Source of the DNA: Mucisphaera calidilacus
GTDB taxonomy: Bacteria; Planctomycetota; Phycisphaerae; Phycisphaerales; Phycisphaeraceae
DNA length: 32,000 bases
Direction: 5' to 3'
Assembly: GCF_007748075.1 (NCBI RefSeq)
Contig: NZ_CP036280.1
Location: forward strand, 3,360,001 to 3,392,000
Shown: one piece after another, positions 1-32,000 of the stretch
Position numbering within the stretch: position 1 is the stretch's first letter
Layout of the letters: each line of letters starts with the position of its first letter
Made by a program: the position numbers and the translations under genes
The notes under the pieces: model-generated
Database searches by the model: none
Told to the model about the DNA's origin: nothing
The model's input: only the letters and a program-made list of their open reading frames with translations

Positions 1-208
1 CGTCGCGCACGAGTCGGGGGTGTTGTCGGGCGATGCATCCCAGGAAGAAGAAGGTGGCGGGGGCGTCGTGTTCGGCGAGGAGGGTGAGCAGGCCTTGCGT
101 GGCGTCGACGACCCGGCTGGGCTGGTGGTCCCAGCTCGATCGGGGGACGACTTTCCGGGCGACCTCGGTCTGCCAGGCCTCCTCGACGTCGATGGTGATG
201 GAGCGCAC
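1..208 (-). CDS. polysaccharide deacetylase family protein (NodB-type), N-terminal part only; gene runs off the left edge
   Basis: Absent from the ORF track because it has no stop in the window. The reverse-complement frame reads without stops: (V)RSITIDVEEAWQTEVARKVVPRSSWDHQPSRVVDATQGLLTLLAEHDAPATFFFLGCIARQHPRLVRD. 'ITIDVEE' and 'ATFFxLG..A..hP.LVR' match my recollection of the opening motifs of deacetylases found in PEP-CTERM/exopolysaccharide loci. Start is GTG at 208; an alternative in-frame GTG lies at 268. Confidence 0.55.
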   Translation of the reverse strand, partial: MRSITIDVEEAWQTEVARKVVPRSSWDHQPSRVVDATQGLLTLLAEHDAPATFFFLGCIARQHPRLVRD

Positions 209-360
209 CGGCTCGCGTCGGGAGCGGGGCGTGGCCGATAACGATTCGGGGTGTGTCCTGGCGTGCACTGTGATAGGTTCGGCTGAGTGACGTGGCGGGC
301 GACACCAATCACCGCGCGGTTGTTTACCGGCCCGAGACGCGCAGACCGTGGAGAACGAGC

Positions 361-1896
361 GTGAGCGACCCTTCCAATGCCATCCTGACCAAGATCCTGG
401 CGACGCTTGGGCCTGCGACGAACACCGAGGAGACGGTGCGTCGGCTGATCGAGGAGGGCGTGCGGGCCTTCCGCATCAATTTCTCACACGGCGATTTCGA
501 CGGCTTCGATCAGCTGCTGAGCGTGATCCGTCTGACTTCCGACAAGCTCGGGATCCCGGTTGGGGTCCTGGGCGACCTCTGCGGCCCCAAGATCCGGCTG
601 GGGAAGCTGGACGGAGGCGGTTTTGACGTCGAGACCGGCGACCGTGTGGAGTTCACGACCGAGAGCATCATCGGGCACCGCGATTCGGAGACGGACGTTG
701 CGGTCTTGGGCACGAATTACCCGCCTTTCGTGCAGGAGGTTGATGCCGGCCAGCGCGTCCTGATCGACGACGGCGCGGTGCGTCTGCTGGCGATCGACCG
801 GATTGACGGGGAGGATGGCCCGCGGCTGATGTGCCGGGTGACCGAGGGGGGGAGAATCTCGAACAACAAGGGTGTGAACCTGCCTGATTCGAGTGTTTCG
901 GCGCCGTCGGTGACGGATTACGACCGCCGGTGCCTTGACTGGGCGATCCGCCGCGAGCTGGACTATCTGGCGTTGAGTTTTGTGCGTCAGGCGTCGGACG
1001 TGGAGGACCTGATCGCGTTGATGATGGATCGCGGGCGCGACAACGTGAAGCGCTTCAGCACGACGCGTCTGCCGGTGATCGCGAAGATCGAGACGCCTCA
1101 GGCGATCCGTGACCTGGACCGGATTGTGGAGGTCTCGGACGGGATCATGGTGGCGCGAGGCGACCTGGGCGTGGAGATGGACCTGCCCCGGGTGCCTGTG
1201 ATCCAGAAGCGGATCATCGAGACGTGTCACCGGCTGGGCAAGCCGGTGATCGTGGCGACCCAGATGCTCCAGAGCATGATCGAGCACGCGACGCCGACGC
1301 GAGCGGAGGTGTCTGATGTGGCCAACGCGATCTGCGACGGCGCGGACGCGGTGATGCTCTCGGGCGAGACGGCGATCGGTCGTTTCCCGGTGCAGGCGGT
1401 TTACATCATGAAGCACACGGCGTCGATCACCGAGCGTTTTGTCGCTGAGCTGCCGGAGGCCTACGGCCTGCGTGACACGAACCTGCGCGGGTCGAAGTAC
1501 CGCACGGCGTCGCTGGCGCGCGCGGTCAAGGTGATCGTGGAAGACATCAATCCGCGGTGCGTGGTGATGTGGTCGGAGCTGGGCGGGGGCGCGCGATACC
1601 TGGCGCACAGCCGGCTCCCCGTGCCGATCATCGCGATCAGCTCGAATCTCCAGGCGTTGCGTCAGATGACGCTGCTGCACGGCGTGCTGCCGATGCACAT
1701 GGACCGTCCCGAGGGAACGAGTGAGTTTGTGGATGCTGTCGACAAGCTCTTTATGGCGCGTGGCTGGGGCCAGCAGGGCGACCCGATCGTCTTCGTAAAA
1801 GGCCAGCCCATCGGCGTTCCAGGTGTCACCAACCAGCTGCAGGTTCACTATCTCGGTGACGCGTGCAGGCTGGAGGACGCGCCCGGTCGCGAGTAA
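361..1896 (+). CDS. pyk: pyruvate kinase
   Basis: The translation contains [47 protein letters not shown] and [19 protein letters not shown], the canonical pyruvate kinase motifs. The maximal ORF starts at GTG 292. I prefer GTG 361 because GGAG at 350-353 sits 7 nt upstream and the N-terminal length then looks typical. Confidence 0.93.
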
Positions 1897-1922
1897 ATCG
1901 TTGGTTGGGGTACCATCCGGTC

Positions 1923-2414
1923 ATGAGCACCACGCAACCCCTCGTCGGCGTGATCATGGGCAGCCAGTCCGACTGGCCCACGATGTCCGAAGCGGCGGGC
2001 ATTTTGGAGCGTTTCGGGATCCCGCACGAGTGTCGGGTGGTCTCGGCACACCGCACGCCCGCGGACATGGCCGAGTACGCCGGCGCTGCTTCGGGCCGGG
2101 GCCTGCGGGTGATCATCGCGGGTGCCGGGGGCGCGGCGCATCTGCCGGGCATGGTCGCTTCGCAGACGACGCTGCCGGTGCTGGGCGTGCCGGTGCAGAG
2201 CAAGGCGCTCTCGGGCATGGATTCGCTGCTGTCGATCGTTCAGATGCCGGGCGGCGTGCCGGTGGGGACGCTCTCGATCGGGACGTCGGGTGCGAAGAAC
2301 GCGGGGTTGCTCGCGGCTCGGATTCTTGCGTTGCACGACGCTGAGCTGAGCGCCGCTCTGATGGGTTTTATGGAGGAGCAGGCGGAGGCGAGTCGGAGTC
2401 AGAAGCTCGGATGA
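1923..2414 (+). CDS. purE: N5-carboxyaminoimidazole ribonucleotide mutase (class I PurE)
   Basis: [21 protein letters not shown]...VVSAHRTP...[26 protein letters not shown] are classic PurE motifs. ATG at 1923 is the first ATG of the 1863..2414 ORF. The stop overlaps the purK start (ATGA at 2411-2414). Confidence 0.93.
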
Positions 2415-3550
2415 CCAAGGCGATTCTCCCCGATCAGACGCTGGGCATACTCGGTGGCGGTCAGCTTGGCCGGATGACGGCGATGGCGGCGAAGCGGATG
2501 GGTTATCGCGTGCATGTTTATGACCCGGCGGAGAACCCGTCGGCGGCGCAGGTGGTGGATGAGCACGCGTGTGCCGAGTGGGATGATCAGGACGCGTTGG
2601 AGGCGTTTGCGGCCAGCTGCGACCGCGTGACGCTGGAGTGGGAGAACATCCCGCTGGAGACGGCGCGGTGGGTGGACGCAACGACGCGTCTGCTGCCCGG
2701 CCCCGAGATACTGGCTGTGGCTCAGGACCGTTCGCGGGAAAAGACGTTTCTCGCCGAGGCGGGCTGCCCGCTGCCTGATTTCCGTGTTCTTGAGACGATC
2801 GATGACGTGGACGAGCTCTCGGGCTGGTGGACCGAGCAGCGCGTGATCAAGACCTCGGCGTCGGGCTACGACGGCAAGGGACAGATCGTGGTGACGTCTC
2901 ACGACGAGGCGCGTGCGGCGTTCGAGGAACTGGGGTCGGTGTGCTGCGTGGCGGAGGCGTGGGTGGCTTACGAGCGTGAGGTCTCGGTGCTGATCGCGCG
3001 GGGCGAGGACAGCGCGACCCGGACGTACGGGCCGATCTGGAACGAACACGCCAACCACATCCTGGACGTGAGTGTTCATCCGAGCGGGCTGCCCGAGTCG
3101 ACCTGCGAACTGGCCCGAGCGCTGGCGCACACGATCGCTGAGCGTCTGAATCTCGTGGGGATTCTCTGCGTCGAGATGTTCGTGCTGGCCGATGGCGGCC
3201 TGAACGTGAACGAGTTGGCGCCGCGTCCGCACAATTCGGGGCACCTCACGATCGAGGCGTGTGTGACGAGTCAGTTTGAGCAGCACGTGCGGGCGGTCTG
3301 CGGCCTGCCGCTGGGCGAGGTGGGCTGGCTGGCACCGGCGGCGATGGCCAATCTGCTCGGCGAGTTGTGGGAGGGGGGCGAGCCGGACTGGTCGCTCGTT
3401 CTGGCTGCGGCCGGCGTTGGCTTGCACCTCTACGGCAAGTGTGAACCGCGTACAGGGCGCAAGATGGGCCACCTGACGGCCTTGGGTGACGACCCGCTGG
3501 CAGCGGCCGACAAGGTCCGGGAAGCTCGACGGCAGCTCGGTGCGCCGTAA
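2411..3550 (+). CDS. purK: N5-carboxyaminoimidazole ribonucleotide synthase (ATP-grasp)
   Basis: [12 protein letters not shown] at the N-terminus, ATP-grasp core (GYDGKGQ, EREVSVL) and [12 protein letters not shown]...KMGH. It lies immediately downstream of purE and is translationally coupled to it. Confidence 0.92.
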
Positions 3551-3656
3551 TCACGTCTCGATCACGACGATGCAGATGACGGACTATTGGCGAGCGCCGG
3601 GGCGTGTACCGACCCGATGACTCGGCTAGACTCCGAGGATTACATGGAAATTCGAT

Positions 3657-4979
3657 ATGGGTAAACCAACTTTACTGACGCTGCGTCACGTCCCGACGGT
3701 CACGCGCATCGTGGTCTCGATTCTTGTGCTGGCGGCGGGCTTTGGCGTGATGTCATTGCTGATCGCGACGCGTGTCGAGGCGATGCGTGTGGATCCCGAG
3801 CGGCAGGCGGCGGTGGTTCCGGTGTTCGAGGCGCAGCGTGTGGTGGTTCAGCGGCCCTGGCAGGGGTACGGCCGTGCGGAGGCGATCCGTCGCTCGCGGG
3901 TTCCGGCGCGGATCAACAGCGTGGTGACCGGGATCCCTGATGGGCTGGACGCGGGCGTCGCGGTCGCGGAGGGGCAGGTGCTCGCCGAGCTTGACGAGGC
4001 TGATTTTGAGCAGCAGGCCGCGGCGGACAGGCAGGAGGTCGCGCGGCTGCACGCGGAGCTGGAGCGGCTGGACATCGAGGAAAGCCGCCTGAGCGAGCGG
4101 ATCGAGCTGCTGAAGAAGGATCTCGCGATCGCGCAGCGTCAGGAGAACCGGCTGCGGGACATGTACGAGAAACGTGCTGCGAACCTTGCCGATGTCGAGC
4201 GTTCCGAGCGTGAGTCACTGGTGCTGCGTCGCGAGCTGGTTTCCGCGAATGAGGCGCTGGACGGACTGCCGGCGCGCAGGGCATCGACGCAGGCGAGCAT
4301 CGAGGCGGCGCGGGCGCGGTCTGCGTTGGCGACGCTGAGTGTGGAGCGTTCGCGGGTGACGAGTCCGCTGGCGGGCGTGTTGTCGGTCTATGACCTGAAG
4401 ATCGGTGAGAACGTGACCGTCGGCCAGACACTCGCCGAGGTGGTGGACCTGACGACGATCGAGGTCCCGGTGCGGCTTGCTGCTGCGGCGCGTGGCACGT
4501 TTTCGCCCGGCGACGCGGTCCGGCTGGTCGCGACCTCCGACAGCAGTCGTCGCTGGGTCGGTCGTGTTGATCGCATCAGCCCGTCGGACGACCCTGAGTC
4601 GCGGACGATGACGGCGTTTGTGGTGGTGGATCAGCCCGAGGCCGCTCCGAATGACCCGCAGACGCTGCCGCCCGGGCTGTTTCTGTCGGTTCAGATGGAC
4701 AGTCACCCGAGCGACCCGGTGCTGATCGTTCCGCGTCGTGCGGTGCGTGCGGGGCGTCTGTTTGTGGTGGAGGGCGACCATCTCGAGAGCAGGGCGGTCG
4801 AGATCGCCTACACCGTCAACGGCAGCCCGATGGACCTGCCGGTTGAGGAGTGGGTGGTGATCCGGGAGGGGGCGGCGCTCGAGGAAGCGGATCTGGTTGT
4901 CGCGGAGGCCACCACGCTGCTGCGTGACGGTCTTCGTGTCGAGGCGCATCACCTGGGCTCTTCCGGAGCATCGCCTTGA
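3657..4979 (+). CDS. efflux RND transporter periplasmic adaptor subunit (MFP/HlyD family)
   Basis: N-terminal TM anchor (IVVSILVLAAGFGVMSLLIA), a long coiled-coil segment (aa ~115-235), then the barrel motif RVTSPLAGVLSVYDLKIGENV. The stop overlaps the start of the downstream RND permease. Confidence 0.82.
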   Translation: MGKPTLLTLRHVPTVTRIVVSILVLAAGFGVMSLLIATRVEAMRVDPERQAAVVPVFEAQRVVVQRPWQGYGRAEAIRRSRVPARINSVVTGIPDGLDAGVAVAEGQVLAELDEADFEQQAAADRQEVARLHAELERLDIEESRLSERIELLKKDLAIAQRQENRLRDMYEKRAANLADVERSERESLVLRRELVSANEALDGLPARRASTQASIEAARARSALATLSVERSRVTSPLAGVLSVYDLKIGENVTVGQTLAEVVDLTTIEVPVRLAAAARGTFSPGDAVRLVATSDSSRRWVGRVDRISPSDDPESRTMTAFVVVDQPEAAPNDPQTLPPGLFLSVQMDSHPSDPVLIVPRRAVRAGRLFVVEGDHLESRAVEIAYTVNGSPMDLPVEEWVVIREGAALEEADLVVAEATTLLRDGLRVEAHHLGSSGASP

Positions 4980-7900
4980 ACATCATCCGTTTTGGTGTCG
5001 AGAAGCCGGTTCCGGTGAACCTTCTGATGACGGCGCTCCTGCTCGCGGGGATTTACTACGGCTTGTCGCTTCGCAAGGAGTTCTTCCCTGAGCAGGACCC
5101 GACCGAGGCCCAGGTCACGCTGCCCTATCCCGGCGCGACGCCTGAGGAGATCGAGGAAACCCTGGCGATCAAGGTCGAGGACGCGCTGACCGAGCTGGAC
5201 GAGGTGAAGGACCTGACTTCGTCACTGAGCGAGGGCGGGGGCGGGATCATCGTCGAGTTCCGCGAGGGGGTGAACGTCGACGACGCGGTGGACGAGGTCG
5301 AGAAGACGATCGATGCGCTCCAGGACCTGCCCGACGAGGCGGAGGACATCACGGTTGACCTGTTCGAGCCCGAGCTGCACGTGATCCGTGTGACGATTTT
5401 CGGGGAGCTGGACGAGGCGGTGCTCAAGCGTGCGATCCACGGCGTGCGTGACGACCTCCGGACGCTCCCGGGCATGGGTGATATCCGGATCGAGGGTCTG
5501 CGTGACTACGAGATGCGTATCGACCTCGAGCCCGAGGCGTTGTTCGAGCACGGCGTGAGCCTGCCGGAGGTCGCGGACCGGATCCGCAACTGGATGCTCG
5601 AGGTTCCGGGCGGGACGGTGCGTGCGGTCAGCGGCAACATCCGGGTGCGCACGATGGGCGTCGAGGAGCGTGACGACCGGATCCGGGAGATCCCGATCTT
5701 TACGCGTCCCGACGGGACGCTCGTGCGGCTGGGGGAGATTGCGCGGGTGACCGACTCGTTCGTCGATTCCGAGGTCACCGAGCGTTTCAACACGCTGCCC
5801 TCCGCGAGCCTGGTGGTCTACAAGGTGAACCGTCAGGACATCGTGCGGATGGCGGAGATGGTCCGGGCCTATGTCGGGGCGCGCAAGGGCGAGGATTTCG
5901 TCTCGACCTCGGTGGCGGACCGGCTCGCGTTGGCGGGCGTGCTCGGCGAGTCGGACCGTCTTCGTGCCTGGCGGCTGGGCCGTGACCACGGTTCGCCGCT
6001 GCCCCCCGGCGCGCAGATCCAGATGAACTCGGACCTGGCGCGTTTCGTGGAGGGGCGTCTGGACCTGCTGCTGCGCAACGCGTTCTACGGCGCGATGCTG
6101 GTGTTCGCGACGGTCCTCTGCTTCCTGAACTGGCGTGTGGCGATCTGGGTGGGCATCGGGCTGCTGACCGCGCTGGCCGGCACGATCATGCTGATGGCTT
6201 GGTCGGACATCACGCTCAATCTGCTCACGATGTTCGGCTTGATCGTGGTCATCGGCATCCTGGTGGATGACGCGATCGTGGTCTCCGAGAACATTCAGGC
6301 GCGGCACGACCGCGGCGAGCCGGCGTTGCTGGCCGCGGTGCGGGGCACGCGTCAGGTCGCGTGGCCGGTGGTCGCGACGGTGCTGACGAGCGTGGTGGCT
6401 TTCCTGCCGCTGACGTTCATCGAGGGGCGCATCGGCGACCTGCTGGGCGCTTTGCCGGCGGTGGTGGCCTGCGCGTTGCTGATGAGCCTGATCGAGTCGC
6501 TGATCATCCTGCCGAGTCACCTGGGCCACAGCCTGCTCAAGCGTGACGAGCGACGCGAGAGCCACCCGGACGTCGCGCCCTCGTGGACGGAGAAGTTCGA
6601 GGCGTGGCGGGACAGCCTGATCCACGACCGGATCATCCCCGCCTACGCCAGGACATTGGGGTACGCCCTGAACCGCAGGTACGTCTCTCTCTCGGTGGCT
6701 GTCGCGGTTCTGTCGGTCTCGATGGGGATGTTCCAGGGCGGCCACGTGGCGTTCGTGTTCCTGCCGGCGGACGACGCGGAGACGATCATGGCCAATCTCC
6801 GGATGCCGATCGGCACGCCGGTGAGCCGGACCGAGCAGGTCGTCGAGCGTCTGGAACTGGCGATTCAGGCACAGCCCGAGACCAAGTCGATCACCTCGGT
6901 CATCGGTCAGAGCACGAATCTCGACAGCGGGTCGTCGAGTGATTCGCCACACCTCGGGCAGATCTTCATCGAGCTGATTCCCGTCGAGGACCGCGACCTG
7001 CCGGCGGACGACATCATCGCGAACATCCGCAACGCGCTGAGCGACGAGAATCTCGGCGCGGAGCGTCTGACCTTCGAGCGTCTGAGCGGCGGGCCGGGCG
7101 GCCCGGACATCACGATCCGGATCAGCGGCAAGGATCAGCACCGGATCAACGAGGCGGTCAACGATGCCAAGCGGCTGCTGTCGGGGTTCGATGGCGTGTT
7201 CGATATCTTCGACAACCAGAACCTCGGCCAGCTGGAGATGCGTTTTCACGTTACGCCCTCGGGCGCGGCACTGGGTTTCGACGCGGTGAACGTGGCACGG
7301 CAGGTGCGTGGCGCGCTGTACGGCATCGACGCGCACGTCTTCGCGGATCGCGAGGAGGACATCGACGTTCGCGTCCGGCTGGACGAGTCGATGCGTCGCG
7401 ACCTGGGCGCGTTGGAGCGCTTGTGGGTGATCGCGCCGGGCGGGCAGTCGGTGCCGCTGATGGAGATCGCCAGGGTCGAGGAGAGCCTGACGTACGCGTC
7501 GATCACGCGTGTGAACCGCAACCGCGCCGTGACGGTGACGGCGGAGACGGCGCCGAGCCTGTCGCCCGAGCTGGTGACGTCGGAGATCACCGAGGCCGAC
7601 CCGGCGACCGGGCGTTCGAGCTGGGACGACCTGCGGGACGCCTACCCCGACCTGATGATCGAGTTCGCGGGGCGTCAGGAGCAGGAGGCGGACGCGTTTC
7701 GGTCGCTGCCTTACGGCTTTCTCGCGGCGATGATTATGATTTATGTGATTCTTGCCTGGCTGTTTTCGAGTTATATCCAGCCGCTGCTGGTGCTGATGGG
7801 CGTGCCGTTTGCGATCATCGGCGTGATCTGGGGGCACTGGTTCCTCGACTACAACATGACGTTCCTGAGCCTGATCGGTTTTGTTGCGCTCTCGGGCATC

Positions 7901-8308
7901 GTGGTCAACGATTCGTTGATCTACGTCAAGTTCGTGAACCAGATGCTCGAGCGTGGCTACGACATGCCCGACGCCCTGGTCGAGGCGGGGCGTGCGCGTT
8001 TCCGGCCGATCGCGTTGACGACCATCACGACGGTGCTGGGCCTGACGCCGCTGCTGCTGGAGACCTCGTTCCAGGCGCGGTTCCTGATCCCGATGGCGAT
8101 CTCGATCGCGGCGGGCCTGATCTCGGCGACGTTCCTGATCCTGCTGCTGCTGCCCTGCCTGCTTCTGATTCTCGAGGACATCAACAACGCGCTTCACTGG
8201 CTCTGGTACGGCGAGCCGCGGCCGCGGCCGGATTACACGCCGGTGGTGATCCCCAACGTCGATGAGATGGGTGCGGTCGCAGAGGAAGAGCACGACATCG
8301 GGATCTGA
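4976..8308 (+). CDS. efflux RND transporter permease subunit (AcrB/CzcA superfamily)
   Basis: 1,110 aa. Typical N-terminus (IIRFGVEKPVPVNLLMTALLLAGI), two large periplasmic loops and two 5-6 TM bundles (e.g. GLIVVIGILVDDAIVVSEN and IGFVALSGIVVNDSLIYV). TTG start at 4976 overlaps the adaptor stop TGA at 4977-4979. Confidence 0.9.
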   Translation: MNIIRFGVEKPVPVNLLMTALLLAGIYYGLSLRKEFFPEQDPTEAQVTLPYPGATPEEIEETLAIKVEDALTELDEVKDLTSSLSEGGGGIIVEFREGVNVDDAVDEVEKTIDALQDLPDEAEDITVDLFEPELHVIRVTIFGELDEAVLKRAIHGVRDDLRTLPGMGDIRIEGLRDYEMRIDLEPEALFEHGVSLPEVADRIRNWMLEVPGGTVRAVSGNIRVRTMGVEERDDRIREIPIFTRPDGTLVRLGEIARVTDSFVDSEVTERFNTLPSASLVVYKVNRQDIVRMAEMVRAYVGARKGEDFVSTSVADRLALAGVLGESDRLRAWRLGRDHGSPLPPGAQIQMNSDLARFVEGRLDLLLRNAFYGAMLVFATVLCFLNWRVAIWVGIGLLTALAGTIMLMAWSDITLNLLTMFGLIVVIGILVDDAIVVSENIQARHDRGEPALLAAVRGTRQVAWPVVATVLTSVVAFLPLTFIEGRIGDLLGALPAVVACALLMSLIESLIILPSHLGHSLLKRDERRESHPDVAPSWTEKFEAWRDSLIHDRIIPAYARTLGYALNRRYVSLSVAVAVLSVSMGMFQGGHVAFVFLPADDAETIMANLRMPIGTPVSRTEQVVERLELAIQAQPETKSITSVIGQSTNLDSGSSSDSPHLGQIFIELIPVEDRDLPADDIIANIRNALSDENLGAERLTFERLSGGPGGPDITIRISGKDQHRINEAVNDAKRLLSGFDGVFDIFDNQNLGQLEMRFHVTPSGAALGFDAVNVARQVRGALYGIDAHVFADREEDIDVRVRLDESMRRDLGALERLWVIAPGGQSVPLMEIARVEESLTYASITRVNRNRAVTVTAETAPSLSPELVTSEITEADPATGRSSWDDLRDAYPDLMIEFAGRQEQEADAFRSLPYGFLAAMIMIYVILAWLFSSYIQPLLVLMGVPFAIIGVIWGHWFLDYNMTFLSLIGFVALSGIVVNDSLIYVKFVNQMLERGYDMPDALVEAGRARFRPIALTTITTVLGLTPLLLETSFQARFLIPMAISIAAGLISATFLILLLLPCLLLILEDINNALHWLWYGEPRPRPDYTPVVIPNVDEMGAVAEEEHDIGI

Positions 8309-8328
8309 GGCCGGGCTTGGGGCTCAGA
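8304..8328. terminator. possible bidirectional hairpin between convergent genes
   Basis: TCTGAG (8304-8309) and CTCAGA (8323-8328) form an inverted repeat with partial extra pairing inside. The arms contain both convergent stop codons (TGA 8306-8308; TCA 8324-8326). There is no U-tract. Confidence 0.2.
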
Positions 8329-8551
8329 TGGGTGTCCGGAAGCCCATGGCTCGGACGGCGCACCAGCCACGGAGTCCCTCGTAGAGCGTGAAGAGTCCGG
8401 CGAGGATCAGGATCGTGACGGCCAGCCACCACCAGCCGGACGTCAGCGATCCCGAGAGCACCACACCCCCGAGGATGATTCCGGCCGCGAGGTTGAGCAC
8501 GCCCAGCGTGATGCGCAGAACCTGGCCGCTACGATCAATGTTGCATTGCAT
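8324..8551 (-). CDS. DUF2892 (YgaP-like) small membrane protein
   Basis: 75 aa with two hydrophobic helices and a C-terminal ...LYEGLRGWCAVRAMGFRT, which resembles the DUF2892 signature (G.C..Y.llG..T) as I recall it. Confidence 0.65.
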   Translation of the reverse strand: MQCNIDRSGQVLRITLGVLNLAAGIILGGVVLSGSLTSGWWWLAVTILILAGLFTLYEGLRGWCAVRAMGFRTPI

Positions 8552-8599
8552 GAGGACACTGTAGGTCGATCGGGACGGGTCTTCTGTGAGCCGTGCCGA

Positions 8600-9010
8600 T
8601 CATGCCACGCTCAGGCGTTGCCTGAGGCCCTCGAAAGCGACCGCGAGGTCGTCGTCGTGGTGTGCGTGGGCGTTCCGCTGGAGGCCGAGGCTGTGGCTGG
8701 CCAGTTCTTCCATGCCCAGCCGCAGCATGACGGGGGCGTGCCGGTCGGTTTCTCGTGGGTGTTGACCGTCGCGGACCTCCTGACGCAACTCGTGCACGCG
8801 CCCCAGCATCCGTGCCAGCTGATCCATGTACCGGTGTGACCGGGTGGTGTCTTCGACGATCGTGACGACGGTCTCTTCCAGGGCACCGGTGAACGCGTCG
8901 AGTCGTTCACGCCCGTCATCCGCGGCTTCGCGGGTGAAATCCTGTTTCCAAGCAGCGATCATGCATCGGCCCATCCTGTTCCGTGGGTGATGATCGATCC
9001 GGGCGGTCAA
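8600..9010 (-). CDS. hypothetical protein
   Basis: The minus-strand ORF has G/C-rich third codon positions, whereas the overlapping +strand ORF 8546..8839 looks like its shadow. I recognise no family. The true start may be the internal ATG at 8962 (MIAAWKQDF...). Confidence 0.4.
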   Translation of the reverse strand: MTARIDHHPRNRMGRCMIAAWKQDFTREAADDGRERLDAFTGALEETVVTIVEDTTRSHRYMDQLARMLGRVHELRQEVRDGQHPRETDRHAPVMLRLGMEELASHSLGLQRNAHAHHDDDLAVAFEGLRQRLSVA

Positions 9011-9196
9011 CCCCGGTGGCGACCGCCGGCAGAAGAGCTCATCCTGAGCCCTTCGCGTACAGACATGGGCAAAGCCCGTGCCACACGCAAGATCATGCGT
9101 TTACGCGTGAAGCTTTGATGAGCAAGTGTGCAAATTCGGTCAGGACCGCCGAAATCTGCCCATGAAACAGGCAGGCTCTCGTTGTCCGGGGGAGGA

Positions 9197-9685
9197 TCAG
9201 TCGTTGCACCAGCGTGTGCGGAAGTATTCGTCCACGTCACCGGGGCCGAATCCGGCGCGTTCGTAGAGTCGCTGGGCGGGGTTGTCGGTGCGGACTTCAA
9301 GGGTCATCTTGCAGCAGCCGAGTGAGCGTGCGACGCCATCGAGGTAATCGAGCAGGGCCTTGCCGATGCCCAGGCCGCGGTGTTCGGCGAGCACGGCGAT
9401 GTCGTGGAGATTGAGGACGGGCGCTGCCTTGAAGGTGGAGTAGCTGAGCATCGTGATGGCGTAGCCGACGGGTGCGCCGTCGAGCAGGGCGAGGTCGGCG
9501 CGGGCGGCGGGGTGGTCGCGCAGGTCGTTGACGAGTCGGGCGCGGATCTCGGGTTCGAGGGGTCTGCCCTGGCCGATGGGCTCGCGGGCGTAGGCGTCGA
9601 TGAGGCGGACGAGTTGTGCGCCCTCGTCGGGGTCGGTCAGATCGGCTTCCCGGAGGACGAGATTCTGGAGGACGTGAGGCATCAC
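9197..9685 (-). CDS. GNAT family N-acetyltransferase
   Basis: Acetyl-CoA binding core ...IAVLAEHRGLGIGKALLDYL...ARSLG...L.V..DN..A..LYERAGF. Start is GTG 9685 or ATG 9682, and the ATG overlaps the stop of the upstream PBP4 gene (GTGATG). Confidence 0.85.
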   Translation of the reverse strand: MMPHVLQNLVLREADLTDPDEGAQLVRLIDAYAREPIGQGRPLEPEIRARLVNDLRDHPAARADLALLDGAPVGYAITMLSYSTFKAAPVLNLHDIAVLAEHRGLGIGKALLDYLDGVARSLGCCKMTLEVRTDNPAQRLYERAGFGPGDVDEYFRTRWCND

Positions 9686-11202
9686 TCGGCCTTGAGGTGG
9701 GCGAGGTCGACCATGAGTTCGCGGAAGGCGTTGCGTATCGCTCCACCGCCGGCGCTGGGGAACTCATTGGCGATCATGCAGAAGGCGAGTTGGCGGCCGG
9801 ACTGATCGACCACGTAGCCCGCGTAGGAGCGTGCGTGGCTGATGAAGCCGCTCTTGGCGCGGAGGTTGTCGGCGGCGGGGGTGTTGACGCCGACACGGCT
9901 GAGGCCGCCGGGATCGTCATCGACACCGGCCAGCGGGAAGGAGTTGAGGTAGACGTCGTAGGTGGGGTGGAGGGCCATTTTTTCGAGCACGTCAACGACC
10001 TGGCGCGGGCTGACCGCGTTGCGTCGGGAGAGGCCGCTGCCGTCGGCGAGGATCATGCCGGTGGTGTCGACGCCGAGGTCACCAAGGATATCGAGGACGG
10101 CGCGGGTGCCCTGCTCGGTGGTCCCGGGGCGGTCGGTCTCGACGGCCAGGGTTTTGGCGAAGGCTTCGGCGTAGAGGTTGACGCTGTGCTTGTTGAGCCA
10201 GTAGGTGATGTCGCCGAGCTTGGGCGATTGATGGGTCCAGACGGTGGTTCGTTCGCCCTCGGGCTTGCGGGGCGTCTGGAAGGTGGCGGTGGCTTTGCCG
10301 GTGACCTCGACGCCCGCGCTCTTGAGCGCGTCGGCCAGCGTCCGGGCGGTGAAGAGCGGCGGGTCCATGATGCCGCCCTTGATGGTGTACTTGCCCGCGT
10401 CGGCGGGGAGGGTGCCGCGGATGACGGCGACGTCGGTGTAAGGCGCCGCGTAGATGTAGGCCTGATCGCCTGAGCGTGGCGGGCCTGCCGTGACCCGGTT
10501 GTGGAAGCGGATGCCGGCCTGCTTGGGGCGGATGTCGGCGATGCGGGTGAGGTCGCCTTGCCGCTCGGGGATCTGGAAGTCGACGTGGTAGAGGTTCTCG
10601 TGGAGGTTGACGCCCGCGGCGCCGGCCCCGTAGTAGTTGCCGATGTCATCCCAGGCCCAGTCGTTGGGGATGATCTGATCGCCGAAGATGGACGCGTCGA
10701 TGTAGAGGTCGCCCTCGATCCTTCGGATGCCGGCATCGGTCACGGCCTTGGCGGCGGCTTGTGCCCACGCCGTCATCGGGGGGAACCCCTCGGAGGCGAA
10801 GCGCCAGGAACCCATGGTCGGGTCGCCCGAGCCTTCGAGCACAAGCGCCCCCTTGAGGACGCCTTCTTCGAGCTTGCCCGCGGTCTGGAGGGTTGTGGTG
10901 TAGCGGTAGTCGGGTCCGAGTTTGGCCAGGGCGGCCGCGGTCGTGACGACCTTGAGGACGGAGGCGGGCGCATAGATGCGGTGGGCGTTGCGGGCCACGA
11001 GGACCTCGCGTGTGCCGATATCGACGACACAGATCGCGACGGTCCCACGCCCCATCTGGGGCATGTTCTCGATCGTGGCGACACGCTCCTTGACGTGGTC
11101 GAGCGTGACTGTTTTGTCCTGCCCCGCCGCCGAGTCAGACAGCCCGGCGGCCATGGCGATGGCAGCCGTCAGCCCGGCGAGGGTAGATCGCAGGGGGTGC
11201 AC
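9682..11202 (-). CDS. dacB: D-alanyl-D-alanine carboxypeptidase/endopeptidase (PBP4, peptidase S13)
   Basis: Signal peptide (LAGLTAAIAMAAGLSDSAAG), SxxK (ASVLKV), SxN-like (DGSGLSRRN) and KTG-like (KSGFISHARSYAGYV) boxes. Length and domain order are typical of PBP4. GTG start at 11202. Confidence 0.88.
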   Translation of the reverse strand: MHPLRSTLAGLTAAIAMAAGLSDSAAGQDKTVTLDHVKERVATIENMPQMGRGTVAICVVDIGTREVLVARNAHRIYAPASVLKVVTTAAALAKLGPDYRYTTTLQTAGKLEEGVLKGALVLEGSGDPTMGSWRFASEGFPPMTAWAQAAAKAVTDAGIRRIEGDLYIDASIFGDQIIPNDWAWDDIGNYYGAGAAGVNLHENLYHVDFQIPERQGDLTRIADIRPKQAGIRFHNRVTAGPPRSGDQAYIYAAPYTDVAVIRGTLPADAGKYTIKGGIMDPPLFTARTLADALKSAGVEVTGKATATFQTPRKPEGERTTVWTHQSPKLGDITYWLNKHSVNLYAEAFAKTLAVETDRPGTTEQGTRAVLDILGDLGVDTTGMILADGSGLSRRNAVSPRQVVDVLEKMALHPTYDVYLNSFPLAGVDDDPGGLSRVGVNTPAADNLRAKSGFISHARSYAGYVVDQSGRQLAFCMIANEFPSAGGGAIRNAFRELMVDLAHLKAE

Positions 11203-11207
11203 CGGTA

Positions 11208-11558
11208 TCAGCCGTTGTTTCCGCCACCCTGCTGGCGTTTACGCGGGTCGATCTCGATGGTGCCGTAGGCCTGCTCGTAGCGTGTCACGGCCTGGCCGAG
11301 GGCCATGGCGAGTCGCTTGGCGGACCAGGGGCTCATGATGACGCGGGCGTCGATCTTCATGGTGGCCTGTCCCTGCCCGGAGGGCTGGATGCCACGGGAG
11401 ATGTCGACGACGATCTCTTCGGCCGTGCCCGAGACGCGGGCGGTCGAGGCGTAGTAGAACGGCGTGTCACTCTCGTCGATGCGGAGTTGCATCTGCTGCT
11501 GGCCCTGCTCGGGCGCTGCGACGGTCTCGTTCTGTTCGGGGGTCTCAGCCACGGGCAA
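11208..11558 (-). CDS. DUF3467 domain-containing protein
   Basis: ...FYYASTARVSGTAEEIVVDI...KIDARVIMSPWSAKRLAMALGQAVTRYEQAYGTIEI matches my recollection of the DUF3467 consensus. The track start (TTG 11558) is probably too early. GTG at 11552 has AGGA 7 nt upstream. Confidence 0.65.
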   Translation of the reverse strand: MPVAETPEQNETVAAPEQGQQQMQLRIDESDTPFYYASTARVSGTAEEIVVDISRGIQPSGQGQATMKIDARVIMSPWSAKRLAMALGQAVTRYEQAYGTIEIDPRKRQQGGGNNG

Positions 11559-11616
11559 TTCCTTTACACAAGAGGTTGCTGTCTGATCACGATGCGATCG
11601 GCCGCTCGGGGTCCGA

Positions 11617-13812
11617 TCAGATCCACCAATCGAGCGTCAGGGCCTGGCGGACGCGTCGCCACTGCTGAGGCCCGAAGCGCGTCCGGCCGACTTCGACCCG
11701 CGCCCGCCCGGTCATGCCATCGACCCACCAACGCGATGTTTCGTCAGCGGCGTCCAGCTCGATCCAGGCCAGCACCGACGGCCGACTGGGTTCGCCTTTA
11801 TACGGGTCACTCGGATTGGTGTCTACCTCTCCGCCGTGGGCCGTGTTGAGCGCGCGGTGCGGCACGGTGGCCATCACGCCGCGTTCGACGGCGGCCACGC
11901 GACCGGTGATCTCTTCCCAGGGCATGGACCAGAGGCGCATGCGGGCCGTGTGCCCGGGCTGGACGAGGGCTGCGTCGTCCTGGGGCACGACGAGCGCGAC
12001 GCGGGGCGCCTCGGAGCTGACGAGCATGCCCAGCGCCTGGCCGCGTGACACGCGCACGCCGAGCATGCCCTGCAGGCGTGTCCCGGCCATGACCCGGCCG
12101 GCCATGGTCGCCCGGATGATGAGCTTCTCGATCTGGGACTCGCCCAGCGCGATCTGCTCGCGGATCTGGTCTTTCTTGATCTCGGCTGCGGTGGCGTCGG
12201 TCAGCTCGCCGCGTTGTCGGAAGAGGGCAGCCTCGACCTCGAGGATGGAGAGTTCCACGCGGAGTTCCGCGACGCGGTCTTCCAGCCGTCGGTTGGAGAG
12301 GCGGACGATCGGTTCGCCGGCCTCGGCGAAGGAGCCGGTCTCGACGTAGACCTCGGCGAGTTCGCCATCGACGCGCGCGTAGATCGGCTGGTGGCGCTCG
12401 GCGAGCACCACGCCGGGGTGAAGGACGGTCTCGGTGACGGGGAAGAACCAGACCGTGCCGGCGATCAGCAGCGCCAGGCCGGCGACGACGGCGGACCAGG
12501 CGAGACGCACGCCGGACTGCGTCTGGATCGACCAGACGTGTTTCAGGCCCTTGTAGAGGGGCATGAGGATCATGGTCGTGAGCGCGAACATGCCCAGCAG
12601 GGCGCCCACGGCCTGCAGCCCGACGCCGTCGAGCAGGTGCCAGGCGATCAGCGTGATGCTGATGAGGACCATGGTGCGGTACGCACCGGCGGCGAGCGCG
12701 TAGCCCATGAAGAACCGTGGCATGCGCTCGGCCTCGTCCGGCTCCGGCTCGGTCGGCTCGACGCGGAGTGCCCAGAGGTCGAAGCGCTGCCCGAGGTACT
12801 TGATCGCCTTGGTCTGGAGGTTGGGCACCTCGACCCAGTCCATGAGGAAGTAGTAACCGTCGTAGCGGAGCAGCGGGTTGGCGTTAAAGAGAATCGAGGT
12901 CACGCTGGCCGAGAGCATGGTGTTGAAGGCGAGCTGGTTGACCCAGCCCGGCTCGGTGGCGATCCAGACCCAGACGGCAACCGAGGCGAAGAGCATCTCG
13001 ATGAAGACGCCGCCCGCGGTGATCCACAGGCGATCGCGTTTGTCGGGGAGCGTCCAGGCGTCGGAGGTGTCGACGTAGAACAGCGGGAGGAAGACCATGA
13101 GCATGACGCCGGTCTCGTGCACCTCGAGGCCGTGATGGTGCGCCGCGATGCCGTGGCCGATCTCGTGGATCACCTTGATCGTCAGGAAGACGGCGGTGAA
13201 GAGCAGGGCGTTGGTCCAGCTGAGCACGGGGAAGGCGAGCTGGCTGACGCCCTGGAGGTTCGCCAGCGCCACGGCGGCCGAGAGCGTCATCCACAGTACG
13301 GCGAAAATCATCATCGGCCGGGTCATGAACAAGCCGACGTAACGGTAGAGCCAGACGAGGAACGCCTCGGGGTCGAACAGCGGGATCTTGATGAACAGGA
13401 AGCTGCGTAGCTTGGCGGCGCGCATCTTCTTGCGGCGGGTGTCACGGATGCCGCGGATGCGTTTGGCCGAGTCCTTGTCGGTCGGGAGCAGCAGGCCCGC
13501 GCCGAGCAGCTGCATCGCGAAGGCCTGGATCTCTTCGGCGGACAGCTCGGTCTCGGGGAACCGCTCTGCCGCGAGCCGCTCGATCTCCGAGGCGGTCTTG
13601 TGGCCGTCGAGTTGTCGGTAGACGTAGTACTCGGCGGGCCTGAGCCGGAAGTAGGTGAGGCCCACGGGGTCCTTCACGACGTAGACGCTCTGGCCGTGAT
13701 AAAGCTGTGGCGAGATCAGCAGGTCGGCCCGTGCCGGCGGCAGGGGGTTCTCGCGCTGGCCGCCGCCGCCCCCGCCCGCTGCTCGTGCCCGTGGCTTGTA
13801 GGGATTCACCAT
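11617..13812 (-). CDS. fusion protein: PqqD-like (RRE-type) N-domain + M50 (site-2 protease-like) zinc metalloprotease membrane core + HlyD-like periplasmic adaptor C-domain
   Basis: aa ~31-110 (FRLRPAEYYVYRQLDGHKTASEIERLAAERFPE...FAMQLLGAGLL) parallels PqqD (..LVDG......I...L.ERFPE..). HEIGH lies at 13153-13167 and the second M50 motif NPLLRYDG at 12856-12879, among multiple TM helices. The C-terminal ~270 aa have a lipoyl-like hairpin (IYARVDGELAEVYVETGSFAEAGEPIVRL), a coiled coil, and IRATMAGRV plus a barrel. Confidence 0.8.
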   Translation of the reverse strand: MVNPYKPRARAAGGGGGGQRENPLPPARADLLISPQLYHGQSVYVVKDPVGLTYFRLRPAEYYVYRQLDGHKTASEIERLAAERFPETELSAEEIQAFAMQLLGAGLLLPTDKDSAKRIRGIRDTRRKKMRAAKLRSFLFIKIPLFDPEAFLVWLYRYVGLFMTRPMMIFAVLWMTLSAAVALANLQGVSQLAFPVLSWTNALLFTAVFLTIKVIHEIGHGIAAHHHGLEVHETGVMLMVFLPLFYVDTSDAWTLPDKRDRLWITAGGVFIEMLFASVAVWVWIATEPGWVNQLAFNTMLSASVTSILFNANPLLRYDGYYFLMDWVEVPNLQTKAIKYLGQRFDLWALRVEPTEPEPDEAERMPRFFMGYALAAGAYRTMVLISITLIAWHLLDGVGLQAVGALLGMFALTTMILMPLYKGLKHVWSIQTQSGVRLAWSAVVAGLALLIAGTVWFFPVTETVLHPGVVLAERHQPIYARVDGELAEVYVETGSFAEAGEPIVRLSNRRLEDRVAELRVELSILEVEAALFRQRGELTDATAAEIKKDQIREQIALGESQIEKLIIRATMAGRVMAGTRLQGMLGVRVSRGQALGMLVSSEAPRVALVVPQDDAALVQPGHTARMRLWSMPWEEITGRVAAVERGVMATVPHRALNTAHGGEVDTNPSDPYKGEPSRPSVLAWIELDAADETSRWWVDGMTGRARVEVGRTRFGPQQWRRVRQALTLDWWI

Positions 13813-13822
13813 GAGCGTCGGC

Positions 13823-15751
13823 CTAGAAGAGCGTCATCCGGACGTAGTGCCAGGCGTGGCGGAACAGACGCCAGCCAAGCGGGGCGTAGCCAAGGTCGAG
13901 TCGTGCCCGGCCGGTCGGTTCCGAGAGCGCCAGGTGCGGCTCGAGGCCGTCGAGACTGATGCCGGTGCGGAGCTCGTAACGCATCTGGCCGGTCGCGGGG
14001 TCGGGCACGCTGGAGGGCGAGAGGGTCAGCAGGCTCTCGTAGGTCACCCGCTGCTCGAGATCGGGCCAAGGCCGGCTCAGGAACGTCGCCCGGACGGGCT
14101 GTCCGGCCGTGAGCCGTGTCTGCACGAGGCCGACGTCCTGCTCGGGCACCTCGACCACCAGCTCGAAGCCGGAGAGGTCGCCGATGCTCAGCAGTTCCTT
14201 GGCCTGATCGACGGTGGTGCCCTCTAGTTCTTCGGGCCGCGTGCTGAGCACGACGCCTGAGATCGGGCTGCGGATCGCGGAGCGCTCGATGCGTCGCGAG
14301 AGCGAGGCCTCCTGGATGCGGAGCTGCTCGATGCGGAGGTCGGCGAGCATCATCTCGCCGGGGCGTTGCTGGGTGCGTGCGTCGCGGCGGGCCAGCTCCT
14401 GCTCGCGGATCGCGGAGCGCGTCAGCGCGCGTTCGGCGCGGACATCGGTGGTGTCGAGTTCGAGGATGACCTCGCCCTGCTCGACGGCCTGCCCGGCCTG
14501 AACGAGCACGCGTTCGACGGTGCCCGGGTAGGGCGTGGTGAGGGTGTGCAGCACGCGGGGCTCGAGCCGAGCGTCGACGCGCACCGCCATCGGGAAGGGC
14601 AGGATCATCGCCAGGAGCAGAGCGAGCAGCGCCATCATCAGCGCGCCGGACCGCCAGGCCGCCCGCCTCGGGTTGGTCCTGGCCTGCGCGAGGGTCTGGC
14701 CCAGGCGTCGCAGCGGCCGGGCTTCGAGCTCGATGGCACGCGCCAGGAAGGGGCCGACGCTCTCGGCCAGCTCGACCTCGCCGGGCGCGAGTTTACTGGC
14801 TTCGACGGCCTCGGCGTGCTCGACGATCAGGACCGCCGGCGTGCGTTCGTCTTCGGTGATTGGCGTGACGCAGACCGCCTGAGCCCCGCCCAGCTCGAAG
14901 AGCTGATCGACAAAGGGTTGGAGCTCGACGGCGTCGCCCTCGAGCACCTGCCCCTTCTGGAAGGCCATCGGCTGGCCGGAGGCACGCGTGGCATCGGCGA
15001 GGGTGCGGACGGCTTGGGCGAGGTTGGCCTTGGGGTTGGGATCAAGGGTGTCGGAGAACCACGCCTCGGGCTTCGAGCCCCAGAAACCGACGACGGCGGC
15101 CCGCTGGGCGTGGAAGAGCTGCCGCGCACCCTGAGCGAGTTCGTGGGCCAGGTCGCTCGGCTTCTCGATCCGGCCGAGGTTCTGCAGGAGCGTGAGCAGG
15201 GCGCGGTAGTGCGACGCGGAGCGTTCCACCAGTTCCGACTGGCGGTGGCCCATATGCCGCCCCATGGCCTCGGCGGCCTGCTGGCAGAAGGCGACGTACT
15301 CGCGGTAGAGCTTGGGGTCGAGCTCGCCGCTGCAGATCACCTGCAGGATGCCAAGCCGCTTGCGCCCGCTGCTGATCGCGAGGTAGAACTGCACGCCTCG
15401 GGTCAGGCCGTCGGGACCGTCCTGCATCTCGCCGGGCGGGACGACGACCGCCTGAGCCGGATCGTTCCAGGTCTTGCGCAGGGCGTTGGCCACGACGCCG
15501 ATCGGCGCGTGCTGCTCGTCGAGGACGCCTCGGGCCAGATCCCCCTCCATGGCGATGCCGCGGTAGGCCCTGCCGAGCGTGTCGGCGGCCAGCCAGACGA
15601 GTCCCGACTCGGCACGCATGGTCTCGACGACGACGTGGAGCACCTCCCGGGCCACCTCGGTGGGAGCGCGATCGGTGGCACGCGACAGTCGCTCGAACTG
15701 TTCGAGCGCCTGCTGGACGGCCTGCCGGGCTTGTGCGGTGAGATCCTGCAT
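13823..15751 (-). CDS. GAF-GAF sensor domains + single TM + HlyD-family periplasmic adaptor
   Basis: There are two GAF-like regions (...ESGLVWLAAD...FYLAISSGRKRLGILQVICSGELD...; ...AAVVGFWG...AVCVTPITEDERTPAVLIVEH...). These are followed by a TM helix (GALMMALLALLLAMILPFPM) and adaptor motifs (YPGTVERVLVQAGQAVEQGEVILELD, coiled coil, IRSPISGVVLS, barrel). Its stop lies 10 nt upstream of the next gene's start. Confidence 0.75.
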   Translation of the reverse strand: MQDLTAQARQAVQQALEQFERLSRATDRAPTEVAREVLHVVVETMRAESGLVWLAADTLGRAYRGIAMEGDLARGVLDEQHAPIGVVANALRKTWNDPAQAVVVPPGEMQDGPDGLTRGVQFYLAISSGRKRLGILQVICSGELDPKLYREYVAFCQQAAEAMGRHMGHRQSELVERSASHYRALLTLLQNLGRIEKPSDLAHELAQGARQLFHAQRAAVVGFWGSKPEAWFSDTLDPNPKANLAQAVRTLADATRASGQPMAFQKGQVLEGDAVELQPFVDQLFELGGAQAVCVTPITEDERTPAVLIVEHAEAVEASKLAPGEVELAESVGPFLARAIELEARPLRRLGQTLAQARTNPRRAAWRSGALMMALLALLLAMILPFPMAVRVDARLEPRVLHTLTTPYPGTVERVLVQAGQAVEQGEVILELDTTDVRAERALTRSAIREQELARRDARTQQRPGEMMLADLRIEQLRIQEASLSRRIERSAIRSPISGVVLSTRPEELEGTTVDQAKELLSIGDLSGFELVVEVPEQDVGLVQTRLTAGQPVRATFLSRPWPDLEQRVTYESLLTLSPSSVPDPATGQMRYELRTGISLDGLEPHLALSEPTGRARLDLGYAPLGWRLFRHAWHYVRMTLF

Positions 15752-15776
15752 TGCAGCGTTCGGTGTCGGCCGGACT

Positions 15777-15797
15777 TGAGTGATCTATGTTCACTCA
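15777..15797. promoter_or_regulatory. 7+7 bp palindrome TGAGTGA-n7-TCACTCA (operator or 5'-UTR hairpin candidate)
   Basis: Perfect inverted repeat read directly, 15777-15783 and 15791-15797, located 26-46 nt upstream of the ATG of the GAF-HlyD gene. Chance occurrence in a region this size is not negligible. Confidence 0.25.
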
Positions 15798-15813
15798 GGC
15801 GATCCGACAGAAT

Positions 15814-15842
15814 AGTTGAACCGACCTCAACCCCGCTGTCAA
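15814..15842 (-). promoter_or_regulatory. candidate sigma70-like promoter for the minus-strand operon
   Basis: On the minus strand: TTGACA (plus coordinates 15837-15842), a 17-nt spacer, then TCAACT (15814-15819). The -10 element is weak and planctomycete promoter rules are poorly known. Confidence 0.2.
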
Positions 15843-15970
15843 TCTCGTTTTTTTCTCCCGGCGGGGGTGAACGCGCATCAACGGCTTTATCCTTACAGTG
15901 ACCTGACAGAATGTGTGGTCGGAACTGTCCAGATCGCTTCCCCAACGCGCGCTCACAAGGCCCCTCAATC

Positions 15971-15999
15971 TTGACACCCACACTGAAGCGCGTTTAGCT
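15971..15999 (+). promoter_or_regulatory. candidate sigma70-like promoter for the giant gene
   Basis: TTGACA at 15971-15976, a 17-nt spacer, then TTAGCT at 15994-15999 (poor -10). This would give a ~210-nt leader. Confidence 0.18.
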
Positions 16000-16215
16000 T
16001 TCACTGTTGACCCGATCGTGTCCGTTATGGTCGTTTGAGTGATAGGGGCGTGATTTGCGTAGTGCCGCCCTCCCGCATGGGATCAACCGCCCGAGCCATC
16101 CTTCTCCTTACTCATCCTCCCTCAACGCGCCCACGATGCATAGGTCTCCGGAGACGGATGGAACGTTACACAGCCTCACAAACCGTGGCCTGACAGCAGA
16201 CTGAAAGGTGTGTCC

Positions 16216-19200
16216 GTGTTCTCACGCAAAAAGCGACGTACAGCGATGAAGAAACGGTCGAGCAAGCAGCAGCAGGCGAAGCAGCCGGCGCGCAAGAAGA
16301 GCAGGCTCCAGCTCGAAGCCCTCGAGCCTCGTGTCCTGCTCACGACGCTCTTCGGCGGCGACACCTTTGTCTACACCGACGCCAACGACAACAACGTCGA
16401 GGTGCAGATCGAGGGCGACGTCATCGTCGAACTCATCGCGGCCCAGTACAACCCCGCCATCGACGGCTTCGAGATCGGCAACCTGCCCGGCCTGCTGCTG
16501 GCCGACGGCGGCGGGCTCAACTCCCCGATCATCGGACGCACCAGCTCCTCCATCACCGTCTTCAACGACGACGGGGCCGCGGTCAACAACGTCTACGGCG
16601 CGATCAACGGCGGGCTCAACGGCACCATCGGCTCCACCTTCTGGACCGACATCAGCTCGTTCATCATCCCCGACACCATCACCGGGGTCACGGTGCCCGA
16701 GGACGACGCGCTCGAGTACCAGTCGATCGCCACCAACGCGGCGGGCGACACCTACGGCTTCCTGGTCCTGCCGCGCACCTACGTCGATGCCAACGGCGAG
16801 GAGTTCGAACAGAACGAGATCTTCGTGGTCAGGCTCGACTCCACCGAGGGGGGCACGACCCACGAGCTGATCGCCTCGTTGTCCAATCTGCAGGGGGGGC
16901 TGGGCTCCGGCGGCCCCGACGCGATCGGGCCGCTCTACAACCTCGAACTCGATGCCGATACCAACGCCGCCGACTGGGAGCCGCTGGTCCGCGCCGCCGA
17001 CTTCAACCCCGGCGACGGCCTGCTCTACTTCGTCGTCGAGGCCGAGGACCCCACCATCGGCTCGCCGATCGACAAGCTCTTCGCCTACGACGTCGAGAAC
17101 GACGTCACGTTCCCCGTCGTGGACCTCGAAGGATCACCCGCCGATCCCGCCGACCCCGCGCCGCTCTTCCCGCCCAGCGAGGAACAGTTCATCTCGTCCA
17201 TGGCCTTCGAGGTCACCGGACAGGAAGACGGCAACAACACCTACCGCATGGTCTTCTGGATCGACGTCGACGACGAGGAGATCGGCGGCCAGCTCGCCTG
17301 GGTTGACGTGACCGAGGACCCGACCGACGACCTGCGGAACACCATCGCTACGCAGGCCTCGGACAGCGCCAACTTCAGCTTCTCGGGGGCGCTCGTCGAC
17401 CCCGCCACGGTGCGCGAGGACGACCCCACGAACATCACCGGCGTCACCGGCATCGAGTTCTTCGGCGACAACACCCTCAACACCGAGCAGTTCCTCTACA
17501 TCGTCGACGGCGACAACGCGCTGCTCTACCAGGTCGACATGACCGACACCAGCCAGGTCCGGACGATGGGCGTCACGACCGACGGCGACCCCGACGAGCC
17601 GAACGGCGAGAACCTCGCCGGCATGGCCTACGACGCCAACACGCTCAACCCCTTTACCGGCACGCCCGGCGTCTTCTTCGCCACGGACACCGAGACGGAC
17701 AACCTGGTCATCCTCGACCACCGCTTCCGGCCCTCCACCGAGGCGGGCGCCGGTGCCGATCTCTTCATGATCTACGTCACCAAGGGTGACTCGGAGAACG
17801 GGCGCATCCGCATCGCGATGCGTAACGACGACATCTTCGTGACCGGCAACGAGGACCCCCGCAGCCTGACGCCTTACGGCGGCGAGGCGTACGAGTGGTC
17901 GGCGGCGCTGACCGACGGGACGCCGACCATCACGCCCCCCGGCGGCTCGGGCGGCGTGCTCATCGGTGCCGTCGATGATCCGGACAGTGACATCCCCGTC
18001 AACGTTCTCGACCCCGTTTACGTCGGCAACCTCCCCGAGGGCCGCAACGAAGTCCCCGACTTCGTCACCTACCCCTACCTCTTCGACACCCACGTCAACC
18101 TCAACCAGGGCACGCCCGAGGACGAGGGCCCCGACGTCGCGCCGGGCGTTCAGATCTCCGCGTCGCTCTGGGACTACTACTCGGGGTCGCTGCTCGGCTC
18201 GCTGATGGGCAACAACATCGACGTCGTGACCGAGGCCGCCATCAGCGCCGACGGCACGCGTCTGGCGCTCATCGACTCGGACGGCGTCGACGCGCTCGGA
18301 CGCACCGTCGACGAGAACGGCGACTTCATCGGCGACGAGCTGTTCGTCTTCAACCTCAGCACGCTGCAGCTCGAGCAGTCGACACGCATCTTCTCCAACG
18401 CCTCTGGCTCACGCGCCACGCTCAGCAACATCCAGGGCCTGGACTTCGGCGACTTCGACTCCGACGGCGTCGACGAGCTGTACGCCATCTACAACGCCGG
18501 CGGCAGCGCCAGCGTCGGCGTCCTGCAGGTCGGGTCGAACGGCCTGTTCACCGGCGAGTTCATCGCCAACGCGGCCATCAGCCGCGCGCCCGGCAGCCCG
18601 CCCGCCACCAACACCGCGCCCGCCGCCGACGACATCCGCATCACCCTGCGCGACGGCACCAACATCGACGTCGACCTCGACCAGCTGCCCGACCTGACCA
18701 CCGTCACCCTCCAGCAGCTCATCGACGTCATCAACGACGATCCCGACAACCTCGCCAACCCCGACGCGAACATCGGCGGCAAGCTCCTCGAGGTCCGTGG
18801 CAACAACACGCTGCTCTCCGACTTCAAGGTGGGCAACTTCACCCACCTCGAGTTCATCGACCGCAGCAGCCTCTTCTACATGATCGACAACGGCAGCTCC
18901 ACGCTCGCCAGCGCACTCGGCCTCGACAAGGTCGACGGCTCCGACCGCATCAACGAGAACCAGCTGCCCGACGGCACCCTCAGCGCCGGCCTCGCCTTCG
19001 AAGACATCTACGCCCGCCTGCACGACGACACCGTGCTCCACGACATCCAGGACGCCCAGGGCGAATCCCTCTTCACCGCCGCGGGCGTCAACACGCTCCT
19101 GAGCAACGGCGCGGGCGTTGTTGACTTCACCATCGAGACGCGCGACGGCAACACCTTCGAGGTCGATCTCGACGGCGCCGCCTTTGCGGCCCTCGACGAC

Positions 19201-22200
19201 ACCAGCACCCTCGACGACTTCATCACCGCACTCGGCACGGTGCAGGACACGACCGCCACAACCGACATCGCGACCGCGCTCAACTTTGCTGTCACCGGCC
19301 GGCTGCAGATCACCGATACCACCGTCTTCGACGACAACAGCATCTTCCGGGTCGTGATCGCCAACGACAGCACCGCGATGGCGCTGCTCGGCCTGACGTC
19401 GACCAACGCCGAGGACTCCACGGGATCGACAACCCGTATCGACGGCAACACCGTCGACAACATCACCGGCAACCTCGCCATCAGCCTTGATACCCCGATC
19501 GACGCCCTGCTCGACCGCAACCTCAATCCGGTCGATGTCACCGACGCCGACATCACCCTCAAGGGTCAGGACGGCGCGCCGCAGAACTACACCTTTGTCG
19601 CGGGCAACACGCTCCAGACCATCATCGACGATCTCGCGCCGGACGACTTCACGCTGAACATCGCGCCGGGCACCGCGGTAACCCTCGACGACGGCAACGC
19701 CGCCGGCACCACCATGCAGCTCAGCGACCAGGCCGGCTCGAGCTTCTTCAGCCAGCTCTTCTTCGGGACCAACGAGACCGGCACCGCGGCGATCGACGAC
19801 GACAGCGCTCCCGACGTCGCCGGCAGCAACCCGGGCATCATCCGCCCCGACGATTTCTTCTCCACCGGCCAGACGATCACGCCCGCCGCGCAGCTCAGCG
19901 CGATCTGGGCCAGCGAGATCACGGGACGCGTGCAGGCCTTCGCGATCGACCCGATCACCCAGCACGGCTTCGCCATCGACGACGGCTCGGTCGACGGCAC
20001 GTCGCTGATCGAGTTCAACCTCATCACCGGCGCCGCGATCCGTTCGGGCCTGCTCCCCGATCAGCTCGACGGCGCGGACACCACCGCACGCTTCGGCACG
20101 ATGGACTTCACCAGCGACGGCAACCTGCGCGCTCACGACGTCGCCACCGGCAGCCTGATCACCATCGACACCACGAATTTCCGCAGCGGCCTGCTCTCCG
20201 CCGCGAACATCCCCTTCACGGGCAACCAGCGGATCGCGATCGACCTCCAGGACGGCACGACCGACTTCTTCGTCGACCTCACCGGAGCGAACGACTTCCA
20301 GGGCATCATCAACCGCATCCAGTCGGCGACCAACGGCAACGTCTCGGTCACGCTCGGCGGGGCCAACTCGCTCATCCTCACCGACAACACCGCGGGCGGC
20401 GGCACCTTCGCCATCCGCAACGCCGCCGGCACCAATGCGGCGACGCTGCTGGGCATCAACACCGTGGACAACGGCGGCGGCGACCTGCGAGCCGACGTCG
20501 GCATCATCCAGGGCCAGCCCAACTTCACCGCGGTCAACATCGACCCGACCCTGAGCACCGTCTCGGGCAGCATCGGGCCGGACATCGGCGCGATCACGTT
20601 CAACAACGCCACCAGCGAGTTCCTCGGGCTGAACAACGCCCTGAGTGTCCACCGCCTGCTGAACGAGGCGGGTTCCAACGAGTCGGCGGCGCTCGTCCGC
20701 CTGGCCGGGTTCGAGGCCGGCGACGCCGAGGGCCAGGACCTCCGCGACCTGTTCATCGGCGGCACGCTCACCGGCGTCTTCTACGGCACCGGTTCGATCG
20801 AGACCCTCTACGTCGGCTGGGCGATCACCGGCGACGCCACCGGCAAGAACACCGGCCTGTTCACCAACACACTCGATCACGACTTCATCCTGCTCGGCGA
20901 CGTGCGCGACCTGATCTTCTCCTCCTCCGTGGGCGGCTCCGACGCGCTGGAGACCACCTTCAACGTCACGCCGCTGCTCACGACCGGCACCGACATCTCG
21001 GTCGGCGGGACCATCGGGCGGCTCATGGTCGCGCGTCCGGGCTCCGGCCTCTACGCCGACGTCACCGTGCTCAACCCCGTTGAGTTCAACGACGGCATCG
21101 ACTACGACGACCTGCCCTACTCCGAGATCGAGGGCAACAACGACCCGAACATCACCGACCGCATCACCCAGAAGTGGTCGCTGCCCGAGATCGAGCCCTA
21201 CGCCACGCTCTACGCCGGCGACGGCCGCTTCTCCAACGACAGCTTCGAGACGGCCGAGCCGCTCGGGGCACTGCGCAACGGCGGCATCGACGGCTCCGAG
21301 GCCCTGACGGTCCGCGGCACGCTCTATTCCGGGATCAACGACGACGACCACGTCGACTACTACAGCCTCGGCCTGCTCGCCGGGCAGACCATCACACTCG
21401 ACCTGGTGCCGGTTCTCGACATCGACTTCAACCCCTTCCGCGTCGGCATCTTCGACCCGGACGGCCGACTCGTCGCCACCAACTACGCGCACGTTGACAA
21501 GGTGCGCAAGGCCAGCGACTTCTTCGAGTTCACCGCCGACATCCCCGGCGAGTACCGCTTTGCTGTCGGCGTCTTCACGAACCCGCTCTTCGAGGACGGC
21601 GGCGACACGATCACCGCTGAGTACAACCTCGACATCTTCGGCGTCGGCAACATGGGCCTCGGCGGCGTCGTCGCGACCAACATCGCCAACAACATCATCA
21701 GCGTCGCGCAGGGCGACATCGGTGCGGTCCGCGCCGACACCAACCAGATCGCCAACGTCGGCTTCCTGGCCGGCCGCAACATCCGCTCGATCGACGCGGC
21801 CGACGACATCGGCTACCGCGAGGGCGAAGACATTGTTGATTTCAGCATCATCGTCCAGGCCGGAGGCGACGTCGGCCTGATCCGCCAGCAGTTGGGCATC
21901 GGCGAGGGCACCATGCAGATCGGCAGCCTGTTCGCGGGCGGCGACGTCCAGATGATCGAGGCCGGCGGCATCTTCATCGGCAACCTCTCGATCGACGGCG
22001 GCCTCGGCGTCCTCCGGGCCGGTGGCATCAACGGCAGCGACACGGCCGGCGGCGACTACGAGGGCCCGATCAGCAACATCCGGGTCAACGCCGACAACTC
22101 GCTCGACGGCGACGGCATCATCGACCTGATCGACGTCGCGGGCGACCTCGGATCGAGCGCCCAGGCCCCGAACAACACCGTCGTCATCGGCGGCCCCTCC

Positions 22201-25200
22201 ATCAGCACCGGGCCCGACGGCAACGTGCGCTATATGCGCGTCGGCGGCCTGATCTACCAGAACAACGACTTCGGCGCCGGCCAGTTCGGCGAGTTCCGGC
22301 TCGACGCCGGCGAGGGCGCCACGATCGTCGACGACAGCGGCGCGACCGTGCGCATCGCACCGGTCGACACCGGCGAGGTCGTGACCAACGAGGACGGCAC
22401 AACCCCCGACGAGGACGACCCCGTCGCCTTCCTGACCTACCGAACCTTCGCGATCGCCGACGGCGGCTCGGTGCTCGTCGACATCCACTCCTCCGGCGGC
22501 GTCTCGATCGTCGGCAACAGCCTCGGCACGGGGGCCCCGGTCGAGATCGGCGCCATCTACGCCAACGGCCAGGGACGCGCCGTCACGATTAACGAGGAAG
22601 AGGGCTTCGCCGAACTGCCCGAGCTCGAGGTCTTCGAGGAAGAGATCGACCTCTACGTCAGCATCGGGGGCGGCCACAACAACCCCGTCCACGTCTACTA
22701 CGTCGGCACCGATGGCGACGACAACGGCACCTCCGAGACGCGCGGCCAGTTCAGCGCCATCACCAACAACACCGGCGGCGAGATCGTCAACATCGAGGCC
22801 GCCACCATCGGCACCCTCAGCGTCGACGGCGTCGTCGGCTACGGCCTCAGCTACGCCACCGACTCGGCGGTCCGCGGCTTCCTTCTCACGCAGGACATCA
22901 TCGCGAATGAGAACATCGCCACGGTCGTCACCGCGCCGCGCACCGGTGTTGTCTCGGGCAGCATCGAGAACGTCCGCACCGACACGGCACTGGGCAACTT
23001 CTTCGTCTCCGGCATCGTCACCAGCGTCCGCGCCGACGCCGACGGCATCGACGACCCCAACCTCTTCGAGGGCGTCAACGGCGCGTTCATCGTCATCGAC
23101 GATTCCGGGCTCGAGATCCTCAACGGCAACATCTTCAGCTTCGACGTGGGCGAGGGCATCTCAAGCTCGGGCTCCGGACAGTTCGCCGAGGCAGGCATCT
23201 TCGCCATCGGACGCATCGACGGCGGCTCCCTGATCATCGGCACGGGGGCCATCGGCTCGATCACCGGCCGCGACGCGGCGATCTACGGCGACATCTACGC
23301 CGACATCTCCATCCAAAACATCAGCCTCACCGGCGATTCGGTCATCAGCGGCGGCGACATCCTCGTGACCGCCGGTTCGGCTGCGACGCTCCAGCTGCTG
23401 GACCCTCTTGTCCTTATCGACGGCGGCCTGGCCAGCGGCCTGAGCATCAACGACCCCGACCCGGACGCCGTCGCGCTTGGCGAGCGGCAGCGTGTCGGCC
23501 TGAACAACATCAACGTCAATGGCACCGGCGGCATCATCGGTGCCTTCATCGGCGGCCCGCTGATCGGCAACATCACCGTCAACAACGGCTTCGGCATCTT
23601 CAACTCCGTCGTCGCCTCCCCCGGCACCGAGGGGACCATCAACAACCTCAACATCGACGGCTACGGCCTCCGCGGCACCTACGTCACCAGCAAGGGCGAC
23701 ATCAACAACATCCTCGTCAACGGCCGCGGCGAGCAGCTCGCCGTCACCGACTTCTCCGTCCACGCACGCTCCAGCGAGTCCGTTGGCGTCGATCCCGCCA
23801 CCGGCATCGCCTTCGACCCCGCCACCGGCCTGCCCATCGACCGCTACAACGACCTGCACCGGTTCCTCGGCACCGACGCGACCACACCCGGGACCAGCGA
23901 CCTCGACAACGCGGGCGTGATCGACAGCGCGGTCATCCAGACCGCCGGCAACCTCACCGGGCAGATCCGGGCTTACCAGATCGCCTCCACCTATGACCCC
24001 TCCGACGAGCACCCCTTCAACGACCAGATCCTCTCGGACACCCTCGGCAACGCCCTGCCCGCCTACACCTACATCAACGTCGCCGGCAAGCTCAACAAGC
24101 TCATCCTGACGAGCACCGCCGCAAACCTCCAGGATCATCACAACATCAACACGGTCGCCGGCCAGTCGCTCGGTATCGACCCGTTCACCTCGCTGCCCAC
24201 GGAGCTGGCCGACGTCTCCATCGCCGGCCTCTCGATCACCGCGGGCGAGCTGGGGACCTTCACGCCGGGCGCCAACGTGGTCGGCCTCGACCTCACCGTC
24301 GACGGCCTGATCCGCAACCTCAACTTCAAGGGCGACCTGCTCTCGCTCACCGAGCTGGATCCCATCCTGACCTCCTCCATCGAGGCCAGGGGACCGGGCG
24401 GGCAGATCACCAACCTCACCGTCGCAGGCGACATGCAGGCCGATATCTTCGCCACCAACTACATCAACCGTGTGACGATCGATGGCGACCTCACGGGCAC
24501 CATCACGGTGCTCCGCGGCGACCTGCGCGGCCGCGGGCTGGGCACGCTGACCCTCGGCGGCGACCTGATCGACGGCGGGCTCGATATCGAGGGCGACGTC
24601 AACGCCATCCGCATCGACGGCAGCGTCGGCAACCCGCGCAACGCGTTCGACGAGATCGCCGACCAGCTGCTGATCACCGGCAACCTGGGCACCTTCCAGT
24701 CCGGCCAGCGCGTCGACGGCGCCAACATGGCCCTGGACCTGGTGGTCCTGGGCGACATGCGCACCCTCGACGTCTCGGGCATGTTCACCGGCGAGCTGTT
24801 CGTCGGCGGAGACCTGGGCAGCTTCCGCGTCGCGGCCGACGCCGTCACCCGCGGCACCACGATCATCGGTTCCGAGTTCGGCGACGTCGACGTCAACGTC
24901 AGCGGGACGATCGGCTCGGTCACCGTCAGCAACGGCCACGTCGGCGACGGCGAACTGGACACCAACAACGACGCGGTCCTCGAACGCGTGCGCATCAACG
25001 CCGGAGAGGGCATTCGCAATTTCTCGGTCACCAACGGCAGCGTGCTCGCCGACGCCCAGGTCGCGTCGGCGCTCGGCGACATCAACGCCATCACCGTCCG
25101 CGGCGGCGACTTCCACGGACGCGTCGACGCCAACGCCGGCACCGTCAGGAACCTGCGCCTCTCCGGGTCCGACTTCGGCGGCTCCCTCAACGCGCTCGAG

Positions 25201-28200
25201 CTGTCGAGCTTCACCATCGACGGCTCGCTGCTCACCGGCGCCACGATCGACGTGGACGAGGCGGGCCGGATCTCTATCGGGCAGGACATCCAGGCCGGCG
25301 TCGTGGTCACGCTCGGCTCCGCGCAGTCGCTCACCGTCCGCAACGACCTCAACGGCACCCTCCTCGTCGAGGGCACGAGCAGCAGGCTCAACCTCACCGT
25401 CAGCAACGACGTCACCGGGCAGGTGTTCCTCGGCGCCGACGCGAACATCCGGATCGGCGGCGACCTCGACTCCAGCACGCCCATCACCGTCGACACGACG
25501 CTCGCCGAGCTGGGCATCGTCGGCTCGCCCGGCTCCTCCATCGAGGTCCAGCTCCGCGACGGGACCGCCCCGCGCGTCGTCGACCTCACCGGTGTGTCCA
25601 CCATCGCGGAGCTCAAGGCCGCCATCGAGGCCGAGGTGCCCTTCGTCATCGTCAGCATCGACGACGACCAGGAGGCCATCCGGCTCACCGACGAGTCGCC
25701 CGACAACGGCGCGACCTTCTCCGTCACCGACCTCGGCAACGGCACGATCGCCCGCACGCTCGGCTTCAACACCGCCGACGGCGGGGCCGGCGACCGCGAC
25801 AACAACGCCAACGGCACCATCGAGGGCGCGCCCATCGGCTTCGGGCTTGTCCAGGGCACCTCGCTCGAAGACCTCGGCGCCGACATCGCTCCCGACAGCG
25901 ACCTGCGCTTCACGCTCAGCGACGGCTCGAGCCTCTCCGTCTCGCTCGCCGGTGCCGAGTCCCTCCAGGACATCATCGACGCCATCAACGCCGTCAGCAT
26001 CAACCTCACCGCGGGTCTCGACCCCACCGGCACGGCGCTCCAGGTCACAGACGCGACCGGCAACGGCCTGCAGATCCAGAACGGCGTCGACTCGCGCATG
26101 GCCGAGCGGCTCGGCCTGCTCGCCACCGACGGCGCGCTCGGCGACAACGACGGCGCGCTCGACGGCACCATCACCGGCTCCCGCCTCAGCGGGGCGCTGC
26201 TCTACATCGACGGCGACGCGAGCAACCTCAGCATCGACAGCGTCAACGGCGGCGTCTTCGTGACCGGCGAGCTCAGGAGCCTCAACGCCAACAGCATCGA
26301 CGCCTCCGTCATCGTCACGGGACAGGACCTCGGCAGGATCAACGTCCGCAACGACATCAGCAACACCCTTGTCCAGGCCGGACTCCTGCCCACGGCCAGC
26401 ATCGAGCAGGTCGCGCTGCAGATCCGACAGGACCTGCCCGGGCAGGCGGTCGTCCTCTACAACCCGGTCGACGGCACCGACGCCAGCCGCGGCGAGATCG
26501 GCAGCCTCAGCGCCGTCAACCTCACCGAGTCCGTCATCGCGGCGGGCGGCGAGTTCGGCACCCTCCGCCTCAGGGGCGGCATGACCGACAGCTCTGTCTC
26601 CTCCGGCATCGTGTTCGGCGTCACCGCCGTCAACGACGCCGCTCGTGACGCCACCACCCTCGGCACCGCCGCCGAACGCAACGACGCTCGCGGCACCGCG
26701 GGCGACCGCGTCCTCACCCAGGGCGACTTCGGCAGCGCCACCATCTCCGGCAGCGTCGCCACCAGCGCCATCACTGCCGGCATCGACCCGGGCGACGACG
26801 GCATCTTCGACGCCAACGCCACCAGCCTCGTCGGCGCACCCGCCGCCAACGACAGCAATATCTACAGCTCCACCACCGGCGGCCAGAGCGCGATCGGCAC
26901 CCTCAACGCCGGAGCCTGGGACGGCGCATCCCTCGGCCTCTCCGACGGGCCCATCAGCAGGACCAACCTCCCCGGCGGGCAGCAGGGCATCTTCGACTAC
27001 ACCATCGAAGCCATCGACGGCGCGGCCGGCAGCCCCGTCGCGGCCCTGCCCGTTACCGTCATCGCACCCAACGCCGACGGCACCATTACCGTCCCCGGCG
27101 CGACCGGCTCGCTCATCGTCCGGCCCGCGGGCGGCGCGACCGTCGTGGTCTACGACGACAACGCCGCCGACGACACCATCGACGCCATTGTCATCACCGG
27201 CGGCGCCCGCAACGCCAGCCTGACCATCACCGGCGACGGCGCGAACGACCCCGCCGACTGGGCCATCGAACGCATCCTCGCCGACGACGACGCCTCGCTC
27301 GCCACCCTCCGGTTCGACGGGCTGCTCACCGGCGACGACGCCACGGGCACCGTCGACCTCTGGCTCGAGTCAGGCCTCAGCACGCTCGTGCTCGGCGGGT
27401 TCGCCGAGACCACCGCCAACGGGCTCACCGGCCGTATCGCCGGCGACATCCGCACCGCCGACCTCGGCACCGTCGGCGGCGGCAACCTGACCATCGGCGG
27501 CGAGGTGAGCAGGCTCACCCTCGGCGGCAGCGAGAACTCGCCGGTCCTCGGCAACGCGGCCGAGTCCGCCTCGCCGGGCATCACCGAGATCACCTTCACC
27601 AACACCGGCCTGTTCTATTCCTTCGACGGTAACACTGGCCTCTTCCAGTCCAGCGACACCACCGACGTCGCCACCTTCGCCATCGCCGACAACGGACCGA
27701 GCACCATCGCCGCCGACCTCGGCATCGCGGGCACCGACGGCGCCGCGGGCGACACCGACAACACCGACAACAACGCGATCCTCGGCACGCAGCTCTCCGC
27801 CGACCCCATCACCCTCGACACCACCCTCGCCGACCTGGGCATCGACCCCACCGGCGGCAACGTCGACTTCGCCTTCCGCGACGGCAACACGGCCACCATC
27901 GACCTCTCCGCGGCCACCACGCTCCGCGACGTCGCCAGCATCCTCACCGCCGATTCCGAGGGACGCCTCTACACCACCCTCACCGACGACGGCGAGCTGC
28001 GCATCGTCGAGACCAGCACCACCACACGCGTCAGCATCGACGACACCCTCGCGTCGGGCGTCGAGATCAACCCCGGCGAAACACTCACGATCAGCCTCCG
28101 CGACGGCGGCGACGACCTCACCATCAATCTCTCCAACGTCTACACGCTGCAGGACCTCATCGACGCGGTCAACACCCAGTCCTTCCGCTTCTTCACCGAC

Positions 28201-31200
28201 CTCGGCGGAACGCCCTACCGCGACGCCGAGGGCAACCGCGTCCTCGACACCACCACCGGGCCGCTCGTCACCGCACGCATCAACGACGAGGGCAACGGCC
28301 TGGTCTTCGAAGACCAGACCGCGGGCGGCAACACCTTCCAGATCAACGTCGACGATCCTGACTCCGACCTCATCACCATCTTCGGACTCGACGCCACCGA
28401 CGGCGGCGTCGGCGAGGGCGCCTCCGACGGCAACCTCATGACCGGCAGCATCCTCCTGACCGAGGCGATCAAGACCGACCTCCGCGACGTGCTCGGCAGC
28501 GCCGCCGGCAACACCTTCGACCCGACCAACACCCTGCGCCTGAGCATCGACCTCCGCGACGGCTCCAACGGCGTCATCGTCGACCTCACCGGGCTCAGCA
28601 CCTTCGAGGACGTCGCTCAGGCCATCTACGACCAGACCGACCAACGCGTCACCCTCGTCACCGCGGGCGGCGCACGCATGGTCGCGATCGACAACTCCAC
28701 CGACAACGGCGGGACCTTCGCCATCGCCGATGCCGTCGGCGACCTCGCCGAGAAGCTCGGCATCGCCGCCGTCGACGACGGGGCCGACCCCAACGACCAG
28801 GACGGCGCCCCGAACGGACGCATCCTCGGACGCGGACTCGTCACCCTTGAGACGCAGCTCAGCGTCTTGGGCGTCGCGGTCAACGGCGACGAGGTCCTCA
28901 GCTTCGACCTCGCCGGGGCCGACCCCGCACGCACCGGCTTCACCGTCAACCTCGTCAACTTCACCGTCAACACCGTCGGCGACCTCATCAACGCCATCGA
29001 GACCGTCGCCGGCAATTTCCCCGTGGTCGGCAACGGCCTCACGGTCGAGATCGTCAACACCGACTTCGACGGCAGCTACCTCGTTGTTTCCGACAACGGC
29101 GGCTCCTCGGCACTCCGCATCACCGACGTCGAAGGCACCATCGCACAAGACCTCGGCATCAGCGGCTTCGACGGCGGCCCGACCGACGACGACGGCGCAG
29201 CCGACGGCACCTTCTCGTCCATCAACCTCTTCATCCGCACCGCGACCCTCGCCGACTCCAGCGTCAGCTTCGCCGGCGACCAGGTCCTCGACCTCGCCCT
29301 CGACGGCGGCGTCGCAACCGCCACCCTCTCCGACGTCGACACGCTCGCGGGCGTCATCAACGCCTTCGAGGCCGACGACAACGTCCGCGCCGGCTTCGAC
29401 GGGCTCGGACGACTCGTCCTTATCGACACCACAGGCGACGGCGGCTTCACCATCACCCAGACCAGCGGCGACGCGGCCGTCGCGCTCGGCCTGCTCCCGA
29501 CCGATGGTCTCGCGGGTGTCGCCGACGGCGTCATCAACACCCTGCCCATCACCCCCGTCGTCACCGAGAACACCTCGTTGCTCGGCGGCCTGGGCATCAA
29601 CTTCCAGGACGAGCTGGCCATCACCGTCCAGCTACGCGACTCGAGCGTCTTCAGCATCGACCTCTCCGAGGCACGCACCGCCGAGCAGGTCCTCGACGCT
29701 ATCAGCCGCGCAACCTCCGGTCTCGTCTCCGCCGAGTTCGGCGCCGGCGGACGCATCATCCTCACCGACAGCTCGATCGGCGCCGCCAGCTTCTCCATCA
29801 GCGACACCTCGGGCGTCATCGCACAGCGCCTGGGTATCGCAGCCACCGACGGCCTGGTTAATGACGTCGACGGCGTAGTCGACGGCGTGATCCTCGGGCG
29901 GTCCATTATCCAGACCTCCACACGCCTGAGCATGCTCGGCATCGACCCCGCCAACGGCATCGTCGACGTCGACTACCGCGACGGCACCAGCAGCACCATC
30001 GACCTCTCCGGAGCACGGTCCGTCGCCGACGTCGCCGCCACCCTGGCCGCCGATTCCTCCGGCAGGCTCTCCGTCACCATCACCACCGACGGCAGGCTGC
30101 TCGTCACCGACGGCTCCAGCGGAGGCGGAACCTTCGCCATCGCCGACAACAATATCTTCAGCACCATCGCCCGGGACCTCGGCATCGACCAGACCGACGA
30201 CGGCAGCGACAACGACGGCGTCGCCAACAAGCAGATCCTTGGCAACCGCCTGATCGCCTCGCAGGCGACCCTGCCCGCGGCACTCGGCGCCGGCCAGACC
30301 CTCCGGCTCAACCTCCAGAGCGGGGCCACCGTCGACGTCGACCTGTCCAACGCCAACACCTTTGGCGAGATCATCCACAAGATCAACATCGACGCCGCCG
30401 GCCTCGTCTCAGCACGGCTCGCTTCCGACGCGCGGCTCGTGATCACCGACCTCACCGCCGGCGGCAACGTCTTCTCCATCGCCGATCAGGCCGGCACGCC
30501 CGCCACGACCCTCGGCATCGCCGCGACCGACGGCGGCGCAGGCGACCAGGACGGCGAACTCGCCGCCGACGGAACCATCAAGGGCACCAGCCTCTACGGC
30601 GACAACGCGGCGGCCGTCAACCTCTTCGACCTCGGTATCAGCTTCGTGGCCGGTGACGCCTTCACCATCACCACCGCCGACAACGTCACCACCGTCATCA
30701 ACGTCGCGGCCGCCACCACCCTCGACGACCTCATCACCGCCATCGAGACCGCCCCCAACGTCTCGGTCACCGTCGGACTCGACGGCGGGCTCAACGTCGA
30801 AGACACCTCCGGCGGTGCGACCGTACCCTTCCGCATCTACACCGACGCCGGACAGAGCAGCAACGCCCTCGAACAAATCGGCCTCGAAGCCTCCGACGGC
30901 GGCGCGGGCGATCTCGACGGCTCCTCCGACAACACCATCACCGGAACCAGCATCGTCACCGCCGCCACACGCATGTCGCTCCTGGGCATCGCCGCCACCG
31001 GCGCCGAAGAACTCGTCCTCACCCTCCACGACGGCTCCACCCGTGTCGTCGACCTCACCGACACCACGACCATCGGCGAGGTCATCGAGGCGATCCAGAC
31101 CCAGACCGCCAACGACGTCACCGTCGTCATCGACCAGGCCGGGCGACTCCTGCTCACCGACACCACCGCCGACGCCGGCGGCGCCTTCACCATCAACAAC

Positions 31201-32000
31201 CTCGCCGGCACGCCCGCGACCGACCTGGGCATCCTCACGACGCAGGCCACCCGGCTCGCCGACGCCCTCGGCATCGCCGGCACCGACGGCACCGACGCGG
31301 ACGGCGCCGCCAACGGCACGCTCCTCGGTCCCGCCATCCTCACCGACGCGTTCACACTCGACGCCCTCGGCATCAACCCCGCCAACGGCGCGATCGACGT
31401 CACCCTTCAGGACGGCACCACCGTCACCATTGACCTCGCCGCCGCGACCTCCATCGAGGACGTCAGCGACGCCATCGCCGCCGCGACCTCAGGCAACCTC
31501 ACGCTCCTCGTCACCACCGAGGGACGCCTCCAACTCACCGACGCCACCGCGGGCGGCTCCACACTCACCATCGCCGACAACGGCAGCTCGACCATCGCCG
31601 CCGACCTGGGCATCGCCGCCACCGACGGCGGGCCGGGCGACGACGACGCCATCGCCAACGGCGTGATTGTGGGCGACAACATCCTCGCCGACGCACTCAC
31701 CCTCCAGGCCCTCGGCCTCGAGGCCAACGGCGCGGGCGTCAACGTCACCCTGCAGGACGCCACCGCCGCCAACGTCGATCTCAGTGCCGCCGCGTCCGTC
31801 GACGACGTCGCTACCGCTCTCGCGGCCGGCACCGCCGGCAACCTCAGCCTCGTCATCACGCCCGATGGCCGACTCCAGCTCACCGACGCCACCGCAGGCG
31901 GGTCCACCCTCCGTGTCTCCGACGACGCGGTCCTCGGCAACAACCTCGTCACCAAGCTCGTCGCCGAGGACGCACTCTCCACCGTCGACGGCACCACCAT
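16216..32000 (+). CDS. giant secreted/cell-surface repeat protein, 5' part only (at least 5,261 codons in window; continues past the right edge)
   Basis: Frame +1 has its last stop at TAG 16141-16143. I translated every line from there to 32000 and met no stop. The ORF track omits it because it has no stop. Start is GTG 16216 (GAAAGG at 16203-16208, 7 nt upstream), with ATG 16246 as an alternative. Third codon positions are strongly G/C. The N-terminus is VFSRKKRRTAMKKRSSKQQQAKQPARKKSRLQLEALEPRVLL. Confidence 0.85.
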   Translation, partial: MFSRKKRRTAMKKRSSKQQQAKQPARKKSRLQLEALEPRVLLTTLFGGDTFVYTDANDNNVEVQIEGDVIVELIAAQYNPAIDGFEIGNLPGLLLADGGGLNSPIIGRTSSSITVFNDDGAAVNNVYGAINGGLNGTIGSTFWTDISSFIIPDTITGVTVPEDDALEYQSIATNAAGDTYGFLVLPRTYVDANGEEFEQNEIFVVRLDSTEGGTTHELIASLSNLQGGLGSGGPDAIGPLYNLELDADTNAADWEPLVRAADFNPGDGLLYFVVEAEDPTIGSPIDKLFAYDVENDVTFPVVDLEGSPADPADPAPLFPPSEEQFISSMAFEVTGQEDGNNTYRMVFWIDVDDEEIGGQLAWVDVTEDPTDDLRNTIATQASDSANFSFSGALVDPATVREDDPTNITGVTGIEFFGDNTLNTEQFLYIVDGDNALLYQVDMTDTSQVRTMGVTTDGDPDEPNGENLAGMAYDANTLNPFTGTPGVFFATDTETDNLVILDHRFRPSTEAGAGADLFMIYVTKGDSENGRIRIAMRNDDIFVTGNEDPRSLTPYGGEAYEWSAALTDGTPTITPPGGSGGVLIGAVDDPDSDIPVNVLDPVYVGNLPEGRNEVPDFVTYPYLFDTHVNLNQGTPEDEGPDVAPGVQISASLWDYYSGSLLGSLMGNNIDVVTEAAISADGTRLALIDSDGVDALGRTVDENGDFIGDELFVFNLSTLQLEQSTRIFSNASGSRATLSNIQGLDFGDFDSDGVDELYAIYNAGGSASVGVLQVGSNGLFTGEFIANAAISRAPGSPPATNTAPAADDIRITLRDGTNIDVDLDQLPDLTTVTLQQLIDVINDDPDNLANPDANIGGKLLEVRGNNTLLSDFKVGNFTHLEFIDRSSLFYMIDNGSSTLASALGLDKVDGSDRINENQLPDGTLSAGLAFEDIYARLHDDTVLHDIQDAQGESLFTAAGVNTLLSNGAGVVDFTIETRDGNTFEVDLDGAAFAALDDTSTLDDFITALGTVQDTTATTDIATALNFAVTGRLQITDTTVFDDNSIFRVVIANDSTAMALLGLTSTNAEDSTGSTTRIDGNTVDNITGNLAISLDTPIDALLDRNLNPVDVTDADITLKGQDGAPQNYTFVAGNTLQTIIDDLAPDDFTLNIAPGTAVTLDDGNAAGTTMQLSDQAGSSFFSQLFFGTNETGTAAIDDDSAPDVAGSNPGIIRPDDFFSTGQTITPAAQLSAIWASEITGRVQAFAIDPITQHGFAIDDGSVDGTSLIEFNLITGAAIRSGLLPDQLDGADTTARFGTMDFTSDGNLRAHDVATGSLITIDTTNFRSGLLSAANIPFTGNQRIAIDLQDGTTDFFVDLTGANDFQGIINRIQSATNGNVSVTLGGANSLILTDNTAGGGTFAIRNAAGTNAATLLGINTVDNGGGDLRADVGIIQGQPNFTAVNIDPTLSTVSGSIGPDIGAITFNNATSEFLGLNNALSVHRLLNEAGSNESAALVRLAGFEAGDAEGQDLRDLFIGGTLTGVFYGTGSIETLYVGWAITGDATGKNTGLFTNTLDHDFILLGDVRDLIFSSSVGGSDALETTFNVTPLLTTGTDISVGGTIGRLMVARPGSGLYADVTVLNPVEFNDGIDYDDLPYSEIEGNNDPNITDRITQKWSLPEIEPYATLYAGDGRFSNDSFETAEPLGALRNGGIDGSEALTVRGTLYSGINDDDHVDYYSLGLLAGQTITLDLVPVLDIDFNPFRVGIFDPDGRLVATNYAHVDKVRKASDFFEFTADIPGEYRFAVGVFTNPLFEDGGDTITAEYNLDIFGVGNMGLGGVVATNIANNIISVAQGDIGAVRADTNQIANVGFLAGRNIRSIDAADDIGYREGEDIVDFSIIVQAGGDVGLIRQQLGIGEGTMQIGSLFAGGDVQMIEAGGIFIGNLSIDGGLGVLRAGGINGSDTAGGDYEGPISNIRVNADNSLDGDGIIDLIDVAGDLGSSAQAPNNTVVIGGPSISTGPDGNVRYMRVGGLIYQNNDFGAGQFGEFRLDAGEGATIVDDSGATVRIAPVDTGEVVTNEDGTTPDEDDPVAFLTYRTFAIADGGSVLVDIHSSGGVSIVGNSLGTGAPVEIGAIYANGQGRAVTINEEEGFAELPELEVFEEEIDLYVSIGGGHNNPVHVYYVGTDGDDNGTSETRGQFSAITNNTGGEIVNIEAATIGTLSVDGVVGYGLSYATDSAVRGFLLTQDIIANENIATVVTAPRTGVVSGSIENVRTDTALGNFFVSGIVTSVRADADGIDDPNLFEGVNGAFIVIDDSGLEILNGNIFSFDVGEGISSSGSGQFAEAGIFAIGRIDGGSLIIGTGAIGSITGRDAAIYGDIYADISIQNISLTGDSVISGGDILVTAGSAATLQLLDPLVLIDGGLASGLSINDPDPDAVALGERQRVGLNNINVNGTGGIIGAFIGGPLIGNITVNNGFGIFNSVVASPGTEGTINNLNIDGYGLRGTYVTSKGDINNILVNGRGEQLAVTDFSVHARSSESVGVDPATGIAFDPATGLPIDRYNDLHRFLGTDATTPGTSDLDNAGVIDSAVIQTAGNLTGQIRAYQIASTYDPSDEHPFNDQILSDTLGNALPAYTYINVAGKLNKLILTSTAANLQDHHNINTVAGQSLGIDPFTSLPTELADVSIAGLSITAGELGTFTPGANVVGLDLTVDGLIRNLNFKGDLLSLTELDPILTSSIEARGPGGQITNLTVAGDMQADIFATNYINRVTIDGDLTGTITVLRGDLRGRGLGTLTLGGDLIDGGLDIEGDVNAIRIDGSVGNPRNAFDEIADQLLITGNLGTFQSGQRVDGANMALDLVVLGDMRTLDVSGMFTGELFVGGDLGSFRVAADAVTRGTTIIGSEFGDVDVNVSGTIGSVTVSNGHVGDGELDTNNDAVLERVRINAGEGIRNFSVTNGSVLADAQVASALGDINAITVRGGDFHGRVDANAGTVRNLRLSGSDFGGSLNALELSSFTIDGSLLTGATIDVDEAGRISIGQDIQAGVVVTLGSAQSLTVRNDLNGTLLVEGTSSRLNLTVSNDVTGQVFLGADANIRIGGDLDSSTPITVDTTLAELGIVGSPGSSIEVQLRDGTAPRVVDLTGVSTIAELKAAIEAEVPFVIVSIDDDQEAIRLTDESPDNGATFSVTDLGNGTIARTLGFNTADGGAGDRDNNANGTIEGAPIGFGLVQGTSLEDLGADIAPDSDLRFTLSDGSSLSVSLAGAESLQDIIDAINAVSINLTAGLDPTGTALQVTDATGNGLQIQNGVDSRMAERLGLLATDGALGDNDGALDGTITGSRLSGALLYIDGDASNLSIDSVNGGVFVTGELRSLNANSIDASVIVTGQDLGRINVRNDISNTLVQAGLLPTASIEQVALQIRQDLPGQAVVLYNPVDGTDASRGEIGSLSAVNLTESVIAAGGEFGTLRLRGGMTDSSVSSGIVFGVTAVNDAARDATTLGTAAERNDARGTAGDRVLTQGDFGSATISGSVATSAITAGIDPGDDGIFDANATSLVGAPAANDSNIYSSTTGGQSAIGTLNAGAWDGASLGLSDGPISRTNLPGGQQGIFDYTIEAIDGAAGSPVAALPVTVIAPNADGTITVPGATGSLIVRPAGGATVVVYDDNAADDTIDAIVITGGARNASLTITGDGANDPADWAIERILADDDASLATLRFDGLLTGDDATGTVDLWLESGLSTLVLGGFAETTANGLTGRIAGDIRTADLGTVGGGNLTIGGEVSRLTLGGSENSPVLGNAAESASPGITEITFTNTGLFYSFDGNTGLFQSSDTTDVATFAIADNGPSTIAADLGIAGTDGAAGDTDNTDNNAILGTQLSADPITLDTTLADLGIDPTGGNVDFAFRDGNTATIDLSAATTLRDVASILTADSEGRLYTTLTDDGELRIVETSTTTRVSIDDTLASGVEINPGETLTISLRDGGDDLTINLSNVYTLQDLIDAVNTQSFRFFTDLGGTPYRDAEGNRVLDTTTGPLVTARINDEGNGLVFEDQTAGGNTFQINVDDPDSDLITIFGLDATDGGVGEGASDGNLMTGSILLTEAIKTDLRDVLGSAAGNTFDPTNTLRLSIDLRDGSNGVIVDLTGLSTFEDVAQAIYDQTDQRVTLVTAGGARMVAIDNSTDNGGTFAIADAVGDLAEKLGIAAVDDGADPNDQDGAPNGRILGRGLVTLETQLSVLGVAVNGDEVLSFDLAGADPARTGFTVNLVNFTVNTVGDLINAIETVAGNFPVVGNGLTVEIVNTDFDGSYLVVSDNGGSSALRITDVEGTIAQDLGISGFDGGPTDDDGAADGTFSSINLFIRTATLADSSVSFAGDQVLDLALDGGVATATLSDVDTLAGVINAFEADDNVRAGFDGLGRLVLIDTTGDGGFTITQTSGDAAVALGLLPTDGLAGVADGVINTLPITPVVTENTSLLGGLGINFQDELAITVQLRDSSVFSIDLSEARTAEQVLDAISRATSGLVSAEFGAGGRIILTDSSIGAASFSISDTSGVIAQRLGIAATDGLVNDVDGVVDGVILGRSIIQTSTRLSMLGIDPANGIVDVDYRDGTSSTIDLSGARSVADVAATLAADSSGRLSVTITTDGRLLVTDGSSGGGTFAIADNNIFSTIARDLGIDQTDDGSDNDGVANKQILGNRLIASQATLPAALGAGQTLRLNLQSGATVDVDLSNANTFGEIIHKINIDAAGLVSARLASDARLVITDLTAGGNVFSIADQAGTPATTLGIAATDGGAGDQDGELAADGTIKGTSLYGDNAAAVNLFDLGISFVAGDAFTITTADNVTTVINVAAATTLDDLITAIETAPNVSVTVGLDGGLNVEDTSGGATVPFRIYTDAGQSSNALEQIGLEASDGGAGDLDGSSDNTITGTSIVTAATRMSLLGIAATGAEELVLTLHDGSTRVVDLTDTTTIGEVIEAIQTQTANDVTVVIDQAGRLLLTDTTADAGGAFTINNLAGTPATDLGILTTQATRLADALGIAGTDGTDADGAANGTLLGPAILTDAFTLDALGINPANGAIDVTLQDGTTVTIDLAAATSIEDVSDAIAAATSGNLTLLVTTEGRLQLTDATAGGSTLTIADNGSSTIAADLGIAATDGGPGDDDAIANGVIVGDNILADALTLQALGLEANGAGVNVTLQDATAANVDLSAAASVDDVATALAAGTAGNLSLVITPDGRLQLTDATAGGSTLRVSDDAVLGNNLVTKLVAEDALSTVDGTT
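16306..16341 (+). other. N-terminal LQLEALEPRVLL motif (LExLExRxLL type) after a Lys/Arg-rich stretch
   Basis: Read directly from the translation. From memory, this motif recurs near the N-terminus of many large planctomycete extracellular proteins. Confidence 0.6.
18634..20484 (+). repeat. four dispersed copies of the ~115-aa 'RDG...TD...LG' module (protein-level repeat)
   Basis: Copies are anchored at ITLRDGT (~18640), ETRDGN (~19135), LKGQDG (~19558) and DLQDGT (~20245). Each has a T-L-x-[DQ]-[LFI]-I-x-x-[IL] helix, a later L-x-[IL]-TD strand and a terminal LLG[LI]. A non-repeat segment separates copies 3 and 4. Confidence 0.6.
21230..21575 (+). other. PPC-type (bacterial pre-peptidase C-terminal-like) jelly-roll domain inside the giant protein
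   Basis: NDSFETAEPLGAL...LTVRGTLYSGINDDDHVDYYSLGLLAGQTITLDLV...FRVGIFDPDGRLVATNY...FEFTADIPGEYRFAVG follows the PPC pattern (N....A..L...G.L....D.D.Y.F....G..I...L......L.L.D..G..vA.s........f.a...G.Y...V). Confidence 0.55.
25540..26178 (+). repeat. two further copies of the ~115-aa module
   Basis: First copy: IEVQLRDGTAPRVVDLTGVSTIAELKAAIEA...IRLTDESPDNGATFSVTDLGNGTIARTLGFNTADGGAGDRDNNANGTIEG. Second copy: LRFTLSDGSSLSVSLAGAESLQDIIDAINA...LQVTDATGNGLQIQN...MAERLGLLATDGALGDNDGALDGTITG. Confidence 0.65.
27580..32000 (+). repeat. tandem array of about 12-13 copies of the ~115-aa module (period ~340-380 nt; protein-level, DNA copies divergent), truncated by the window edge
   Basis: Anchors [LY][RQH]DG[TSGN] lie at ~27871, 28093, 28549, 29629, 29971, 31021 and 31402. 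Degenerate equivalents lie at ~28880, 29290, 30310, 30667 and 31744. Consensus by eye: L..LGI...g..v.v.LrDGt...iDLs.A.T..Dv..aI.....g.L...it.dGRL.LTD.t.GG..f.I.D.....iA.dLGIaAtDGG.GD.D..a.NG.I.G. Confidence 0.75.

Follow-up and report, generated by a model that had tools for sequence, protein, structure and literature searches.

Two adjacent genes of a Mucisphaera genome, here termed A and B, probably encode the core, in the inner membrane and periplasm, of a TolC-dependent exporter that works without an ABC pump, and that would recognise and trim the leader of giant LEPR-XLL surface proteins. We assign this reading a probability of about 0.62. The machine is most likely devoted to giant proteins that are acidic, rich in repeats and marked at the N-terminus by a basic stretch and a LEPR-XLL motif, and the giant protein encoded divergently beside gene A is its candidate substrate in this genome. 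Every functional step of the exporter reading rests on gene linkage and homology. The 32-kb stretch of DNA that was analysed (the window) holds two of the four core genes of a published module and is best read as a reduced set of the exporter's parts.

That module was described in silico by Kamneva, Poudel and Ward (2015, PLoS One) as a GAF-HlyD protein, an M50-HlyD protein, a short HlyD protein, a truncated secondary SecA and sometimes TolC; the authors proposed that the M50 protein forms the pore in the inner membrane and that the SecA paralogue acts as motor (PMC4452313). Genes A and B match it in their domains (GAF with HlyD/biotin-lipoyl; polytopic, weak Peptidase_M50 with HlyD), in the phyla concerned (Planctomycetes and others) and in the shared guess that M50 replaces an ABC pore while GAF is regulatory; they differ in that the window lacks both the short HlyD and the SecA-like gene. 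The first-pass annotation knew of no experimental characterisation of this architecture, and no experimental work on the module was found in the literature, but the architecture and the M50-pore idea had already been published. The paper contains no substrate, PqqD/RRE domain or DUF3467. These links are drawn here, and that between the module and a LEPR-XLL substrate is new.

Genes A and B lie 10 nt apart on the minus strand, and ORF calling returned the same coordinates as the first-pass annotation (Table 1). A gene for a soluble DUF3467 protein comes next after B. On the other side, the giant gene occupies a single stop-free plus-strand ORF (16144-31998, more than 5,250 aa) that runs off the window, and no sigma-70-like consensus was found in the intergenic region that it shares with the A-B-DUF3467 unit. 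Minus-strand ORFs upstream of A (16222-25116 and beyond), initially taken as genes, were rejected as shadow frames of this plus-strand ORF; the adjoining likely substrate and the DUF3467 gene had been overlooked. As originally stated, there is no ABC, MFS or outer-membrane factor gene in the operon, nor is there one in the whole 32-kb window, and the only RND pump (4976-8308, plus strand) has its own adaptor (3657-4979). The short adaptor termed X, the SecA-like gene and TolC are likewise missing from the window.

Table 1. Features of the locus, with positions in the window
Feature	Position	Strand	Basis
Gene A (642 aa): tandem GAF (cytoplasmic), one TM helix, periplasmic HlyD-type adaptor	13823..15751	-	Pfam GAF and HlyD_D23, AF2 model
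A, N-terminal GAF-like domain, residues ~25-145	15317..15679	-	Secondary-structure pattern and Foldseek to 3lfv_A; fold only
A, second GAF domain, residues 199-340	14732..15157	-	PF01590, 32.6 bits (cut-off 22.4)
A, TM helix, residues 372-390	14582..14638	-	Kyte-Doolittle 19-residue window 2.42; placed in model's helix 361-383
A, periplasmic adaptor: lipoyl halves, alpha-hairpin 435-489, beta-barrel	13877..14554	-	HlyD_D23, HlyD_3; Foldseek MacA/AcrA E 3e-12
Gene B (731 aa): RRE (PqqD-like), polytopic M50 metalloprotease, HlyD-type adaptor	11617..13812	-	Profiles, model, Foldseek
B, RRE/PqqD-like winged-helix domain, residues 32-104	13501..13719	-	Beta3-alpha3 order in model, PqqD E 4.6e-4, cross-phylum alignment
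B, membrane-embedded M50 core, residues ~160-462, ~8 helices	12427..13335	-	Pfam M50, NCBIfam daptide_HExxH, hydropathy, model
B, HEIGH zinc-binding/catalytic motif (H216, E217, H220), residues 216-220	13153..13167	-	Sequence
B, NPLLRYDG motif, third zinc ligand D318, residues 312-319	12856..12879	-	Sequence
B, periplasmic adaptor: alpha-hairpin 508-562, beta-barrel, conserved GGE loop near G661	11635..12420	-	Foldseek, HMM vs PDB
DUF3467 gene (116 aa)	11208..11558	-	Pfam E 1.8e-16
Divergent intergenic region	15752..16245	.	Sequence
Giant LEPR-XLL protein gene, continues past window end	16246..32000	+	Stop-free frame 16144-31998
LEPR-XLL motif (LQLEALEPRVLL, residues 21-32; LEALEPRVLL), basic stretch before it	16306..16341	+	Sequence

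In gene A, Pfam identifies a GAF domain (PF01590, E 1.4e-7) and an HlyD_D23 domain (residues 400-571, E 3e-15), and hydropathy gives a single hydrophobic helix between them. The AF2 model (pLDDT 74.8) resembles the tandem-GAF structure of PDE5A (3lfv_A) over 390 columns, with a Foldseek E of 2.5e-9. Neither Pfam nor hhalign returned any signal for the N-terminal GAF-like domain, so that this match supports it as a fold only. Thus, one of the two GAF domains claimed at first is confirmed by Pfam and the other is retained by fold.

Gene B scores 27.5 bits against Peptidase_M50 (cut-off 27.2) and matches HlyD_D23 (E 3e-10), so the M50 and adaptor assignments of the first-pass annotation hold in profile searches. 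Its PqqD-like domain falls below the Pfam cut-off (20.9 versus 23.4 bits), but the region adopts a beta3-alpha3 RRE fold in a pLDDT-90 model, homologues of B have precomputed PF05402 matches, and proteobacterial homologues carry the PGAP name ‘PqqD family’. Across phyla, R28 and D48 of this domain are invariant and G40 and R56 nearly so. Residues 47-422 match NCBIfam daptide_HExxH (E 2e-46). Both catalytic motifs are intact at the positions recomputed from their residues; HEIGH is invariant in 60 planctomycete and 13 cross-phylum homologues, as are N310, P313, D318 and Y320 in the cross-phylum alignment. No PDZ or CBS domain was found in B by Pfam. The C-terminal part resembles MacA, MexA, AcrA and EmrA (Foldseek E 1e-13; HMM versus PDB E 3e-20). 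A search with the RRE-M50 core yields 3,343 representatives at E<=1e-30; most of the top 150 measure 700-760 aa.

The module has at least 600 genome matches. Its gene order was compared in 81 related planctomycete loci, 57 of which have enough sequence for this purpose, and in 10 annotated proteobacterial plasmid loci. An A-family gene lies upstream of B in 53 of the 57; the order is A-X-B in 42, while seven, including the window, have A-B alone, and X is present in cis in 46. A TolC-family gene is found in cis in six of the 10 plasmid loci. A truncated SecA-like ATPase of about 650 aa, which stays under the cut-off of every SecA and SecA2 model and has a preprotein-binding domain, adjoins the module in four loci, precedes DUF3467 and the giant gene in three others, lies at the edge of another past the DUF3467 and giant-gene pair, and occurs in four plasmid loci. 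This ATPase is the obvious candidate energiser. ABC-ATPase-like ORFs occur within 10 kb in only 4/81 loci and in none of the 10 plasmid modules, so A and B are not a piece of an ordinary ABC/TolC type I locus. The label ‘orphan’ does not describe the system, since TolC, X and the SecA-like ATPase are found in cis elsewhere; the lack of a pump and outer-membrane factor in the window reflects local gene order in the Mucisphaera genome.

The giant protein of the window, as far as encoded there, contains no cysteine, 0.5% lysine and 10.6% aspartate, and has no hydrophobic signal peptide; it looks like a protein secreted in one step. Its LEPR-XLL motif scores 16.3 bits against NCBIfam NF012209 (cut-off 17). 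Relatives have orthologues of 7,030 and 6,793 aa at the same position, and a LEPR-XLL giant gene adjoins A in the window and in three related loci. On proteobacterial plasmids, a co-directional giant gene (3,302-10,603 aa) abuts the module in nine of the 10 annotated loci with B, the tenth being cut by the start of the record; all 10 module-adjacent giant genes examined encode 3,300-10,600 aa with a basic N-terminus followed by LEPR-XLL. PGAP labels two of them ‘LEPR-XLL domain-containing protein’, and the Thalassospira protein has 18 RTX stretches. By raw count, no more than about 13 of the 81 planctomycete loci have a LEPR-like gene inside 10 kb.

Across phyla, DUF3467 ties the module to the SecA paralogue and to the giant genes, a link that is new here. 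It is found near the module in 16 of the 81 planctomycete loci (as the immediate neighbour in 10 of these), immediately upstream of the LEPR-XLL giant gene in 10 of 12 metagenome loci, and, on four proteobacterial plasmids, flanked by the giant gene on one side and the module on the other (by A, or in Mesorhizobium by X). In Isosphaeraceae, a pair of DUF3467 and a LEPR-like gene abuts B. The DUF3467 protein is likely a further component of the module, and possibly a chaperone or targeting factor.

Taken in order, export would begin with a giant protein made without a Sec-type hydrophobic signal. The RRE of B would bind the N-terminal leader of this protein in the cytoplasm, perhaps once DUF3467 has passed it on; the conserved RRE residues parallel the conserved leader motif. 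Threading would be driven by ATP through the truncated SecA paralogue, whose gene is in the locus elsewhere and not in the window. Inner-membrane passage would involve the polytopic M50 region of B and the TM anchor of A, with the leader cut off by the intact zinc site. The M50 core is a predicted protein-conducting path. EpeP is a precedent for an M50 protease proposed to combine cleavage with export (PMC10885120). The adaptors of A and B, joined in most genomes by X, would bridge the periplasm to a channel of the TolC family, whose gene lies in cis in Proteobacteria and is unlinked or undetected for the window. A cytoplasmic ligand may control activity through the tandem GAF of A. The earlier interpretation is partly supported as a whole: an M50 inner-membrane partner in a mixed adaptor assembly with a GAF regulator fits the conserved gene set, and a cleave-and-hand-over role fits the RRE domain and intact active site.

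Compared to classical type I secretion (HlyB-HlyD-TolC; LapA/LapBCE), the module shares alpha-hairpin membrane-fusion adaptors, a channel of the TolC family that Proteobacteria encode in cis, and giant, acidic, cysteine-free, often RTX-bearing substrates without a Sec signal. However, it has no ABC transporter, has two to three adaptor paralogues (one fused to M50, one to GAF), an N-terminal conserved recognition motif instead of a C-terminal signal, and a truncated SecA as candidate motor. The accessory Sec system of Gram-positive bacteria (SecA2/SecY2) similarly reserves a second SecA for adhesin-like proteins of very large size whose N-terminal leaders are unusual, whereas the SecA paralogue here is truncated, has no SecY2/Asp partners and belongs to diderms with TolC and adaptors.

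Several observations count against the exporter reading. None of the families A, X and B conserves the RLS tip motif for TolC binding, and ‘type 2’ loci (E. coli, Azospirillum, Burkholderia, Eleftheria) lack a SecA-like gene, DUF3467 and a long GAF-bearing A. Some LEPR-XLL giant proteins, for example in Vibrio, have C-terminal RTX/serralysin-type ends typical of classical type I substrates (PMC10868602). The scarcity of LEPR-like neighbours in planctomycetes, the parts missing from the window and the great distance of the M50 core from solved site-2 protease structures (E 0.096 to 3b4r, HMM versus PDB) point the same way.

Some of these observations would suit a release or retention switch, in which an unlinked ABC type I or Sec system translocates the giant protein and M50, under GAF control, only frees or activates it by cutting an N-terminal LEPR-XLL anchor, much as LapD/LapG act on LapA. 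The GAF sensors, the intact active site, the type 2 loci without any ATPase and the usual export of RTX-type giants by ABC systems (PMC10868602) agree with this. Nevertheless, it is unlikely, given that two to three adaptor paralogues with TolC in cis make a full conduit that a release protease would not need, that 77/81 loci have no linked ABC exporter, and that loci elsewhere include a SecA paralogue carrying a preprotein-binding domain. Export of a small RiPP or bacteriocin-like peptide, bound by the RRE, trimmed by M50 and passed out through the adaptors, is very unlikely. The nearest named relatives of the RRE-M50 part of B are indeed leader peptidases of daptides (NF041824) and YydH/EpeP/LiaK epipeptides (NF058609, E 1e-10), with an N-terminal PqqD-like RRE before an HExxH intramembrane protease over ~375 alignable residues, and EpeP is itself thought to combine cleavage with export. 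B, however, scores far below their cut-offs (158.8 versus 300 and 41.6 versus 225) and is fused to a periplasmic adaptor; no shared small ORF, precursor peptide or modifying enzyme was found in the 81 loci, the gene found steadily beside it encodes 3,000-10,000 aa, and the module is conserved phylum-wide, in contrast to a patchy biosynthetic cluster.

It is highly improbable that B acts in regulated intramembrane proteolysis, cleaving a regulator in the membrane or cytoplasm while the HlyD-like domains serve in the periplasm to sense or inhibit. B does share the HExxH and NPxxxxDG zinc site in a polytopic core with RseP, SpoIVFB and mjS2P, and A has the cytoplasmic-TM-periplasmic topology of anti-sigma factors. 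Against this stand the missing PDZ and CBS domains, the bona fide MacA/AcrA-like adaptors with hairpins and a TolC in cis elsewhere, and the lack of a sigma or anti-sigma gene among ORF clusters common to the 81 loci or adjoining the module in the 10 plasmid loci. Finally, both proteins carry the NCBI name ‘efflux RND transporter periplasmic adaptor subunit’, and there is an RND pump at a distance of 3.3 kb, but it is barely credible that A and B are spare adaptors for this or another ordinary efflux pump. The pump is on the other strand with an adaptor of its own, the 81 loci share no RND, ABC or MFS cluster, and the fusions to M50/RRE and to GAF are conserved.

The two adjacent minus-strand genes considered here are gene A, which encodes a GAF domain, a transmembrane helix and an adaptor, and gene B, which encodes an RRE, an M50 protease core and a second adaptor. 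Their occurrence as a pair, observed in the first-pass annotation, was borne out by the open reading frames, by Pfam domains and by the exact positions of the catalytic motifs. Both products match Mucisphaera calidilacus entries at NCBI with 100% identity, where each bears the name "efflux RND transporter periplasmic adaptor subunit". Elsewhere in RefSeq, genes A and B of the module carry that name or "biotin/lipoyl-binding protein".

Positions of the module genes and their neighbors in the window
Feature	Position	Strand	Remarks
RND pump and its own adaptor	3657-8308	+	1,110 aa and 440 aa; no adjoining outer-membrane factor gene
S13 D-Ala-D-Ala carboxypeptidase, then GNAT acetyltransferase	9197-11202	-	downstream of DUF3467 (Pfam)
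DUF3467 gene	11208-11558	-	downstream of gene B (Pfam)
Gene B	11617-13812	-	ORF, 731 aa
Gene A	13823-15751	-	ORF, 642 aa; 10 nt from gene B
Giant LEPR-XLL gene	stop-free frame from 16144 to window end	+	protein >5,251 aa

The gene A product contains a GAF domain at residues 199–340 (Pfam, E 1.4e-7), a single hydrophobic helix at residues 372–390 by hydropathy, and an adaptor at approximately residues 400–571 that matches HlyD_D23 (E 3e-15) and Biotin_lipoyl_2 in Pfam. Its AF2 model (pLDDT 74.8) resembles MacA and AcrA in Foldseek and places the adaptor α-hairpin at residues 435–489. It had been proposed that this protein has two GAF-like domains. The second is found by Pfam, while the first is recognized on fold alone, as the model matches the PDE5A tandem-GAF structure 3lfv_A over 390 columns (E 2.5e-9); the two domains show no similarity to each other in hhalign.

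The model of the gene B product is confident (pLDDT 90.3). Residues 32–104 adopt the β3-α3 fold of the RRE/PqqD arrangement, with the Pfam PqqD score slightly below threshold. The polytopic core that follows carries HEIGH (216–220) and NPLLRYDG (312–319), whose coordinates in the first-pass annotation agree exactly with the sequence, and it scores 27.5 bits with Peptidase_M50 against a cut-off of 27.2 (Pfam). In alignments of homologues, these zinc-ligand motifs (HExxH/NPxxxxDG) are invariant across phyla. The C-terminal part matches HlyD_D23 (Pfam, E 3e-10), has its modeled α-hairpin at residues 508–562, and resembles MacA, MexA, AcrA and EmrA (Foldseek E 1e-13; profile against PDB E 3e-20). 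Within the RRE, R28 and D48 are invariant and G40 and R56 nearly invariant across phyla. These residues would suit a ligand that is itself conserved, for which the LEPR-XLL leader described below is a candidate, a pairing that we infer. The model also has a lower-confidence loop in the adaptor β-barrel (residues 650–690, window ~11743-11865), which contains a conserved LxxxxGGE/P motif; G661 is invariant in the cross-phylum alignment of gene B homologues. PADLOC defence models gave no match for gene A, gene B or DUF3467.

Full-length gene B homologues of 700–760 aa number in the hundreds across Planctomycetota, and a genome scan with gene B returned at least 600 matches. The RRE-M50 part alone retrieved 3,343 cluster representatives (50% identity) at E<=1e-30 in phmmer, and the best 150 of these are mostly 700–760 aa, the length of the fused form. 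All-against-all ORF clustering was applied to 80 loci and the window, 81 in total, and gene-order counts were restricted to the 57 loci in which gene B is preceded by 4 kb or more of sequence. An A-family gene lies upstream of gene B in 53 of these 57, and a third adaptor, termed X (~300–320 aa, HlyD-type with a signal peptide, checked with Pfam), is present in 46. The order A-X-B occurs in 42 of the 57, and A-B without X in seven, including the window, whose 32 kb contain no X-family ORF by clustering. X is divergent from A in two loci, L001 and L002. Beyond A, X and B, the clustering found no gene family conserved around the module in the 81 loci.

The window contains no ABC transporter, and ORFs with both Walker A and LSGGQ motifs were found in only 4 of the 81 loci. 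A TolC-like gene was detected in one of the 81 by tblastn, a search of low sensitivity, and none in the window. These low counts indicate that the lack of a linked pump is genuine and holds for the family throughout this phylum, and the earlier view that the pair does not belong to ordinary ABC/TolC loci is upheld. Among the exceptions, locus L054 has a 701-aa ABC-ATPase-like ORF (3300-5402, minus strand) 0.9 kb downstream of gene B, and locus L068 (Thalassoglobus neptunius) has a TolC-like stretch (13427-14062) 1.2 kb downstream of gene B. DUF3467 lies near the module in 16 of the 81 loci; in six it leads the gene order ahead of A, and in L001, L002, L047 and the window it comes after B. Isosphaeraceae loci have DUF3467 paired with a LEPR-like gene (~1,400 aa) directly after B, the pair lying convergent to the module. 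LEPR-like N-termini occur within 10 kb of the module in ~13 of the 81 loci, a count not interpretable alone, as their genome-wide background frequency is not known.

The giant gene divergent from gene A encodes a protein that begins MKKRSSKQQQAKQPARKKSRLQLEALEPRVLLTTLFGG. It contains no cysteine, 0.5% Lys, 0.5% Met, 10.6% Asp and 12.8% Gly, and has no hydrophobic signal peptide and no Pfam domain in the ~5,000 aa within the window. GGxGxD has one match in 5,251 aa, with the C-terminus falling outside the window. The NCBIfam LEPR-XLL model NF012209 scores 16.3 bits on its N-terminus (E 0.0055, model positions 1–12 of 24) against a cut-off of 17, compared to 30.5 bits on a giant protein from Thalassospira. 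After LEPR-XLL, the planctomycete form continues TTLFGG, while the proteobacterial form continues S/F-A-D. A homologue search with the first 1,200 aa gave no match. Upstream of gene A, the long ORFs on the minus strand that had been read as genes are shadow frames of this plus-strand gene. They span 16222-32000 (for example 18409-22692, 1,427 aa, and 23161-25116, 651 aa) and are rich in Gly, Asp, Val and Ala; GC and AT skew both change sign at ~16 kb, consistent with this assignment.

Gene B matches 68 plasmid records by tblastn, including E. coli, Citrobacter, Azospirillum, rhizobia and Burkholderia. Ten annotated loci were inspected, and in nine a co-directional giant gene abuts the module; the remaining locus is truncated where its record begins. 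A TolC-family gene is present in cis in 6 of these 10 proteobacterial loci, and none of the 10 has an ABC transporter in the module. The SecA-like proteins of four loci are upheld as such by Pfam, whereas the names given to their genes are "DEAD/DEAH box helicase", "prepilin peptidase" or "preprotein translocase subunit SecA". RefSeq entries in which a SecA paralogue is misnamed "prepilin peptidase" or "DEAD/DEAH box helicase" include L099 17171-19087, L103 16106-18091 and L104 16135-18096.

Gene order at the annotated plasmid loci (giant protein lengths in brackets)
Host	Gene order
Thalassospira	LEPR-XLL protein (4,033 aa), DUF3467, A, B, X, TolC
Pontibrevibacter	LEPR-XLL protein (10,603 aa), DUF3467, A, B, SecA-like, X
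Mesorhizobium	giant (10,518 aa), DUF3467, X, A, B, SecA-like
Methylosinus	giant (8,847 aa), DUF3467, A, B, SecA-like, X, TolC
Alisedimentitalea	giant (8,148 aa), A, B, SecA-like
E. coli	giant (4,459 aa), TolC, X, A, B
Azospirillum	giant (3,399 aa), TolC, X, A, B
Burkholderia	giant (3,302 aa), TolC, X, A, B
Eleftheria	TolC, X, giant (3,718 aa), A, B

In all the surveyed plasmid giant proteins, the N-terminus is basic and leads into LEPR-XLL or a closely similar motif, as in EALEPRLLLSADF, DTLEPRVLLNADV, LALEPRVVYDASV and FALESRQLFDGAA. At the Alisedimentitalea locus (L098, NZ_CP123586, near 183224), the basic stretch and LEPR-XLL lie in frame upstream of the annotated start (VVEQLEPRLLLAADF), and at the Azospirillum locus (L100, near 527) the annotated start coincides with the beginning of the motif, with only the basic stretch before it. 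The start codons of these two giant genes are therefore apparently misplaced, too far downstream. The Thalassospira protein contains 18 RTX stretches, which are typical of proteins secreted unfolded through TolC. Four loci, termed type 2 (L095, L100, L105 and L106, from E. coli, Azospirillum, Eleftheria and Burkholderia), have a short A of ~440–480 aa with no GAF domain detected, no DUF3467 and no SecA-like gene. TolC and X are always present in these loci, and DUF4347 often follows the leader of the giant protein. The module occurs in 24 of 5,426 complete E. coli genomes, mostly plasmid-borne.

A reverse test started from the giant gene. A metagenome scan queried with the N-terminal 150 aa of its product gave 12 loci. 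In 10 of these, DUF3467 precedes the giant gene by 300–700 nt in the same orientation, and in one more an X adaptor takes its place. In both fully flanked metagenome loci and in locus L092, DUF3467 is preceded by a 664-aa SecA-like protein with SecA_DEAD, PP-binding and P-loop domains. By tblastn, the same SecA-like gene abuts the module in planctomycete loci L047, L011, L018 and L063 and lies at the edge of locus L024, past a pair of DUF3467 and giant genes; none was found in the window with the SecA-like protein of locus L086 as query. At ~650 aa, compared to ~800–1,100 positions in the NCBIfam SecA models matched, the SecA-like proteins miss at least ~150 C-terminal residues. The C-terminal part of SecA contacts SecY, and its loss makes docking onto another membrane partner plausible.

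Much of this architecture has been described before. Kamneva (2015; PMC4452313) reported a set comprising weak-M50 peptidase-like proteins with HlyD, HlyD/biotin-lipoyl proteins and GAF-HlyD proteins, sometimes adjacent to an OEP gene, with parts that can be encoded elsewhere in the genome. In that proposal, a truncated SecA is the ATPase, the M50 protein is an inner-membrane pore replacing the ABC transporter, and the GAF protein is regulatory; no substrate, PqqD/RRE domain or DUF3467 is named. Gene B corresponds to the polytopic weak-M50 protein with HlyD and gene A to the GAF protein with HlyD/biotin-lipoyl domains, but the window lacks the short HlyD protein and the SecA_DEAD protein. The first-pass interpretation, in which the protease itself may be the inner-membrane partner of the adaptors, is partly supported, and both the architecture and this central inference are an independent rediscovery. 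It was right that no pump or ABC/TolC embedding is linked to the pair, but elsewhere the system does have linked TolC, X and SecA-like genes. The window locus represents a known, experimentally uncharacterized module in reduced and dispersed form. No follow-up or experimental study of it was found in the literature, nor any functional study of M50-HlyD-PqqD proteins, DUF3467, DUF4347 or LEPR-XLL. What is new here is the substrate/leader link and DUF3467 as a likely additional component, which render the system testable, including in E. coli.

The module differs from each of the known systems that it resembles. As in classical type I secretion, the adaptors of A and B have α-hairpins and match MacA, EmrA and HlyD-type proteins, but there is no HlyB-type ABC transporter in the window. 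Unlike AcrA and MacA, the A, X and B families have no conserved alignment column for RLS, the TolC-binding motif at the adaptor hairpin tip (RxxxLxxxxxxS/T; PMC3391258); a match near the hairpin tip, REQELARRDART, is found in the window's gene A alone. The SecA-like proteins fall below every NCBIfam SecA and SecA2 cut-off, and no SecY-like gene is present in the 10 plasmid loci, in contrast to accessory SecA2 systems. Gene B shares HExxH and NPxxxxDG in membrane helices with M50 site-2 proteases. Its RRE-M50 part aligns over ~375 residues with the daptide peptidase NF041824 (E 2e-46), but reaches 158.8 bits against a cut-off of 300; for the YydH/LiaK epipeptide peptidase NF058609 (E 1e-10) it reaches 41.6 against 225. 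The M50 protease EpeP has been credited with both cleavage and export (PMC10885120).

It is possible that the module constitutes a distinct diderm secretion pathway, found from Planctomycetota to E. coli plasmids, and we assign this reading a probability of roughly 0.4. It builds on the observed domain make-up, intact zinc site, topology elements, A-(X)-B conservation and absence of linked ABC transporters, and on the recurrent linkage of the module to giant LEPR-XLL genes, DUF3467, truncated SecA and TolC. In such a pathway, the RRE of gene B would bind the LEPR-XLL leader, and DUF3467 would chaperone or target the giant protein. The SecA paralogue would power threading, the M50 core would provide or line the inner-membrane path and remove the leader, and the adaptor paralogues would build a mixed tube to TolC, all without an ABC transporter. 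The GAF domain may gate the export process.

The main rival to this exporter is a release switch similar to LapD/LapG, acting on a giant protein that is exported by another route. The exporter reading has weak points: the RLS TolC-docking motif is not conserved, the window has no SecA-like, X or TolC gene, and type 2 loci lack a SecA-like candidate motor as well as DUF3467 and a GAF-bearing A. The resemblance of gene B to daptide and epipeptide peptidases suggests maturation of a RiPP; this reading was dropped because no conserved small precursor ORF was found around the 81 loci, where the search gave only shadow frames of DUF3467 and infA, and there is no linked enzyme cluster. The idea that the pair supplies spare adaptors to the RND pump close by was rejected, as an adaptor of its own accompanies the pump and the two are not consistently linked in other loci. 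The RiPP, signaling and spare-adaptor readings are all poorly supported.

If true, the exporter reading would define a new type of secretion system with a defined signal. To our knowledge, classical ABC type I systems are the only ones for which export of the very largest proteins (5,000–10,000 aa, adhesin-like) is understood. The module is abundant, extends over several phyla and is plasmid-borne in E. coli, Citrobacter, Burkholderia and rhizobia. With the LEPR-XLL tag and named neighbors, what was for ten years a "conserved locus of unknown role" can be put to a direct test in a tractable host. A function would follow for DUF3467, the truncated SecA paralogues and the LEPR-XLL motif. The assignments made here also correct widespread misannotations ("efflux RND adaptor", "DEAD/DEAH box helicase", "prepilin peptidase").

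A few smaller observations concern the surrounding genes. The S13 carboxypeptidase begins 5 nt past the DUF3467 stop, and the GNAT gene overlaps its end by 4 nt; both may be co-transcribed with A, B and DUF3467. A functional tie is doubtful because this synteny is seen only in the close relatives L081 and L082, in which a LysR regulator also adjoins the RND pump. A promoter and terminator scan was uninformative, and a DUF3467 profile found nothing among PDB sequences. The DUF3467 start (11545-11560, minus strand) is ambiguous: the listed TTG immediately follows AAGGAA, a GTG two codons on is better spaced, and an ATG (MQLRIDES) lies 22 codons past the TTG, near where homologue conservation begins. 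Finally, an 831-aa GAF-HlyD protein (P0128) in a Terriglobales (Acidobacteriota) MAG indicates that the A-type architecture occurs beyond the phyla named in the 2015 paper (PMC4452313).

Follow-up and report, generated by a model that had tools for sequence, protein, structure and literature searches.

The window analysed, a stretch of 32,000 nucleotides, carries a minus-strand operon that includes a gene for a fusion of an RRE (RiPP recognition element), a membrane protease and a periplasmic adaptor, and a divergent plus-strand gene for a giant protein. The features referred to below are as follows.

11208-11558, minus strand: DUF3467 gene (116 aa), directly downstream of the fusion gene (Pfam PF11950, 60.3 bits)
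11617-12444, minus strand: C-terminal periplasmic adaptor (MFP/HlyD) domain, aa 457-731 of the fusion plus the stop codon (Pfam, Foldseek)
12445-13332, minus strand: M50/site-2-protease membrane domain, aa 161-456 (Pfam, NCBIfam, AF2)
12856-12879, minus strand: N312-P-L-L-R-Y-D318-G of the M50 domain zinc site
13153-13167, minus strand: zinc site H216-E-I-G-H220 of the M50 domain
13333-13482, minus strand: basic linker, aa 111-160, joining the RRE to the first TM helix (sequence, AF2 DSSP)
13483-13749, minus strand: RRE/PqqD-like winged-helix domain, aa 22-110 (Pfam, PDB profile search, AF2, Foldseek)
13823-15751, minus strand: upstream partner gene (642 aa) encoding a GAF domain, a TM segment and an HlyD adaptor (Pfam GAF, HlyD_D23, HlyD_3)
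15752-16245, no strand: intergenic region separating the operon from the divergent giant gene (blastn, tblastx)
16246-32000, plus strand: gene for a giant LEPR-XLL protein of at least 5,250 aa, continuing beyond the window (open frame, NCBIfam NF012209)
Giant aa 1-32, plus strand: candidate leader at the N-terminus, MKKRSSKQQQAKQPARKKSRLQLEALEPRVLL
16306-16341, plus strand: motif LQLEALEPRVLL in the candidate leader
Giant N-terminus: candidate ligand peptide for the RRE, KKSRLQLEALEPRVLLTTLFGG

The fusion protein is the product of the minus-strand ORF at 11617-13812 (731 aa), and its domains follow in the order RRE (aa 22-110), M50 (aa 161-456) and adaptor. A PqqD-like domain had been predicted at 13483-13722; these coordinates are right, the peptide quoted for it corresponding to aa 31-108 of the ORF. 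The assignment was likewise confirmed, as Pfam PqqD, a profile search of the PDB, the AF2 fold and Foldseek all agree, and residues ~22-110 are a true PqqD-type RRE winged-helix domain. Pfam PF05402 matched the full-length fusion at 20.9 bits (E=4.6e-4), slightly below the gathering cutoff of 23.4, and the isolated domain (aa 22-125) at 25.1 bits (E=2.3e-5), which exceeds it. A PqqD match was also obtained for 48 of 54 diverse family members, with a best E-value of 8e-9. When the domain profile was compared with all PDB sequences, the top ranks were taken by PqqD (3g2b, E=0.0086) and the lasso-peptide RRE TfuB1 (6jx3_B, E=0.011). The AF2 model of the domain (pLDDT 89.6) consists of three strands (aa 32-38, 41-48 and 53-57) followed by three helices (aa 59-67, 74-84 and 92-104). 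In the structural comparison that the original prediction had proposed as a check, the best PDB matches found by Foldseek were all RREs, namely TbiB1 and TfuB1 (both leader-bound), PqqD, CteB and LynD, with probabilities of 0.63-1.0, TM-scores of 0.61-0.71 as normalised to the discrete RRE/PqqD targets, and modest E-values of about 1e-2 to 0.3. Among the planctomycete and proteobacterial homologs of the RRE, R28 and D48 are invariant and R56 is almost so. Mean column identity is 51% for the RRE as compared with 41% for the whole protein, and conservation above the whole-protein level fits a conserved ligand.

The linker that follows the RRE includes a long helix at aa 113-136 (KRIRGIRDTRRKKMRAAKLR...) in the AF2 DSSP output, and the N-terminal 158 residues of the fusion contain 26 lysines and arginines. 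In the M50 domain, for which the Pfam Peptidase_M50 score is 27.5 bits (cutoff 27.2), seven TM helices and a beta-hairpin (aa 234-247) were predicted by AF2. H216, E217, H220 and D318 do not vary among 36 homologs and are retained in Proteobacteria; as judged from sequence, the catalytic motifs of the protease are intact. The adaptor domain has an alpha-hairpin at aa 508-562 and accounts for the match of the fusion to Pfam HlyD_D23 (40.2 bits, cutoff 30), and the full-length model retrieved MacA, MexA, AcrA and EmrA in Foldseek at E-values of 5e-14 to 1e-10. The predicted N-terminal fusion of the RRE to an M50 protease and an adaptor is thus upheld by Pfam, AF2 and Foldseek. The RRE had further been placed on the cytoplasmic face of the membrane, and this is consistent with the basic linker, the seven predicted TM helices and the MacA/MexA-like C-terminal adaptor, since the latter must be periplasmic. 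Most homologs of the fusion carry the PGAP name 'HlyD family efflux transporter periplasmic adaptor subunit'.

The stop of the GAF-HlyD gene is situated 8 nt upstream of the fusion gene's start, with an intergenic gap of 10 nt. Its product is encoded at 62 of 80 related loci and also in the proteobacterial type-B operons described below. Of 87 related loci, 20 also encode DUF3467, with few exceptions on the same strand, and five proteobacterial plasmids have its gene placed between those for the giant and the adaptors. The N-terminus of DUF3467 includes a conserved Q-L-x-I-D-D/E-S stretch, and no sequence match to DUF3467 was found in the PDB. A role as a SecB-like chaperone was considered and rejected, as hhalign against E. 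coli SecB gave a probability of 0.2%. No gene for TolC, a short adaptor or a SecA paralog is present in the window.

The giant gene is divergent from the adaptor/protease operon, and its frame is open from 16144 to 31998, i.e. to the end of the window. The N-terminus of its product, ...RLQLEALEPRVLL, matches NCBIfam LEPR-XLL (NF012209) at 17.3-17.5 bits (cutoff 17) when the N-terminal 48-60 aa are scanned in isolation; the match is absent when a 2,584-aa fragment of the giant is scanned whole. Searches of the giant in pieces of ~2,600 aa against Pfam and NCBIfam gave nothing useful. An ORF on the opposite strand (18409-22692, minus strand, 1,427 aa) was considered as the giant protein and discarded as an antisense shadow of the plus-strand frame; its translation is low-complexity V/D/G/A/E/R text without family matches. 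Orthologous giants of 6,793-7,030 aa are encoded at the same position in two relatives, and positions 15992-16245 are ~70% nucleotide-identical to the relatives L081 and L082 (blastn, tblastx). The synteny of the window with L081 and L082 is due to shared ancestry and hence provides no independent evidence. Many LEPR-XLL proteins are giants, with lengths between 2,000 and over 10,000 aa.

Related loci in Planctomycetota were examined for LEPR-type genes, which were found within 10 kb of the cassette at only 10 of 87 loci, representing about nine independent lineages. Background adjacency may play a part in this phylum, because LEPR-type N-termini recur in these genomes. At the locus L033, genes for a SecA-like protein, GAF-HlyD, a short adaptor, the fusion, DUF3467 and a LEPR protein follow in a row, and a divergent LEPR giant is kept at L001 and L005. 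Roughly 6 of the 10 LEPR genes near planctomycete cassettes lie within 2.2 kb, as compared with about 22% expected under uniformity; this clustering, obtained by post hoc binning by hand, is suggestive only.

The same architecture was detected by tblastn in 68 plasmid records. On the E. coli plasmid NZ_CP081687.1, the operon occupies positions 44829-64580. A large or giant protein is encoded beside the cassette, or in one case within 5 kb of it, at 13 of 13 informative plasmid loci, which span Alpha-, Beta- and Gammaproteobacteria and were picked for taxonomic spread rather than at random (PLSDB gene tables are incomplete, and 2 of the 13 records had none). In 11 of the 11 N-termini that could be read, a basic stretch is followed by [LM]E[PSA]Rx-phi-phi; a looser screening pattern occurs elsewhere in the ORFs only 0.13 times per 1,000 aa. 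The plasmid operons often include genes for TolC, extra adaptors, DUF3467 and a truncated SecA paralog. Type-A operons, found in E. coli, Azospirillum, Burkholderia, Kosakonia and Eleftheria, are devoid of DUF3467 and the SecA paralog and nevertheless keep the RRE and a LEPR-type giant, so that, apart from the adaptors, only the putative LEPR-type substrate is a constant partner. Neither the window operon nor any of the 13 plasmid operons has a gene that was annotated as, or recognised to be, an ABC transporter. Taken together, the neighbourhoods in the two phyla suggest that the RRE may dock the LEPR-XLL tag of the giant within an apparently undescribed protease/adaptor/TolC export machine.

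As judged from sequence and gene context, the RRE probably docks the LEPR-XLL leader of the adjoining giant for cleavage and export. The explanation that we favour, with somewhat better than even confidence, is that the fusion and its partners form a dedicated envelope-spanning machine for LEPR-XLL proteins, in which the RRE would bind the leader, the zinc site would clip it and the adaptors would couple to a TolC-type channel. The fusion would act with GAF-HlyD and DUF3467, and in other genomes also with a short adaptor, TolC and a truncated SecA paralog. The cargo would comprise large or giant proteins whose N-terminus runs from a basic stretch into the LEPR-XLL motif (phi-x-x-L-E-P-R-x-L-L), and in the window this role would fall to the product of the divergent gene starting at 16246, with its 5,250 aa or more. 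In the cytoplasm, the N-terminal leader would be bound by the RRE, probably as an extra beta-strand on beta3/alpha3 as in other RREs, and presented to the membrane-embedded zinc site for clipping. The fused and partner adaptors would then couple the inner-membrane complex to the TolC-type channel, through which the cargo would be exported. A broader proposal, to which we give a little less than an even chance, is that the RRE-M50-adaptor fusion serves as both signal receptor and signal peptidase of an undescribed TolC-coupled, ABC-independent pathway for LEPR-XLL proteins, common to Planctomycetota and to Alpha-, Beta- and Gammaproteobacteria (E. coli plasmids among them), with GAF-HlyD, short adaptors, DUF3467 and the truncated SecA paralog as accessory parts.

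The original prediction had named two possible substrates, an unannotated small peptide and the N-terminus of the giant. Comparative genomics favours the latter, given the LEPR-XLL match and the plasmid giants with the same motif, and speaks against the small peptide, for which neither a conserved ORF nor RiPP tailoring genes were found. Selection of a small RiPP-like precursor by the RRE, as for daptides or YydF, with the fusion as its leader peptidase and exporter and the giant as a bystander, is thus improbable. RREs are best known from RiPP pathways, and the closest named families are indeed RiPP leader peptidases, NCBIfam NF041824 daptide_HExxH being the best named match (E=2.1e-46), with an alignment spanning aa 47-422 of the fusion and including part of the RRE, followed by YydH/LiaK (E 1e-10). 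However, the scores of 158.8 and 41.6 bits are far under the respective cutoffs of 300 (equivalog) and 225. Tailoring genes of any kind (radical-SAM, dehydrogenase, aminotransferase, methyltransferase or other) are absent next to the cassette in the window, in the five cassette-bearing relatives for which genes had been called, and in those plasmid operons that have gene tables, and the RRE is not located inside a RiPP gene cluster in any of these settings. The daptide set (DUF-RRE protein, oxidative decarboxylase, aminotransferase, methyltransferase and Thr-terminated precursors) is likewise missing from the gene map of the window and from related loci. The search for small ORFs of <70 aa, which covered the clade of the window, revealed no conserved precursor in the intergenic regions of the window, which showed nothing beyond unrelated small membrane proteins and, upstream of the giant, conservation at the nucleotide level. 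At 15752-16245, a conserved small ORF is excluded because all frames except that of the giant itself are interrupted by stops. The 116-aa DUF3467 gene is the only conserved small gene.

Less easily dismissed, though still unlikely, is an arrangement in which the machine serves the giant and the RRE-like domain is an assembly or regulatory module binding DUF3467, the SecA paralog or GAF-HlyD, with the M50 domain as a scaffold or as a quality-control protease that clears stalled substrate. DUF3467 is the commonest extra neighbour (at the 20 loci and on the five plasmids given above), its Q-L-x-I-D-D/E-S stretch could serve as the bound strand, winged-helix domains have many types of partner, and the planctomycete cassette usually has no adjoining LEPR gene. 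Against such a module, the type-A operons retain the RRE and the LEPR-type giant in the absence of DUF3467 and the SecA paralog, and the catalytic residues are invariant. The infrequency of LEPR neighbours at planctomycete loci, together with the PGAP label of most homologs, would also agree with a generic efflux adaptor/protease whose adjacency to the giant in the window is coincidental. This last explanation is strongly disfavoured and is the least probable of those considered: a large or giant protein accompanies the cassette at every informative plasmid locus in three proteobacterial classes, the motif is present in all readable N-termini there as compared with ~0.013 per 100 aa by chance, and in the operons seen no gene next to the cassette was annotated as, or recognised to be, an RND, ABC or MFS pump.

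The favoured machine for LEPR-XLL proteins shares elements with several known systems. Fusion of an RRE to a site-2 protease has a precedent in MpaP, the leader peptidase of daptides, in which the RRE is attached at the N-terminal end of a site-2 intramembrane protease that takes off a leader with ELExMEAP or ELDPMExP (Ren et al., PMC10028931). The order of the RRE and the M50 domain is the same in both proteins, MpaP cuts an N-terminal leader, and the daptide leader motifs resemble the L-E-x-L-E-P-R of the giant, a likeness that rests on 4-5 residues. One plasmid giant reads LDPMEPR, of which LDPME is common to MpaA. In contrast to daptide loci, MpaB, C, D and M and a short Thr-terminated precursor are lacking here, the fusion adds a C-terminal TolC-docking adaptor and has a GAF-HlyD partner, the candidate substrate exceeds 5,000 aa, and the host belongs to Planctomycetota rather than to Actinobacteria or Bacilli.

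The RRE has the same winged-helix fold as the lasso-peptide B1 proteins and PqqD, the best structural matches being TbiB1 (5v1u), TfuB1 (6jx3) and PqqD (5sxy), and in lasso-peptide maturation the leader-bound RRE (B1) passes the substrate to a peptidase (B2). However, the lasso peptidase is a soluble cysteine protease acting on substrates of 30-50 aa, with no fused membrane or export parts. Giant adhesins are typical cargo of type I secretion. In the C39-ABC, HlyD and TolC systems, a cytoplasmic domain reads an N-terminal leader, the leader is cut and the cargo exits via the adaptor and TolC, features that would be shared with the pathway proposed here. The differences are that the present operons, many of which have TolC and extra adaptors, revealed no annotated or recognisable ABC transporter, that the protease is an M50 intramembrane zinc enzyme rather than C39 and the receptor an RRE, that some operons encode a truncated SecA paralog as a possible motor, and that LEPR-XLL at the N-terminus, as the candidate signal, would take the place of the C-terminal RTX signal or the GG leader. 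SpoIVFB (which acts on pro-sigma-K), RseP and RasP are also M50 intramembrane proteases with HExxH and an NxxPxxxxDG-type motif, and SpoIVFB has a cytoplasmic accessory domain and trims an N-terminal pro-sequence off a protein substrate. The accessory domains of these site-2 proteases are CBS or PDZ rather than RRE, their role is in signalling rather than secretion, and none has a fused adaptor.

Export of bacterial proteins of 5,000-10,000 residues without a classical signal peptide is poorly understood. In the literature searched, neither a description of such a system nor an assigned function for the LEPR-XLL ("Planctomycete extracellular") tag was found, and papers on giant genes mention truncated SecA domains and not the RRE-M50-adaptor cassette. 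If the RRE reads the LEPR-XLL tag, an orphan sorting signal would gain both its receptor and its peptidase, RiPP recognition elements would serve giant proteins as well as small peptides, and a new envelope-spanning secretion machine would be defined. The domain, so far linked only to the biosynthesis of peptide natural products, would then have been recruited as a reader of protein-secretion signals. For genome mining, an RRE match fused to M50 and HlyD domains should not be taken as evidence for a RiPP cluster. The question of LEPR-XLL recognition by the RRE is directly testable, because the operon is also found in Azospirillum, in rhizobia and on E. coli plasmids, the last in 24 of 5,426 complete genomes.

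The PqqD-like domain of the original prediction was placed correctly, the quoted peptide being residues 31-108 of the 731-aa product of a minus-strand ORF. Family scans gave the following arrangement for the window:

292-8308, plus strand: pyruvate kinase, PurE, PurK, RND adaptor and AcrB-type pump
9197-9685, minus strand: GNAT acetyltransferase
9682-11202, minus strand: PBP4
11208-11558, minus strand: DUF3467 protein, 116 aa
11617-13812, minus strand: RRE-M50-adaptor fusion, 731 aa
13823-15751, minus strand: GAF-TM-HlyD protein
frame open from 16144 to the window end, plus strand: giant gene, starting at or before ATG 16246, divergent from the operon

In the full-length fusion, Pfam PqqD matched residues 45-108 slightly below the 23.4-bit cutoff (20.9 bits, E = 4.6e-4). 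Scanned in isolation, residues 22-125 gave 25.1 bits (E = 2.3e-5), and 48 of 54 diverse homologues of this region also matched (best E 8e-9). When a profile of the region was compared with all PDB sequences, the top matches were PqqD (3g2b, E = 0.0086) and the lasso-peptide RRE TfuB1 (6jx3_B, E = 0.011). The AlphaFold2 model of the domain (pLDDT 89.6) has three strands followed by three helices, and its best Foldseek matches were leader-bound TbiB1 and TfuB1, PqqD, the RRE of the sactisynthase CteB, and LynD (E ~1e-2 to 0.3; TM-score 0.61-0.71, normalised to discrete RRE/PqqD targets). The region at residues ~22-110 is therefore a genuine winged helix of the RRE/PqqD type, as had been claimed. 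Mean column identity is 51% in the RRE as against 41% in the whole protein, a difference consistent with a conserved ligand, in contrast to RiPP systems, where leaders are typically diverse.

The remainder of the fusion includes Peptidase_M50 (Pfam, residues 205-303, 27.5 bits), with an intact active site: both zinc-site motifs, H216-E-x-x-H220 and N312-P-L-L-R-Y-D318-G, are unchanged across 36 homologues and are also conserved in the proteobacterial members. The C-terminal part is a TolC-type adaptor, matching HlyD_D23 and HlyD_3 (Pfam, residues 473-643) and resembling MacA, MexA, AcrA and EmrA (Foldseek, E down to 5e-14). In the full-length model (pLDDT 86.5), the RRE is followed by a long basic helix, seven TM helices (residues 165-184, 199-226, 258-285, 290-310, 365-395, 400-430 and 434-455), with a beta-hairpin at residues 234-247, and the adaptor with its alpha-hairpin. 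Because the TM helices are odd in number, the linker basic and the adaptor periplasmic, the RRE is predicted to lie in the cytoplasm, on the side originally proposed.

The best named match of the fusion was NCBIfam daptide_HExxH, the family of MpaP (E = 2e-46; 158.8 bits against a cutoff of 300; residues 47-422 aligned). MpaP has been described as an RRE-dependent intramembrane leader peptidase (Ren et al., PMC10028931), and the RRE-S2P fusion is therefore an architecture already known, of which the protein studied here is a novel variation. No daptide genes are present at the window locus, and several homologues are automatically annotated as 'PqqD family peptide modification chaperone'. In open-access literature text, no description of an RRE-M50-adaptor/LEPR-XLL system was found.

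The same full-length architecture (residues ~22-728, 25-31% identity) was found by tblastn against PLSDB on 68 plasmids of Alpha-, Beta- and Gammaproteobacteria. Fourteen plasmid loci, hand-picked for taxonomic diversity, were inspected, and 13 were informative, the Rhizobium johnstonii cassette lying at the record start. All 13 encode a large or giant protein, beside the cassette or, in Tistrella, within 5 kb of it, and the informative loci represent two operon types. In type A, seen in E. coli, Azospirillum, Burkholderia and Kosakonia, the order is giant, TolC, short adaptor, HlyD (~450 aa), fusion, the same genes in Eleftheria being ordered TolC, short adaptor, giant, HlyD, fusion. Type B (Pontibrevibacter, Methylosinus, Alisedimentitalea, Thalassospira, Mesorhizobium and Pseudosulfitobacter) has the order giant, DUF3467, GAF-HlyD, fusion, SecA paralogue, short adaptor, TolC, from which individual loci depart by lacking some genes or by rearrangement; in Sinorhizobium an unannotated giant ORF occupies the type-B giant position. 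The Pontibrevibacter adaptor that was scanned carries a GAF domain. ABC, RND or MFS pump genes were neither annotated nor recognised in the plasmid operons, two records of which have no gene table.

Five of the plasmid loci include genes named 'DEAD/DEAH helicase', 'prepilin peptidase', 'SecA' or 'translocase'. Three of these, scanned with Pfam, contain SecA_DEAD, PP_bind (preprotein cross-linking) and P-loop domains in just ~650 aa; under such misleading names, a truncated SecA paralogue of this size directly follows the fusion in type-B operons. It also lies beside the cassette in four planctomycete loci (L033, L016, L010 and L017). Positions within individual loci are:

L088, 10106-12091: truncated SecA paralogue
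L094, 14171-16087: truncated SecA paralogue
L089, 10090-12048: truncated SecA paralogue
L033 (planctomycete), 4463-6481: truncated SecA paralogue
L016 (planctomycete), 6930-9143: truncated SecA paralogue

A preprint on giant genes describes Omnitrophota giants with similar SecA domains embedded in them, the scaffold and wing regions being absent.

The N-terminus of the window giant, MKKRSSKQQQAKQPARKKSRLQLEALEPRVLLTT, matches NCBIfam NF012209 'LEPR-XLL' (17.3-17.5 bits, cutoff 17) and, weakly, Pfam Planc_extracel. The motif follows a basic stretch in all 11 readable plasmid giant N-termini:

E. coli: FALESRQLFDGA
Pontibrevibacter: MLDPMEPRVLLSAD
Alisedimentitalea: VEQLEPRLLLAAD (before the annotated start, apparently mis-called)
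Azospirillum: MALEPRFMFDAA
Burkholderia: LALEPRVVYDAS
Methylosinus: FDTLEPRVLLNAD
Thalassospira: VEPIEPRILLSAD
Eleftheria: WALEARLMFDAA
Mesorhizobium: FEALEPRLLLSAD
Kosakonia: WSLEPRMLFDGA
Tistrella: QALEPRMMFDAA

In Alisedimentitalea (plasmid NZ_CP123586.1; locus L091, 1726-1878), the 8,148-aa 'calcium-binding protein' appears to have a mis-called start in the annotation, as the 51 in-frame codons upstream hold the basic stretch and the motif. Chance does not account for the motif in the plasmid giants, since even a looser screening pattern, at positions other than N-termini, occurs at only 0.13 per 1,000 aa. Leader subtypes parallel RRE subtypes (type A ...FD[AG]A, type B ...LLSAD, planctomycetes ...LL[TSA][TA]), a pattern that fits co-evolution and is confounded by phylogeny. 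Daptide precursors carry ELExMEAP (ELDPMExP in MpaA; PMC10028931); the L-E-x-L-E-P-R of the giants is similar, one plasmid giant having the exact LDPME, and this likeness, resting on few residues, is suggestive.

The fusion family is large: 451 of the 8,000 candidates scored were matches, and GTDB species genomes contain over 580 stretches. In the 80 genome loci compared, the GAF-HlyD protein is a constant neighbour, and in most an adaptor of ~317 aa with a signal peptide is directly upstream. The whole window arrangement is repeated in close relatives (65-67% identity), including giants of 6,793-7,030 aa, which reflects common ancestry and is not independent evidence. More distant members usually keep DUF3467, and only some have the giant neighbour. 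DUF3467 lies within 10 kb of the cassette in 20 of 87 loci, nearly always on the same strand. Ten of 87 planctomycete loci have a LEPR-type N-terminus within 10 kb, mostly in a gene directly flanking the cassette, a minority pattern in Planctomycetota; locus L033 has the order SecA-like, GAF-HlyD, short adaptor, fusion, DUF3467, LEPR protein. Conserved operon linkage across phyla joins the cassette to LEPR-XLL proteins and to TolC, further adaptors, DUF3467 and the SecA paralogue.

Two substrates had been suggested for the RRE, a small unannotated peptide or the unusual N-terminus of the giant. The former is disfavoured: the intergenic regions of the window yielded no conserved small ORF, and no RiPP enzymes were annotated or recognised in the plasmid operons (two records without a gene table). 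The giant's N-terminus is the best-supported reading, given the large or giant protein at every informative plasmid cassette and the motif in all 11 readable N-termini. The LEPR-XLL leader would be docked by the RRE in the cytoplasm and removed at the M50 site, by analogy with MpaP and SpoIVFB/pro-sigma-K, and export would be coupled by the adaptors to a TolC channel, the SecA paralogue, where present, being a candidate motor. The fusion plausibly serves as both receptor and peptidase in a secretion route for LEPR-XLL giants that is so far undescribed.

A complete type-A operon with TolC, short adaptor, HlyD and fusion is found in L087 (E. coli plasmid NZ_CP081687.1, 44829-64580), where the giant is a 4,459-aa Ig-like LEPR-type protein. 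The operon is present in 24 of 5,426 complete E. coli genomes, mostly on plasmids, and offers a tractable experimental model. 'Tail fiber protein' genes lie directly beside the type-A operons of Azospirillum (L093), Burkholderia (L096) and Kosakonia (L106), as does a tape-measure protein gene in Burkholderia. Several giants are annotated DUF4347, which may be the domain after the leader.

DUF3467 is the commonest extra cassette neighbour in both phyla. The window copy (11208-11558, minus strand) has a Gln/Glu-rich tail, then a conserved Q-L-x-I-D-D/E-S stretch; a search of PDB sequences gave no relative, and hhalign detected no similarity to SecB. It may act as a chaperone or an adaptor.

The region 15992-16245, just 5' of the giant ATG, shares ~70% nucleotide identity with two relatives and reads, in the giant frame, ...SRLKGVSVFSRKKRRTA-M, conserved as SRLKGVPVFSRQKRRSA. 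Translation may therefore begin further upstream (e.g. at a GTG), which would lengthen the basic leader; alternatively, the region may represent a conserved 5' leader RNA. The 1,427-aa minus-strand ORF at 18409-22692 was rejected as a gene, being an antisense artefact of the plus-strand giant frame. This and the long minus-strand ORFs 5222-8293, 23161-25116 and 27370-29148 are antisense shadows of real plus-strand genes, with V/D/G/A/E/R-rich translations that match no family (DNA 67% GC). Between the GNAT and RND pump genes, a two-TM 75-aa protein (MQCNIDRSG...WCAVRAMGFRTPI; 8324-8551, minus strand) and a 118-136-aa protein (8600-9010, minus strand) both have conserved counterparts in relatives; neither is likely to be related to the cassette.

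Follow-up and report, generated by a model that had tools for sequence, protein, structure and literature searches.

A giant cysteine-free protein with FliD-type modules from Mucisphaera calidilacus, a candidate secreted surface fibre

A single giant gene fills half of the window

The DNA analysed here ('the window') is a 32,000-nucleotide stretch from Mucisphaera calidilacus (Planctomycetota, Phycisphaerae) with a GC content of 67%. Besides genes for pyruvate kinase, purE/purK, an RND pump, a GNAT protein, an S13 peptidase and HlyD fusions, it contains a single giant protein-coding frame on the forward strand (Table 1). A first-pass annotation, made from the letters alone, had claimed that frame +1 stays open from the TAG at 16141–16143 to the end of the window. 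We recomputed the translation and found no in-frame stop through position 31998 (5,285 sense codons), and the count of 5,261 codons from the GTG at 16216 was reproduced. Given the base composition of the window, the chance of 5,285 consecutive stop-free codons is approximately 1.4e-51. The GC content of the three codon positions in frame +1 is 0.63/0.47/0.94, uniform across every 1.5-kb chunk, and the third-position value of 0.94 (as G/C-rich as had been claimed) is seen in that frame only.

The list of open reading frames supplied with the window contains no frame +1 entry across this span and an antisense frame of up to 1,427 aa, just as had been described. According to its documentation, the tool that produced the list omits any frame running off either end of its source; the gene extends past the end of the window, and the giant frame is absent for that reason. 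The 'missing' frame is thus a product of that rule, and neither a biological nor an annotation anomaly. In the long antisense and frame-shifted frames, a GC signal of 0.95 sits in the first codon position, which identifies them as shadow frames, again in agreement with the earlier judgement of the listed +2 and antisense frames.

One could still argue, for a window of 67% GC with opposite-strand frames of up to 1,427 aa, that the span is simply a high-GC stop-free stretch and that an antisense frame is the real gene. The length of the open frame (P ~1e-51), the confinement of the 0.94 third-position signal to frame +1, the confident AF2 models of its modules and the existence of full-length orthologues that share its start and end at ~51% amino-acid identity leave that reading with practically no chance of being correct, and the frame statistics (which favour frame +1 over the antisense frames) and orthologues together rule it out. 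The giant frame is a genuine gene.

Over its first 5,251 residues, RefSeq entry WP_236254481.1 (here P0001), a 'hypothetical protein' of 7,141 aa from M. calidilacus, matches the window translation at 100% identity; the gene is therefore already annotated, under that name. Open frame, codon-position GC and protein record agree that one gene fills half of the window and, as had been claimed, continues beyond it. The whole gene, ~21.4 kb long, comprises 7,141 codons from the RefSeq ATG or ~7,151 when counted from the GTG; its end lies ~5.7 kb past the window, which holds the 5' three-quarters of the gene. The published description of the genome counts only one giant gene (PMC8882080); this gene is a second, the other being Pan265_03220.

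The gene is conserved in three related Phycisphaeraceae metagenome assemblies, and the orthologues P0002, P0151 and P0152 are ~51% identical to it end to end. Relative to the giant protein, an orthologue displays deletions the size of whole modules (94, 127 and 88 aa). When the N-terminal 1,300 aa were searched against a word index, no match was returned and the protein itself was missed as well; since the index evidently misses this low-complexity giant, the empty result is no proof of orphan status. Pfam searches over pieces of the protein gave no family at threshold anywhere along its length.

Table 1. Features of the giant gene and its upstream neighbours in the window
Feature	Coordinates	Strand	Basis or remark
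PqqD-like + M50 metalloprotease + HlyD-adaptor fusion gene	11617–13812	-	Pfam, NCBIfam
GAF + HlyD-adaptor gene	13823–15751	-	Pfam, NCBIfam
Conserved upstream region (putative promoter and ~200–250-nt 5' leader)	15960–16215	+	Block alignment with locus L001
Most likely start codon, GTG	16216–16218	+	Homologous GTG start in orthologue P0002
Giant gene, part within the window	16216–32000	+	5,261 codons from GTG 16216; open frame, GC3 0.94
Leader	16216–16341	+	Basic stretch (13 K/R in 30 aa), then LQLEALEPRVLL
LQLEALEPRVLL, LEPR-XLL-type motif	16306–16341	+	NCBIfam NF012209, marginal
~760-aa N-terminal region, no assignable domain	16342–18633	+	
Modules 1–4	18634–20571 (18634–19047, 19126–19518, 19552–19851, 20233–20571)	+	Iterative HMM, alignment, FliD-only HMM
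PPC-like segment (DDDHVDYYSL...GEYRFAV)	21211–21648	+	Resemblance to pre-peptidase C-terminal domain by eye
Central Gly/Asp/Ile/Val-rich region, partly ~18–21-aa solenoid-like units	21649–25539	+	Unit HMM
Modules 5–6	25540–26247 (25540–25893, 25903–26247)	+	Iterative HMM, alignment, FliD-only HMM
Second solenoid-like or unassigned region	26248–27543	+	
Modules 7–19, near-continuous array	27544–31995	+	Last copy cut by window end

Start codon and upstream region

RefSeq places the start of the protein at the ATG at 16246–16248, ten codons downstream of GTG 16216, giving a product that begins MKKRSS. The orthologue P0002 begins at a homologous GTG that is immediately preceded by an in-frame TAA; read from their GTG codons, the N-termini are MFSPKK in P0002 and VFSRKK in the window. 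A GAAAGG motif lies 9–14 nucleotides upstream of the GTG in both genomes, and the start context GAAAGGTGT...GTGTTCTCAC is common to the two genes. Given this homologous GTG in the orthologue, the TAA directly before it and the shared context, we consider GTG 16216 (the start originally proposed) to be better supported than ATG 16246 and the most likely initiation codon.

Upstream of the gene, the sequence can be aligned in blocks with locus L001, where an orthologue lies, despite a protein identity of only ~51%. The conserved blocks are CTTGACAC...GCGTTTAGCTT...TTGACC, GCCATCCTTCTCC, CTCnGGAGAnGGAT and CAGCAGACnGAAAGGTGT; no consensus sigma-70 match was found within this region. We also considered a structured, riboswitch-like 5' leader and rejected it: there was no Rfam match, the predicted fold was no more stable than those of shuffled sequences (z=+1.05), and just two independent sequences were available.

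Composition of the predicted protein

The product is rich in glycine (12.7%), aspartate (10.5%), alanine (10.3%) and threonine (10.0%) over the 5,285 residues within the window, and contains 31 lysines (0.59%), ten of which fall within the first 52 residues, in keeping with the Asp/Thr/Gly/Ala-rich and lysine-poor character noted at first inspection. Also upheld, by a residue count, was the absence of cysteine: there is none in the part of the frame within the window, nor in the whole 7,141-aa protein. With the cysteine frequency of nine neighbouring genes (0.62%) as a reference, the probability of finding none in 5,285 residues is approximately 6e-15, and that for the whole protein approximately 6e-20. 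Orthologue P0002 is likewise free of cysteine. The whole protein is strongly acidic, with 1,010 Asp and Glu residues versus 281 Lys and Arg residues.

Leader and solenoid-like regions

The basic leader is the most conserved segment of the protein (69% identity to that of the orthologue), and no canonical signal peptide is evident at the N-terminus. Its resemblance to the LEPR-XLL motif lies at the edge of detection: the isolated 60-aa N-terminus scored 17.2 bits against NF012209 (cut-off 17), matching positions 1–12 of the 24-position profile, and the same match within a 2,000-aa piece scored 12.8 bits, below the cut-off. The orthologue scored 17.9 bits, and clear members of the family scored 38.2 (P0120) and 30.1 (P0149). 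The Pfam family Planc_extracel (PF07595) was not reached (11.3 bits, E=0.31, versus a gathering threshold of 25.5).

The ~760-aa region that follows the leader yielded only FG-GAP_3 at 15.9 bits in Pfam, and no PDB sequence relative or word-indexed homologue; judged by eye, it may be propeller-like. The PPC-like segment is the best-conserved internal segment (63% identity to the orthologue) and returned no Pfam match and no significant PDB match. Two pairings were considered and discarded for lack of significant similarity, one treating two PPC-like segments as mutual duplicates and the other the N-terminal and C-terminal propeller-like regions.

The central region, which gave no Pfam match, contains units with the pattern g.i..l.v.gdl.g.i.a. 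An HMM built from these units detected 39 of them in the whole protein, at spacings of 18–21 aa, versus 1–5 in shuffled sequences, and they cluster in the central region, in the second solenoid-like region and past the window. From these repeat statistics, together with inspection, we infer a beta-solenoid fold of ~20-aa repeats. A tRNA-Ile reported by ARAGORN inside the gene was dismissed (92 nt, antisense, no Rfam tRNA match).

A repeated module related to flagellar FliD

The domain grammar claimed for the frame +1 product proved to be a module of ~113 aa, of which an iterative, self-derived HMM identified 23 copies in the whole protein: 19 inside the window and four more, partly degenerate, past it. 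The copies are 22–51% identical to a reference copy and are joined by short, variable linkers. An initial self-BLAST of the protein returned the identity match only, and Tandem Repeats Finder found only trivial repeats at the DNA level, which implies an old array whose copies have diverged, not one amplified recently.

AF2 modelled a single module with a pLDDT of 92.4 and a pTM of 0.81, and a two-module construct with a pLDDT of 85.6 and a pTM of 0.73 (the alignment of module pairs used non-overlapping pairs). In these predictions the module has a beta-grasp-like core (beta-beta-alpha-beta-beta-beta) with an Asp/Gly-rich loop after it. The loop motif (TDGGxGDxDGxxNGxI) occurs 13 times in the protein, versus 1.3 times in shuffled sequences.

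An exhaustive search with the module profile derived from the giant protein matched 1,611 proteins, with single-domain E-values as low as 2e-21 for FliD proteins; FliD terminal domains are present in 126 of the 148 best matches outside the giant proteins. In the reverse direction, an HMM built solely on FliD modules recognised 22 copies in the giant protein (E=3.8e-183), and hhalign aligned the two modules over 101 columns with 99.2% probability (E=5e-20). They share the grammar I.ItdrdG...vDL..a.T..DVi.aIN...v.a...g.L.ltD...G...i....g..A.dLGI. From these profile comparisons we conclude that the ~113-aa module and the 'IN-motif' modules repeated in the head of long planctomycetal FliD proteins are homologues. 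The closest FliD proteins that carry a name come from Phycisphaeraceae or Planctomycetota.

General-purpose resources registered this relationship faintly. Scanned singly, six of the 19 copies matched Pfam Flagellin_IN (PF07196) at E<=1 (best E 1e-3), and the gathering threshold of 22.7 bits was not reached (copy 1 scored 16.2 bits; large pieces gave no match). A weak NCBIfam FlgL match (PRK06663) falls on modules 5–6. FliD structures occupied the top Foldseek ranks for the module, none of them statistically significant, and a search of PDB sequences with the module profile gave nothing significant (a calmodulin match had E=0.23). The same module is found in other large proteins with a LEPR-XLL leader, including P0120 (leader score 38 bits), P0149 (leader score 30 bits) and P0054; in P0054 it is combined with cadherin-like domains, and in P0084 with RTX repeats.

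Since the module belongs mostly to FliD (126 of those 148 matches) and is present in FlgL-like proteins as well, the giant protein might be thought of as an outsized relative of the FliD cap or of the hook-associated proteins, delivered by flagellar type III export and decorating the tip of the filament. M. calidilacus is motile (PMC8882080), and flagellar substrates also lack cysteine (the median among the FliD matches is zero). The FliD_N and FliD_C helical domains that define axial flagellar proteins are nevertheless absent from the 7,141 residues, as judged from Pfam and local HMMs, which led us to reject identity as a flagellar cap, and no axial protein resembles a chain of 7,141 aa that includes solenoid and protease domains. 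The leader, moreover, is of a type common to non-flagellar giant proteins, and neither the window nor the orthologous loci contain flagellar genes. We regard a flagellar role as very unlikely.

A putative metzincin-type domain at the C-terminus

The C-terminal region, past the window, contains the sequence HELGHILGHNH, and HExGHxLGxxH is invariant in eight aligned relatives. A conserved LM[SA], a candidate Met-turn, follows HExxHxxGxxH by ~36 residues in seven of the eight. All 139 of the PDB profile matches of this domain are metzincins, with the similarity confined to ~30 residues, and one relative is named 'M66 family metalloprotease'. Pfam peptidase families remained below their gathering thresholds (Reprolysin_5, 19.8 versus 27 bits; Matrixin, 18.1 versus 24). 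These ~30 active-site residues point to a metzincin-type zinc-binding domain. The extreme C-terminal tail is also conserved in relatives (FPVGD.IDTVDLLLRWL).

The conserved metzincin motif raises the question of whether the protein could be a polyprotein precursor, cut by this domain or by a neighbouring protease into secreted matrix units, and form no single fibre. Other giant bacterial proteins have been suggested to process themselves (bioRxiv 10.1101/2023.11.21.568195), and the organism makes an abundant extracellular matrix (PMC8882080). No cleavage-site motif was seen to recur between modules, however, and copies just 22–51% identical to the reference, joined by short and variable linkers, do not favour such processing; the fairly defined inter-module geometry of the two-module model (pTM 0.73) suggests a continuous rod instead. 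A polyprotein is, in our estimation, decidedly improbable.

Gene neighbourhood and the route of export

The pair of HlyD-adaptor genes is divergent from the giant gene, and the same arrangement is present at loci L001, L002 and L003. Genes downstream in the orthologous loci include DsbD and others. Neither an ABC transporter nor a TolC gene was found within the 16 kb that precede the giant gene, or within 10 kb on either side in an orthologue.

These neighbours bear on the possibility that the protein is a type I secretion substrate resembling giant RTX adhesins, which would leave the cell C-terminus first through an ABC/HlyD/TolC system, perhaps using the adjacent adaptors, with its N-terminal part acting as a retention plug. 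The two HlyD-domain genes adjoin the giant gene, an arrangement kept in the orthologous loci, but synteny there extends to unrelated housekeeping genes as well. The adaptors are fused, moreover, to GAF and to a PqqD-like/M50 protease (the latter most resembling the maturation proteases of RiPPs, specifically daptides), which suggests that they serve a separate peptide system. A type I substrate might well be cysteine-free and very acidic, with Asp/Gly-rich loops and a conserved C-terminal tail, as this protein is; the lack of an ABC transporter or TolC gene over the distances given above is less easily accommodated. True RTX repeats accompany the module in P0084, and a Vibrio LEPR-XLL giant with RTX and serralysin domains has been reported (PMC10868602), whereas here the 7,141 residues contain no RTX nonapeptide (0 matches to GGxGxDxUx and no HemolysinCabind match), and identity as an RTX protein was rejected on that count. 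Type I export therefore strikes us as unlikely.

Discussion

We consider the most probable reading of this gene, at a likelihood of roughly 60%, to be that it encodes a giant, secreted, cysteine-free and very acidic surface fibre of the adhesin or matrix type. Both the function and the export route are inferred from sequence. In order, the chain would present a basic LEPR-XLL-type leader, the ~760-aa region, modules interspersed with solenoid-like stretches, and the C-terminal metzincin domain with its conserved tail. It would be exported unfolded, in the manner of flagellar and type I substrates, and export in that state is our proposed explanation for the total absence of cysteine. Once outside the cell, the chain would fold into an elongated rod or fibre of strongly acidic character, for which motif resemblance suggests probable stabilisation by Ca2+. 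Spacing and adhesion would fall to the FliD-type modules and solenoids, while the metzincin domain at the far end would form a head for proteolysis or processing. M. calidilacus is embedded in a dense extracellular matrix, is motile, and displays a 'polar matrix or fibre' (PMC8882080); giant PVC proteins have generally been tied to adhesion (bioRxiv 10.1101/2023.11.21.568195). On such circumstantial grounds, the fibre could add to the matrix and polar fibres of the organism.

A bolder version of this idea seems to us a long shot. The FliD head module would have been co-opted in Phycisphaerae for a non-flagellar fibre, founding a distinct class of cysteine-free giants with a LEPR-XLL leader and a metzincin tip, of which this protein, with its 23 modules, would be the largest known. 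Export would follow neither the classical Sec pathway, nor RTX-type type I secretion, nor flagellar type III secretion, and would be marked by the N-terminal motif and the FPVGD.IDTVDLLLRWL tail; the product would be the source of the slime-like colloid and polar fibres behind the name Mucisphaera.

Several points extend beyond this locus. When a list of open reading frames drops end-truncated entries, the main feature of a window may go unseen while only its shadow frames are displayed. A protein of 7,000 residues may lack any domain above Pfam thresholds and yet have a resolvable architecture. The 'IN-motif' head module of FliD serves, too, as an extender in giant non-flagellar proteins of Planctomycetota. 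If the protein is indeed a component of the matrix or polar fibres, it would offer a handle on slime building and attachment in a poorly understood group of bacteria, and would help to explain the role of the widespread, unstudied LEPR-XLL leader.

Comparison with known systems

The nearest relatives of the module are the long FliD proteins of Planctomycetota and Phycisphaeraceae, which carry the same ~100-aa IN-motif (PF07196) module, with homology detected in both directions, are cysteine-free like the giant protein and have their closest named examples in the same bacterial family. FliD proteins of this kind are ~900–1,500 aa long, and their helical FliD_N and FliD_C domains flank 4–8 modules. 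The giant protein, whose modules number 23 and carry an additional Asp/Gly-rich loop, is further set apart by its LEPR-XLL-type leader, solenoid regions and metzincin end.

The LEPR-XLL giants (NF012209, 'LEPR-8K') are likewise very large, with the motif ...LE.LEPR.LL... following a basic stretch, and three members (P0120, P0149 and P0054) carry the same IN-type module. A Vibrio LEPR-XLL protein of ~8,000 aa ends in a serralysin protease and RTX domains (PMC10868602). The M. calidilacus protein differs from this group in its marginal motif, which matches the first half of the profile only, and in having no RTX repeats. The two papers found to mention the LEPR-XLL motif do not address its function.

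Cysteine-free composition, strong acidity and a repetitive extender region are also shared with the giant type I RTX adhesins. Proteins of this type, such as LapA, MpIBP and SiiE, comprise thousands of residues, are free of cysteine and very acidic, and contain arrays of ~100-aa, beta-rich extenders with Asp-rich loops that are presumed to form surface fibres. Their extender is Ig-like, whereas that of the giant protein is of the FliD type; the latter also lacks RTX nonapeptides and an adjacent ABC transporter, and has its LEPR-XLL motif at the N-terminal position where RTX adhesins have a retention module.

Giants of 5,000 to more than 10,000 aa are common in the PVC group, with few recognisable domains, sometimes including peptidases, and a role in adhesion has been proposed for them (bioRxiv 10.1101/2023.11.21.568195). 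Those of Omnitrophota are much larger and are encoded beside type II/IV secretion genes (bioRxiv 10.1101/2023.11.21.568195). The gene described here differs from them in its neighbourhood as well as in its repeat module. Finally, the putative C-terminal domain has the HExxHxxGxxH and LM[SA] motifs in common with the metzincins of clan MA(M), including the matrixins (M10), the reprolysins (M12B), fragilysin and M66, and is distinguished from them by its fusion to a chain of 7,000 aa, whose end it forms.

The reading frame

The first-pass annotation had read the 3' half of the window as one gene in frame +1, with G/C-rich third positions and an Asp/Thr/Gly/Ala-rich, Cys-free product with almost no Lys after the N-terminus, and recomputation bore out each part of this description. 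No in-frame stop is present between the TAG at 16141-16143 and base 31998, a run of 5,285 sense codons (P~1.4e-51 for an equally long open random frame, given the base composition of the window). GC content at codon positions 1, 2 and 3 is 0.63, 0.47 and 0.94, constant across 1.5-kb chunks. The in-window product contains 12.7% Gly, 10.5% Asp, 10.3% Ala and 10.0% Thr, with 31 Lys, 10 of which fall within residues 1-52, and Cys is absent; the Cys content of nine neighbouring genes is 0.62%, so that zero in 5,285 residues corresponds to P~6e-15.

As had also been pointed out, the supplied ORF track shows only +2 and antisense ORFs across this span, with a maximum of 1,427 aa. Since that listing leaves out ORFs running off an end, the absence of the gene is a property of the track and not of the genome. 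The long antisense ORFs (Table) and the frame-shifted plus-strand ORFs carry the 0.95 GC value at their first codon position, and are therefore shadow frames of a high-GC3 gene. Frame statistics, together with the orthologues described below, exclude an artefactual reading in which no real gene is present.

Window GC is 67.3%, with both halves above the genome mean (63.9%, PMC8882080). ARAGORN called a 92-nt tRNA-Ile (GAT) at 18520-18611 on the minus strand, antisense inside the giant gene; no Rfam tRNA reached the gathering score, and in coding sequence this rich in GC the call is almost certainly spurious.

The complete gene and its start

An exhaustive profile search recovered the full-length protein, P0001 (WP_236254481.1, "hypothetical protein [Mucisphaera calidilacus]"), of 7,141 aa and encoded on a 3,486,541-bp contig. 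Residues 1-5,251 match the window translation from ATG 16246 exactly, so the gene is real; it has been annotated already, though with no function, and extends 1,890 codons past the window, as its open 3' end had implied. Three orthologues were found, all in Phycisphaeraceae metagenome assemblies (P0002, 6,793 aa; P0151, 6,769 aa; P0152, 6,803 aa), and the differing called lengths of these near-identical strains are due in part to different called starts. P0002 is ~51% identical to the giant protein end to end and is likewise Cys-free. These results show a conserved, real gene of ~7,150 codons with the anatomy resolved here.

The species description lists a single giant gene above 15 kb, Pan265_03220, encoding 13,493 aa (PMC8882080). 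That gene differs from the present one, and the 21.4-kb gene thus went uncounted there. The RefSeq product is represented only by a UniParc-based UniRef entry, as the sole member of its 90% cluster; the intact CDS may perhaps be missing from the original GenBank annotation.

The RefSeq product begins at ATG 16246, ten codons after the GTG at 16216 initially proposed as the start. The orthologue gene begins at a GTG directly after an in-frame TAA, the context CAGCAGACnGAAAGGTGT...GTGTTCTCAC is common to that GTG and to the one in the window, and a GAAAGG motif is conserved at both; GTG 16216 is therefore the likelier start. The ~250 nt upstream are conserved blockwise although the proteins are only ~51% identical, with blocks comprising CTTGACAC...GCGTTTAGCTT...TTGACC, GCCATCCTTCTCC paired with GGAGAnGGATnG, and CAGCAGACnGAAAGGTGT. 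This conservation suggests that the region may contain a promoter and a long 5' leader; an Rfam search of it gave no hit, its fold was no stabler than shuffles, and the comparison covers only two independent sequences.

Features of the giant gene, its surroundings and related proteins (aa positions of modules refer to the translation from 16144)
Feature	Position	Strand	Remarks
Upstream genes		+	pyruvate kinase, purE, purK, RND pump
Neighbours		-	GNAT, S13 DD-carboxypeptidase, two HlyD-adaptor fusion genes divergent from giant gene
Two HlyD-adaptor fusion genes	11617-15751	-	PqqD-like + M50 intramembrane metalloprotease + adaptor; GAF + adaptor
Conserved upstream blocks	15960-16215; 9745-10000 in orthologous locus L001	+	Mucisphaera versus MAG orthologue
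Long antisense ORFs inside giant gene	18412-23160, 23164-27369, 27373-29631	-
Modules, four copies	aa 831-1476
Modules, two copies	aa 3133-3368
Modules, thirteen copies	aa 3801 to window end
C-terminal domain and tail	P0001 aa ~6870-7141		outside window; alignment with P0163-P0168
Module-bearing protein P0120			38 bits against LEPR-XLL model
Module-bearing protein P0149			30 bits against LEPR-XLL model
Module-bearing protein P0054			3,979 aa, "tandem-95 repeat protein", cadherin-like domains
Module-bearing protein P0084			RTX repeats

A repeated module related to FliD

No Pfam family reached threshold in any part of the giant protein. The domain grammar noted at first pass was resolved by fragment self-comparison and an iterative HMM into a ~113-aa module, present in 19 copies in the window and 23 in the whole protein. 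The copies are only 22-51% identical to a reference copy and no tandem repeat was found at the DNA level in the array, which together argue that the array is old. Module number varies between orthologues (23 versus 19; array at 27544-31995, compared across the orthologous loci L001, L002 and L003), and P0002 shows deletions of 94, 127 and 88 aa, about one module each. AlphaFold2 models of one module (pLDDT 92.4, pTM 0.81) and of two (pLDDT 85.6, pTM 0.73) were obtained; the topology predicted for the single module is beta-beta-alpha-beta-beta-beta, after which come a short helix, an Asp/Gly-rich loop that is well defined, and one last strand. Sub-threshold matches to ubiquitin-like and RA domains are consistent with a beta-grasp-like core.

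Searched against 1.84 billion representatives, a profile of the 19 copies matched 1,611 proteins (E<=1e-3), those after the two giants being mostly 900-1,500 aa long with 4-9 modules. All nine sampled matches carry the IN-motif family Flagellin_IN in Pfam, seven with FliD_N plus FliD_C and one with FliD_C only; local HMMs placed a terminal domain of the flagellar cap protein FliD in 126 of the 148 best matches, and several others begin like FlgL. The closest named FliDs are from Phycisphaeraceae or Planctomycetota. Conversely, an HMM built solely on modules from 111 bona fide FliDs located 22 copies in the giant protein, with E=3.8e-183 for the full sequence and values as low as 1e-20 for single domains, and profile-profile comparison gave 99.2% probability over 101 columns. 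When the 19 copies were scanned one by one, six touched Flagellin_IN, in each case under the gathering score and across only the initial ~50 residues of the copy.

Regions outside the modules

The protein opens with a strongly basic leader ending in LQLEALEPRVLL. In isolation it scored 17.2 bits against the NCBIfam LEPR-XLL model (cut-off 17), over the first half of the profile only, and 12.8 bits within a larger piece; Planc_extracel (Pfam) was far under threshold. For the next ~760 residues Pfam, PDB sequence and word-indexed searches gave no recognisable relatives. Word-indexed searches with P0001 queries returned neither P0001 nor P0002, though both are in the collection, and such negatives are therefore unreliable for this low-complexity protein. 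The Gly/Asp/Ile/Val-rich stretches between module arrays contain 39 units of ~18-21 aa (1-5 in shuffled controls), a pattern that we interpret as beta-solenoid-like. Two segments appeared PPC-like by eye, and were confirmed neither by Pfam and PDB sequence searches nor by mutual comparison.

In the last ~270 residues, outside the window, HELGHILGHNH precedes LMSAGP. Six smaller relatives (P0163-P0168; 32-39% identity) combine PPC and metzincin domains; for some of them the precomputed Pfam hits include Reprolysin-like or Matrixin families, and one bears the name M66 metalloprotease. Most lie on short contigs (~1-5 kb), so that they may represent parts of larger proteins. Across the alignment HExGHxLGxxH does not vary and LM[SA] hardly does, and the extreme tail (E)FPVGD.IDTVDLLLRWL, possibly a sorting or secretion signal, is kept in the giant protein and these relatives. 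The domain profile matched 139 solved structures, all metzincins, with similarity confined to the active-site helix; its Pfam peptidase scores were all under threshold.

Gene neighbourhood and a possible function

The whole protein has 1,010 Asp and Glu against 281 Lys and Arg. Cys-free and strongly acidic, it would be exported and build a long rod outside the cell; the FliD-type modules and the solenoids would be its extender and its adhesive surface, and the distal metzincin domain would serve as a protease or processing head. A polyprotein model appears less likely. In some pathogens the head domains of FliD bind to mucins or glycosaminoglycans, and such binding would be in keeping with an adhesive role. 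The rod reading agrees with the general view that giant PVC proteins serve in adhesion (bioRxiv 10.1101/2023.11.21.568195), and fits the dense extracellular matrix and polar fibres of M. calidilacus (PMC8882080).

The main rival concerns a type I-like export route. The gene arrangement, including the HlyD-adaptor pair, is kept in all three orthologous loci, with DsbD, CN-hydrolase and agmatine-deiminase-like genes downstream; this synteny also covers unrelated genes, and we therefore do not count it as a sign that the genes are functionally linked. Near the giant gene, neither an ABC transporter nor a TolC gene was found in the window or the orthologous loci. The PqqD-like/M50 fusion protease best matches a daptide RiPP maturation protease (159 bits, cut-off 300), and the pair may constitute a peptide maturation and export system.

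Comparison with known systems

Unlike FliD, the giant protein is without FliD terminal domains and its gene neighbourhood is not flagellar; on these grounds we reject a flagellar protein, and a flagellar export route is a less likely alternative to the rod reading. The giant protein's modules also differ from those of FliD in an extra acidic loop, TDGGxGDxDGxxNGxI (13 occurrences, versus 1.3 in shuffles), that resembles Ca2+-binding loops, the sole supporting match, to calmodulin, being non-significant. An RTX protein was likewise rejected, as the giant protein contains no RTX nonapeptide.

The module also occurs in other large, non-flagellar proteins that open with a LEPR-XLL leader (Table), and the giant gene is thus, of those found here, the largest representative of an architecture that already exists but is uncharacterised. 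Planctomycetota commonly carry giant genes, and RefSeq already includes this one; it does not therefore represent a new type of system. What is new is a better-supported start codon, a resolved architecture for a protein without any Pfam hit, and the demonstration that the flagellar-cap IN module serves, outside a flagellar context, as the principal building block of this protein.

Follow-up and report, generated by a model that had tools for sequence, protein, structure and literature searches.

The question raised by this locus is what the protein module is that is repeated through the end of the window (the whole stretch of 32,000 nucleotides of Mucisphaera calidilacus DNA that was analyzed), and what kind of protein carries it. 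A sequence-only reading had described the repeat and could not assign it to a standard adhesin repeat family.

The giant protein and its module copies

A single plus-strand open frame occupies 16144-31998, with an ATG at 16246, and continues past the window end. Its translation is that of WP_236254481.1 (P0001; 0 mismatches over 5251 aa), a 7141-aa M. calidilacus protein that RefSeq names "hypothetical protein." This annotation is at odds with Pan265_03220, which PMC8882080 gives as 13,493 aa. The protein is Cys-free and very acidic (pI 4.05; D+E 14% versus K+R 3.9%). Modules were located with an HMM seeded from one unit (frame residues 4593-4681). This single-unit model recovered seven further copies within the interval 27580-32000, at 22-75 bits, against a top score of 9.9 bits from 200 shuffles of the same interval. 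When iterated to convergence, it identified 19 copies of ~105-115 aa in the window: 13 form the tandem array at 27487-31998, another four occupy 18613-20559, and a pair lies at 25510-26220. The features are as follows (scores are those of the unit HMM).

16246-31998, plus strand: window part (5251 aa) of the giant protein WP_236254481.1; open frame, gene extends beyond the window end
16306-16341, plus strand: LEPR-XLL-type motif LQLEALEPRVLL, read in translation; N-terminal, behind a Lys/Arg/Gln-rich leader
18613-19026, plus strand: module copy 1, N-terminal cluster; 52.5 bits
19105-19527, plus strand: module copy 2; 44.4 bits
19528-19863, plus strand: module copy 3; 52.0 bits
20206-20559, plus strand: module copy 4; 74.9 bits
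25510-25872, plus strand: module copy 5, middle pair; 68.4 bits
25873-26220, plus strand: module copy 6, I-N pair kept (DAINAV); 65.0 bits
27487-27834, plus strand: module copy 7, opens the tandem array, N-terminal half degenerate; 27.3 bits, HMM positions 34-83 only
27835-28053, plus strand: module copy 8, truncated, without the C-terminal LGI and Asp-rich tail; 56.5 bits, HMM positions 1-73
28054-28515, plus strand: module copy 9, ~24-aa insertion past the helix; 61.8 bits
28516-28866, plus strand: module copy 10; 68.2 bits
28867-29259, plus strand: module copy 11; 49.0 bits
29260-29589, plus strand: module copy 12; 46.6 bits
29590-29934, plus strand: module copy 13; 79.7 bits
29935-30276, plus strand: module copy 14, reference copy for the structure model; 81.7 bits
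30277-30630, plus strand: module copy 15; 73.3 bits
30631-30981, plus strand: module copy 16; 56.5 bits
30982-31365, plus strand: module copy 17; 77.4 bits
31366-31710, plus strand: module copy 18; 87.6 bits, and a weak match to the NCBIfam FliD model PRK12765
31711-31998, plus strand: module copy 19, cut at the window end; 64.8 bits, three further copies beyond

The ~12-13 consecutive copies that had been claimed from the letters are thus borne out, as there are 13 in tandem and the HMM scores lie well above those of the shuffles. The array had been said to start at 27580; there is indeed array at that position, but the first (degenerate) copy begins ~90 nt earlier, at 27487. Spacing of the tandem units, which start at the positions given for copies 7 to 19, is mostly 330-393 nt, the exceptions being a short unit (219 nt) and an insertion-bearing one (462 nt). 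The full protein has 22 modules grouped in three clusters, and those past the window are at P0001 residues 5253-5385, 5604-5756, and 5760-5899.

The consensus of the window modules, l.itLrDG.t..vdL..a.Tl.dvidaI......GrL.ltD.t.gg.tF.I.D...st.A..LGl, agrees with the motif string that had been drawn up by eye. Four residues (G17, D59, L82, and G83) are conserved across 90% or more of the modules, and an Asp-rich tail (tDGgagD.Dga.dG.I.G) is conserved among the modules of the giant protein.

The copies had also been described as divergent at the DNA level, the mark of old repetition, and this holds. Protein identity to the reference copy is 17-52% and DNA identity among copies is 60-75%. Recent DNA duplication can be ruled out, given that Tandem Repeats Finder saw no ~345-nt array and that identity is just 61-73% in the longest DNA repeats that stay in register (176-290 nt). 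A 6793-aa ortholog of WP_236254481.1 (P0002) has 17 module copies. For most modules it contains a positional ortholog at 41-66% identity, compared with 24-56% for paralogs within the same protein. Because positional orthologs are closer than paralogs, most of the array is older than the split between the two proteins.

Relationship to FliD modules and to Flagellin_IN

No Pfam or NCBIfam family scores above threshold anywhere on the array. The earlier view that the module is not of the Ig-like/Big, cadherin-like, RTX nonapeptide, YD/RHS, or HYR kind was correct, in that Pfam reported none of these families, whether for the 19 units (E ≤ 10) or for three long segments (E ≤ 1). The only recurring sub-threshold family on the array is Flagellin_IN (PF07196), which scores 16.3 bits on 27580-31998 and 10.4 bits on 23644-27579 (gathering threshold, 22.7). 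Single-unit matches, all sub-threshold, occur in seven of the 19 copies (best E 5.7e-4). The best Flagellin_IN stretch of the array lies in copy 9, and copy 6 has a weak match (residues 754-785 of the segment beginning at 23644).

An exhaustive search with the 19-copy profile returned 1833 representative proteins at E ≤ 1e-3, 181 of them at E ≤ 1e-30. Among the best 150 of these 1833 matches, 129 have FliD termini and are long cap proteins. Pfam shows FliD_N, Flagellin_IN, and FliD_C on the best matches, with the Flagellin_IN stretches inside the matched modules. The long FliDs have 3-8 modules (median 5) between FliD_N and FliD_C, and the scores of single FliD modules under the window-module HMM are 45-62 bits. 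Aligned as profiles (hhalign), window and FliD modules match over 101 columns with a probability of 99.6% (E 8.7e-25). Giant-protein and FliD modules are on average 29% identical, as are the giant protein's own modules among themselves. The resemblance to FliD heads that the sequence-only reading had proposed is therefore confirmed by the profile alignment and by the make-up of the best matches.

Some of these FliDs come from close to home: MCC5827953.1 and MCC7409361.1, from Phycisphaeraceae MAGs (the host's own family), have 5-6 modules each. Together with the 1489-aa FliD of an Omnitrophota MAG (WGBD01000002.1), they carry the same domain family in tandem runs, with a nearly equal consensus (d.rIT.RdG.t..vDLsga.TlgDVidaIN...vtA.i..dGgL.LtD.tgG...l.V...staA.DLGi). 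The domain builds very long FliDs (900-1500 aa) in Phycisphaeraceae, Omnitrophota, and other bacteria. Other carriers (P0015, P0020, and P0114) are of flagellin/FlgL type, with Flagellin_N / Flagellin_C. There are differences as well. The FliD copies lie between the coiled-coil domains FliD_N and FliD_C, whereas the 22 of the giant protein stand without flagellar termini. The Asp-rich tail that is conserved in the giant protein is sporadic in FliD. The I-N pair is present in 89 of 120 FliD modules but in only 6 of 22 giant-protein modules, where the Ile (or L/V/F) is retained and the Asn is mostly substituted. It is because this pair is mostly lost that Flagellin_IN falls below its cutoff on the window; the FliD modules that align to the window modules score 44-74 bits, above the family threshold.

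These comparisons support the view that the array consists of the globular domain found as tandem inserts in the exposed heads of long FliDs, reused in a non-flagellar host. As judged by profile similarity, it is not a new kind of repeat and is instead a divergent, unrecognized use of a partly described family. The statement that the module could not be assigned to a standard adhesin repeat family is right, with the qualification that its homology to Flagellin_IN places it in a family that had been described in part. That it might be an undescribed family unrelated to any known one, with a FliD likeness owing to chance or composition, would agree with the lack of a curated model at threshold and with the RefSeq name, but is scarcely credible, being contradicted by the similarity to FliD modules above the Flagellin_IN threshold, which is specific and runs position by position over the full length. 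The principal repeat of this 7141-aa "hypothetical protein" now has a name and relatives. In the literature, our coverage of which was incomplete (so that this is a weak negative), we found no report of the module in non-flagellar proteins, nor of long planctomycetal FliDs.

Fold of the module

Flagellin_IN is a 55-residue motif, and FliDs in which Pfam and module matches overlap allow it to be mapped onto the module. It covers approximately positions 13-66, beginning where strand 1 ends, taking in the helix, and reaching strand 4. The Pfam model, built on flagellar proteins, thus covers about half of the domain, and descriptions of the family are confined to flagellins and hook-associated proteins (PMC9751261). 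The module is a complete domain of ~85-105 aa around this core, which reveals the Flagellin_IN "motif" as the center of a complete foldable unit.

AlphaFold2 predicts a compact fold for a single module (copy 14; pLDDT 90.3, pTM 0.82), so that the disorder named beforehand as a refuting outcome was not seen. The order of elements in this model is beta-beta-alpha-beta-beta-beta-(short helix)-beta; the mixed beta/alpha order that had been proposed ("beta-alpha-beta-like") is there, but with more strands. The tail (residues 81-110) is modeled at pLDDT 80-94, with a strand at 100-105. A three-module model, made from an in-register alignment of only four rows, was poor (pLDDT 57.5, pTM 0.40). Foldseek searches of the PDB with the single-module model gave no significant match, the best being FliD of C. 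jejuni and H. pylori. The FliD structures 6SIH and 9GSX (Campylobacter jejuni) and 6IWY (Helicobacter pylori) rank at or near the top in both the profile and the Foldseek searches of the PDB, with weak matches (profile E 0.001-0.004; Foldseek E 0.09-0.4, TM 0.26-0.49).

It could be argued that the underlying fold of the module is beta-grasp (ubiquitin-like) and that its likeness to FliD reflects a shared ancient fold rather than a specific flagellar link. The order of elements (bb-a-bb..b) resembles beta-grasp, sub-threshold matches to RA_2, OTU1_UBXL, Rad60-SLD, and superantigen beta-grasp families recur on window and FliD modules, and in the PDB profile search module positions 7-40 align with beta1-beta2-alpha1 of ubiquitin. 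However, single ubiquitins reach only E 0.04-0.4 in that search, and the polyubiquitin E-values (2e-9) are an artifact, the sum of nine 4.7-bit matches to identical copies (each ubiquitin repeat scores 4-6 bits). In addition, there is no ubiquitin among the 50 best Foldseek matches, even though the PDB is full of ubiquitin chains, and the FliD match spans the whole 101 columns. We consider this explanation quite improbable. Whatever the deep fold class, the specific relationship to FliD stands, because the match is full-length at E 8.7e-25.

The host protein and a possible role for the array

The termini of WP_236254481.1 do not resemble those of flagellar proteins. FliD_N (PF02465) and FliD_C (PF07195), both of which are present in the comparison FliDs, went undetected in the window part and in the final 1891 aa, and Flagellin_N and Flagellin_C gave no matches in the same regions. 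The N-terminus instead has the LEPR-XLL-type motif listed above. The NCBIfam model NF012209 (LEPR-XLL, a ~24-aa N-terminal motif, LEPRxLL) scores 12.6 bits on the protein (cutoff 17), and the N-termini of P0002 and P0051 bear the same motif. A search of genome contigs with the N-terminal 785 aa returned no relative. The non-repeat regions are beta-rich, and the C-terminal end, beyond the window, has HELGHILGHNH, which fits the metzincin-like motif HExxHxxGxxH. Pfam found nothing above threshold on this end, NCBIfam metzincin models match below threshold (e.g., 18.3 versus 208 bits), and no PDB match is better than E 0.58.

From its LEPR-type N-terminus and the lack of FliD or flagellin terminal domains, the host is classed as non-flagellar. 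M. calidilacus is motile and lies enclosed in dense extracellular matrix; a "polar matrix or fibre" is also described (PMC8882080). Motility, and the fact that the other carriers of the module are nearly all FliD or flagellin/FlgL-type proteins, are what could be said for WP_236254481.1 being itself an oversized flagellar cap, junction, or sheath protein exported by the flagellar type III system. We regard this as very improbable: none of the four flagellar terminal domains was found in 7141 aa, an N-terminus of the LEPR-XLL type is typical of giant non-flagellar proteins, and the size, beta-rich non-repeat regions, and metzincin-like motif would be out of place in a flagellar axial protein.

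The most likely role of the modules would be as structural or adhesive beads, exposed on an acidic protein of the extracellular matrix or the cell surface. Each would be a stable, solvent-exposed structural bead whose Asp-rich segment and last strand fold back onto the domain, leaving few residues between units. The array may then form a long semi-rigid stalk or fiber that spaces or presents the beta-rich regions and the metzincin-like end, at the cell surface or in the organism's dense matrix. Taken as a whole, the reading of the array as FliD-type domains serving as exposed structural beads of a non-flagellar surface or matrix protein seems to us reasonably probable. The conserved Asp-rich tail may bind Ca2+; by eye, its spacing is not an exact match to the canonical DxDxDG / EF-hand pattern.

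The modules could have a binding role as well, akin to the one of exposed FliD heads. If binding were the main function, the modules would be ligand-binding (polysaccharide, matrix, or surface), and the array, instead of being a passive stalk, would act as a multivalent adhesin. The same domain family sits in the exposed part of FliD, some bacteria are described as requiring FliD for adherence, and C. jejuni FliD has an additional domain that was postulated to relate to heparin binding (PMC7316729). An alginate-binding flagellin has a beta-domain with the Flagellin_IN motif (PMC9751261). The strong divergence of the copies, 17-52% identical with only core residues kept, is what varying surfaces would lead one to expect, and the organism inhabits a matrix of its own making. 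On the other side, the module has no known ligand, binding site, or conserved surface patch, the four most conserved residues look structural (turn or core), and the role of the FliD insert is only postulated in PMC7316729. On balance, a mainly adhesive array is conceivable but doubtful.

Bolder, and in our view unlikely, is the idea that WP_236254481.1 is the main scaffold of the gel-like matrix or "polar fibres," with modules self-associating like cap heads and Ca2+-bound Asp-rich tails locking the rod. If true, a flagellar tip domain would have been exapted for a non-flagellar extracellular polymer, and a flagellar structural domain would have founded a new matrix/adhesin repeat class in the PVC group.

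Returning to the structural-bead interpretation, the simplest origin would be that a surface-protein gene and the flagellar cap gene of the same lineage exchanged the domain, in either direction, and that ancient internal amplification followed. The practical gain at present is better annotation, and no long-standing question is opened. A module structure with binding or Ca2+ data would inform both flagellar cap biology and the study of planctomycetal giant surface proteins.

The domain also occurs outside flagella in other giant secreted proteins. Like WP_236254481.1, the giant LEPR-XLL and repetitive surface proteins of Planctomycetota and relatives have an LE.LEPR.LL N-terminus and are huge and acidic, with tandem domain arrays. 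An extracellular structural or adhesive role would fit, because other non-flagellar carriers pair the module with LEPR-like N-termini and with cadherin-like domains (P0051) or RTX repeats (P0108 and P0118). These three proteins have 4-7 modules beside standard adhesin repeats, whereas WP_236254481.1 (22) and P0002 (17) use the module as their main repeat.

Module copies in the window and their host protein

The modules (repeated domains of ~105-115 aa) lie in a single open frame on the + strand (16144-31998) that continues past the window end, in DNA of ~67% G+C; translation from the ATG at 16246 starts MKKRSSKQQQAKQPARKKSRLQLEALEPRVLLTT. Within 27580-32000, the interval to which the sequence-only reading had assigned an array, an HMM of one unit found seven other copies at 22-75 bits (top score in 200 shuffles of the interval, 9.9 bits). 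Iteration converged on 19 copies in the window.

Module copies found by the iterated HMM
18613-20559, + strand, upstream cluster of 4 copies
25510-26220, + strand, middle pair of copies
27487-31998, + strand, tandem array of 13 copies, spacing typically 330-393 nt

The array includes one truncated unit and one unit with an insertion of ~24 aa. The sequence-only reading was right to describe 12-13 consecutive copies of about 115 aa, as well as in its motif string, but its border needs correction: the true start, a degenerate copy, lies ~90 nt earlier. The six copies upstream of that interval, in two separate clusters, belong to the same protein. The stretches between clusters (~1700 and ~450 residues) are non-repeat and beta-rich, and Pfam gave no match on them.

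The top match of an exhaustive profile search was P0001 (WP_236254481.1, "hypothetical protein"), a 7141-aa protein of Mucisphaera calidilacus (Phycisphaerae, Planctomycetota) that equals the window translation without difference across all 5251 overlapping residues. The gene runs 1890 codons past the window end (P0001 residues 5252-7141), encoding three further modules, for 22 in the full protein, and more beta-rich regions. Over all 7141 residues there is no cysteine, the pI is 4.05, and D+E make up 14% versus 3.9% for K+R. The N-terminal LQLEALEPRVLL fits the LEPR-XLL motif (NCBIfam, 12.6 bits, below the cutoff of 17), which has been mentioned for other giant proteins (bioRxiv 10.64898/2026.03.19.712371). 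The C-terminal motif HELGHILGHNH (HExxHxxGxxH) is metzincin-like, with only sub-threshold matches to metzincin models. The species description reports one giant gene (>15 kb), Pan265_03220, of 13,493 aa (PMC8882080), versus 7141 aa (21.4 kb) for the RefSeq protein that matches the window; this points to a second giant gene or to a difference between the two annotations.

Two HlyD-type genes are divergent from the giant gene; one has a sub-threshold PqqD-like match and a barely supra-threshold peptidase M50 match, and the other has a GAF domain. Two open frames may not be genes at all in such G+C-rich DNA.

Neighboring genes and open frames in the window
292-1896, + strand, pyruvate kinase (ordinary gene)
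1863-2414, + strand, PurE (ordinary gene)
2411-3550, + strand, PurK (ordinary gene)
3657-8308, + strand, HlyD-type adaptor and AcrB-type RND transporter (ordinary genes)
8600-9010, - strand, open frame, no Pfam match
9616-11268, + strand, open frame, no Pfam match
11617-13812, - strand, HlyD-type membrane-fusion gene
13823-15751, - strand, HlyD-type membrane-fusion gene

Relationship of the module to FliD

Pfam and NCBIfam gave no match above threshold on the array. The sole recurring weak family was Flagellin_IN (PF07196; 16.3 bits versus a cutoff of 22.7), which matched 7 of 19 units (best E 5.7e-4). When a profile of the 19 units was compared with PDB sequences, the flagellar cap protein FliD of H. 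pylori ranked first (E 0.004, three stretches). The exhaustive search, which covered 1.84 billion representative proteins, returned 1833 proteins at E<=1e-3, 990 at E<=1e-10, and 181 at E<=1e-30, typically 900-1500 aa long with 5-9 matched stretches. Pfam finds FliD_N, several Flagellin_IN, and FliD_C in these matches, identifying them as FliD proteins, and the Flagellin_IN stretches fall within the matched modules. HMMs built locally for the FliD termini classify 129 of the 150 best matches as FliD; several other carriers are flagellin/FlgL-type, with Flagellin_N and Flagellin_C. The FliD with the highest score is from an Omnitrophota MAG, and two are titled [quoted passage not shown], that is, from the host's own family.

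An HMM derived solely from the window gives individual FliD modules 45-62 bits. Alignment of the window modules with 60 FliD modules (hhalign) gave a probability of 99.6% and E 8.7e-25 over 101 columns, and the two consensus strings are nearly identical. On average, giant-protein and FliD modules are 29% identical, as much as the modules of the giant protein are to one another (29%). The likeness to FliD head-domain units that the sequence-only reading had pointed out is thus borne out by the searches, Pfam, and hhalign, and this homology contradicts the view that the module is an unknown family.

Judged from these comparisons, the Flagellin_IN motif is one stretch of a larger domain, and the module is that whole domain; the motif's 55 Pfam positions correspond to module positions ~13-66. 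The Pfam model misses the array because the eponymous I-N pair is kept in only 6 of 22 giant-protein modules, versus 89 of 120 FliD modules.

Among the FliD proteins, P0003 (1489 aa, eight modules; 3001-7467 of contig WGBD01000002.1 from an Omnitrophota MAG) is an unusual cap protein, with an F5/8 type C (discoidin) domain in or beside FliD_C. Non-flagellar carriers are a small minority of matches: P0108 and P0118 combine a LEPR-like N-terminus with RTX repeats, P0051 combines one with cadherin-like domains, and P0122 has RTX repeats without it.

Predicted fold and age of the copies

The AlphaFold2 model of a reference unit (29935-30276; alignment of 19 copies) is ordered, with pLDDT 90.3 and pTM 0.82. 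Its elements run strand, strand, helix, three strands, short helix, Asp-rich loop, and last strand (residues 100-105). Blocks for residues 81-110 have pLDDT 80-94, so the model places the apparent linker inside the domain, with only a few residues left from one unit to the next. Three modules modeled together gave a poor result (pLDDT 57.5). A richer profile weakly matched strands 1-2 and the helix to ubiquitin and other beta-grasp proteins; low polyubiquitin E-values were rejected as evidence, being sums of nine 4.7-bit matches. Weak structural matches of the model include giant-virus "minor capsid proteins" (Klosneuvirus, Catovirus; TMq 0.57, E 0.013) and the EhV-201 capsid entry 8rbs_K, none of them significant.

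Several sequence measures indicate that the copies are old, as had been proposed: protein identity to the reference copy is 17-52%, the longest in-register DNA repeats are 61-73% identical, and Tandem Repeats Finder did not detect a ~345 nt array. Most P0001 modules pair positionally with modules of P0002, a 6793-aa ortholog with 17 modules from a Phycisphaeraceae MAG, at 41-66% identity; no paralog inside P0001 (24-56%) is as close as this partner. Most of the array is therefore older than the P0001/P0002 split and has been maintained since.

Novelty and possible role

The domain family is partly known, as Flagellin_IN has been described for flagellins and hook-associated proteins, and giant repetitive secreted proteins of Planctomycetota are a known type. 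Three points are new: the motif is recognized as a complete domain; the host's own family has very long FliDs built from this domain; and a non-flagellar giant protein uses it as its main repeat, in a divergent version that has lost the I-N pair and in which an Asp-rich tail is fixed. A literature search of incomplete coverage found no paper on any of these three points.

The module belongs to the FliD-insert family, is conserved and ancient, and has a confidently predicted fold. Its 22 copies lie in a cysteine-free, very acidic protein that has a LEPR-type N-terminus and lacks flagellar terminal domains. The missing termini and the LEPR N-terminus make it unlikely that the giant protein is a flagellar component. 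We suggest instead a structural role, with the modules as exposed beads that would form a long stalk or fiber on the cell surface or within the matrix. The modules may be stiffened by Ca2+ bound to the tail tDGgagD.Dga.dG.I.G, which both P0001 and P0002 conserve and which occurs only sporadically in FliD. By analogy with exposed FliD domains, for which ligand binding has been proposed (PMC7316729; PMC9751261), the modules may additionally bind matrix or surface ligands. The bead-and-stalk reading is compatible with the habit of M. calidilacus, which is motile and shows gel-like growth in a dense extracellular matrix with a "polar matrix or fibre" (PMC8882080).
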